This document shows, piece by piece, positions 1-64,000 of a stretch of DNA of 64,000 nt. The DNA comes from Eledone cirrhosa. Lineage: Eukaryota. How positions within the stretch are numbered: the stretch's first letter is position 1; every line of letters begins with the position of its first letter. The stretch is from positions 44,330,001-44,394,000 of the forward strand of contig OZ024756.1 in NCBI GenBank assembly GCA_964016885.1. Reading direction: 5' to 3'. The position numbers and the translations under genes were made by a program. The notes below the pieces were generated by a model that saw nothing but the letters and a program-made list of their open reading frames with translations, ran no database searches and was not told where the DNA came from.

Positions 1-35
1 TAGTTTCAAGCTTGTTAGCTATCATCAGCACCGTT
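1..35 (-). ncRNA. Type I hammerhead ribozyme, family A (cut by window edge)
   Basis: Reverse complement reads AACGGUG CUGAUGA U AGCU AACA AGCU U GAAA CUA... Confidence 0.75.
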
Positions 36-269
36 TACCCATCTGCCAGATAGTTGAACGTTCGAAAGTATATACTTTCCTTATGAAAATTAACGGCTGA
101 GCAGCCTAATTTGCATATTGAGTGAGTTAAATCGGTCAGGCATTCCGAAAACGATAAGTTGAAAAAAATGAAAACGAAATTTCATTTCTCACTCTTAGTA
201 TGGCACTTACTTAAATGTAAGTATGTATGTATACGTACATACATATATGTATACAGACGTACAGTAGCA

Positions 270-338
<69 letters not shown>

Positions 339-504
339 ACACACATGCACACAGGTACACATACATATATGCACGCATCAGTTTAGCCGACGTTTATTAT
401 AACGCAGCTTTGTTCGTTTGTTTGTCAACAAACAGAACAGCCTGAATTTATGCCATACAGTGTTAAGGCAACCACGTCACCTTTTTGTTCAACACTGACA
501 CAGG

Positions 505-549
505 AACGATGTACTAGTTTCAAGCTTGTTAGCTATCATCGGCACCGTT
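505..549 (-). ncRNA. Type I hammerhead ribozyme, family A, core variant CCGAUGA
   Basis: Same as the other family A copies except U4>C in the core; stem I AACGGUG/CAUCGUU is intact. Confidence 0.8.
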
Positions 550-783
550 TACCCATCTGCCAGATAGTTGAACGTTCGAAAGTATATACTTTCCCTATGA
601 AAATTAACGGCTGAGCAGCCTAATTTGCATATTGAGTGAGTTAAATCGGTCAGGCATACCGAAAACGATAAGTTGAAAAAAATGAAAACGAAATTTCATT
701 TCTCACTCTTAGTATGGCACTTACTTAAATGTAAGTATGTATGTATACGTACATACATATATGTATACAGACGTACAGTAGCA

Positions 784-847
<64 letters not shown>

Positions 848-1094
848 TATACATATATATACACACATGCACACAGGTACACATACATATATGCACGCAT
901 CAGTTTAGCCGACGTTTATTATAACGCAGCTTTGTTAGTGAGAAATGAAATTTCGTTTTCATTTTTTTCAACTTATCGTTTTCGGTATGCCTGACCGATT
1001 TAACTCACTCAATATGCAAATTAGGCTGCTCAGCCGTTAATTTTCATAAGTAAAGTATATACTTTCGAACGTTCAACTATCTGGCAGATGGGTA

Positions 1095-1139
1095 AACGGT
1101 GCTGATGATAGCTAACAAGCTTGAAACTAGTACATCATT
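1095..1139 (+). ncRNA. Type I hammerhead ribozyme, family A
   Basis: AACGGUG CUGAUGA U AGCU AACA AGCU U GAAA CUAG UA CAUCAUU; canonical core, palindromic stem III (ACUAGU), one mismatch in stem I. Confidence 0.88.
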
Positions 1140-1305
1140 CCTGTGTCAGTGTTGAACAAAAAGGTGACGTGGTTGCCTTAACACCGTATGGCATAAATTC
1201 AGGCTGTTCTGTTTGTTGACAAACAAACGAACAAAGCTGCGTTATAATAAACGTCGGCTAAACTGATGCGTGCATATATGTATGTGTACCTGTGTGCATG
1301 TGTGT

Positions 1306-1359
<54 letters not shown>

Positions 1360-1608
1360 ATATATATATATGGATGCTACTGTACGTCTGTATACATATA
1401 TGTATGTACGTATACATACATACTTACATTTAAGTAAGTGCCATACTAAGAGTGATTAATGAAATTTCGTTTTCATTTTTTTCAACTTATCGTTTTCGGT
1501 ATGCCTGACCGATTTAACTCACTCAATATGCAAATTAGGATGCTCAGCCGTTAATTTTCATAAGGAAAGTATATACTTTCGAACGTTCAACTATCTGGCA
1601 GATGGGTA

Positions 1609-1653
1609 AACGGTGCTGATGATAGCTAACAAGCTTGAAACTAGTACATCGTT
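1609..1653 (+). ncRNA. Type I hammerhead ribozyme, family A (best copy)
   Basis: Stem I AACGGUG/CAUCGUU (7 bp), CUGAUGA, stem II AGCU/AGCU, GAAA, palindromic ACUAGU, GUA cleavage triplet. Confidence 0.9.
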
Positions 1654-1822
1654 CCTGTGTCAGTGTTGAACAAAAAGGTGACGTGGTTGCCTTAACACCG
1701 TATGGCATAAATTCAGGCTGTTCTGTTTGTTGACAAACAAACGAACAAAGCTGCGTTATAATAAACGTCGGCTAAACTGATGCGTGCATATATGTATGTG
1801 TACCTGTGTGCATGTGTGTATA

Positions 1823-1884
<62 letters not shown>

Positions 1885-1937
1885 TGGTACTGTACGTCTG
1901 TATACATATATGTATGTACGTATACATACATACTTAC

Positions 1938-1976
<39 letters not shown>

Positions 1977-1983
<7 letters not shown>

Positions 1984-2918
1984 TAAAATAACAGATTAAA
2001 GTTTAAGCAAAGAATCGCTGCTTTCACCCTTAACGGGATCTTCTGAAACTAACAAAGTCAATCTGTAAACGCAGAAGTGGATATTTCAAAAAACGTTGCA
2101 ACCGGAGGAAGACAGGAAGACGATACTTTGGTTCGTGGAAACGTTCCCTGGCAAAGAACGGGAAAAAACGAATATAATACGTCATTAATAGGAGCGGTGA
2201 AAAACAATTACGCGCAAAGACAGAACCACGTTTATGGTATAAAAGAGGTCGTAGACTAATGTTCTCTTAGGTGGTTCATAGAGAGGTTCTCTGGCAATGA
2301 ACGAAAAAACGAAGATAATACGTCATATGGGTAGCGTGGAGAACAATTGTACGAAAAGACAAAACCACGTAAATCGTATAGCAGAAGTCGTAGACTAAAA
2401 TTCTAACTAGGAGACCGAATGAATCTCCGCTTCAGAGTTAAGAACAAAGTAAATAAATACAATACAGAAGTAATAGAAGTAAATAAATACATACACGCAT
2501 ACAAATACGTACATACACAAGCATACGCGAAAACACTTACCATAGGTATACAAAACCACGCACATATAAATATGTGTGTGTGTGTATGCGTGTATACAAA
2601 TAAATAAATAATTAAATAAACGTATATAAATAAATAAATACGTATATAACAAGCGCACACACATACCTACATGTAAATACACAAATGTTCGGAGACGTAA
2701 GTCAACCAAAACATGAAGTACACATACACACACCCTACAAACGTACGAACCTGCATACACACACAAACGCAAAACACCCGCATACACATAACCAAACCAT
2801 ATGTACCAGAAAATATAAAATTATACGCCATAACATATACAATCAAATATACGTACGAGAAGGTATACATACCTTCACAAAATCTTTGGATTTTAGTCTT
2901 CAAATTTATTATTATTAC
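1977..2918 (-). mobile_element. Penelope-like family B 3' region/pseudo-LTR with a short inverted tail
   Basis: Reverse complement of about 51468-52370, which follows a GIY-YIG ORF. Segment 2883-2918 is an oppositely oriented piece of the pLTR end (compare 27407-27442). Abuts (TA)n at both ends. Confidence 0.85.
1991..2066 (-). ncRNA. Type I hammerhead ribozyme, family B (CAGAAGA core)
   Basis: ACAGAUUGA..AGUUU CAGAAGA U CCC GUUAA GGG U GAAA GCAG CGAUUCU UUGC UU AAACU UUAAUCUGU; all three helices pair. Confidence 0.8.
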
Positions 2919-4645
2919 TATATATATATATGTATATGTGTGTGTGTGTGTAAGGAGCTGGTATATTCCAATTACTTCTGTCATGATTAAAATGTTTTGT
3001 TCACATTTTTACATAAACATTTTATATGTTCTTATATATTTATTGATTTCACTGAAATATCGCTTTCCTTTGTTTAGTCAGCTTATTTAAATGTTGCAAA
3101 TGTTAGTGAAATTTCTTTTTTATTAAACCAGATAATTGATCCTTACCAGAAATAAACCTTTATCATAGAAATCACGAAAATACGGAGCAATCAGCGGAGA
3201 AGAAATGTCTAACTCCACTCACTCTTACCATTGTGTTCTTTATTTTCTCCCTTAATGTATTTACCATTGTCTTTCACAGAATCTTTATGAGCATAGATAC
3301 ATATGAATATATACATGTAGAATAAATATATAGAATAAATATACATACACACAAATACACACATCTGCTGTATATAGTAAATCTACACATATCGATTAAA
3401 TATATGTATATATGTATGTGTGTATGTGTGAGAGGGAGAGGGAGAGAGAGAGATTCCCAAACGAATATATCACTTAGATATGTATGCAAACACACACATC
3501 TATATATACGTGCAAACATACACACGTGTGGTTATTAATCTCACATATACACACATATAGAATATGTATAGAAACTCAGTGATATAGATACACACTCACA
3601 CAACACACAAACACACAGAAATAGCAGTGACAATTAAAAGCACAAATATGTACACACGTACACCCACAATCACACAAACTAACAGTGACATATATACACA
3701 CACAATCACACAGTTTGTATTTAATTTCACCTTTTGCAGCTCACAAATACACACATGTGTTTCATATCGACTTACACTCACACTCTTTCACTATATCATT
3801 AGTTCTACTTTTCTTTCTTATACATACTATATTGATGAAGTCATAGTTATAATATTTAATATCAGCTAAATATATACATACACGTTTCATTAACAATTCT
3901 AAAAGCACTAAATGCACAGTGATAAAACCAACAACATTAGTATCGTTCATGACAGCTACTATCGTCTCTGTCACCATTTCTGGCAAATATACCACAAGCA
4001 TCCATGCTAACACTTGCAATAATACCATCACCCCTCCTATCATCACCCGTAATATTAATTTATATTTTAGACACAATGACAGCAATTTATGGGAAGCGAA
4101 TACCAATAATACCGACACCAATAATTTATTACTAAATTATTTTATCAATCTCGAAAGGATCAAAGTTAAAGTTGACACGGTAGGATTTGAACTCTGAATG
4201 GGAAAAGTCAGAAGAAATATTGTTAATCCAGTGCCATAACATCACTTATAATAACGGTTTCTACGTCTTGCACAAGATCAGCAAATCTTTTGGGGGGTGG
4301 GTGGAGGGTAAGTCGATTAAATAGACCCCAGTAGTACTTTACTGGGACATTATTTTATCGAGCTCGGGTGTATTCCAACTGATTACGACAGAATTATTAC
4401 TTCTGCCACATTGAATCCAACGAAAATTGCAATGAGAATAAAATTCTTGGGGCGGATTATCGAAACATCTGGTCTCATATTTGCAGTGTGTTATACAACA
4501 GTAGTAATATTTCACTCTCCAAAAGTGAAACTACAAAAATACAGAAAGAAGATGTAGTCCTCGTTTCTCTCTTGTGTCATATCTTCAACGTGGTCCGAAT
4601 TTGAAATTCTGACTTAGTATGTACTACTAGCAATACAAATATTGG

Positions 4646-4718
<73 letters not shown>

Positions 4719-5048
4719 TAGTGTCTGTGTGTGTGTGTGTGAATACAAATATACATACGTGTATATATATATATATAAGAATGTATGTATGTATATATTT
4801 ATATATGTGTTTGTGTGTGTCTGTTTGGATGTGTGAGTACCTGAATGCATATAAGTATGTGTGTGTGTACAACTGCGTGCCAGTCAATGGTTGCACGTTA
4901 AACTAGTGGCTAGGATAAACATTACTTCTGTTTGTCTATCTAATTGCTACTTAATGGATTTGGTGTATTCTATAGCTGACATTATCAAGCTGGTTTGTGG
5001 AATAATAATATCATAGGACGGCATGTACAAATACACACACACGCGCGC

Positions 5049-5144
<96 letters not shown>

Positions 5145-5265
5145 TTACGTAATTAGTATGTGTGTATATATATATGTATCCATTTTGGCAGTTATAAAAA
5201 TATATTTTAGTGGTCATATATTATAGTTTAGACATGCACACATACGCACACACATACGTAGACGC

Positions 5266-5311
<46 letters not shown>

Positions 5312-5437
5312 GTATTTGTGTCCATATATCTTTCGTGCGTTAAACACCATTCAGCAAGATTAGTAAATTGTTCTTTTTATAGAAGCATATTTTCTAACTA
5401 TATATATATATAATAATATATTTAGTCTTTTTTGCAG

Positions 5438-5654
5438 GGAAATAATAGAGTCATAACCTCCAATTATTCTGTATTTCACATGAATAGACACGAAACTCCT
5501 TGTTTCACTCTAGTTGCCATTCGGAAGGCTCTCGTTCTGCTTGTCACGTTCCCTCACGCAGAGGCAGTATTCTACGAGAACAAAAATGGATTTAACAATA
5601 TGCAAGATATAGCTGATTTTGTTAGTGAATTTTACCTACAGCACGACAGTAAAA
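5438..5654 (+). CDS. Candidate isolated exon of an unknown gene
   Basis: Polypyrimidine tract with ttgcag acceptor at 5437, an open non-repetitive frame (GNNRVITSNYSVF...DFVSEFYLQHDSK), and a possible gtaatt donor at 5655. No homology recognised. Confidence 0.3.
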
Positions 5655-6011
5655 GTAATTGGTTCAGCTAATAAATGCATAGATATGTCTCTGGTTAAAA
5701 CATAGTAATCTTGCAGAATCATGCTGACTATGTGTTTTGTAAATTATAGAAATATTGTAAATATTCATTGACATAGGTAAGGGTGTGGTAATGACCGGAT
5801 CAACACAACTCTGACCAAATGCATCACAATTATTAGTTGCAGCACTATATATTCTGAGTTTAAATTCTATCAAGGTCGACATCGTTTTATTTTTTATTTT
5901 CCAATGGGCAGAATTTTTAAATGAAATGCCAATCAATAAAAGGTTCAATGTAATTGATATTTATAGGAGTCTATGAGTGAAATAATTTATTTTCATTTAT
6001 ATATATATATA

Positions 6012-6510
6012 AGGGATAGCAAAATATCGTTATAGGTAATCCAGTTAGAGGTTGTGAATACTTCTTATTATCGATAGTTTTAGCGTACGGCATCGTTTGA
6101 CTCCACAAGAGGTTTCCGTAGATGGCGAGTTTATGATTTAACTTGTATTCCTATGTAAGTTTATCTTGGAGTAATAAAATTGAAAAAGTGAAGAATAACA
6201 TGGTCAACAGTACAAAAAAAAAGGGATTTATTTACAGTCTGACAATTGTTTTACTGATTAAGTTGTCTAAAAATTGCTGAACACTAGAAGCAGTGCCACT
6301 CAATTTTAAATACGATGTTAGCTTAATCAGATCATCGGAGATCATCCGATGATCTGATTAAGCTAACATCGTATTTAAAATTGAGTGGCACTGCTTCTAG
6401 TGTTCAGCAATTTTTAGACAACTTAATCAGTAAAACAATTGTCAGACTGTAAATAAATCCCTTTTTTTTTGTACTGTTGACCATGTTATTCTTCACTTTT
6501 TCAATTTTAT
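6012..6510. mobile_element. Penelope-like pLTR fold-back insertion in (TA)n
   Basis: Perfect inverted repeat 6174-6339 / 6345-6510 (166-bp arms, 5-nt spacer GATCA), a hammerhead motif in each arm, (TA)n flanks. Confidence 0.75.
6345..6448 (+). ncRNA. Degenerate hammerhead with long stem II (mirror copy at 6236-6340 on minus)
   Basis: CCGAUGA U CUGAUUAAG...CUUAAUCAG U AAAA CAAUUG UC AGACU; U4C and G12A changes, palindromic stem III, 5' strand of stem I mostly lost at the fold-back point. Confidence 0.65.
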
Positions 6511-6623
6511 ATATATATATATATATATATAGTATGTGTGAGACAGAGAGAGTCATTATTTCTTTCGAATGAAACAGTTCTAGGCCGGTAAAAGCCATTT
6601 CTATAGTAAAGTATATATATATA

Positions 6624-7200
6624 CTGACACCCCAGCGAACTAACCATATTCATTGAACCAGAACAATTCTCCCAATCCCATTTCTCTTGACCACTATCTT
6701 TCCATTGTCATAACATTCTCTATAAAGGCTACAGAATAGATTTCCAAATAAGGGCGCAAAAATGTAATGAAAACTTGTTCACGTGACAGCAAAATTTCAT
6801 TTATAACCAATCAAATCACGTTTATTAAAAAAAAGCCTTCGTGAGCCACCTTTTTTTAAAGTAAAGAAATTCAAACACACACACACACAACACACGCACG
6901 CACACAAATAAATATACATATCTTTACTTTCTTTATTCAATAGAAAATCTGAATTCTGACACCCCAGCGAACTAACCATATTCACTGAACCAGAACAATT
7001 CTCCCATCCCTTTCTCTTGACCATTATCTTTCACTTATCACAAAATTCTCTAAAAAGGCTACAGAATGGATTTCCAAATAAGAACACGAAATTTTAATGA
7101 AAACTTGTTCACGTGACAACCATAATTTCATTTATAACCAACCAAAAGAAAGCCTTTGTGAGCCCCTTTTTTCAAGTAAAAAGAAATTCAAACACTCATA
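6624..7200 (+). repeat. Local tandem duplication, about 333-bp unit
   Basis: ctgacaccccagcgaactaaccatattca at about 6624 and 6957, with similarity continuing downstream. Confidence 0.8.
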
Positions 7201-7697
7201 TATGAAAAAACAACCTGTGACAACCCCCCCCCCTCTTATTTGAAGAACTATTGTAACGCGAACTGGCGCGAAATTTATTATAATTATTGACAAACCAATC
7301 AAATTACTTCTCGAAGAACCTGGCATTTCGAGCCACTTTTTCCATATAAAACAAGTAACATTCAGAGACCAACCAGATGTGAGAAAAACTACAGACCCTC
7401 CATCTCAACTCACCTTTTGAAAAGCAGAAGAACTGCGAAACCGGTAAAGGAACCAAATAAATATATATATATTTTTTTTTAAAATAAGACTCCAGTTGCA
7501 TTTTCGATTTCATCTCTTTTTCTTTATACTTTTACTCGTGTAGGACACCTCCGTTATTTTTCATTTTGTAAAAAAAACCTCACTTTCTAATATATATATA
7601 TATATATATATATGAATGGATATACATGTGCATGTGTAATTGTATATGCGTTGGTATGGATGTGTTTTTGTCTCCGTGTGTGTGGTGTGTGGTGTGT

Positions 7698-7802
<105 letters not shown>

Positions 7803-8111
7803 CTTTACAAACTGGAGAAAGAAAAAATAATATGTATATTCAAACGTCTGAACTCATTCGGCGAAGTTTAACTCCATTGCTATTTAGAAATAATTCTGTC
7901 TCTCTCGAATCCTTCAGGCGACAGAAGGATTATTGTTTTCCCTGGCATTTATTATGCTGCATCTCACCCACGATAATGTTACTCAGTTATGACAACTCGA
8001 AATAATATTGAATTATTCCTAGTTTCTCTCTCTAAAAATGCATCTTCATGGCTGACTGAGCCTGTAGATGGTGTAAATACGTTATACACACACTGGAGTA
8101 TGGCCTAAAGT

Positions 8112-8222
<111 letters not shown>

Positions 8223-10595
8223 ATAACTACATGTGTATATGTATGTATGTGTGCGTGTTTTGCATCCCGGGTTCAATAGGGGGTAACCACAGCTAGTAAG
8301 GTACTCAATATATAGAGTATATACAATGTTTAATATAGAAATGGCTCTCTCTATATATGAGTACAAGTCAGTTACTGTTGTCGATATAATTGATTGCTCC
8401 CCAATTGCTGGCCTCGTGTCTAAATTAGAAATCATTATCAAAATTGTTTTTTCAATTAATTAAAATATCTTTGTTTACACTTTATCAGGCCAATGTCATC
8501 ATTTAAACAGAAGCTAATTTTTAGGGCGGGGTTGGGGGTACACAAAAACATATCATCCAGAATCTACAACTTCTCAAATGAATTTCCATGAACATATCGG
8601 TATTCTTCCTTTATACAGACGATCTGTTGACACAGAAAGTTATCCTCGTACTTGAACAAAACTATCTAATAAATATTCAAACCCAAACTACCTTTCACCA
8701 ATTTCTTTACATACTAGCAACAGATGTGTACACACATGGAAGCTTATCGCACAAAACTCTAAACATGTTTTTTTTTTAATCTATATAATTATGTATATAC
8801 ACACATTATGTATATACACACAAGCCATTTGTTTTATTTATACACACGTGAGTCGAACTTCCTGCTTTTTCTCCCCCCAAAACTGTCTAATTATATTCCT
8901 AAAAATGAAAGCCTATCTTATTAATTATATTTATCAAATTAAAAATTAGTTTCAAAATATTGAATGTCAATTAAAACAATAACAGCTAAACAAACAAAAA
9001 ACATGAACACACAAACACGTTAAAATCTAATTACCACTAAAGTGTTTGATGGCAAAAAGATATCTAAAACAAATACATTGAGAGGATAACGAACTAGACA
9101 TTTGCGTCATACCAGTTATATTATGTTGATATTACACGAATATAAAGAATGAAGTAATTATTTAGGAATTTCTATTTAATCTTGGAGGTGTATCAGGAAT
9201 AATTATTCAAGAAATGAAATACTAGAAATTCAACAAACATCATTCACTGAAGTCTATTATTAAAAGTAATGTTTTGAAGAGATAAGATTCTATGTTAACG
9301 CTGCTGTAGTATGTCACAAATGATTGTGTATATATATATATGCGCATACATTAAATGCATACCTACGTGTGTATGTGGTTGTGTGTTTTCTTCCAAATGT
9401 CTTGACTAAAGCAGATTACACACAGCTCTACTGTATAACAAGCTAAGACGAAAAGAGTGAGGTTATGGTTAGGATGATATTATTGATTTAACAGATTCTA
9501 AATACAGAGATGTTCAGGTTAAGTGGTAGGAGAGAGAGAAAGAGAGGGACTGATTGAAAAGAAGAGAGAAGGAATGAGATAGACTTTCATATATGTTGGT
9601 GATGTGTTTGTGTAGTCGAGACAGACGGATGTAGGAATTTATAGAACAGAAAACTAACTGAAGGGTTCAAATGCTACACAGGTGGACAGAAAGACATTTT
9701 TCACTTTTATGTCTTGTGTTGTGCATGTATATATATATATAATTATATGTGAATATATACATAATTATATGTGTATATGTGTATATATACATAATTATAT
9801 GTGTATATATATACATAATTATATGTGTATATATATACATAATTATATGTGTATATATATATATACATAATTATATGTGTATATATATATACATAATTAT
9901 ATGCGTATATATATACATAATTATATATATATACAATTATATATATATATATATATATCCTAAACGGACGGTAGTCCGTTTAGTAATATTGCTATGGTCG
10001 TGTTTTCGTTTGCAATCGTCTGTTTACGACAGAACAGCGCGGCTCTACTTTATTTAACTGAGATAAAACTTATATGAGCATAAACAGTAGATCATTACGC
10101 ATCTTTTGGCTTAAAAATCTAGAAATTTGGTCCAGCGGGAAAAAGTTTATAATCAAAGTTTGCTGATAAATCTTGTGTTCAAGTGAGTGAGTAGTAAGCG
10201 TGACGCTAGGGGAGGTAATCCAGAAATGACGACGTTTGGAAAAGTTTAATTACTGCATGAAATAAATGATTCAAAAATTGAACTTGCCCAATCTTCACAA
10301 CATTGAAAATTGGTCAAAATTTGACAAATCTGACTTCAAACCAGATATGATTCATTTGAACAATATTGGAAATCTTAAATTGACACAAATTTTTGCCAAT
10401 GTTTTTGCCACCTGATCCTTGTTCTATGGCTGACTGACTAATTTTGTGACTTAATAAAATGTCATCATACTAGTAATGCACAATGGTCATTTTTAAATTT
10501 AAATTTTATTAAATAGTTGTTGCTTGCATTGCCTTAAAATAGTAACAAGAATGTACACATACTTTTTAAAAATACATCATTATCAGTCAAATCAG

Positions 10596-10956
10596 TCAAA
10601 TGTCACTAAAAGCCAGGTGGTCGATAACAACTTCTATAAGATTAGTTACATGCTCACACATTGGATCACCTCTCATCAATGGCATTGGGTGTCTGAGATA
10701 ATCGTGGAGATAACTGATGAAGTCACAAATGAAGTGATGGTCTTCCAGTGTGAACAACTCCCTATATCCATTGATATATGTGATGGCTTCCGATTCATAG
10801 GTGCATTGTATGAGGAATTCCATGCATCCGATTTTCAGTGATTCAATGGGCATTTTATCAGAGATGATAAGGTATTTGACCACGTTTTGCATTGTAAGTA
10901 AATTGGAGAGAATCACTGCAGTCAAAGTCATTTCTTTGCATGGGTTTTTGTCCATT
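10596..10956 (-). CDS. Candidate terminal exon or 119-aa ORF of an unknown helical protein, possibly a transposon accessory gene
   Basis: Protein-like, non-repetitive ORF preceded on the minus strand by ctttatcattttaactttttag (acceptor). Lies between a terminal hairpin at 9960 and a TIR element. Confidence 0.4.
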
Positions 10957-11228
10957 CTAAAAAGTTAAAATGATAAAGTATTACTACTATATAACTTACA
11001 TCTATTGTTGTAACACCATTGAAATGCACAAGTTTCACCAATTCACTATTATGCACTAATCATCTCAAATGCATTCATGATTTACTAGCTTTGTCATTAA
11101 GCCAGTTGCCTCAACTAGATTGCAATTATAATCAAAAGAACTTTAAAATGTCAATCACTTGTCAGTAATTCACTATGATCATTTAATTATTAGATAGTTG
11201 TTGCTTGCATTGCCTTAAAAAATAGTAG

Positions 11229-12322
11229 ACCAGATAGAAAAATGCGTACAGCCAAAAAAAGTAATATTGATGGAATATAAACCTTTAAAAATACAGGACA
11301 AGAAACTAAAATAAAACTTTAAAAGAATAGGACAAGAAACTAAGATAAAACTTTAAAAGAATAGGACAAGAAACTAAGATAAAACTTTAAAGAATTGGAC
11401 AAGAAATAAAAAATTTTACAATAATATTAGTGGCAACATTTTTTTATTCGTTTCCTGTGCTATGCCCCAGTATCTTCTTGATTAGTGCATAATAATTGTC
11501 ATGCTCTCATTGTGCGTTGCCCCTGAGCGGTTGGTTCTGGTTGGGGTTGGTTGGCTGAGCAGTTCTGCTCCGTCAGAATGACCATTGCAAGAAGAATTGG
11601 CCGATGGAGCTGCAGGTCTCCTCCAAGAATTCACTTCTGGTCCCGCAACACCAGACGAAGATGGAGAAGACGACCGGGACAAGATGTCGACTCTGACCAC
11701 CGACTACGGCACCTCCCTCAACCACCGGTCCTCCCTCCCTCTGTCCCGTCATCCCTCCAGTCCACCTGCTCCCCCTTCCTGTACCAGAAAGCTGTGGCAC
11801 GCATTCATCTGGACTGTCGGACTTGAACTCAAGGACAAGATGCAAGGAGAAGATGGACGGGTTGGTCAAGATCAAGGATGAGCGGGACGACAAGACCGTC
11901 CCCTGCTGCTCAAGATCTGTGCTCATGGGCCCATGGGTCCATTCACATTATGCATGATACATGAGGCATGTCGCCGAATGATGAAATAGGGGTATGGTTA
12001 TGGCCCAATTGGTGTTCAAACCAGGATCAAATGATCCCCCGGTCTGACGACGACCTCTGAATGTGGAACCCAGAGCCTATGAATGTGGAACTCGATTTTT
12101 TACCAATAAAAATTTTGCCACTAATATTATTGTAAAATGTTTTATTCCTTGTCCAATTCTTTAAAGTTTTATCTTAGTTTCTTGTCCTATTCTTTTAAAG
12201 TTTTATCTTAGTTTCTTGTCCTATTCTTTTAAAGTCTTATTTTAGTTTCTTGTCCTGTATTTTTAAAGGTTTATATTCCAACAATATAACTTTTTTTTGC
12301 TGTACGCATTTTTCTATCTGGT
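11229..12322. mobile_element. Non-autonomous DNA transposon with about 215-bp TIRs containing 34-bp tandem subrepeats and a GC-rich core
   Basis: accagatagaaaaatgcgtacagc... at 11229 is the reverse complement of ...gctgtacgcatttttctatctggt at 12322. Both arms carry aaaactttaaaagaataggacaagaaactaagat repeats. Confidence 0.85.
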
Positions 12323-12344
12323 ATATATATATATATATATATAT

Positions 12345-12571
12345 ATTTATTAAAATAACAGATTAAAGTTTAAGAAAAGAATCGCTGCTTTCACCCTTAA
12401 CAGGATCTTCTGAAACTAACAAAGTCAATCTGTAAACGCAGAAGTGGATATTTCAAAAAACGTTGCAACCGGAGGAAGACAGGAAGACGATACTTTGGTT
12501 CGTGGAAACGTTCCCTGGCAAAGAACGGGAAAAAACGAATATAATACGTCATTAATAGGAGCGGTGAAAAA
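12345..12571 (-). mobile_element. Penelope-like family B pLTR fragment
   Basis: Near-identical to 1977-2205; flanked by (TA)n on both sides. Confidence 0.85.
12358..12433 (-). ncRNA. Hammerhead ribozyme, family B
   Basis: CAGAAGA core, stem II CCU/GGG, one substitution breaking a stem III pair. Confidence 0.72.
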
Positions 12572-15037
12572 TATATATATATATATATACATCACTCGTA
12601 TTTTAGTTTATTCAGTTAGGATAATTTTGACGCTACAATGGAGAACATGAAAAAAGCTCATAGAATATTAAAAAGTGTGGGTGTGGGTGTGTACGCGTGC
12701 GCGCGCGCGCGATGAAATACTATTTCTATGCATCATAAAACAACTAACTTAAACATATACGTCTGTTTTTATCCTAGATACATTTTAGTTTGCACATGAA
12801 ACAAATTTCCTACGCGGTTAGCAAACAGTAAGCTGCTTGTTGAAACCAGAAGGTTTCCGCTAACAATTACATTTACGAAATGAACTCTGCGTGTGTGGGA
12901 AACTGGAACGCGAAGAACTTCAAGTATGTGCAGAGTCGAACAAAGCAATTTGTTTAAGAAACTGGGAAGCCATGTGCAACAAATAACATTTACATGAACA
13001 GAGGAAAACTGAAAATTTTCATAAACTATAATGTAACAGAATGATAAAATGTTTTGTGAGAAAAAACAAACAAACAGATATTGCCATATATCTCTGCGAG
13101 GATAATTCTTGGAAGAGAAATATTTCCACGAAAATAGAAAACGTATATCTGAGATAAACATAAAAATAATTTGTAATAAATTCTGCAAAAATTACAAGAA
13201 CATGCTTGGCCTTGTGTATCCGTGTCTCCCCGTTAGAGAATGTAAGATTGACTGATTTTTACTTTTAGCCAACCGAAGTTGTGTCAGCTAACGTTAAGAA
13301 GCACAATAGTTGAATAGAATCAAAGTTGGTTCGATCAACATATATGATGACTACTCTTACACCAAATTAAGAACTTGCTACTGGTGTCTATATAAGATTG
13401 GTTTATAATGATGTTAAAATATGCTAACCTGATATACAGTGAAAAAGTAGCTGTTTAGAGTGTTGGTTTGGGGATGAATAAAGGGAAGTTTGTTTTAAAC
13501 GAGTAAAACTAGTGGTGTGATGTAAACAGCTTCCTTGTCAATTATAGATAATTACAAATACTATTACAGATACACGTGCGCACACAATCACAAAGAAATA
13601 CATACACACACAAACTAACAGACACACGCACACATACTCACGGAAAGACGCGAACGCGGACACACGGAGACGCATATGCACCCATGCTCGCGGACATACA
13701 AACTCGCATATGCACCCATGCCCGCTCGATTTCGATTTTTTCCCTGAAAACGGAAACCACAACCCAAAACCTAAACATAACCCTACCCCTAAAAGAAAGG
13801 TCAATTGCGAGCATCTTTGCGGTTTGATTAGTTAATAGCGGAGAAAAATCGAAGGTCGGTGGTCTTTTATAATAATACCAAAAAATCAAACAACATATCT
13901 TTAATGTGTCGTAGATATATGTGATTAGTTAAAGCAAATATCGTCGTTATATTTAGAAAACTAACGTAGTAGGGAAAACAATATAAAATAATGGGCAAAT
14001 ATCTCAGGAATACTGAACTTGTCAACTTAATAGACATAGAATAATATAGTTACAGAGCTATCAAAATAATATAATTCTATGAAGTTACCTGTGGGAGGGT
14101 GTAATAAAATTGTGAGAACAGCTTCCTTGAGCTAATAAATCTGAGGTATTTGATTCAGTTCTGAAGTCCTTCCCAACTATTTATTAATGGTGTTATCTAA
14201 TAAAAAAAAAAAAAAGGCTTATTATAGATTTTAATAGTCAGATCTCCTGATATTAGCAAGCAGGGAATGTAAATTAATGTGAAATATAAGATATCATATT
14301 TTAGTTCGAACTCATACACAAAAATGGTATGTGAAAGACACTTATTAGTGGTATTAAAATCATTAACATTTTAATTAAATAAGAGGCCTATACACACACA
14401 CACACACACAATATATATATATATGGTCAAGTTATATAGTGAGGGGGAGGTGGGGGTAAGATGACTTCCAAATTTTAATCTATGCCATAGTAATTTACAT
14501 TCCCTTGTTGCAAATATCAAGTGATTTATCTATTGGAATACATGATCAGCCCTCTTCTTTTATAAGACTTACAATAGATAATTTATTATGAGAGAAGTTT
14601 CACAACTGAATTGTAGATACTTAAGTCTTATTAACTCAAATATGTTGTTACTGTCATGATTATATTACAGAGCCCCATAGGTAATATTTATCCATTTATA
14701 CTATTCTAGTATCTCTGCGTCTATATTATTTCATCCCGATTAAAATGACAAGTATAGTGTGACCTTTATATTTGTTCCAGACTTTATATTGGTCTCTCTG
14801 CTACATTAGCTTTCCAAATATACGTACAATGATTATTTTCCCTATATCCACACAACACATTAAAAATATTTCTATTGATTTTTAACCCACGTCATCCAAA
14901 TACTCGACGGCTTTTCGTATCCGCTTCAAATATTAATCATCTGTTTATTGTATTCACTGAGAACTTGAAACGTTATTAAAAAAATTAACAAAGATATTTT
15001 TTATCACCAGATCTCTTTATCATATTTTACATCCGTA

Positions 15038-15200
15038 GAGCTGAAATGCTGGAACTTGAGTAGCCGATTCCTTTTCGTGCTCCTCGTCATTGAGACCTCT
15101 GGTGTCCTCCACATAATTAGGAGTTGTGCATCCCGGCCGAGGAAGGGGCCTCGTGAGGTGGAATGGCTAATGCAACGGGTGTCTGCGACCATGATTTCGC
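15038..15200 (+). pseudogene. CRE-like (REL endonuclease) non-LTR retrotransposon 3' remnant
   Basis: Hand translation ELKCWNLSSRFLFVLLVIETSGVL...REVEWLMQRVSATM resembles the KY..L...F.P..vETsG...fl.QR.S C-terminal signature. Not in the ORF track. Confidence 0.55.
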
Positions 15201-16356
15201 CATTTTGTCTGTAGGGTGCAGCTAAGATATACCTCCTAGAGAAAGGTGTAAAACCTTCCACCCACTCTTCTGTTTCCTGTACTTTCGCAATTTAATTTTT
15301 TTCTTCATTCCTTTTCTTTTGACAAGATCAAAATTTAGCGAAGGAGAGAATTGAACTGGAACATTTAAAAGACAATAATTACAGCAAGGTATTTGCTTCG
15401 AAATTTTTCCGTTCTTTTTGCTTCCCTTATTTCGCTAGAATATAGTGGATGTTTGTTGTTGTTCTTCGTCCTTTCGTCATTCTTACACCCACGCCCCTTC
15501 CCCCACTATACCCCGTTGCTTTCTTCTTCCGCTCAGCTTCACTATTCAATCGTAAGAGGCTTTTCAATCTTCAATTTACCTTTTTAATTTAATACCCGTT
15601 TCTTGATCATCTTCTTCACATTTATTTTACAAGAAAACAAGAAAAAAGAAAGAAAAGAAAGAAAAGAAAGAAAAGAAAGAAAAGAAAGAAAAGAAAGAAA
15701 AGAAAGAAAAAAAAATGGGAAAAGCAATCATGCAAGTTTCCACAAACACACACCCACGTACATATATACACATATATACACCCACGGGCATATACACACA
15801 TATGTACACCCACATGCATATACACACATATGTACACCCACGTACATATACACACACATATACACACAGAACAACAGGTCAATGCAAACCTAAAGAAATA
15901 ACACACAAAACAACAACAACATAAACATAAACGATAAAATCAGATCAATTTGAAAACAAATATAGAAAATGAAAGGAAAAAGAGAAAAGAGATAAGCGGT
16001 AAGATGTTAAAAGCTGCAAAATAAAGAGTAAAATAAACCCTCCACAATGTAAACATCACATTTAGTTTTAAGCGATGATGCAACAAAAAGCTTCTTTCGC
16101 ATCTGGAATTTCGTTTGCTGGTATAATTATGTTTTAATATAATTTGTTTATTTGTGTGTTTGTATGTTTGTATGTTTGTGTGTTTGTATCTCTAATGGCG
16201 AATCGTAGCAAATAGGAATTGGCTTTGAATTGACAAAACAAAGATCAATGACATAAATTACTGACAAACTTATTTCAAAAATGATAATGAAAGTCACCAA
16301 CAAGATGCTTCAATTGGATAATCAGAGGAGCAATCTGGAAAGTGTATTCTCCTGTG

Positions 16357-16410
<54 letters not shown>

Positions 16411-16504
16411 ACAAGTACACACAAGTATGTATATATATATAAATATACACATACACAGCTGAAACTATTCACGATGACCAGTTCTAAAGAGGATTTAATA
16501 CATT

Positions 16505-16555
<51 letters not shown>

Positions 16556-18294
16556 TATATATAACGCATTCTTACAATTATATGCATGCGCGTACGTGCA
16601 CGTGTTGGTGCCTACACAACAAAGGTGTCGGAGTAACGAGACTATATCTCTAAGGAAAATACTTTATAACATAACATTGTTAACATCTGCTTCTGGCTCT
16701 TTTCCTTCCGTCTTATCTGCCATTCTTTCTATTCATTTTAACTCTTTTATTCCTCTTTCGTTTTCTTCGTCTTGTTCCCATTGTTGTTGTTGCTCTTCTT
16801 CATCTCCTTTCTCTTCCCCTTCTTTCTTCTTCTTCATTGTCTTCTTTTTCTTCTTCTTCTTGATTTTATTTTTATTTGAACGTTCTTTGTTTTATATATT
16901 TTGCTTCTCATTATTTATTTTGTTTATTTGTCTTTCTGTCCGAATAAATGTGTTATAAAGATGTATCTCATTTGCATATCATCTATATTCCATTACCTAT
17001 TATTACCGAACAGAACTAAAACAGCTAAGCGCACTAATGATTCCAAATGCAAATTCTCTCCCACCCCATCATCACTGCAGGCAACAAATGCATCTTTATA
17101 CAACCATCCATACTTTATCTAAAAGATCTCTGCATCATACACTTCTTCAATCATTCTACGCCGTGTTTCCTACTCACCATTTTAACTCGTGTTAACACAA
17201 GAAAATCTCCATCACACTATCATTTCACACCTTCTTCAAACCAGCCAGTATTTATTCTCACTGTATTATTCAATGTCATTATCACGACTTCACCCGTATT
17301 TTCTATCGCCCTCATCCAGTTTTTCTATTTCTACATATTAGTCCCTTTCATGGTATTTTTATCTATTGTGGTATTGGAAGTTAAAATTGATTATTCGGGT
17401 ATGTTTATGTTTATTTTTATACGAATATGCTTTGTTTGTTTTTGCCCTCTGTTATGGGTATTCGGGAATATGTCTCAAGTGAGCAACATCGAGGTCAGCT
17501 TCGCCTTGCTTTATATTATATTATCAATACAACTACTTGCGGTTCGCTTCAACCTATTATTCTATTTCGCTTACAAATGACAATGGCCTTGTGTTATATA
17601 TTCAGAAATAGTTATTGTTGTCATAGTCAGGAACAATAACAACAACACCATCATTGTCATCGTCGTCATCTTTATCAGAGAAATGCCAGGAAACACGAAA
17701 ATGTCATTAACGCACTACGAAGCCTCCACGGGGGAAGAAGATATTGTGTATGAACAGGAAGGCTTCGGAAAGCCTGTAAAGTAAAGGAAGAATGTGAGAC
17801 AATGTGAAAACAGTGATACGATCACGAAAACCAAAGGTTTGGTAAGGTTTATATCAGGGTTTCTCAGCCTGGTGAATATCACCCACGAGTGGGTGATTTC
17901 AAGTATTGGATGGGCGATGAACAACTGGTCAGTAAATGGTGGCCGATTGGATATTTTGGTGAACGATTTAGTATTTTGAGTATTAAGAAGGTATTTAAAC
18001 ATATGTGGTACATGAAAAAATATTCAATTCGACGGAGGTATGCAACGGTATAACACACGGGGGTTAAATGTGAATTTCGAACCAGTAACTTTTGTAATAT
18101 TTATGACATACATGCATGTATGTATGTATCTCGTATGTGTAAGATAACGAGAGGAAAAGATTAGAATATGAGGAACAGTATTACTTTATTAGGTGAGGAC
18201 GTAAGGGACATGTTAGAAAAAATAGTGAGTTTAAACGAGAGACAAGGTGACGTGTGAAAAAGAGATAGAGGGAGAGTAAGATTAAGACAAATAG

Positions 18295-18392
<98 letters not shown>

Positions 18393-19541
18393 GTGAGCTC
18401 AATGGAATTATATTATGTCAAGAAATAGACTAATATACAAGACGAACAATAGTAGGAGCATTAGCTGCAGGCATTCTTGTTTTTCTGCAGAGCTCATATA
18501 AAATGTAGATTGATATAAAGAGAAAAATGCAATGGGAGGTATGAGAAATATGGAGAAATTATCAATTACTGAATACAGTGAATATGTATTTTTACGTGGG
18601 TATGTGTTTCCTACTGCAAACATGTTTGAGAATGTGTGCACTTCTCTGTGTGTGCAAGTGCAATTTTGAAAGGTTGTTGCAACAAATAGTCATAAGGGCT
18701 TGTGTTGATAGAAGCTGTTATTGAAAGACATGAAAGGATAGAAAAGGGGTTTTATGTAGAGAGATAAAATATGATGAATGATAATGTTGCGGTAGGTTTA
18801 TTGTAGAGGCGGTATTATCAGTGTTTAAATCTAGAGTTATATCTAATAAAGATTACTATAGCTAGATCCGTATGAACTACTCTATAAGTATGTTGATCAG
18901 CCTCATTCTGACAGTATCCACTGCATGGGTATTCACATATAGTCTATCATCACGATAAAGACCGAACTCCCCTGAGCTAATACGTTTTCCACTAATACAT
19001 TTTAGCTTTTTTTTTTTCTTTTCTGTCATTTGCTTTATTCAACATTTGGTTTTTAATGCTTTATGCATAAAATATGCCAACACTCACATTGAATAACGTG
19101 GATGTGAATTTCAGAAATATATTTCCCTTTATGTCAACATTTGTATATTCATCCTAGTATATTTCACTATTGATTCTTTTCTCCTACCACTTAGGCAATA
19201 TAGAGCGACGCGATATATCACTGACGTCTAAATAATGCAGAAATATTTCCCGAATCGTCTGACATGCCTACCGGAGCAATTTGAAATATGATATGAATCC
19301 TTAAGTAATAAAGTTATTTCTTCTCACTGCATATTTCATTCAAATTTAGGTTAATACTTCACGTATAAAATATGCCGACATCCTCTTAAGCTGTACAAAG
19401 CAGAGATAACCTGATAGGCCAACAGTCCGAGTGATATGATCGCAGCGAAATAGCCATAACTATAGATTGTTGAAAATAGAGTTATGTTGATAGAGAGAGA
19501 AAATGTGAGAGAAAGAGCATTTATATGAACGTAAATATATG

Positions 19542-19630
<89 letters not shown>

Positions 19631-19767
19631 ACACATATATATATATATATAAGTAAGTCCCGAGTTGAGTCGGGGGTAACCATGATAAATAAGGTACTCG
19701 ATACATGTGTAGAGTGAAGACAGGACTTTATATATTTGATTTCATACGATTGAAACAGCACTAGTCC

Positions 19768-19895
<128 letters not shown>

Positions 19896-21683
19896 CATAA
19901 ACTTTGAATTAAACATACTGTATTCAGGGCAGCCTCACCGAACGTCGTTTCTATTTTCAGATAATGTGTTGCGTTTGGAAAAGATTAGGCTTTGATTTGA
20001 GGAAATGTGACCGAAAACATACCAGATTTGTCTATAATTTTACTGTCTGTTTGTCAGAAAATTCCTATTAATTTCTAAATTTAGTGCTTTCATATTTTAT
20101 GAAATACATTTTAATTAAAGTTACACCCGTGATAAGAAGAACGAACCATTAACTTAACGATCAACTCTGATCAAGAGAGGCAATCCAAAGACCCTTGAAA
20201 TTATCATTGCCATATATACTCAGGAAATCTGGAAACACACACACATACATATGAATGCACACACACAGATGTATACATATAAATACACACACACGCATAC
20301 ACAGATATATACATATACATACACACACACACAGATATATACATATAAATACACACTCACACACACACAGATATATACATATAAATACACACACACAGAT
20401 ATATACATACACACACACACACACACACACAGATATATACATATAAATACACACAGATATATACATATAAATACACACACACACACAGCTATCTCAATAT
20501 AAATACACACACACACACACAGATATATACATATAAATACACACACATATATATATATACGTTTAAAACGTCATATAAAAGGTTGTACTTACTCACAGAA
20601 CAAAGTATAGAGTTAAAGACATACCCGAGATTGTGAATATGTGTGCAGGATGAGAAAGTATATTTACGGATAATACATCGAAACCTACAAATTCTCTGTG
20701 CAGATAAATATTTTGAGTTTCACCTATATCCATTCGGGTATTTGGGAACGAATTGAACAAGTAGCAATCTAGAAAATGATGTTTACAAGCAATATGTACG
20801 TCAGTATATACATGAATATGTATTTGTGTCGGTGGAGAGGGGAGAATCTAAATTGTATTCTGCAAAATTACACTCTGTAAATGGAACAGTGAAAATAAGC
20901 AAGAGTTTATCGAGGGTAAAAACGAAACTCAACAAGTATACGAATTAAAATCAAATCAATAAGACGTTCTTCTTAACAAGGAGACAACCCTACCTTTATA
21001 AATAGAATACAACGATTGAAAGTATGAATACATACATATACATACACACGAACATACATACATATATACGTACGTAAATACACACACACACGAACATACA
21101 TACATACATATATACATACATACATTCATACATATATATATATACTCACGAACATACATACATACATATATATACACACGAACATACATACATACATGCA
21201 TAAATACGTACAAATACTATTTACTACGTTGAAAAGGCCTCGATGCCCATAAACATGTATATAAAAGTTGTGTCTTAACATTCATCATATGTTTACGCAG
21301 ATGTTTACGAAATTCTAAAGATGGAGTGGTATAAAGTAGACATTAGCCCACAGCATTACAAGAGCATTTTAGAGAGATTCTAAAAAAAAAAATACTAAAT
21401 AAGCAGACATACCAACCTACAACTCATGATCACATACATAGATACATATGTATAAATATGAATGTTTGTATATATATATATATATATATACACATACATA
21501 TACATATATATTTTATATGCATATACTTACAAACATACATATGTATGTATATATGGAAAGTTATATTTAAATTGTTGGGTTACAACTAGTAAATATTTAT
21601 AACTGATATAAAAGCACTCAACAAGTATTTGGAGTATATTTACGATATTAAATAAATGGAAACTATATTTATAAAACCATATT

Positions 21684-21749
21684 TATTTCATTATATATAT
21701 TTTAGGGATATCATATTAACAATATGTTATGCCTTCCTCAGACAAAATA
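21684..21749 (-). ncRNA. Mirror hammerhead with G12A (predicted inactive)
   Basis: Inverted copy of 21903-21968 with GAAA>AAAA. Confidence 0.75.
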
Positions 21750-21902
21750 CAATATAGACAGTTTTATAGATAAATAGATTTGACATACCGTTTAACATCG
21801 ACTTGTATTTGAAAAAGTTGATTTGGCAGATCAACTTTTTCAAATACAAGTCGATGTTGAACGGTATGTCAAATCTATTTATCTATAAAACTGTCTATAT
21901 TG

Positions 21903-21968
21903 TATTTTGTCTGAGGAAGGCATAACATATTGTTAATATGATATCCCTGAAATATATATAATGAAATA
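21903..21968 (+). ncRNA. Type I hammerhead ribozyme, canonical core
   Basis: UAUUUUGU CUGAGGA AGG..CAUAUU GUU AAUAUG..CCU GAAA UAUAUA UA AUGAAAUA; 8-bp stem I, palindromic stem III. Confidence 0.88.
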
Positions 21969-22079
21969 AATATGGTTTTATAAATATAGTTTCCATTTAT
22001 TTAATATCGTATGTATATATATATATACATATACACATACATATACATATATATTTTATATGCATATACTTACAAACAT

Positions 22080-22226
22080 ACATATGTATGTATATATATA
22101 GTATATGTATATATATATAGTATATGTATATATATATATAGTATATGTATATACATATATAGTATATGTATATATATATAGTATATGTATATATATATAT
22201 ATATATATAGTATATATATATATATA

Positions 22227-22266
<40 letters not shown>

Positions 22267-22280
22267 TATATATATATATA

Positions 22281-22351
<71 letters not shown>

Positions 22352-22451
22352 TATATATATATATATATAGTATATATATATATATATAGTATATATATAT
22401 ATATGTAGTATATATATATATATATATATAGTATATGTATATATATATATA

Positions 22452-22511
<60 letters not shown>

Positions 22512-22527
22512 TATGTATATATATATA

Positions 22528-22573
<46 letters not shown>

Positions 22574-22608
22574 TATATATATATATATAGTATATGTATA
22601 TATATATA

Positions 22609-22652
<44 letters not shown>

Positions 22653-22727
22653 TATGTATATATATATAGTATATATATATATATATGTATATATATATAG
22701 TATATATATATATATATATATATATAG

Positions 22728-22808
<81 letters not shown>

Positions 22809-22875
22809 GTATATGTATATATATATATATATATAGTATATGTATATATATATATATATAGTATATGTATATATA
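22080..22875. repeat. Compound (TA)n-derived minisatellite, TAG TATATG (TA)n; resumes at 26165-26316 and 27443-27794
   Basis: Direct reading; explains the poly-YI ORFs. Confidence 0.9.
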
Positions 22876-25800
22876 TGTCCTGGGTATGACATTAAACTAC
22901 ATCCAGTGGCAAGGCTCCAGTTTGGGGGTTCAGGAGATGTGGGGAATGTGGAGTTACCCCTTAGTTGTCATGACTCCCAGGTCTGCCCTGGCCCGGGGTG
23001 GTAGTACCTGTTAGGGCTCCATTTATGGGTTAAATAACTACCTTATTCGAATGGCGCCGGTAAGGTATTGTCAGCCATTGAAAAGAAATATGGAGAGTCG
23101 ATCTAACAGCACTAGGGTTAGAGCCCCTAATTACACTGTCAAGGAGCAGCCTGGTCATTATGACTCTGCTGGCTTAGAGCCACAGAGAGGGCCAGTGGAT
23201 GATGGATCAGCTGTCTCTGAGACAAATATAAAGAATGCAGTTTTGTCCTGCAGAAGAGCCATCAAAATGGGCACTTTGAATGTGAGGACTATTCGAACGC
23301 TGGAGAAGAGAGAGGAGTTGGGACATCTGTTCGAGGAGAGTGGTATACAGATACTTGCGATCCAAGAACACAGGATTCTACACGATGAGCCCGTGAGGAG
23401 TGTGATGATCGGGAGGAAGAGCCAGCTCATCACTACATCGGCAGTGAAGAACACAACAAATGCTGCAGTAGGAGGAGTGGGTTTTGTGTTCAGTGCAAAA
23501 ACCAATCTGTTGGTGAGGGAAATAATGCCTATCTCCCCGCGAGTGTTGAGGGTGACTTTCAATGGAAACCCAAGACTGACAGTCATCTCAGCCTATAGTC
23601 CAACCGAGGGGGACAGTGATATGAATGCCGAGGAGTTCCATGAGGAGGTGTGTAGAGCTGTCAACACCACTCAGGCACACAATATCCTGCTTGTTTTGGG
23701 GGACTTCAATGCACATCTGAGTAAGGAGGGCAGTGAAGATCCTTGCTGGTACTTCCATAACAACACCAACCGAAATGGAAGACTACTGAGAGACACCCTG
23801 CTGGAGGCGAACTTGAACGCGACCAACCTAAGGTTTAGGAAGAATCTGGGGAAGATGTGGACCTACATCTCAGATATGCACCTGTCCAAGTCCCAGATTG
23901 ATTTCATTCTGGTGAGGAAAAAGTGGCGGAATAGTGTTCTAAACACGGAACCATACAGCTATTTCAGTACACTGGGTAGTGACCACCGGCTTGTTATGAG
24001 TGAGGTCCGCGTGAGCTTAAGAAAGAGCAAGGCTCAGCCCCGGAGAACAATCTATGACTGGGGAGCTTTCAAGGAAGATAAGCTACAGGAGAGGTTCACA
24101 GTGGAAGTGAGAAACAGGTTTAGTGCTCTGTGTGGAGAGTCAGAGGAGAGAGAGATTGGATGGACTGAGGAGAGTGTGACGAGGAGGTACGGGCACTTCA
24201 CCAATGCAGTGGCGAAAGCAAGTGAAACCCTGGTGCCGAGGAAAAAGAACAAAGGGAAGCACGTCAGCTCTGCAAACCCAAAAGTGTGTGCAGCCAGAGA
24301 ACACCTGAAAGCTGCCAGGGACCAATTCTATGCTGATCCTACGGAGGAGAGGATGGAGACTGTGCAGGTGATGAGGGAAGAGCTCTGTACCGCTTACACT
24401 GAGGTCAGAGAGGAGGCACTGATAGAGAAGATCAGAAGTGTGGAGAGAGCGGTTGACAGATCTGGATGTAAGGAGAGCTGGAGGATCATCAACGAGATCA
24501 CAGGGAGGAAGAAAAGGTGTTCGAGTCAGATCCAGGGAACGGGGCCCGAGGATAGGAAGAGGAAATGGCTAGACCATTTTAGGACCCTACTAGGAGAGCC
24601 ACCCTCCACAGCCTAGAGCACTGGGGAGATCAGGCGGCTGTTTGAGGAACTGGATGTTGAGACAGAGCCCTTCACCAGAGAGGAGCTTCAGAGAGCCAAG
24701 AAGAAGATCAAGGAGGGCAAGGCTCGTGGAGAAGATGGAGTGGCATCAGAGGTGATGAAGAGGTGTGATTTTGATATCATCCTGGGGTTCTGTAACGGGG
24801 CACTGGAGAAAGGAGTTGCCCCGAATCAGTGGAGGATCAGTAACATCGTCCCAGTGCCAAAGAAGGGAGATCTCTCTAACACCAACAACTACCGGGGGAT
24901 CTCACTGACGTCACTTGTGGCAAAGACCCTCAACAGGATGATTCTTAACAGGATCCAGCCTGAGATGGAGAAGAAGCTCAGGGACAACCAGAACGGCTTC
25001 AGAGAGGGTAGATCAACCACCAGTCACATCCTGATGCTGAGGAGGATATTAGAGGGAGCTAGAGCAAAGTGCCTTCCTGCGGTCATGGTTTTCATTGACT
25101 TTAGGAAGGCCTTTGATTCTGTGGACCGTTACTGCCTGATGAAGATCTTACAGGCTTATGGAATCCCCAAGAGGATAGTGGACCTGATATCACTGCTCTA
25201 CACCAACACCAAAGCCCAAGTGATTACACCTGATGGGATGACAGAGTTCTTTGAGATACTGGCTGGAGTGCTCCAGGGAGATACATTGGCTCCCTACCTT
25301 TTTATCATCGTAGTGGACTATTGTATGCGCCTTGCACTGGAGAAACACCAGGACTCTGGCTTTACTGTAGCACCGGCTCAGAGCAGGAGAGTTGGGGCGA
25401 AAAAGGTATCGGATGCTGAATTTGCCGACGACATAGTTTTGGTGACAAATACAGTGAAGGAGGCAGAGGATTTGATGCGGGAGGTTGAGACTGTGTCGAT
25501 GAGTGTGGGGCTGAGAATGAATGAGACTAAAACAAAATATCTGGTAGAGAATGTTGAGAAGCCAGAGGGGATCACTAATGTAGGCGGGAAGCCGCTGGAA
25601 TTGGTTGAGGACTTCCTGTATTTGGGAGCAAAGATTGGGAATACGGAAGATGATGTGGTTGAGAGGAAGAGCAAGGCCTGGGCGGCGTGTCACAGCTTGA
25701 GATCGGTGTGGAAGTCGGACCTTCGTAGAGACCTGAAAATCCGCCTCTTCATGTGCTGCTGTATGGGTCTGAGACTTGGACACTGACCAAGAGACTCACT

Positions 25801-26165
25801 CAGATGGTGGATGGGTGCTACACGAGAATGCTGAGGATGGCTCTGAACATTAATCAGTATACACTGAAGATGAAAAACTCAGAGCTGTATGGGAGCATCC
25901 CAAAAGTCAGCTCAAAAGTGACACAGAGGAGACTGAGGTTGGCTGGACATGCTGACCGACATCCAGAGTTGACATTGCACTCAGTGCTCCTTTGGGAGCC
26001 CCTACATGGACACACTAGAAGAGGAAGACCAAGGTTAACGTATGTTGATGCCCTAAGGACAGACACTGGTCTGTTGGAGATGCAGGATATGGCAGCGATA
26101 ATGAGGGACAGAGACCGCTGGAGAGAACTCGTCCATGGATCTCGGGAATTTTACCCGCCTTAGAT
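22876..26165 (+). mobile_element. Near full-length RTE-clade LINE inserted in a (TA)n-derived array
   Basis: About 175-bp 5' UTR, single APE-RT ORF, very short 3' end running into microsatellite. Confidence 0.93.
23051..26163 (+). pseudogene. RTE ORF (APE endonuclease and reverse transcriptase), disrupted
   Basis: APE motifs GTLNVRT, IQEH, GDFNAH, QIDFIL, SDHRLV; RT motifs NYRGISL, FIDFRKAFDSV, GVLQGDTLAPYLF, FADD; RTE C-terminus LLYGSETW and RRLRLAGH. In-frame TAG at 24614-24616 and a frameshifting deletion near 25750. Confidence 0.93.
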
Positions 26166-26218
26166 ATGTATATATATAGTATATGTATATATATATAGTA
26201 TATGTATATATGTATATA

Positions 26219-26319
<101 letters not shown>

Positions 26320-26665
26320 TTGTAGAAAATGTTACTAGAGAGGCATTTCCCGGATAGGGAGCAATCAACCCGATTCCTACAATTAGAGTTAGTACTAACT
26401 ACAGGGTTGCACGTGTTCTTAAGGCTAGGTAGTTTAGCTAAATCTGAAGCTGTGATGTTATGTGCAAAGTTAGGAGTCGTAGAGTAAGAAATTTTAATAG
26501 TATTTCTATTAAAAATTTTACTATATTTATGTGTAGGGGGAAAATGCTTCGTAATAAGGGAAAGAAAGATCTTAGCTAATGGTGTGGCCACCTCCCTAAT
26601 ATATGGTGGGTTATACCAACAAATGCGTCACATGCGTCACTTTCAGCTTATATCTGGAGTCTTTT

Positions 26666-27183
26666 ATTGTAGGAATCGGGTTGATTGCCCCCTATCCGGA
26701 AAATGCCTCTCTAGTAACATTTTCTACAAATGTAAGGTTGTAACACCCACGTCCCGTAGGGCCTACATAGGGTTAACCGTCAGTAGTTTCAAGCAGCATC
26801 TTTACATGCATACCCACCCTTTTAGTTACCCTCTAAGAAGGAATATGACGTCACTTTCAGCTTATATCTGGAGTCTAAAAGACAACCACACCCAATATAA
26901 GTTACACTGGGAGATCCTAGCTAGGGCTAGATCGTATAACGGAAATAAAAGACCATGTAACCTCTGCGCCGCTGAGGCCCTGGAAATACTCTACGCCACA
27001 GACCACATCTTAAACAAAAAATCTGAGGCAATTTCGGCTTGTAAACATAAATTGCACAAAACTTTCCTGTATTACAGCCCCACGTTATACCCTAACGGAT
27101 ATTACGATCTATACGTGGATATTTTACGTCTTGATGTGGGAGCTAAGTATATGTTTTGTTTATACTATTACTTATTTGCATAG
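26666..27183 (+). pseudogene. GIY-YIG endonuclease domain of a Penelope-like element
   Basis: CRNRVDCPLSGKC zinc finger, NIFYKC...AYIGLT, CNLCAAE, LNKKSE..CKH. Confidence 0.88.
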
Positions 27184-27264
27184 CGAACGTTTCCACGAAC
27201 CAAAGTATCGTCTTCCTGTCTTCCTCCGGTTGCAACGTTTTTTGAAATATCCACTTCTGCGTTT

Positions 27265-27340
27265 ACAGATTGACTTTGTTAGTTTCAGAAGATCCTGTTA
27301 AGGGTGAAAGCAGCGATTCTTTGCTTAAACTTTAATCTGT
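27265..27340 (+). ncRNA. Hammerhead ribozyme, family B
   Basis: CAGAAGA U CCU GUUAA GGG U GAAA GCAG..UUGC UU AAACU; sense to the GIY-YIG ORF. Confidence 0.8.
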
Positions 27341-27714
27341 TATTTTAATAAATATTTGCTCTACGGTTCTTATATATTTGATATATATTTATCCTTATCG
27401 AGCCCTCTTTGGATTTTAGTCTTCAAATGTATTATTATTACTATAGTATATGTATATATATATATATAGTATATGTATATATATATATAGTATATGTATA
27501 TATATATATATATAGCATATGTATATATATATATAGTATATATATATATATAGTATATGTATATATATATATATAGTATATGTATACATATATATATAGT
27601 ATATGTATATATATATATATAGTATATGTATATATATATAGTATATGTATATATATATATATAGTATATGTATATATATATATATAGTATATGTATATAT
27701 ATATATAGTATATG

Positions 27715-27745
<31 letters not shown>

Positions 27746-28003
27746 GTATATATATATAGTATATGTATATATATACATATATATATATATATATGAACGT
27801 ATATCTGTGTTTGTTCGTTAATTATGACTTTGAAAGTTTAATTGATTTGTGTATCGATTAGATTTTCAAAAAGAGAGAGACTAATGATGTGATTGTGTAG
27901 GATGATGTCTGTAAAGTATCATAGATTTCTTGTTTACATCGGCAATATGAGTACAGGGTACTCGTATTGCGGATGTAAACTCAGGCACACACACACACAC
28001 ACA

Positions 28004-28062
<59 letters not shown>

Positions 28063-28910
28063 ATACATGTATATACTTCAATGCAAACAGACGGCCGGAT
28101 TCCAAATATTCAATTAATGTTGCAAAATTCACAACACGTATTTCTATGCCCTGTTTACATGATCAGTTCTTGACCTTAGATGTATAGTGATGTCATCAGG
28201 TGTAAATTGCAAAGATTAAGTAATCAATCACTGGATTAGGGCAAACCTAATCAGAGAACAGACTTTATTCGGAGACGGCAAGACATTCAGTATTTCCATG
28301 TTTTTACTTCTAAGCTGTATTCATTTTTTAGGTTCCACTTTTTTTTAGGTTTCAGCTTCAATTATGCCATTTAAAATCTTTTTAATGATATCCACGATAC
28401 AATTATTTATATTACCATACTTAAAAAGACCTCTTCTATGGGTTAGAAGAATTTTAAACTCATATAAAGCTTAAACAGGTAAAAATGTAAAACCGTAATG
28501 TCGGAATTGAAATTCCGTAGCCAGCATTCCATTTTAAAAAGTTAAATTGTTCTATTTTAATAATGGGTTTTGTTTGTTCTAATATATATATATATATAGC
28601 TTCTAACATTTTGTCTATTTGTATTTTCCTTATCTCTGTATGGAAATTATAGTTATTAGCTTATATAAACAAAATATTTTCAATAAATTAGTTTAAATTG
28701 AATGAAACTGATACAATTGAAATTTTGACCTTTTTGCTTAATTGCCAACAACTATCAATTTTTCGCGTGATATTTTAATTTCCTGATATGCACCTGTAGT
28801 GAAATACATACATATATACATTCATATTTATATATATGTATACACACGCATATATATATATACATACATACATACGTATCACATGAATACATAGATTTTT
28901 GTGCGAGAGT

Positions 28911-28958
<48 letters not shown>

Positions 28959-29236
28959 TATGTATAAACTTTCACACACACACACACGCACATACACACA
29001 CATGCACAGGCATACACATAGGTTTTAATAATCATATTTAGAAGGACATAAAATATCATCTCACGTTTAGAATTTCAATTATAGAGAAATACAATAAAAG
29101 TGTGGAAAAGTTGTAAACAACAAAAGCAATAAAAAACACAGCGTCAAGAGGATCGAAGTAATAGGAATATTGACTTTGTAATAGGAATGTTGAAAACACA
29201 TCCTCCTCTTCCGTTTTCTCTCTCTCTCTCTCTCTG

Positions 29237-29307
<71 letters not shown>

Positions 29308-30064
29308 ATGTGTGTGTGTGGATGTGTGTCTATATGTCTATATGTTAGGTTGTTTAATTTTTTTATGTATCACATCCGCAACAACGCAGCACGCCATTTT
29401 TCATATATATATATATAAAGGAAAAAAGGGTTTGAAAAGCGCACCTGGTATATAAAGGATCTTTATAACATGTACAAAAATTGATGTAAAAACTTTATAT
29501 ATACTAGGTGCGCATTTAAAACTTTTTCCTTATATAACGTGATCTGTATAGAATGTTTTCTAGCGTCAACATTTTTTTCAATATATATATATAATGAATA
29601 ATAAAACAGGTAGACATCATAAAAAGGTAATTTGTTCCGAGTGCTTACAAATGTTTCTTTAGTAGTTACACAGCCTAGTCATGCTGTGTGCAAATTGGTA
29701 GTTATTTATTTGCAGATACTCAATTTTCAAATGCTGTTTATCCTACCATGTCATCAGAGCAAATTGCTAAAATGTAAATTCCCTTGTATTTCTTAAAGGG
29801 AGTTATTGGGGAAAATAGAGTAGAAAAGGAAGAGAGAAAGAAGGGGAGAAGGAGAGAGAGAGAGATATGTAGGGGTCGGAGAAATGGGAGAGAGGGGATT
29901 GAAAAAAACAGATAGCTTAATCTAGGGGTCCAACAAGTGGTTTTATTATACTGCTTATTCTCAAAGTGACAACTTAGGCATTGTCTTAATATTGTCAAGT
30001 TTGGAATTATTTATTGCCACAGAGAGCAGGTTGATAGATGTGGAGAAGGAGGGAGATAGACAGA

Positions 30065-30129
<65 letters not shown>

Positions 30130-30451
30130 AAGAGAGAGAGAGGGGACAGAAAAAAGCTAAGAGAAGGGGAAGGAAAGGTGATATACACCGAGTTCGTAGT
30201 TGTAGTTTGCTGATCGCACTTAACTCGTTGAGTAACCCTTCACCGTACGTCGACTCTATCTAGTGTAGTAATTAACCATTACTGCATTCAGGATAATCCT
30301 AAGCATTTCTTGCATAACCTAATATATATAAATATATATATACTCTTTATATCTCTCTGTCTCTATTACTCTCCCTTTCTTTTACTCTCTCACTCTCTCT
30401 CTCTCTAACTTTGTCGTATTTGCATATCAATGTCAATGACCTGATATTTCA

Positions 30452-30612
30452 TTAGGGTCGGACACCATGCTTTCCAGCATAGTTGCGTCCCTTTACGGTC
30501 TGAGTTCAAATCCCTCCAAGGTTAACTTTGCCTTTCATCCTTACGGGGTCGATAAAATAAAGTACCAGTAATACACTGGGATAATTGCTGGCCTTGTGCC
30601 AAAAGTAAAAAC
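30452..30612 (+). mobile_element. tRNA-derived SINE (abundant family)
   Basis: B-box-like gagttcaaatcc followed by ctttgcctttcatccttacggggtcgataaaataaagtaccagt; many copies in the window. Confidence 0.75.
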
Positions 30613-31275
30613 AATTATATTATATTATATATTATATTATATTATATAGTTACGATAAGGAATATAACAACAGTAATAATAACAACAGTAATAATAATGA
30701 CAACGATAATGACGACGATAATTACGACAACGATGATGATGAATGTGACAGGAAATATTGATGTATTCATGGCAGTTCTGACGATGATGATGATCATCAT
30801 CATTATCATTATCATTATTATCATTATTAGTGCGGTGGATATGCATAGATATTTCCCTAGTTGATGTCTAAATTCCAATGAAAGAGTCACGTGTCTATAT
30901 TAGGAACCGACTTCATATTGGTAAAAATCTATAAAATTATAAAACCTGACATACATGCATATATACATACATCTGTGTGTCAGTGAGTGTGTTAAATATA
31001 GCATTAGAAACTACGTTCAATTTAGATGACGGAGGTGAGGTTGGAGGTCGAGTTATTATATTATATTAAAATAAATGAGATTCGTTAAAGACGGTCTTAT
31101 ATTTAGCACTGTACGAACTCATATGTATGCTTTCAACAAGCTCAGTGATTCATACAGCCACCTATTAAGAATCGTATTTATATTTAATATTATATGATAA
31201 TATTATTCCTGACATATAACCGCGCCAATAGTCTTTTAATTGAAAATGGCATCAATTTCCATAAATACACACATA

Positions 31276-31309
<34 letters not shown>

Positions 31310-31310
<1 letters not shown>

Positions 31311-31470
31311 ATTGTTTCTACAATAGGCACAAGGCCAGCAATTATCCCAGTGTATTACTGGTACTTTATTTTATCGACCCCCGTTAGGATGAAAGGCAAA
31401 GTTAACCTCGACGGGATTTGAACTCAGAATGGCAAGCATGGCGTCCGACCCTCTACCGATACTGCCAAAT
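31310..31470 (-). mobile_element. SINE, same family
   Basis: Reverse complement of the same body (actggtactttattttatcgacccc..gatgaaaggcaaagtt). Confidence 0.75.
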
Positions 31471-31877
31471 ATATATATAATGATATATGGCATGTTACGA
31501 ATAAACATTTCAAAGAATTTTTGTTGTGAATTTTGCTGTGAATTTTGGAAGCTGATTGTTAGCACCATTCCAACAAAAGCAGGAGGGGATAACTATCGAC
31601 GATCGTTCCTGGCTAGTGGCCCTTATCAAGATAGTACTCCCCTACTTTACTTTCTGCTGGAGTTCAATATAGGCGAAAATATTTTGTTTTTCCGTACATG
31701 GGTTGATTAGCCTCATTTGCATATAGAACAGCTGTGAAGGAGAGACAACTTTATATTTTCGCTTCCGTCGACGTCGTCGACATTTCCCTCTCGTATCTAT
31801 GTGGGTGTATGTGTGTGTGTATATATATTATATATATGTGTGGGTGCGTGTGTACATATGTATATATATATATATAT

Positions 31878-31927
<50 letters not shown>

Positions 31928-31928
31928 A

Positions 31929-32005
<77 letters not shown>

Positions 32006-33791
32006 CGAGAGGAGGCGGGGTGTATAATGTAGATACAATGATGTATATTATTTTCTTAGCTTGTTTATTCTTCTATTACATTTCCTAATTGTCTCATGTC
32101 ACTAATCACTATATAATTACTGTATTGTTTAATTGGTGATAATGGCCAACATGTTATGCTCATTAGAATGAAAAAGACAAAGACGACCATTAAGGCATTC
32201 ATTTTGTTCGTCTTCTAAATCTTCTAAATCCTGTTCATCCCCTTAGCCACCATCATCTTCCTCTTCGTAGCCGTCATCATCTTAACGGCGTTTATCTATT
32301 GACTTAGTAATTTGCCTGTTTAGCTACGTTTCTTTTTGTCAACTCGAGTATAAGTACGTTTGAGTGTGTGATGTCTGTTTACTGATATTAGAGAGGAAGT
32401 GAGAAATAGATATAGATGAAGAATCGATACCAGTGCTGCACAGAATTCACAGAGTCGGTACGAATACTATACAGTGTCCTTTTCAACTTTCTAACGATTC
32501 TGTCAATTCGCTACTTACATGGTATGATATTCGAACCTGAAAACTCATGGTTACAGAGTGAAACCATTAACCTCACAGACAATAATGAGTTCATAGTATA
32601 AAAAATCAATGATATACTTTTCTGAAAATTAGGTCAATAATTTCAAACAAGTGACTTAATTGTATACGTCTAACATCGCTTTAAGCGAACTTTGGTGGAA
32701 TATAGTGATGGTATGTTAAAAGAACTCTGACAATTAATATATACGTACATAAAAGCATGCATACGTACACACACACACAAACATACACAAACATATATAT
32801 ACATATATTCATACATAAATGAGAAAACTCAACATAATATATGTTAAACAGCTAAACGCTATCAATGATAGCATTGGGTAAAAAATAGTGGTCGGTAGAG
32901 AGACATTCAACAAGGTAGGTGACAGGCAGGTGAAATTGAGAGAGGGGGAGAGAGGGGGAGGGGAAGTGTGTTGGTACACAAAAGTGACTGGAAGAAGGAA
33001 ATAAAGAAAGGTGATGTACAAGACAAGTTTACACATCTTCACCCTCACCACTTCTCACACCAGTAAAAATGGTTTCGCATGATTTAACTGCGAGTAGCAT
33101 TTTAAAATTGCTGGATCATGCAACAGAAAAAATAAATTTTTATACTTGCTGCTCCTGCTGTCACTTTTTCGTTTACGTCACTTCCGCCGGCCAAAAGCTT
33201 TTGATGTCCTTTCTAGCGGCGGCCTGGTGTTGATAAGGACCAATCTTACTTCACTCTCTCATTTGTCTGTCTATCTCTTTTGTTTGCTTTATCTCACACA
33301 CATCATAGCGGCAGAAAACACACACACTCATACAACTCTGTGTGTGTGTGTGTGGTGTGTGGTGTGTGGTGTGTGGTGTGTGGTGTGTGTGTGTGTTTGT
33401 GTGTACACATACATACACAACCAGAACAAGAATGTGGCGTGTAGAATAAGATGTAGAGCTGTCGCTAGGAAGGTTTGTTTATCTCATCTGCATATTTATT
33501 CAATGTCAATGTTATATTCCTCACCTTCTTAAAATAAACTTTCTTCGTCTCAATCCACTCTTCCAACATAGATGCTTAGAAGAATAATATATAAAACTGA
33601 TCTCAATTTTAATTAAGAACTACTAGAGAACACGTCTGGAATTTGATATCGCCTGCAGTATTCCAGCCGTATCATTTTACGTCACGATTATATTTCAGAC
33701 AATAATATCTGATACACGTTATCTCTCTCTATTTCTATATCCACCTCTTTTTCTACACTCACACTGTCTCTATCTTTCTTTCACTTCACCC

Positions 33792-33881
<90 letters not shown>

Positions 33882-34137
33882 GGTCATATTGTTTATTCTT
33901 CCTTTAAGGAAGAAGGCTGTTATAAATCAAAATGGAGGTTGGTCACGACATGCTAGCGGCGTGGTCAGTAGAATACGAACAACATACACACACAGCACAT
34001 ACCTGTTAACACACTATCACTTGAATGTGCGCACGCACATACATATCTATGTATACATAGGCATACATTTACACACACAGAGGCACAAGCATATATATAT
34101 ATAGACATATATATATATATAGACACATATATATATA

Positions 34138-34217
<80 letters not shown>

Positions 34218-34233
34218 TATATATATATATATA

Positions 34234-34320
34234 GGAACGAGTAGGACTCCGACGGCTGAGCTCAAGCCGTTTCGACGGCTAATTCTGGTCCACCTGGTTC
34301 CTTACCACATTTCCTTCGTT
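34234..34320. mobile_element. Tiny inverted Penelope pLTR fragment with the 3' half of a hammerhead
   Basis: Minus strand reads ...UAGCCGUC GAAA CGGCU UGAGCUC AGCCG UC GGAGUCC; same family as 50578-50779; (TA)n flanks. Confidence 0.65.
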
Positions 34321-34463
34321 ATATATATAGAGAGAGATATATGTATATATATATAGACACATATATATATATATATAGACATATATATATATATAGACAT
34401 ATATATATATATATATAGACATATATATATATATATATATATATAGACATATATATGTATATA

Positions 34464-34505
<42 letters not shown>

Positions 34506-34717
34506 TATATATATATATATATGTCTATATACATATATATATATATATAGACATATATATATATATATATAGACATATATATATAAATATATAGACATAT
34601 ATATATATGTATATATATAGACATATATATATATATAGACATATATATATAGAGACATATATATATATATATAGACATATATATATATAGGCATATATAT
34701 ATAAATATATAGACATA

Positions 34718-35240
34718 TTACTCTTTTACTCTTTTACCTGTTTCAGCCATCTGGCTGAGGCCATGCTGGGGCACCGCGCTTGTTGCTACACATTTTATCT
34801 CCAGCCTGTATAGGTTGGCCACTGGTGTAAGAGGGAGTTTGTTGCTGCTGCCCTTAGGTTTCCCTCGTGCCTTGCTGTGGGCTCATCCTGGATCCTGGAT
34901 AACAAGGTGTCGAGATGTTTCTTGAAGACATCCACCTCCACGTCGTGCAAATCTCTCAGATCCCTCGGCAGCTTGTTAAAGAGTTTAGGGCCCTTGAATC
35001 CCAGGCTATTGCAATACCCGCTCCTTATTCTAGATGTGGAAGACGGGACCTTTGGCACCACACAGTGACGTCCTGTTCGACGGTTGGTCCAGCTCCCAAT
35101 GCCAAAGTTTGGTTGCCATTTCTTCATGTAGTGTTGTGGCATCAAAGAACTCTCCTGGCTTCGTTATTTGCATGTACCTCAGTGGACATGTGAACACACT
35201 TTTGTACTGTTCGTTCAGTATTTCACATATCTCTTGGGGT
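34718..35240 (-). mobile_element. CR1/L2-group LINE 3' end with (GTAAAAGA)n tail
   Basis: ORF 34795-35145 reads GPKLFNKLPRDLR..FKKHLDTLLSRIQDEP..RAAATNSLLHQ, followed by a stem-loop 3' UTR and a short repeat tail. Confidence 0.8.
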
Positions 35241-36889
35241 TTTTTTGGTTAATGAACCGTCGGTATGGAAGAGTGGCCCAATCTTGCAGTGTACCGAGGC
35301 AATCCTCGCAATCTTAGTTCAAATCCCACCGAGGTTAGCTCTGCGTTTCATCCTTACGGTGCCAATAAAATAAAGGTACCAGTAACTAACTGAGGTCGAT
35401 TTAGAAAAATTGTTGGCCTTGAGCCTACTTCAGAGGCCATTATTACCGTTGTTTTCATTGCTGTGTTTTGGGGTGTGTGTGTGGTTGCTGTTGTAGCCGT
35501 TGTTGTTGTAGTTTTGTGTGTAGAGACATGTCTATCTGTGAGAGAGGAGAAAGATAATATAGAGATAACACGAAAAGATACGTAAAACATTTCTTGCGAC
35601 CTTCTAATGAGTCTGCCAATCAACTATATAATAACCATATAATTAGAAGAAGAAGAAGAAGAAGAAGAAGAAAATAAACCGCCTAGACATTAACGAGGAG
35701 ATGTAAGGGAACCGCCCATATATTCCAGAATTCAATGCAAAGTGGCAAGATATCACTAGATCAAAGACAATTGAGAAACTATCCAATATATCAAAGAGAG
35801 GCAAGAAAAAATCTATATAGAGTGATAGGCATAGCTATACGTTGCGACTAAAACACCGCATGGAAGACAGTGGAAGCTGATATCTATATATATATATATA
35901 TCGGAGACATTGAAACTTAACACACAGTCCAAACAATAGAACTACTTGATGTCATACACATTCTATGTAAGTTGGTTTGAATTCAGTAACAAAGAAAAGA
36001 TTAATGGATCCTCGGTCAGCTTCGACGATGACCAACCGGTCAACATTGGTGTGTACGCATTGAATTATTGTGTAAGCAGAAGTTCCAATATTTTATATTA
36101 TATATAGAGAGAGATAATTGCACGGCTGGGTTAGAAACTGAAACTGGCGGAGCTGGCGGTCGAGAGAGAAAACACAGGCGTTATAGTAATATTACCTTCC
36201 CCTTCCCCCTTTTTTAACGAGAGAGGAAGATAGAGAGAGCGAAGTGGTTGGTGTTAGAGAAATATTACCTTCCCCTCTCCACTTACTTTGGTCAGTGAGA
36301 CCGAAGGAACCACTGTTGCTATAGAAACCTTCCACGTGCCACAAGAAACCAGTTCCTGGCGGTTTCGTTCTGTCACCTGGCACCACCTCTTACACACTTG
36401 CCAGTATATAGAATATATTGTATATATTATATAGTGTATATTATACATTATTTATAATATATATATTGTATGTATAATATTTATTATAATATACAATATA
36501 TATTTAAATAATATTTATACTATTTATTATATATTTTATATTATAAATACAATATATATTAGGTATATTATAAATATAATACTTCAGGCAGGACCGGCTG
36601 GAAGACAAGTTTGACGAATTAGCCACCACGTGACCTTGCTAGGAATAAGTTGGCAAAGTAGAAGAAAATATATAGTATATATTATAAGGAAAAGACAAAG
36701 GCAAAGAATTATATATATATTATATTATATTATAAATATTATATTATATATAAATATTATATTATATATATATATTATATATATATTATATATCGTACTG
36801 GGATGAATTTAATTGACTTTCCTCCCTCTAAATTGTTGACCTTGGGCTTAAATCAGAAAGCATTATTAATTATCGGAGAATTGCGATTG

Positions 36890-37108
36890 ATTGGCACTAA
36901 CCGGTAGAGCGTCGGACAACATGCTTTGCGTTATATAGTTACGTCCATTTACATTCTTATTTTAAATCCTTCCGAGGTTTGTTTGCTTTTGATTTTATCC
37001 TTATGGGGTCAATAAAATAAAATAAAGTACCAGTAACGCACTGGAATTGATTTAATCGACTTTCCCTTCCCGCCAAATTGTTGGCCTTGTGCCTAAATCA
37101 GAAACTAT
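36890..37108 (+). mobile_element. SINE, same abundant family
   Basis: tRNA-like head, ggggtcaataaaata..aagtaccagt body, ggccttgtgcctaaa tail. Confidence 0.7.
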
Positions 37109-38016
37109 TATATTCGCCTTTTTTTTGTATTAAATATCCTATCAACTCCTTAACACACTCAATATAGAGATTAACTTTCTGTGTAATTAGCAAACATACT
37201 TTATACATTTTTTTGTGTTATAGGAGGGTGTTCATTAATTTCTCTTTCTCTCTCTCTTGAAAATTTATTACCATTCGCATGAAAATTCTGTATAAAATGT
37301 TAACTTGTTTCAAGCCTGCCTCCTTCATTTCCACGCATCCATTTTCTTTATTGAAATAATTGTTTCTATTTTTGACACAAGGCCAGCAATTACCCAGTGC
37401 ATTACAACAACTCACTAATCTTTAGAAATAAAATACAAAGTTCCTATTATCGCTCCATTTATCATTAAACAAAGAATTATTGCAACGAATTTTTTTCTTC
37501 TTTATTAGTAATAGTCATAGCAAGGAGGTGGGTGCACAGTTATGTACTTTTCTATATTGATTATATAGATTCAATATCTATAATATTAATAAGCAACTGT
37601 TTTATTATTTTTATAGGTATCGAAATACGACACTCAAGTGTTATTGTTTCTCGGGTGTAGTGAAAAGAGGCGAAACTCCAGAGTAATAAGAATATATATA
37701 TATATATATAAATATATATATTAGTTTTTAGAAAACGTAAGAGAAACATAACAAAAGGACAATTCCCTCTCTTCGGCTGTCTGTTGTGGGGTGACACATT
37801 AAAGACTGAGTGGGAATTGTCCTTGTTTTGTTTCTCTTACGTTTTCTAAACAATATTTATTAGTAACCACACAGCGCCTTTGTCACTTATATATATATAT
37901 ATATATATAAACGTTAGAATATGTGTAATAAGGCCAAGACAATGCAGATATGGACATAGAAAAAGAATGCAATCGTGAGAGATATTGATGAGAATTCGTC
38001 TTTCACCTTGAATTTA

Positions 38017-38068
38017 TTTAAATGTCCTTAATTTTCGAGATAATATCTCTTCTTCGGAGGGAAGTAAA
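38017..38068 (-). ncRNA. Minimal hammerhead in the family C pLTR (CCGAAGA variant)
   Basis: UUUA CUUC CCU CCGAAGA A GAGAU AUU AUCUC GAAA AU UA AGG ACAUU UAAA; short stem I with an internal loop. Confidence 0.6.
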
Positions 38069-38435
38069 AGTCTCAGACCAGCGTCTAAATTTCCAATGAA
38101 GCCATGCTGACCGGAAATAGTATAGAGTTCTAACTTTAATATCAAAGAATTAAAATTAGGTGGGTAAAGAGTAGTCTCCCTTTAAGAGGGGTTTGTTTAT
38201 GTTTTTGTTGTGTTTTTTAAATTTTATATGCGTGCCTGTATATGTGTGTGGGAGAAAGCATGAAGGTGTAGGTATGTGTGTGTGTGAGTGTGGGAAGATA
38301 TGTCTAATCGTAAAAGTGGGGGGTAGGTGTTATCTGGTGTTAGAACTGGTTTTGTGTGTGTATGTGTGAGAGAGAATAAGTGGAGGTGTGTGCGTGCGTG
38401 TGTGTGGGGTGTGTAAAGTGGGGCTAGAGGCCCTA

Positions 38436-39272
38436 TCAGGTTATAAATTGGGTGTTGAGCTCTAGTCTATTATTGATTGGTGGATGTGTTCTATCTATAA
38501 TGAGTGCTTCCTTGATTCTAAGATTACCGAGGTTTCTTTCTTTAGTTTCTATCCTAACTGTTATGTTTTTATCAGTGTTTTTGCATTTAACTAGGTGTTT
38601 CTTAAATGAGGAAGCGTTAGTATTGAGGTGTTCTTTTATTCTTATGTGGAGTGGTCTGGTGGTGCTACCTACGTAGAAGTTGTTGCATTTGTCACACTCT
38701 AGTCTGTAAACTACGTAAGCCTGGTGGCATAGGTCTGTGTCGTTGATGGGGCAGTTGGCTAGTCTGCAGCAGTTGTCATGTCTGGTGGAGTGTCTCTTAG
38801 CTAGCCGTCCACGCAAAGAAGGACCCGAATGGGCCAGTTGAATATCCAGACCTTCTCGTCTGATGGCTCTGCGGATGGCTGTTGTTGTTTCTTCACTGAA
38901 GTGTGGGAGCTTCAGGAAGCAAGTGTTAGTGCCTCGGGTGTGGTGTCCTCTGTTCTTTCTGGCACGGTTTGTGGTGGATGTCGTGTATCCGTTCAGTTTG
39001 AGTACTTCCAGGAAATGTGTGGTGTGTGTGTCTCGGTCTCTGGCGTCGGTGCATTTGTTCTTGATACGTGCCAGTTCGTTCTTTATGTATCCGAACTTGG
39101 CACCGAGTGGGAGGGCCGATCTGAAATGTACGAACAGGTCCCTGCTGGCGGATTTTTTATAGAAGCAGGTGTGGATGTTGCCTTCCTCTGTTACCCTGAG
39201 TTGGAAGTCCAGCAGGGATAGGGATCCGCGGTCATCGGGGTGTTCTATGCTGAACTTTATACTGGCGTCCAT
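38436..39272 (-). CDS. Penelope-like RT C-terminus/thumb, Zn finger and GIY-YIG endonuclease (uninterrupted 278-aa fragment)
   Basis: IKFSIE..LSLLDFQL, HFRSALP..K, CCRLANCP..C, VVYRLECDKCNNFYVGSTTRPLHIRIKEH, LRIKEALII...PPIN. Confidence 0.9.
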   Translation of the reverse strand: MDASIKFSIEHPDDRGSLSLLDFQLRVTEEGNIHTCFYKKSASRDLFVHFRSALPLGAKFGYIKNELARIKNKCTDARDRDTHTTHFLEVLKLNGYTTSTTNRARKNRGHHTRGTNTCFLKLPHFSEETTTAIRRAIRREGLDIQLAHSGPSLRGRLAKRHSTRHDNCCRLANCPINDTDLCHQAYVVYRLECDKCNNFYVGSTTRPLHIRIKEHLNTNASSFKKHLVKCKNTDKNITVRIETKERNLGNLRIKEALIIDRTHPPINNRLELNTQFIT

Positions 39273-39424
39273 GCTGGAGAATGTTGTGTATATATATATA
39301 TGTTGTGTATATATATATATATATATATACTTTGAGTATATATATATATATAAAACTATGTGTATTAAATGTTTTCAATTATGTGTGTATATTTCTATCT
39401 TCCCGTGTGAATTAACATTTATGA

Positions 39425-39461
<37 letters not shown>

Positions 39462-40259
39462 GTGTGTGTGTGGGGGGGTCGTCTGGGTGTGTGTGTCTGG
39501 GGGGGGGTCTGGGGGTGTGTGTCTGGGGTATGTGTGTGTCTGGGTGTATGAATGTGTGCTTGTGTTGATATATATATACATATATATAAATGTATATATT
39601 TCCGTTGATAATTACTTTTATGTGTAAAAATATATCTTCGAAGCTTGCGGTAATTGCTGATTTAATTCCAATGTAATTATGATTTGTGACTAATTATCAG
39701 AAATAAAAACACATCATTTAAAAAACAAAAATGACACATTTGAACATTCTTGCATAATTTTACAATTTACCAATTTAGCATCAATTTTTAATGATGTTTT
39801 GAAAATTAACCATTAAAAATATGCTGTATGTGATAAACAACGAATAGAAGTTATATCATCATCATCAGATTCATTAGCATCATCAACGACAACAACTACT
39901 GCAACAATAACAACAACAACAACAACTACAGCAACAGCCACGGTAGTAGCAGCCACAGTAGTAGCAACAACAACAACGACGACAATAAGCTGATCAATTA
40001 TAACAACAACAACAAACTCATCATTTAATTTAATAGCTGTAAGAACAACAAAAACAACACCAAAACCACTACAATAACAACATGATCAATTGCTGTGATA
40101 ACAACAACAATAAATAAAAACATCAAAACAAAATAACAACAACTACAACAAGAGCAACATCAGTAAAAACAATATAAACAGCAAGACACAGCAGTCAAAT
40201 ATCCCTCAATATAGACCTATATATCAATAAGTAAAGGACACCTTAGTTAATGTAGGTCT

Positions 40260-40505
40260 AGATAGCTTTAAATGGTTGGGTAGATGGCCGTAACTCGGGG
40301 GGGGGGGGTCGTGGAAAGCCCCGTGTCGACATACGGCCTTTCTGAGGGCATTTTAAGACTTGTTGAAGCCCCTCCATTCTCCAGGTCTGAATACAGCAAA
40401 TTTCTTCCAGAGAAAGATAAAAAGTGATAGAAAGGAAGTGAGAAAGAGATATAGAGGAAGAATCGGTCCCAGTATTTGACTGGTACTCTTTTTTATCGAC
40501 ATCGA
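40260..40505 (-). mobile_element. SINE copy with extended LINE-like 3' tail
   Basis: SINE body plus ctctggaagaaatttgctgtattcagacctggag tail, shared with 49303-49520, 61270-61560 and 62435-62660. Confidence 0.65.
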
Positions 40506-41065
40506 ATAGATAACAATATATATAGACATTAGCTAGAGCGAACATGAGTTCCATCATGTTATCAGTATTACAAAAATTTTAAATACCTGCCAATAAATAT
40601 AAGCAGTTCAGGAACCATGGCACAAGACCTGACCTTAGAATATACGCTCTTAAAATTTTAATCACAATCATTTTCATTTCTTTAATATAGGTTAAATTGA
40701 ACATCCCAATAAGATTTAATGAAACGAAGGTCACAGCCATAATAAAATATTTCTGTTATATTATGAAGACTCCAGTTATTCCATTAATACAGAAACCTGA
40801 AGTGGCTTTTTGATTAACCATAAATAATATTCTTAGTTTTCAATATATAAATATATAATTTGTTAGATAAACCAGGCTACAAGGAGCCTTAAAGTTACAT
40901 TTTAAAGATCCAAATTAAAGCCGTTATTATTAATATTGTGAATGGTACATATTGTATTTATATCATTGCTATTGTGATATGACTGCATCATGTATGTATG
41001 TGTATCTATCTATCTATATATATGCATATGCACACATACATACATATATGTATATATATATACAC

Positions 41066-41112
<47 letters not shown>

Positions 41113-41129
41113 TGTACACATATATATAT

Positions 41130-41194
<65 letters not shown>

Positions 41195-41879
41195 TATATA
41201 TATATACATATACATATATATACACATATATTTATACATACATATATATACACATATATATATATACATTATATATATATATATATACATATATATACAT
41301 ACATATGTATACACATATATATACATTATGTATATATATAATATGGTAATTATTTCCAGTTATAGATCGACCTGTCATTGTATTGAGAATATCTGAATAT
41401 AAGGAATCACATATGAATATAATGTTTTAATGAGCGCTGTATGAGATGACAATAAGAGAGTGAATCCCTTAAGCTACGGCAGTTAAATGATATTTTCTAG
41501 ATGCTACATTGACCCTTCGGTTACCTATTGTGTTTTATCAGTTATATAAATGTTCTTCGCCGAGTTATTGTTATATCTTTGGAGACGACTCTTCACATCA
41601 TAGGTTTATTATTGATCAAAATATATAAACTGATATTTAGATAATAGACTTGGAAAGTTGACATCTTGAGGTATAAATAATATATAAAAGATAAAACTAT
41701 CTCACAACATCTTGCTTCTTTTGAAGTGTAAATGAAAAGAACTAGCATGTGGCCTATGATAAAAGTATCAAACTTTGCAAGACTGTAGATAAAGTTATAA
41801 AACAACCACCATAACATTCCGTTCCACTGTTAAAAAGAAACACCATATCCCTTCAGTAGAGGAATTATCAACCTCTTGT

Positions 41880-42056
41880 CTAACTGACCAAGATACTCTC
41901 ATGGAATGACCAAATGAGGTTTATATTTCAACATAATCCCTGGAAAGAAACAATGCAGTTATTAATAAGAAGAGTTGAAATTCATGCATGCAAGATTTCT
42001 CAGCCCTAGCATCACTCGTTCATCGTCAGCTTATGAACTTTTCAGTCGACCCTCGT
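41880..42056. mobile_element. Mariner-type MITE (partial)
   Basis: Ends in ttatgaacttttcagtcgaccctcgTA. Related pieces at 45750-45875, 46908-47060, about 57805-57835 and 60566-60710 (TAcgagggtcagctgaaaagttc). Confidence 0.7.
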
Positions 42057-42806
42057 ATATAATTTATTTTGACATCTGAATCGATAAATAATTCCCCATA
42101 CTGCATTGAACTTTTAAGCTCCATTGTATTTCACAGCTTTCATTTGATTATAGCCACACCATTGACTATTCTTAAAGTAATATTAGCACTGAAGTTATGA
42201 ATTCTGAAGGTTCCTTAAATGGATTGGCTTCAGTTGCATCTTTCTAGTGCGAAATTGAATAAATCAACCCAGAAACCACCACTATCTATGATAATATTCA
42301 ATCGACTAAATGAAATTTCAATCATTGAATTTCTCCATAACGTTTTCAGATATCCTTATTGTTTCCTTCATGTAAACAATGAACTCTTTCAGTATTTAGA
42401 GTGTTTTTCTGTTCTAACACAAAAGACATATTTTGTTAACACATAGCTGTCTCTTTTTAATGTGAAAATTTTAGTAGCGTTCTTTCATAAAACCTTCTTG
42501 GTCAATTTTGAAGACAACACTGCTCCAGTTTTATCATTTATACACACACACACACATATATATATATATACACTTACACATATATGTGTATGTGTGTGTA
42601 TTTATATACATTTAATTATAAAACATATATGTGTGTGTGTGCTTGCATGAGTATATGTGCATCTGTATATGCGTGAGTATGAACCTCAATTTTTCTACTC
42701 AATAAACGCCAAATGATTTCATATGCATGAGAAATAAATTAAATATTCTATGAATTAATTTTATTATTTTGGCATAATTCTGCACACTGATACATACATA
42801 CATACA

Positions 42807-42838
<32 letters not shown>

Positions 42839-43049
42839 CACACACATATAAATGTATATATATATATGTGTATATGTGTGCGTGTGCGTGTATATATATA
42901 TGAAGTGTTATGAAATATAACAGTAAAGTTATCGTAGAGACTATCCAATTTATATTTCATGCATATGAAATTTTTATATCATTTTTGTTTTTTTATACTT
43001 GGCAAAGAATTCAGGAAAAGATCGTGGTTGAATATAATAATAGTTGATA

Positions 43050-43530
43050 GAAAACGATCAAGTGAAGGTGCTATGGGATTTCAGGATACAGGCAGACAAG
43101 AAATTAGAACATAATAGGCCTGACATGGTGGTTTTTAACAAGGAAAAAAGTGTGTGCCTGATTGTAGATGTAGCCTGCCTCTTTGATACAAGAGTGCAAG
43201 AAAAAGGAGAAGAAGAAAATTAACCGATACCAGGATTTAAAGTGGGAGTTAAAAAGGATTTGGGACTGTCCTGAGATCAAGGTCGTTTCGATTGTCATAG
43301 GACCACTAGGTACTATCTCAAAGAGTTTTCAAGGATGGTTAAGGAACATTAGTCCAGTCCCCTTTTTTGGAACACTTCAAAAGACATGCTTGCTGGGAAC
43401 AGCAAGGACCCTCCAATGCGTCCTGATTATCTGAGGCTGCAGGTAACGGCTTGATGTTCATTTGAACAAACTTTCCGGTTAAATAACATCAATGACTGAG
43501 ACTCCAAGAATAAAAATAATAATAATAATT
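43050..43530 (+). mobile_element. R4/Dong-clade LINE 3' fragment (REL endonuclease) ending in (TAA)n
   Basis: ENDQVKVLWDFRIQADKKLEHNRPDMVV..IVDVAC, then after a frameshift KINRYQDLKWELKRIW..IVIGPLG..LQKTCLLGTAR. Confidence 0.85.
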
Positions 43531-45871
43531 TGCGTGGAAAATGTGTTGCATATTGTCAATGTAAACACAAGGTATAACAGTTTGCTTTCGCAAGATTTAA
43601 GCAATGTCAATTAAATTAATACGTATTAATTTAATTCATTCCTTCATTTCTACTACTGTTACCTAAACCTTATTTGGGTTGCCTTCTATTCTAGCAATAT
43701 TTCTGTACCGTATAGGTGTGTTTGTTTTCATTCCGAATGGATAACTCCGTGGTCTCTATTGATGCACTGGTGGTAAATACTCCAGACTTATAAACTATAT
43801 ATAAACTATAATGATCACATAGAAGACAGCGGCACGGGTCATCTAGTATATTAATAATATTTATTATAACCTGTTACAGGGAAATTACAAGGACAATTTC
43901 AACCTTTAGTGGTAATAATCATAATAAATAATCTGTTAGCTTTACAGAGACTGCGATAATGGCTGTGATTTCCCTATAGGGTGAAAATGTAATATAAATA
44001 GTATTGAGTATTGGAAGAAGTTGGAAATAAGCTGTAAAATAACCCAATATTTGTTGTGGAGAAGGCTTCCGATAACTAAAGGTCTGTAGAGCAGCTGCTC
44101 GATTCCTCTTACAAATCTATAACAAAAGATCCCCAGACAGCGATAAATTTAAGTACCAAATACGTCGCCTTGGGATGAATGTAATTACGAATTGGAGATA
44201 ATTTGAGATACAAGAAACTGTAGAAATTACAGCAATATGAGAATACCTATTTTGATCCAGGCTAGATTGCATCACAATCTCTCACTTCATTCTACTACAC
44301 TTTATCTCTTAATTTTCTTCTCTAAGACCTCTCCTTGCTTTCATTTTCCTTTTCTTCTCTCCCACCTCTCTCCCTCACAATCTCTTTCACTCATTCACTC
44401 ACACAATTGATAAAACACAAGCTCTCAGACCCACACGGATATCTCGAATCTCAGAGATTAACATCTCTCTCTCTCTCTCTTGCGCACACACACACACACG
44501 CGCACACACACACACACACACACACACCTTCATCTGTATTACATGGAAAACGCATATGATGAAAGGGAAAGTTGATCTCGGCGGGTTTTGAACTCAGAGC
44601 GCGGAAAACTAAAACCGCAAAGCCTCGATTCCGATGTTCTAACGACTGTATCAATTCACTGCCTCACACGTGATAAACTAGCTAGCTCAACAGTGTGTTG
44701 GTATCGAAGGAGTTCAACTATTTGTGAGATGTATATTAATAAATATGCATATGTTTGAATAACAAAACTAAAACCAACAGCTCGTGATAGATTTAGCTGA
44801 TTTTCCATGGGACAGGTGGTTATTGTATTGTCACTGACATATATAATTAGTTATATGACAGCTGATTGGGATACAATGTACATTACATTAAAACATATCG
44901 GATATCTTAACGAATAGCTCCTAATTATTAACGTCAAAATATATTAAGAACAAAAACTCAATCAAAATATTTAGAACATGGTATATATATGTGTGTGTGT
45001 GTGTGTGTGTATACATGTTATATAGTATGTGTGTGTATATGTATGTATATATATATAAATGTTAAATATATATATTATATGTATGTTCATATATATCATA
45101 AATATATAGATGGATAGACATTAAGAGAGATCTGTGTGTGTGTGTGTGTATGTGCGTGTGCGTGTGCGTGTGTGCGTGTGTGTGTGTGTGTGTGCTGGTG
45201 TACGCCTGAGACAGATATGTTGATTATGTTAATGTGTTCGTATAATTGTTGAACATAACAAAGAACAACGAACTGTTTGGATTTAATTATAGAGTGTTCC
45301 ATATTGCCATCATCGAGTAGTATTATATAAAAGACTGCACCTACAACAATATCATAAACGATATGATTCACCATAGACTCACAAACACACACACACAGAC
45401 ACACACACGCATACAGGCTTGCACGCACACACACACTTGTCTTTCTATCTATCTTTCTGTATTTCTACGTTGTGTATTTTTTCTATTAATTCTGTACTTT
45501 GCTTAAAAAAGTAACTAAAACCCGGTTGTCCTATCTTGGTGTCCTTGCTTATCCATTATTTTAACCCATGTATTTATTTACATCTTGTCTGTCCGTCGTC
45601 CCAGGATGTCTTCTGTCTCTCGTGTGGTTCACTCTTCCGAACGGCCCCCTAAGCTGTAGGAAATTTGAGGCTCTTCTCCAGAAAAATAAATCTGGTAAAA
45701 ATGTTTAAACGATTATATGATAATTTATTAATGATTACAAAACTGAATTATATTTTTTTAACATAGTCCCTAGGAAGATACAATACAATGATTAATAAGA
45801 GTTGAAATTAATGCATGCAAGATTCCACAGCTTTAACATTAGTATTTCATAGTCAGCCTACGAATTTTTCT

Positions 45872-45904
<33 letters not shown>

Positions 45905-45911
<7 letters not shown>

Positions 45912-46244
45912 TTGGTGCTCTGAAATAGCGATATATATATATGAATGTATATACAGTGTATTTTGCAATACACTGTATGCTTAATTAAAAGCATTTTGAA
46001 GACCTTACGCTATTGTTTTAAAGTAGTGACTATGTCACTTCTTTTTTCAACAAACAAAGGGAGATAAGCTGACAGATCTCTGTTTAATACTGTTGGTATT
46101 CCTCAGAGCTTAGCACTCCCTTTGCTTGTTGAAAATTATTAATGTTGGATTCTTATAGAATTCCAGTAAAAATCAGGAACTGATTATACAGAGCGGTTGC
46201 CGGTCCAGCAAAAATTGAAAATTAGAATTGGTGCTCTGAAATAG
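45905..46244 (-). mobile_element. Terminally redundant 316-bp retrozyme-like unit with one hammerhead
   Basis: 24-bp direct repeat attagaattggtgctctgaaatag at 45905 and 46221; (TA)n flanks. Confidence 0.65.
46044..46135 (-). ncRNA. Hammerhead with very long stem I and a G12U change
   Basis: UUUUCAACAAGCAAAGGGAGUGC UAAGCU CUGAGGA AUAC CAACA GUAU UAAA CAGAGAUCUG UC AGCUUA UCUCCCUUUGUUUGUUGAAAA. Confidence 0.75.
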
Positions 46245-47337
46245 AATATATATATATACACATAACGATGTGGGGTTTCATAAAGTATATACATTTATTA
46301 GTTATTTTCTCTTGCTTTAAATTCTATTCAATCCACACTCTGTATCACCTTTGGGGTATCAATATGAGATAAGAGAGGAGCCAAATATAATATTAGGACC
46401 GACCAAATAATGTTTCATTTAGTACCCCCACCCCCCACTTTGCCTCTCTGCTTATATTTCATTACTAGAACGCTCCTAGATACTTAATACTATATAGTAA
46501 AAAATAAAACAATAATTCCACATAACATGAAGCCAGATGTTTTCAGGTAACATATTTAGTTCTTATTATTCAACTGAATTTTTTTTAACATAACTGAAAA
46601 ATTCGATTTAGAGATGAAATTATCCAACTACTAGATAGTTGGCGACAATGCTGGAGAATGCCTGAAATATTTGAGAGTTACAGTTACTCATATTAACATT
46701 TTCAGTAGGCTGCCAGGACTGGGCAAAATGTTGATTTTAGAAATATAATTCAACTTTTCTAGAGTACATTTTCACGTAATAAATTTAAACAAACGATCGC
46801 TGAACAAATGTTCTTTCCTTTTTCTCTACCATAGCCACAAGACTAGTAATTCTAGAAAAGAGAAAGTCGATTATAACAGCACTGGGACTTAACTGGTATA
46901 TTATTTTACGAGGGTCGACTGAAAGGTTTATAGGCTGACTATGAAGGATTCATGCTAGAACTATGAAATCTTGCATGCATTAATTTCAACTCTTTTTCTT
47001 AATAACAGCTTTGTTTCTTTCCAGAGAATGTGTTGAAAAATAAACCTCATTTGGTTATTACTCGGGCCAAGCTGCTTATTCCAGGGGCGGTAGAACTGGG
47101 GAGGGGGAGCATTTTAGTGTGCAGAGAGCTAAACTGATCACTACAACTAAATTGTCCAAGTTTTCCACCTCCTTCCCCAATTCAGAAATGCTTCCACCGC
47201 CCTGTATTGTTTTAATTCTAAAGAGAAATGCGTAAATGTTTACACGTTAACATATGTGTGTTTGCATACATATACCACACAGCTTCGGTGGAATCTTAAA
47301 CTGTATCTGTACGTACAGATATATATTCAAAATAACT

Positions 47338-47428
47338 GCCCCGATGGCACAATCGGTTAGTACTTCCTTGTGTGAATCACAAGTCGGAAGATATGTGGAG
47401 GTTGTAAGTTCGTGCCTCACTCGGGACA
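47338..47428 (+). pseudogene. Intron-containing tRNA-Ile(UAU)-like pseudogene
   Basis: gccccga/tcgggac acceptor stem, tggcacaatcggttag D-arm/A-box, gaggttgtaagttcgtgcctc T-arm, an intron-length insert in a decayed anticodon arm, and T5 terminator at 47432. Isotype inferred from similarity to metazoan Ile-TAT genes. Confidence 0.6.
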
Positions 47429-47519
47429 ATGTTTTTCAAGGGAGGTGCCCCACCATGGCCTCAGCCGGATGGCTGGAACAGGTAAGAGAGTAAAATTGTA
47501 ATATAATACAGCTGCTTTA

Positions 47520-47716
47520 TGCTTTTTTGCCGTGGCACCTCAACGACCACTTTGCAGTGGAATGATAGGGACCCCAGTCCCTATCATCTCATTTCTACAG
47601 CTGAGTAAACTGGAGCAATGTGAAATAAAGTGTCTTGCTCAAGGAAACAACGCATCACCCGGTCTGGGAATTAAACTCACAACTTTCGATTGCAAGGCCA
47701 ATGCTCTGACCACTGT
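47520..47716 (-). mobile_element. Second tRNA-derived SINE family
   Basis: Minus strand: cagtggtcagagc..gagtttaattccc head, then ccttgagcaagacacttt..ctccagtttactcagctgtagaaatg. Confidence 0.7.
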
Positions 47717-47719
47717 TGT

Positions 47720-48062
47720 CTGCAAATTCTAGCTGACTGATTTTACACCTGCTAGTCATGATACGACTTCCAACTTGGCTGCGCATGTCAAATTTGTTCA
47801 TGTAAATAATGAACAGGAGAGGTGACAGTATGCACCCTCGAGAAAGGATCTTGCTTAGCATGCCCGTTAAGGAGAAGCTATTGCAAAAGAAGTGAAGTTA
47901 AAATTGACAATCCATCAAGCCTCTACAGCCTCCTGGATCGACATCATTACATTGTTGATCCAGCCCTCACTACGCTTGATATGGCCGTACCAGTACATGC
48001 ATCTCGTGTGAAGCACATCCTCGAGGTTGTCAATCAGCTGTCTTTTCAGGAGCTCGGTTGAG
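47720..48062 (-). pseudogene. Decayed RTE RT fragments
   Basis: GCILSPLLFIIYM..LEFADN and RCMYWYGHIKR motifs. Confidence 0.7.
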
Positions 48063-48075
48063 CTGTGTGTGCATG

Positions 48076-48118
<43 letters not shown>

Positions 48119-48363
48119 TAGGTTATATTTAATTTGTTGGGATTCAACAAGCTTAAACATTTTCTCTCTCCCTCATATCACCTTCTTCCAACAGTTTAAT
48201 TTAAATAAACCGTCATCTTTTCAACCTTTCGGACACTCATTTGCATACTCAATCATAATTTTCTATCACCCTCAATAAATGTAATATCTCCACTATCCAG
48301 GAAACTCCAACCGTTAAGGTTGTCTTTTTTGTCAATATTTATATATAAAACAAATCTGTATTG

Positions 48364-48429
48364 TATTTTATCTGATAAAAGCGCACCATAATTTGCCTTG
48401 GTGGCCCTTAAAATATGTATAATAAAATA
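48364..48429 (+). ncRNA. Decayed hammerhead related to 21903-21968
   Basis: UAUUUUAU CUGAUAA ..CACCA..UGGUG.. AAAA UAUGUA UA AUAAAAUA; downstream sequence matches 21969-22005. Confidence 0.65.
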
Positions 48430-48467
48430 AATATGGTTTTATAAATATAGTTTCCATTTGTTAATAT

Positions 48468-48503
<36 letters not shown>

Positions 48504-48921
48504 TAGATGGATACATATACGCACAATCACAGACACAAACAATTTCACACACATATGTATATATTTATATATGTATAACATATATATATATATACATACA
48601 TTGTGCGCATGCCTATTTTTTAAAAGAGCAGCTGTGTATGTTCTCGTGGTTCTTCTTTTAGTTGAAATGCATTAAAGAAAACAAGAATTGTTAAACTAAT
48701 AGAAAGTACTCTCTTATGAATTGCTATACAGATTAATCTTAAAAGCATCTCTTTCACCAACGAGAATAATAAGTATTTGCGTCTTTGTGTACTTACATAC
48801 TTTACTTTCCTATATAAAGCCATCCATACATACTTCCATATGTATGTTTGTGTGTATGAATATATGTATATACTAATAAGTATGTGTTTTTGCATCTCTG
48901 TGTGTGTCTAGTGATTTCTTG

Positions 48922-48958
<37 letters not shown>

Positions 48959-49168
48959 ATTATATATATATATATATGTTGATTATATATTGATTATATA
49001 TATATATATATATTGATTATATATATATATATATTTATTATATATATATATTGATTATATATATATATTGATTATATATATATATATATTGATTATATAT
49101 ATATATTGATTATATATATATATTGATTATATATTGATTATATATATATATATATTGATTATATATTG

Positions 49169-49228
<60 letters not shown>

Positions 49229-49694
49229 TTGTTTATATATTGATTATATATATATATATATATATTAATTATATATTGATTATATATATATATATATATA
49301 TACCCTCCAGGACTAAATACAGTAGATTTCTTCCAGAGAAGGCTAAAGAGAATGAGAGAGTTGAAGTGAGAGAGAGACATAGAGGAAGAATCGACACCAG
49401 TACTCCAGTACTTGACTGGTAATTTTTTTTTATCGATCTCAAGTGACTGAAAGGCAAAGTTGACCTCGGCGGGATTTGATCTCTGAAAGCAGAGGACAGG
49501 AACGAATACAGCAAAGCAGTTTCCTCTTACTATAAATGTAATAGTGTGTACTGTCAAACGTCGTGATAGATACACTCAAGAATATACACACATGCACATA
49601 TATATACATATATTTAAAAGATATCATTCATAGGATTACGATTTCATGTGGATGATTTCCTGAAATTTCTTGTTTCGGTATATATTTTGTATAT

Positions 49695-49860
49695 TTTATA
49701 AAGTCTCTGAAGATACAAGACTGAGTGGAATTAAGGGTTAATGTCAAATTCCTTGACTCAATGCCCTGTTTCTTATAGACACATTTGTATATATTAATAA
49801 TGGATCTCTACACCATTTCCTTTGTTCATATTTTGTTGAAACACGTGTAAGACAAATAAA
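49695..49860 (+). ncRNA. Type I hammerhead with canonical core and a 124-nt stem II domain
   Basis: UUUAU AAA GUCU CUGAAGA U ACAAGA...UUUUGU U GAAA CACGUG UA AGAC AA AUAAA. Confidence 0.72.
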
Positions 49861-50527
49861 AAAGTCTTAAATTTCTTTATCTTGGTTTTCTATCCTTGCC
49901 TTTCATCCTTACGGGGTCGATAACATAAAGTACCAGTAATGCACTGGGTAATTTCTGGCCTTGTGCCTAAAGTAGAAACAATTATTACTTAAATATTCTC
50001 TACATCTGTATTCATACAACACGTCCGATTTATTTACTCAGAATTTAATTTCTTAAAACCTGCGGATTACATCTTCGATAAATTAATTGATTTTTTTGTT
50101 TGGTTTAGTTTTTTTAGGTTTTGTTTTTTTTTTGTTGGATTTTCTTTTCCTTGTTGTTTGTGATAGGAACCGTTTAGCAAAATAGTTAAGGAGCAGTCAG
50201 CCGATGTCTGACAGATATGAAGATCGATGTACTGGAGTGAGCGCTGGCCATACTTTTCTAGTCTGAGGGGTCGTTACCCGTTTATCTAAGCCATTCTAAA
50301 ATTTCTTTTCACAATTATAGAGATAAACTGTGATTAAGAAGTCGGGAGATTCATTTTATGATAAAATAAGAAGAGGATCGAAAGTTCAAAGTATTATTGT
50401 AATAAACAATTATTTAGACCAAAAATATCCAATAAATTCAGTTATGCAACATCACAGAACATTGAATAATGAAGCCAGAGTATAGATGGATTGAAGATAG
50501 CCATTTTAAGCACGTTCCATTTATAAC

Positions 50528-50577
<50 letters not shown>

Positions 50578-50579
<2 letters not shown>

Positions 50580-50776
50580 AATGAGTAGGACCCCGACGGC
50601 TGAGCTCAAGCCGTTTCGACGGCTAATTCTGGACGAATTAGTCCAGAACTAGCCGTCGAAACGGCTTGAGTTCAGCCGTCGGGGTCCTACTTGTTCATAT
50701 TACCCACTCTACTACCTTAAGTATTGAGTACTTTGGTGCGTTATGGTCCATCTGGTTCCTTACCATATTTCCTTCG

Positions 50777-50779
<3 letters not shown>
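50578..50779. mobile_element. Fold-back Penelope pLTR fragment with two hammerhead 3' halves
   Basis: Palindrome 50578-50697. Each arm has CGUC GAAA CGGCU..AGCCG UC GGGGUCC but no CUGANGA. Confidence 0.7.
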
Positions 50780-50832
<53 letters not shown>

Positions 50833-50929
50833 ATAATAATAAAATTGAAGACTAAAATCCAGAGAGGGCTCGATAAGGAAAATATATATCAAATATATAT
50901 GAACCGTAGAGCAAATATTTATTAAAATA

Positions 50930-51005
50930 ACAGATTAAAGTTTAAGCAAAGAATCGCTGCTTTCACCCTTAACGGGATCTTCTGAAACTAACGAAGTCAA
51001 TCTGT
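50930..51005 (-). ncRNA. Hammerhead ribozyme, family B
   Basis: CAGAAGA core, helices intact. Confidence 0.8.
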
Positions 51006-51445
51006 AAACGCAGAAGTGGATATTTCAAAAAACGTTGCAACCGGAGGAAGACAGGAAGACGATACTTTGGTTCGTGGAAACGTTCGCTGGCTAAGAACGG
51101 GAAAAAACGAATATAATACGTGACCACAATATAATATAATAAGACAACCACACCCAATATAAGTTACACTGGGATATCCTAGCTAGGGCTAGATCGTATA
51201 ACGGAAATAAAAGACCATGTGACCTCTGCGCCGCTGAGGCCCTGGAAATACTCTACGCCACAGACCACATCTTAAGCAAAAAATCTGAGGCAATTTCGGC
51301 TTGTAAACATAAATTGCACAAAACTTTCCTGTATTACAGCCCCACGTTATACCCTAACGGATAGTACGATCTATACGTGGATATTTTACGTCTCGATGTG
51401 GGAGCTAAGTATATGTTTTGTTTATACCTTTACTTATTTGCATAG

Positions 51446-52199
51446 GTAAGTATATATTATCCGTATGTTTTGTGAAGGTACGTATACCTTCTCGTACGTA
51501 TATTTGATTGTTATGGCGTATAATTATTTTATATATTCTGGTACATATGGTTCGGCTATGTGTATACGGGAGTTTTGCGTCTGTGTGAGTATGCAGGTTC
51601 GTACGTATGTAGGGCGTGTGTATATGTGTACTTCATGTTTTGGTTGACTTACGTCTCCGAACTTTCGTGTATTTACATGTAGGTATGTGTGCGCGCTTGT
51701 TATATACGTATTTATTTATTTATATACGTTTATATAATTATTTATTTATTTGTATACACGCTTACACATACACACATATTTATATGTGCGTGGTTTTGTT
51801 TACCTATGGTAAGTTTTTGCGTATGCTTGTGTATGTACGTTTCTGTTTGCGTTTATGTATTTATTTACTTCTATTACTTCTGTATTGTATTTATTTACTT
51901 TGTTCTTAACTCCGTAGTGGAGATTCATTCGGTCTCCTAGTTAGAATTTAGTCTACGACTTCTGCTATACCATTTACGTGGTTTTGTCTTTTCGTGCTAT
52001 TGTTCTCCACGCTACCCATATGACATATTATCTTCGTTTTTTTCGTTCATCGCCAGAGAATGTCTCTATGCACCACCTAAGAGAACATTAGTCTACGACC
52101 TCTATTATACCATAAACGTGGTTCTGGCTTTGCGCGTAATTGTTTTTCACCGCTCCTATTAATGACGTATTATATTCGTTTTTCCCCGTTCTTAGCCAG
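51446..52199 (+). other. 754-bp spliceosomal intron within Penelope family B
   Basis: AG|GTAAGT donor and ttttccccgttcttagcCAG| acceptor; precisely absent from the copy at 27183/27184. Confidence 0.85.
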
Positions 52200-52280
52200 C
52201 GAACGTTTCCACGAACCAAAGTATCGTCTTCCTGTCTTCCTCCGGCTGCAACGTTTTTTGAAATATCCACTTCTGCGTTT

Positions 52281-52356
52281 ACAGATTGACTTTGTTAGTT
52301 TCAGAAGATCCCGTTAAGGGTGAAAGCAGCGATTCTTTGCTTAAACTTTAATCTGT
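52281..52356 (+). ncRNA. Hammerhead ribozyme, family B
   Basis: CAGAAGA core, helices intact. Confidence 0.8.
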
Positions 52357-52363
52357 TATTTTG

Positions 52364-52404
<41 letters not shown>

Positions 52405-54556
52405 AAAGACTTCAACACACACACACACATACATATATATTACAAATGTTATTGTGTATTAGTGTGGGGGGGGGAGTATGTGGGTATTCATTTATCACTG
52501 TTTTGTGAATGTCATATTTAAAGTCTTCTAAATAGTCATAAAGGGAATATCAATAAGTTAGTTAGTTTCAATTTATTCTCATACTTTTTCATAAAAATCA
52601 GTTAAATTGACTCTTTTGTTGGCTTAGATTATTATGTTTCTTTAAGGTTATATACACAATGATGTTGATGAAAATAATAATTATTATTTTGTTGATAACA
52701 ATCTTTGAAATATATAACATTTACTGATATAAAAATTGGTTCAGTATTAGACACATAGGGCTCACATTAAGAAAACATTAAAGACGATCCAGGATGGCAC
52801 GGAACGGGGCCATTCATTCAGCCATGCTCGCTACTCTCATCTACCTTTCAACAAACTTGTTTCAAATAAGCACTTCCATACACATCATACCTAGCTGCCA
52901 AAGCAAAGATTATGGAAGCAAATTGACCTTCTAACCAGTAAAACGCCTCCCATCAACAAGAAGTGAAAGCGCAGACGAGAACTTGGACAGTGCATTACAG
53001 TCAGGAAATATATAATACGTACACAGCCTTCATATAATGAGGGCTATGTATGTATTCCTTATCACAGCTATTGTTTCGATGATAGATTTTTCTTAGCCAA
53101 ATTCTTGGCGAGGGTGGATTTATCTTTTCAGATATACATGTTAAAAATAAGAAATTCTGCTGAGCAACAATTCTTGCATTTCCGCATTAGATGCAAATAA
53201 TATTTGACAACTCTGGTTGCCATGGCTATCACTGCCATCCTGTGAGATGATATATATGTCCTTCATTAGCTTCCTCTCTCTTCTCTTGCCATTTCTCTCC
53301 TATCTCCCACTCTCTCTTTCTCATCTTCTTCCATAACGAAAAATTATGATTTTTTTTGTCCACGAATATTCATTCTTTTTCAGGAAAATAAACATTTTCA
53401 AAATATAACATATATAAAATTGATTTTCACCCACTCGGTGAAGAAGAAATATAGGCAACGAATTGGCATATATATGTATTTATATACATGTATTTATATA
53501 TACATATATACACACACATACACGTAAACACACACACACACATTATATATATATATATGTGAAAAAATGGGGAGAAGAATACTGTTGGTTGCACATGGAT
53601 AACATGTAATAAAATAAGTCCCTCATCAGTGATTTGCCGACGATCATAGATATTTCATTGCATTAAAAATCATATACCTCACGTCGGTGCAATAATAGCT
53701 AAATTAAGTTATTAGGACAATTAAAACGCGTAAAGCGAGTGAAACAAGATAACAACAAAGAGGATAGCTAACCGTAGAAGGAAGGGAACAAGCTTCATAG
53801 TTATTCTGTTAGCATAAGCTAGGTGAATATATGAGCGCTTAGAAAAAAGACCTTTCAGGAGCGAATTCAAATGTGAGAAAGAGAGAAAATGATTTCGTCG
53901 CGAACGGGGTGAAGTGAGAAGAGGAGAAACAGTGAGTGAGTGAGTGGAAGTGTGAGGAAGAGTTAACTGACATGACAGAGGGGGCGAAAGAAAGTAGGAG
54001 AAACAGAGAGAGCGAGGGAGCAGTAAGAGAGAGAGAGAGAGAAAAAAAACAGAATCGCAGTTTAGGTAAATATATGTGAAAAAATGGGGAGAAGAATACT
54101 GCTGGTTGCACATGGATATATTTGTTTCTGTAGGAGTTTTTTGGGGGTTTTTTCGTGACATATTTTCATATCCAATAACTGTCAGTGTGTTTCATTTTCA
54201 ATTCTTAATTCATCTTGATGTTCTGTCTATGGTTCATTCGTCTCTCCCATTCTCACCTTTTCTTCCTTATATTCTTCCTGAACACTGAACATCTCCTCCA
54301 CACTTCGGTCACACACATTATAGTGTACATCCACCAAAGTTGTTATTTTTATTCCTTAATTATATCCGGATATATTTTAAAGAAAAGTGTGTAACGATAT
54401 ATGAACACACACACACACGGGTGTGTGTGTGTGCGCGTGTGCGTGTGCGTGTGTCAGTAGAACTGCCTTAGGAAATCAGTATAGCAAAATAATATATTTA
54501 ATTACCTTAGTTATAAATAAGAAAAATCGCAAGTATTACAAGTTGAATTGGAATAT

Positions 54557-54625
<69 letters not shown>

Positions 54626-54990
54626 GTATGCATGCAAAAATTAACAAAAAAAAGCAGGAAAACGATGCTAATGATTCAGCATTTTCTTTTACCTACGTCC
54701 GCAATAAATTAAATATATAAACGTATAGACACAGACAGACACCCACACACACATATATATATAGATGTGTGTATGTGTGTATGGACACAGATAGACACCC
54801 ACACACACATATATCTATATTTATGTGTATGCACAAATGTTTTCTTGAAATTCTATATATAGAAAGAAATCTGTTTTAATGGGGCTTTTAATGTAACTTA
54901 TTTTACATGTGCCTGCTTCAAGTTTAGGTGTCGAACATATCTATATAAGAAACGAAAGGAGCTGTGTGGTTACTGGAAACAAAGTTTAAA

Positions 54991-55047
<57 letters not shown>

Positions 55048-55813
55048 CGTGAAGCCAACCTCTGAACTCAGAACGTAAAGGGCCGTACTTATATATGACA
55101 GCATGTTGTCCGACGCTCTACCGATACTGCCAATCCACTGCCCTAAAGATGTACATATAATGGTAACATCATGTTGTAATGCACTCGAGTGGGGAAACTT
55201 CGTTCAACTGAAATTGTCCAATTAAAATGGCATAACCTAAATCTGATAACGGTAAAACCTACCAAATATGATCTTAGTTCATATAACTGGCACTCCGTCG
55301 TTTGCGACGAAGAGTTTTCCAGCTGATATATACATTAAGTATGATACAACGAAGTTTCACTTTAAATGCAGTTTATTAAAAATCGACCGCTATGAACATT
55401 TCACAGATGATTAGCTTGAGATTTATATCAATGTGATAGACTTACTACAGTATCGATCTGTTCATCAGACATGTGCATTCGACTAAAATCAATTTACATC
55501 GCAGAGGCACCTAACATCTTATCAATATATTTAAATACAGGTATTTCCTGTATACAATATCTATATGATTTGTTTATATATATATAGTTGATGTGTTTGT
55601 GACGTGAAGACCAGGAAGATCACAGATGAGAGAGTACTCGATGATGCATGACGAGTTACAGAGGAAGCAGTGTCTCTCTCTCTCTCTCTGTTTGTTTTTG
55701 TTTGTTTGTTTTTTCAAAATGGAAAATATATTACACCACATACTGCCACTTTGATAGTTTGCCGTGTTTTTCTTAAGACTTTCGCGAGATTGCTTAATTG
55801 TGCAAATACATAT

Positions 55814-56845
<1,032 letters not shown>

Positions 56846-57016
56846 CAGATAGATATGTATTAATTCGTTTGATGCCTCATTTGGCTGCTTTAATGCTCAA
56901 CTTTCACTGTTGATCTGTAGTTGGTGTGTTTAATGTATTCAAATTTAAAATGGTTCCTAGATCTTTCTCCTTAGTTAACACAATCCACGTATATATATAT
57001 TCTTATTATAGGATAT

Positions 57017-57090
<74 letters not shown>

Positions 57091-57599
57091 ACATCCTGTT
57101 GGATTCTATGTTATTTTCTTGTATAACCATTTGACATATTTCTCTATGCTAAGTTATATTTAGTTTTCCAATACATCTTTTTATACCATACTTCGAATTT
57201 GTTATTTTACTCCCTGCTACATCTGTTTTGTTTTTCTTACATACTGTTTCTTTCTTTCTCTCTCCCTCTCTCGCCTCAGTCTCGCGCTTATATACGTATG
57301 TATATATATATAACAATATATGTATATTTATATATATATATATTATATATATTTATATAAGCGTGTGCGTGTGTTTGTATGAGAGATATTTTTAAATATA
57401 TAAACAGAGAGAGAGCAAGTTTAGATGAAATACTATGTAGCTTCGGAAACGTCTGTAAATCAAATATTGGTAGATCCAAACAAAACTAACATACGATTTC
57501 CGAAACGCCTGCATATTCTATCGATGTAATCAAATCTCTTGTCAAATAACAAAGCTAGAAATCAACTTTATTATTATTATCATTATTATCATTATTACT

Positions 57600-57752
57600 G
57601 GATTGGCAGCATCGGTAGAACGTCTGACAACGTGCTTTGCAGCATAGAGTTACGGCCTATTTTGTTCTGAGTTCAAATCCTGCCGAGGTTAGCTTTGCCT
57701 TTCATCTTTATCGGGTCAATACAATAAAGTACTGGGGTCGTTTTAATCGACT
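57600..57752 (+). mobile_element. SINE, abundant family
   Basis: tggcagcatcggtagaacgtc head, gagttcaaatcc, ctttgcctttcatc. Confidence 0.7.
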
Positions 57753-58696
57753 GAATTGTTTTATTCCGGGGACTGTTGAAACATAAACCTCGTTTGTTCT
57801 ATGTCAGCCTATGAACTTATCAGCCGACTCTCTTAAAAGATTTTGTTTCGTCGACTGTTCGTGTTGATGCTTCTTAGACATGTAACAGGTAATTTGTTGA
57901 CGAGAAAGTTCCCCACCATAGATTGGTTTCAATATCATCAAACTAATTCCATTAAACTGTAGCTAAGCAACAGTCCTTAAAAATAAAAGCGCCTCCTCGC
58001 CTTTTATCTGTCATTGAAAGGTGGTTAGTTTGGCGACATACTGTACAGCAGTTTGATCTACAAAGCAACTGTAAGAAATTTCAAACAGAGCAGCTAGGTT
58101 ACAGTGACAGATATCTCCTTAAAATGCCCCATTACTGAAACCCTTGAGAAACTGCATCAATTTTGAAGTAGTTCAACGAGACACGAAACCTCTATTGGGT
58201 TGTTGATAAAGAAAGCAAATGCAATACAAATGTTGAGCAGTCAGGTCAGTTGATTATAATACTAACCGAAACATACACTGTAGGAACAATATCTTCAAGT
58301 ATATATAGCTTTGGAATGGGCTACTACCGTAGCTTCTGCCCTTGGCAAATAACTGGTATTTTGCTACTCCATACAAACTCTTGATTCATCCACTGTCTAT
58401 ATTGTGCCCAACACACACAGATTCATTGGAACGAAGATATTCATAAACTGAACAAGTACTAAATACTTCAAAAGGTAGGTTTACATACATTTTTTTTATT
58501 TCATATATTAGTTTTCTCATATTTGCTTGGGTCACCTTCATACATACATATATACATAAATACATGAATGTATATATGTATGCATTCATTTATTTATGTA
58601 TATGTGTGTGTATGTATGAATGCATGTATGTGCCTGTTTATGTATATATGTATGCATGTATGAATATACATATATATATTCATACACACACAAACA

Positions 58697-58745
<49 letters not shown>

Positions 58746-58869
58746 TAAATAGATAGATATAGATATATAAATACATACATACAATATATATATGTGTGTG
58801 TGTGTAGATATTTACATACATATATATATGTGTGTACTTACGTATATATATATATAAAAATATATATAG

Positions 58870-60290
58870 ATTTTGAGTTTATGTTGGTTGTATACCAACA
58901 CCTCAGTATGCAGGCTGGGGCACTCGACGAAGTGCGCAGGTTGGTTTGGTTACTCCGGAGTAGTGTAAAATAAAGTTAAATAAAAGTCAAATGATTAAAA
59001 TTTAGCTTCGTTTATTACTGCTATATATATTTCAGTGACAGCCATCTTTGGCTGTGACCTCTTCAGGCAGTTTGAATTAGTATGGTATAGACAAGTACAT
59101 ATGTTGTTGAGGTGTATAATATTGTCAATACTCTGATATGCCCAGTTCCTTGTTGGGTTGTTATTTCACTGAGGAACTGGAATCATATGAATTCAAACAA
59201 ACGAATTTCCGTGTTAAAGGTCCTCTTCTCCTCTCATTGGTCAGTTATTAGAACATTCCTCATTCTAAGTGTTGTTATTGTTGGAGTTAGCTTAAAAAAT
59301 TGATAAAATGGTAGAAGGGACAAGGTGTTAAAGGAACAAGATAACAAAAAAAGTGTCAAACTTCCCATTGGTCAGTTCTGAGAGCATTCCTCAGTCAGAA
59401 GTCTATAGAATTCTTTCTGGGGTGAGGCTCGTTGTAGTGTTTTTGTTTGCCATTGTTAAGTACATTTGACCTCCACCATTATTTTGGTAGTGTTGTTGGT
59501 GTTGTGGTCAGCTTATATCTTGCTGTTGCTAACAATTTAGAAGTATCCAGCGTGTGTTTTTTCTTCATCCCTCCTGCCACCATTCTCATAGTGGTGGTGG
59601 GGGGGGGGGGGTTATTCCATGTATATGAAGAAATATAAGGCAATAAATGAAGAAAACAGAAAATAAATAAATAATATAATAAAATAATTAATATAATTTG
59701 TATAATTTGAAAATAAATAAATAAATAGAGAATAAAGAATAAAGAATAAATGAAAAGTTGGTGAAAAAGTAATGAAAATGAATATAGAGAAGTGAAAAAT
59801 AATGTAGGATAAAGTGTGTGTGTGCTATAACCAATCTCAAGGTCAGAAATATGTTGGATAGATTGGTATTAGGACAAGATGTTAAGATAAGATAATCAAA
59901 CTAAATGTGTTTGTGTTATAATCAATCTCAACTTAAAAATAAATATAAGGTGATACAGTGAAGAGGGCAGAAAACAAATAACAAATTAATAAAGAGAAAT
60001 CAAGATTTAAAATTGGAACTTGAAAATCAGAAATCTAGTAAATTAAAAAGTGTTTGTGTTTTATAGATGTTGGCCAAATTATAATGGCTGTGTCCGATTC
60101 TATCTTCAGGCTATCATGGTGTCTGCTCAGCCTGGGTTGTTCCCTATGGCTTGAGGGGAGTTCACAACCTAGGGTGTTGTTACTGCCCATATAGCTTGAG
60201 GGAGGTCTGGCCGAGAGGTGTTTTCATGTTCTGTAGAAGTCCCTAGAGCTTGAGGGGAGTTCACATCTTCTTGTGTTGCTACTGTCCATA
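58870..60290 (-). mobile_element. Probable Penelope-like 3' region/pLTR
   Basis: (TA)n flanks, an intact HHR about 150 bp from the end, short internal duplications, possible ORF end near 60040-60110. Confidence 0.55.
59017..59071 (-). ncRNA. Type I hammerhead ribozyme, canonical core
   Basis: ACUGC CUGAAGA GGU C ACAGCCA AAGA UGGCUGU C ACU GAAA UAUAUA UA GCAGU. Confidence 0.9.
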
Positions 60291-63037
60291 TAAAAAAATA
60301 TATATATATACAAACACACGTATGTACATTCCTAAAATACTAATTCACATTCATAGCAAGATTTAACGTTGTCCTGCTCTTTATGAAATGTGTACCAAGC
60401 GGAATTAACAATCACAGAGGAATGGATATCAGTGCCGCCATTTTGTCAGGGAAATTCCTTTTTCTTTTCTACTTCAAGGACGTCATTAGCATGCTTTTAT
60501 ATATATATACTCTTTTTTTGTTGCAGGTAGCGGCGAAATTATCACTATGAGAAGATTTATATACATACGAGGGTCAGCTGAAAAGTTCATAACCTGAAAG
60601 GTTCATAGGCTGTCCAAGATACTCTGATGGAATGACCAAATGAGGTTTATTTTACAACATAGCCCATGGAAAGAAACAATGTAGTCATTAATAAAAAAGA
60701 GTTGAAAACCCTTAAGGAGGGAAGAAGAGGCTGATGGCAACTTTGTATATGCATACATACATATGTTTATTTTTCTTACATTTTATGTTTGTGAATAATT
60801 GTGTGTATGTCTGTTTGTAGGAGTGAGTGGGTGTGGAGGTGCTGAGAACGCGAGAAAGGGAAATAATAGGATATTAAGTATCGTTGTTTTAATAGATGGC
60901 CGTATTGTTATTTATTTTTTGATAAGATTTCGTCGTTTAAATTCTACAACGTTCTGTCATACAATGGTACACGATTAGGTATGCAATTGTTTGCTGCTTG
61001 CAAATTGGAAAATCACTCGATTGGAATGTTGTTGACAGTTAATTCTGCAAAGTTAGTGTCACATGTTTAAAATATTTTAAAATAATCTAAACTATCATTT
61101 AAATGTCTTCACTGTATGAAAGAAATTACGCGAACAAAAATAAACTCAAAGTTAGAAAAAAGAATAGAAGTCATACATATACGTATGTAAATATTAGCGA
61201 TCGATTCGGTAATAAAATACACAGACCGACAACATCCCTACCAGAATGATATTCATGCCTGGTCCCGTAACTCCTGAGGGAGTCGTGGTGGCACCATCTT
61301 CACATACGAGGTTTCTAGGGCATTTATTAAAACTGTAAAAGCCTATCTTCTCTCCAGGTCTGAATACAGCAGAGTTCTTCCAGAGAAGGACAGAGAATGG
61401 AATAGAGAAACTAGTTCTAAACTAATACATATTTTCATCGACCTTGAATGGATGAAAGGCAAAGTTTATCTCGGCGGTATTTGAACTGAGAGAGTAGAGA
61501 GCTGAAACGAATATTGCAAAACATTCTAACCGACGTTCAAACCACTCTATTTCGCCAGCTTAACAGAACGATATATGCCTGGCCAATATGGAAGAATACC
61601 GGCTGAATACCACTTCATAGTCCAGTTGACATATAGAAAGCCTTACCCCAGAAGTTAGTCAGAGAGACGCGTTAAGTTAACCATTCCAGTTCGCAGAAAT
61701 CACACATGCGAGAGGCTGATAGCAGCGAATATCTAACATATTCGGGATCAAGGAAGATCGAAGGCTCTACCGTTATATATCCAAGGAAAAACCTATCGAA
61801 AATTTCCAATACGTTAACAGCTTGCAATCTTTAGCTACTATGGCAATGAAACTTGGGTCTTTTGCTAAACGCACTCTATGCCATCTTAGTGTCTATTTTC
61901 GTTATTTGTCAATATAATAATCCAATATCTTTATTTCTTTAGATTTGTGACAAAGATATATAACCACTCTTTTAATTTATATATCTTCTTTCTTCCTACT
62001 CTTTCCTCTTTGGTGTCGATGGCAAGGATGCAACAAAATTACATTTCTAATTACAAATATGCTTAAGACTTTGAAGCTATATATATATATACAGAGAGAG
62101 AAAGAGAGAGATAAATAAGTATGCATACGTACACACACATATCTGTGTGTGTGTTATATATATATATATATATTTATATATTTATATATATATATATATA
62201 TATACACACAGAAAGAGAAAGATAGAGATAGATAGATGGATTTAATTTGAGAAATTGAATTAAATCTATTCGAAATTGCTTAAGCGAAAATTGCAAAAAT
62301 TGTAAATATCCGCCGGAAAATGATTTTTTAAAGACTTTTTGTAGGTTTCTTTTTAAAATAAATTACGTTAGCAAGTTATGTAACTGTGTTCTGTTATTGG
62401 GTTCTCTCATATTTTCCTTTCATATCACATTTCATAAGTGGCCAATTGTCAGAGTCTTTAGAAATTCGAATAGAATACTTTGCAGTATTTGTTTCGGCTT
62501 TCAACTCTCTGAGTTCAAATCCATCCAGAGTCAACTTTACCTTTCATCCTTTCCAATTCTAAAAAAAGTACCAGTTAAGTATTTAGGTCGATTCCTCCTC
62601 TATACCTCTTTCTCGCTTCCATTCTCTCACGCTCTATGATTTGTCCTTCTCTGGAAGAAAGTTAGAACACATACAGACATGACAAACGTAAAAGCACATA
62701 CACACACGCCGACGAAAACGCATGCACAAACATGAAAGACGCACAACAAAATGAAATAACGACAAAATTAAATAGAAATGTAATTACATAAAAAGAGGCA
62801 CAAAATATCGATAGTCACTGAGAAGGTCACAGACTGGCGTGACGAAAGAGCTTTGATGAAAGAATAAAGATAAAGTGAAGTTATACGGTGCGTGTGTTCA
62901 ATTGGTAAAGTGACCATACCCAAATATAACAATATTGGTTTCAAAATTCAACACGATTTCAAAACAAGATTCTTGCTGAACAAATACATAAACGTATGTA
63001 TGTATGTATGTATGTATGTATGTATGTATGTATGTAT

Positions 63038-64000
63038 GGGAGAGATGACCCCTTAGCCTTTGTCAAGGCAGAATTCTAGGAGAAGGAAAACTCTGATATA
63101 ACACCTGCAACCCTGATGGTATCCAATGATGTTGACTTGTTCTTCTTTTTGGTAAATAGCATCTTGGTTAAGAGAGTGGGACTGGCTTTGTGCAGTGCCT
63201 TTGCTCACTATAAAAGCTTCACGGCACAGGCATTGCTTTATATCTGGAGATCTCTCTGCACTTGTCCTCACATGGGCCCAGCACTATGTGTCAATAATTG
63301 TCCTACCATGGGCCTAGCACTATGTGTCAATAATTGTCACAGGTGTAGTGTTTGTACCAGAGGTTTCAAGTCGCTGGCTGGACTAAAAAGTCACACTCGT
63401 TCAGCGCTTCGGTAGGGGTTATCATACATGGATGTAAAGTAGTGGCCGTACTCGAAAACGAGTTGGCAGCCACCATGTATGTATGTATGTATGTATGTAT
63501 GTATGTATGTATGTATGTATTATGTCAGGTCACCAGTTGGTGCTACTGGTAACATGTATCCCAGTACAACCTGTCTCATGGTCGGGTCGTTGGCGACTAA
63601 ACTGGCAACCCCACCAAGGTTTCTTGGTGAGGAGGGTGACTTTGGACATCCTGCAGGACTAAAAACAAAACCTGTCATAGGGCAAAGGAGCTCTTAAGAG
63701 TCAATGGCCATCCAAAATCAGTGGGAGAGATGAACCCTTAGCCTTTGTCAAGGCAGAATTCTAGGAGAAGGAAAACTCTGATATAACACCTGCAACCCTG
63801 ATGGTATCCAATGATGTTGACTTGTTCTTCTTTTTGGTAAATATCATCTTGGTTAAGAGAGTGGGACTGGCTTTGTGCAGTGCCTTTGATCACTATAAAA
63901 GCTTCACGGCACAGGCATTGCTTTATATCTGCAGATCTCTCTGCACTTGTCGTCACATGGTACCATGAGCCCAGCACTGTCAATAATTGTCACATGTGTA
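63038..64000 (+). mobile_element. Two head-to-tail copies of an internally deleted (bipartite) non-autonomous RTE element in (TATG)n
   Basis: 63038-63300 is repeated at 63723-64000. RTE 5' UTR motif ctaggagaaggaaaactctga, C-terminal zinc finger CSVCTRGFKSLAGLKSHTR, (ATGT)n tails. Confidence 0.75.

What the first reader, a model, noticed from the sequence alone, without database searches (positions are those of the whole stretch)
27183..52199. Spliced versus unspliced Penelope copies: exact loss of a 754-bp GT-AG intron
Seen: the copy at 51141-52370 reads GCATAG|GTAAGT...ttttccccgttcttagcCAG|CGAACG, while the copy at 27183 reads GCATAG|CGAACG. The deletion matches canonical splice sites exactly. 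Known: Penelope-like elements characteristically retain introns on retrotransposition. Inference: a spliced RNA was reverse-transcribed here. The intron lies between the GIY-YIG end and the HHR, so splicing brings the ribozyme within about 80 nt of the junction.
Basis: seen in the sequence. Interest (0 to 1): 0.8.

Follow-up and report, generated by a model that had tools for sequence, protein, structure and literature searches.

The report
Rare spliced copies of Penelope retroelement
A Penelope-type retrotransposon, a group known for keeping its intron when it copies itself through RNA, has here left a copy with the intron cut out exactly at the splice sites, and such copies make up roughly one percent or less of the family, which points to spliced sense RNA serving now and then as the template.

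Summary
Confirmed. Copy B holds 754 bp (51446-52199, GTAAGT...YnCAG) that copy A lacks exactly (junction 27183|27184); the shared parts are 97.7-98.7% identical and the microhomology is only AG. The element is a Hydra-clade Penelope-like element. A is a separate insertion into a TA-type microsatellite with a 5' inversion and the element's own 3' tail. Four of 5 segments in the window that cross the acceptor keep the intron. Public data show the exact junction in 3 genomic RAD-seq reads and, in contigs of a second run, with both exon-2 alleles (+1 C, +1 G) plus a same-donor joint 4 nt upstream; spliced share about 0.2-1%. So the single-deleted-copy refutation fails. Best reading: spliced sense RNA was reverse-transcribed (0.7); DNA microhomology deletion 0.12. 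No RNA run was available. The hammerhead matches Hydra-clade layout but has U4A, and splicing does not alter it. I found no paper reporting such copies, but four key papers were unreadable. The scan noted spliced copies before in telomeric, endonuclease-less Penelope-like elements on other DNA.

The parts
26316..26627 (-). Copy A, inverted 5' arm: RT thumb/linker coding region (WYNPPY...IFNRNTIKISYS...SNCRNRVDC...NIFYKC); its last 68 nt repeat 26666-26733 of the forward arm
   Evidence: 41% identity to full-length homologue P0014, E 6e-19
26628..26665 (+). Copy A, junction of the inversion; holds a 28-nt copy (26635-26662) of 26849-26876, a template-jump mark
26666..27183 (+). Copy A, forward arm up to the exon junction: Hydra-type GIY-YIG-like endonuclease region (IFY...YIG; CNLC..E..N..CKH) and 81 nt of 3' UTR. 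The family stop codon is TAT here (27100-27102), so the frame runs on to TAG at 27181-27183, the last codon before the junction
27184..27445 (+). Copy A, exon 2 joined directly to exon 1 (intron absent): hammerhead-like motif at 27265-27340 and the long 3' tail, no poly(A), ending in a TA-type microsatellite
50828..51121 (-). Copy B, inverted arm: last 35 nt of the intron (acceptor kept), exon 2, hammerhead-like motif, long tail
51141..51445 (+). Copy B, exon 1: end of the endonuclease ORF, stop TAG at 51362-51364, then 81 nt to the donor
   Evidence: close homologues P0005 and P0023 end at about this place
51446..52199 (+). 754-bp GT-AG intron; donor AG|GTAAGT, pyrimidine tract and CAG; a 140-bp tandem duplication (51948-52075 / 52088-52218) doubles the acceptor region; a second AG at 52194-52195 in a minority of copies
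52200..52369 (+). Copy B, exon 2 with the short 3' end, followed by (TA)n
52281..52356 (+). Type I hammerhead-like motif: helix I (9 bp + 5 bp around a 7-nt bulge), core CAGAAGA-U (U4A), 3-bp helix II, U-GAAA, 5-bp helix III, CUU triplet
   Evidence: layout as in Hydra-clade hammerheads of PMC8557442 File S2; no Rfam match; weak folding support
1978..2920 (-). Copy C: 732 nt of the intron (93% identical to B), exon 2 with short end, and a short inverted tail piece (2884-2920); in (TA)n; +1 G allele
12345..12570 (-). Copy D: last 56 nt of the intron and exon 2 with short end; in (TA)n; +1 G allele

Best explanation
The 754 bp are a spliceosomal intron in the 3' repeat region of a very abundant Hydra-clade Penelope-like retrotransposon. 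The element normally copies unspliced RNA, so about 99% of genomic copies that reach the site keep the intron. Rarely, a sense RNA that has been spliced at this intron is used: the element's endonuclease nicks a TA microsatellite, its reverse transcriptase starts at the 3' tail, crosses the exon junction and runs into the ORF; a second priming event gives the inverted arm. Copy A is such a product. Shown: the exact gap, the anatomy of A, several joined forms in public data, their rarity. Inferred: that the spliceosome made the joint, that the element's own enzyme inserted A, and that the joined forms arose more than once. Because A carries about 830 nt of ORF and UTR upstream of the junction, the intron removed was the copy downstream of an ORF, not the leader intron of an mRNA starting in the repeat.
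For: Exact GT-AG gap at a top-ranked donor and acceptor with only 2 nt of microhomology (12 of 450,902 possible deletions; 8 of 33,799 with microhomology). Joined form in a genomic library: 3 reads, 3 starts (X21). In X1 contigs three joints share donor 51446: acceptor 52199 with +1 C (depth 728.8, 1 contig), the same with +1 G (listed as 51446>52201, 410, 2 contigs) and acceptor 52195 (53.2, 1 contig). C and G both segregate among intron-bearing copies (G: 994 of 1288 reads in X21; 315,216 of 470,533 depth in X1), which suggests separate events in two sub-lineages. Diverged single contigs in X1 have depth about 9-19, so the joints stand for tens of loci (inference). A has retro-insertion marks: head-to-head inversion with 68-nt overlap, a 28-nt templated insert, the same tail end as the inverted arms of B and C, no poly(A), the same compound microsatellite unit on both flanks (2 hits left, 11 right), and no flank homology to B. 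A lies inside the family's diversity: 2-3 differences of 165 nt to the 4 other segments, which differ among themselves by 2-5. Splicing of Penelope introns is documented in D. virilis (PMC2377424).
Against: No RNA evidence was obtained. X1 is of unrecorded kind. The 3 RAD reads could be one locus, even locus A, and X21 shows 0 reads for the +1 G and the 52195 joints. Non-splice deletions also exist and spread: a 42-nt skip 52235>52278 reaches depth 860 in X1 and 101 reads (1 start) in X21, and a 799-nt skip 51401>52201 depth 67.3, so copy number alone does not show independence. The +1 G joint has 3 nt (AGG) and the 52195 joint 3 nt (TAG) of microhomology. Only 15 of 48 joints were shown. X5 and X7 show no such joint, at depths near the donor (75 and 12) too low to expect one. 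Copy A itself shows template jumping, so an RT jump at AG is conceivable. No target-site duplication can be read inside the microsatellite.
Confidence: 0.7

Rival explanations
1. Still splicing-derived, but not a fresh insertion by the element's own enzyme: a spliced cDNA converted an existing intron-bearing copy in place, or another retroelement's RT (a LINE lies at 23015-25786) copied the spliced RNA.
For: Would give the same exact junction; cannot be excluded for any single locus (inference). LINE EN and RT domains are present in the window.
Against: A ends at the element's own tail site without poly(A) and sits in the family's usual TA target, which argues against a LINE; in-place conversion is not tested.
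Confidence: 0.12
2. DNA-level deletion by microhomology-mediated repair, or an RT template jump, at the shared AG; one or few events later amplified.
For: Microhomology-mediated intron loss is proposed for nematodes and flies (PMC3698931 abstract); microhomology deletions disable Penelope copies in A. vaga (PMC3846280 Discussion); non-splice deletions of depth 67-860 exist in this family; A has a templated insert.
Against: Only 2-3 nt of microhomology across 754 bp; 8 of 33,799 such deletions would hit a strong donor and acceptor; three joints share one donor and split by the same C/G allele as unspliced copies.
Confidence: 0.12
3. Intron gain: A is a survivor of an intron-less ancestor and the 754 bp were inserted in the lineage that later expanded.
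For: In the two Hydra consensus 3' ends I saw (Hydra-1_Obim, Hydra-2_Amil) the stop-to-core distance is about 125 and 215 nt by eye, like the spliced form here (183 nt); so the family gained the intron at some time.
Against: A is as close to intron-bearing copies as they are to each other, intron copies B and C have already diverged to 93%, and joined forms carry both exon-2 alleles.
Confidence: 0.04
4. Assembly artefact in the window.
For: Repeat-rich, microsatellite-rich region.
Against: The same junction stands in raw genomic reads and in contigs of other runs.
Confidence: 0.02

Closest known systems
Hydra clade of C-terminal-endonuclease Penelope-like elements (Craig et al. 2021, PMC8557442), e.g. 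Hydra-1_Obim
   Same: Linker and endonuclease motifs, no cysteine pair between GIY and YIG, (TA)n targets, hammerhead layout with U on either side of helix II and cleavage after U.
   Different: A different family (its hammerhead sequence differs from Hydra-1_Obim). It has a 754-bp intron between stop and hammerhead; 'intron' occurs twice in that paper's supplement, both for Physarum. Core has U4A, seen in none of the hammerheads listed in File S2.
Penelope of Drosophila virilis (Schostak et al. 2008, PMC2377424; Cervera and De la Pena 2014, PMC4209133)
   Same: A spliceosomal intron in the terminal repeat upstream of a hammerhead, kept on transposition although most transcripts are spliced.
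   Different: 75 bp against 754 bp; its intron end overlaps helix I so splicing changes the ribozyme, here it lies 81 nt upstream; the passages I read report spliced RNA, not spliced genomic copies.
Chlamys-3_cRei (PMC8557442)
   Same: Long intron (398 bp, alternative 751 bp) at the pLTR, retained in DNA.
   Different: N-terminal endonuclease clade; no spliced genomic copies reported in the passages read.
Poseidon of Anolis, PAc (Frangieh et al. 2024, PMC11167929)
   Same: Sense RNA template in vitro, AT-rich targets, two RT start sites giving copies with and without a tail; here too two recurrent 3' ends.
   Different: Tail there 30-40 bp, here about 90 bp; no intron question addressed in the parts read.

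Membership tests
Penelope-like element, C-terminal EN+ | C-terminal GIY-YIG-type endonuclease | tested here: met
   Pfam finds nothing on the window protein, but 4,278 homologues at E<=0.001; full-length ones carry RT then this domain, P0078 with weak GIY-YIG (E 0.0023) and RVT_1 (E 0.019) hits below cut-off; IFY...YIG, E and N align; the conserved R is H in copy A.
Penelope-like element, C-terminal EN+ | Telomerase-like RT core in the same ORF | not testable with these tools
   All window copies are 5'-truncated; only the thumb/linker is present. No genome is held.
Penelope-like element, C-terminal EN+ | Inverted 5'-truncated arm and optional tail | tested here: met
   Inverted arms in A, B, C; two recurrent 3' ends among 5 segments.
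Penelope-like element, C-terminal EN+ | Partial-tandem pLTR before a full ORF | not testable with these tools
   No full-length copy in the window; calling this region a pLTR is inference from its position and the hammerhead.
Hydra clade | CCHH cysteine pair between GIY and YIG absent | tested here: met
   Window: IFYKCKVVTPTSRRAYIG; 0 of the 91 homologues (of 150) where the pattern was found have CxxC there.
Hydra clade | Linker CxCX5C | tested here: inconclusive
   Copy A reads SNCRNRVDC (first C is S); 86 of 150 homologues have CxCX5C.
Hydra clade | [quoted passage not shown] | tested here: met
   CNLC..E...N...CKH in copy A; 134 of 150 homologues.
Hydra clade | DKT and RWK motifs in the N-terminal region | not testable with these tools
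   Region absent from the window; 2 of the 3 homologues of 600 aa or more have DKT and RWx, the third is partial.
Hydra clade | Insertion into (TA)n | tested here: met
   4 of 4 insertions flanked by TA-type microsatellite.
Neptune / Nematis clades | CX2-5CxxC linker and CCHH motif | tested here: not met
   Neither is present; my first guess of Neptune was dropped.
Type I hammerhead ribozyme | Core CUGANGA | tested here: not met
   CAGAAGA in 5 of 5 window segments; no CTGANGA on either strand of copy B.
Type I hammerhead ribozyme | GAAA, NUH triplet and three helices | tested here: met
   All helices pair; -13.0 kcal/mol against an MFE of -15.1 in B, -10.4 against -17.2 in A; U.U at 10.1-11.1 is a known natural variant (PMC3088659) and usual in Hydra elements.
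Type I hammerhead ribozyme | Fold favoured in context; self-cleavage | tested here: inconclusive
   z -0.75 and -1.34; helix probabilities 0.13 or lower in longer context; no Rfam hammerhead match; activity not testable.
U2-type spliceosomal intron | GT-AG ends, donor consensus, pyrimidine tract | tested here: met
   Donor ties for best of 104 GT, acceptor for best of 41 AG by a simple score.
U2-type spliceosomal intron | Removed from RNA in vivo | not testable with these tools
   No RNA holder listed; inferred from exact joints in DNA and contigs.

The most novel reading that the evidence does not exclude
Intron retention in this element is a filter on sense RNA, not a sign of an antisense template. 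The intron starts 81 nt after the stop codon, beyond the 50-55-nt rule (recalled), so RNA spliced at the 3' intron would be destroyed by nonsense-mediated decay when translated, and the cis-acting enzyme would mostly find unspliced RNA. Copy A has lost the stop and reads on to a stop in the last codon before the junction, which would make its RNA immune (chance about 0.03, post hoc, assuming 3 private changes in 305 nt). Prediction: intron-less copies genome-wide are enriched for this stop loss.
Probability: 0.15. Interest if true: 0.75.

Novelty: new variant of a known kind. Interest (0 to 1): 0.5.

Why it matters
Why Penelope-like elements keep introns is an open question: Arkhipova et al. 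2013 (PMC3846280) weigh an antisense template, which could never lose an intron exactly, against an unspliced sense transcript, and Craig et al. 2021 call the significance unknown. Exact intron-less genomic copies show that spliced sense RNA can be the template, and a family with tens of thousands of copies gives a measurable leak rate (about 1% or less) and enough events to test what lets a spliced RNA through. It also adds an intron-bearing family to the Hydra clade. It does not change the general rule that the intron is kept.

Tried and rejected
No genome is held, so no genome-wide copy count. No RNA holder listed; this says nothing on expression. Exon-2 pattern: 1 match in metagenome contigs, a bacterial-looking chance hit (L001), 0 in viral contigs. 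The word-index protein search found nothing in either length class; the full HMMER scan did. Rfam: 0 matches at gathering score in the window, 2 irrelevant weak ones around the motif. The first two-copy MAFFT alignment misplaced the gap and was not used. Neptune-clade assignment rejected. The idea that splicing remodels the ribozyme was rejected: the acceptor is outside helix I, and predicted helix probabilities are low in both contexts. Runs X5 and X7 were too shallow to show a 1% joint. Passages of PMC8293314, PMC12910113 and PMC5537684 and part 1 of 5 of bioRxiv 10.64898/2026.07.22.740005 held nothing on spliced genomic copies. Three papers were not held.
Full report
Observation. The window is AT-rich (34% GC) animal-like DNA full of microsatellites; it looks octopus-like to me from recall, which I did not test (the only named homologue is from Argonauta hians, 35% identical). 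No genome is held. Copy B has 754 bp at 51446-52199 that start GTAAGT and end in a pyrimidine tract and CAG; copy A joins the two sides exactly at 27183|27184. Upstream the copies are 97.7% identical over 305 nt, downstream 98.7% over 151 nt; microhomology is the 2-nt AG. With a simple consensus score of my own, the donor ties for best among 104 GT and the acceptor among 41 AG; 12 of 450,902 possible deletions, and 8 of 33,799 with 2 nt or more of microhomology, join a strong donor to a strong acceptor.

The element. The forward arm of A encodes a 171-aa endonuclease region with no Pfam match but 4,278 homologues at E<=0.001; the long ones are RT-linker-endonuclease proteins. The motifs fit the Hydra clade as defined in section 11 of PMC8557442: no cysteine pair between IFY and YIG, CxxC and CxH around the conserved E and N (134 of 150 homologues), a CxCX5C-type linker (first C is S in A; 86 of 150 homologues have it), DKT in 2 of 3 long homologues, and (TA)n targets. 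It is not the published Hydra-1_Obim, whose hammerhead differs. In two Hydra consensus 3' ends that I saw, stop and ribozyme core lie about 125 and 215 nt apart by eye, so this family's intron is an addition; the paper's supplement notes no Hydra intron.

Copies in the window. Four insertions give 5 segments that cross the acceptor: A (joined), B forward, B inverted, C and D (all 4 with intron sequence). All lie in TA-type microsatellite. Two 3' ends recur: a short one (B forward, C, D) and a tail about 90 nt longer (A, B inverted, the inverted piece of C), as expected from two RT start sites (PMC11167929, parts 1-2 of 4). A is a head-to-head inversion: the minus arm 26316-26627 codes for thumb and linker (41% to P0014) and overlaps the forward arm by 68 nt; the joint holds a 28-nt copy of 26849-26876. 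The same compound microsatellite unit lies on both flanks and no flank is shared with B. So A is its own retro-insertion, not a duplicate of B's locus. No target-site duplication can be read. A differs from the other 4 segments at 2-3 of 165 exon-2 sites, they from each other at 2-5, so A sits inside the family.

Public data (4 of the 23 runs listed; 15 of 48 joints shown). In X21, a genomic RAD-seq run, 3 reads with 3 starts skip exactly these 754 nt, against depths of 860-1,288 near the sites: 0.23-0.35%, 95% range 0.05-1.0% (RAD sampling is biased and joints near read ends are missed). In X1 (contigs, kind not on record, coverage pattern genomic) three joints share donor 51446: to 52200 with +1 C (depth 728.8, 1 contig); the row 51446>52201, which is the same joint with +1 G (410, 2 contigs); and to 52196, after the AG at 52194-52195 (53.2, 1 contig), an AG that only about 2% of X1 depth carries. 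Whether that last joint comes from a copy with the AG is not shown. Together they are 0.25-1.1% of the summed depth at four nearby places; summed contig depth is no copy number and overlapping contigs inflate the denominator, so the share could be a few times higher. Diverged contigs have depth about 9-19, so the joints probably stand for tens of loci. Against my reading: X21 has 0 reads for the G and the 52196 joints; a 42-nt non-splice skip reaches depth 860 and a 799-nt skip at a 4-nt repeat 67.3, so single deletions can spread as far; X5 and X7 show no joint, at depths too low to tell. No RNA run was listed.

How it most likely works. Shown: exact gap, several joined forms, rarity, retro-insertion marks. 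Inferred: the element is transcribed in sense through ORF, stop, intron, exon 2, ribozyme and tail; its RT starts in the tail region, so what is copied first is the 3' copy of the intron, which is nearly always still in the RNA. In about 1% or less of events it has been spliced. A carries about 830 nt of ORF and UTR upstream of the junction, so it was the intron downstream of an ORF that was removed. An antisense template, one of two models in the Discussion of PMC3846280, cannot give an exact loss, so at least this fraction comes from sense RNA. Why the 3' intron is usually kept is open: poor recognition of a terminal intron, or decay of spliced RNA. The family stop (TAG 51362-51364; homologues P0005 and P0023 end there too, and the site is not among the 40 best-supported differences of 802) lies 81 nt before the donor. 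In A this codon is TAT and the frame ends in the last codon before the junction. That would exempt A's RNA from junction-dependent decay; the coincidence has p about 0.03 after the fact, the rule is recalled and its validity in this host unknown, so I give it 0.15.

The ribozyme. 52281-52356 can fold as a type I hammerhead with every helix paired, and the U on either side of helix II and the U at the cleavage site match many Hydra-clade hammerheads (File S2; U.U variant also in PMC3088659 section 8). But the core is CAGAAGA in 5 of 5 segments, unlike every core in that table and in the Fig. S3 list of PMC4209133; Rfam does not find it and folding support is weak. It may be inactive or a new variant. 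The acceptor is 81 nt upstream of helix I, so, unlike D. virilis, splicing does not change it.

Literature. Seen: PMC4209133 main text parts 1-2 of 4 and supplement parts 1-2 of 3; PMC8557442 passages, section 11 and supplement searches with part 2 of 59; PMC3846280 passages and Discussion; PMC11167929 parts 1-2 of 4; PMC2377424 passages; PMC3088659 passages and section 8; PMC3698931 abstract; bioRxiv 10.64898/2026.07.22.740005 part 1 of 5 (its supplements are closed); passages of three more without relevance. Searches for spliced or intron-less genomic copies turned up none. Not seen: Arkhipova 2003 and 2006 (known only through citations) and PMC5850863, PMC4860704, PMC1890498; they may report such copies, so the claim of novelty is provisional. 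Earlier notes of this scan describe spliced and unspliced copies in telomeric, endonuclease-less elements of other genomes; I did not test them; nothing similar by sequence or in this genome.

Verdict. Observation confirmed, interpretation supported except for the ribozyme link. A new variant of a known kind: an intron-bearing Hydra-clade family with a small, measurable leak of spliced copies. Interest 0.5.

Noticed in passing
window 27100-27102 and 27181-27183 (+): The spliced copy has lost the family stop codon and the frame ends exactly at the exon junction.
   Followed up: partly
window 52302-52308, and all 5 segments: Hammerhead core CAGAAGA (U4A) fixed in the window's copies; not in the published Hydra or metazoan lists read.
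   Followed up: partly
window 51948-52075 / 52088-52218: 140-bp tandem duplication at the intron's 3' end giving a second strong acceptor at 52056; a second GTAAGT donor lies at 51809. No joint using them among the 15 shown.
   Followed up: partly
window 52236-52277: A 42-nt deletion just upstream of the ribozyme marks a sub-lineage (depth 860 in X1, 101 reads in X21).
   Followed up: no
window 27347-27352: AATAAA right at the short 3' end of the element, after the ribozyme; role unknown.
   Followed up: no
window 23015-25786 (+): LINE with endonuclease and RT domains, split by one stop near 24615; RTE-like by recall.
   Followed up: partly
window 38436-39374 (-): 3' part of a second, unrelated Penelope-like family with a Pfam GIY-YIG match and cysteines inside the motif, next to (TA)n.
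   Followed up: partly
window 6193-6491, 21659-21993, 50575-50700: Near-perfect palindromes of 300, 335 and 126 bp; the last lies between TA tracts just left of copy B and has a partial copy at 34244-34288.
   Followed up: no
window 11247-11443 / 12108-12304: 197-bp inverted repeats around about 660 bp of GC-richer DNA, like a small DNA transposon, beside copy D.
   Followed up: no
window 1-1801: A 98-99% identical unit repeated in tandem and inverted arrangement, directly beside copy C.
   Followed up: no
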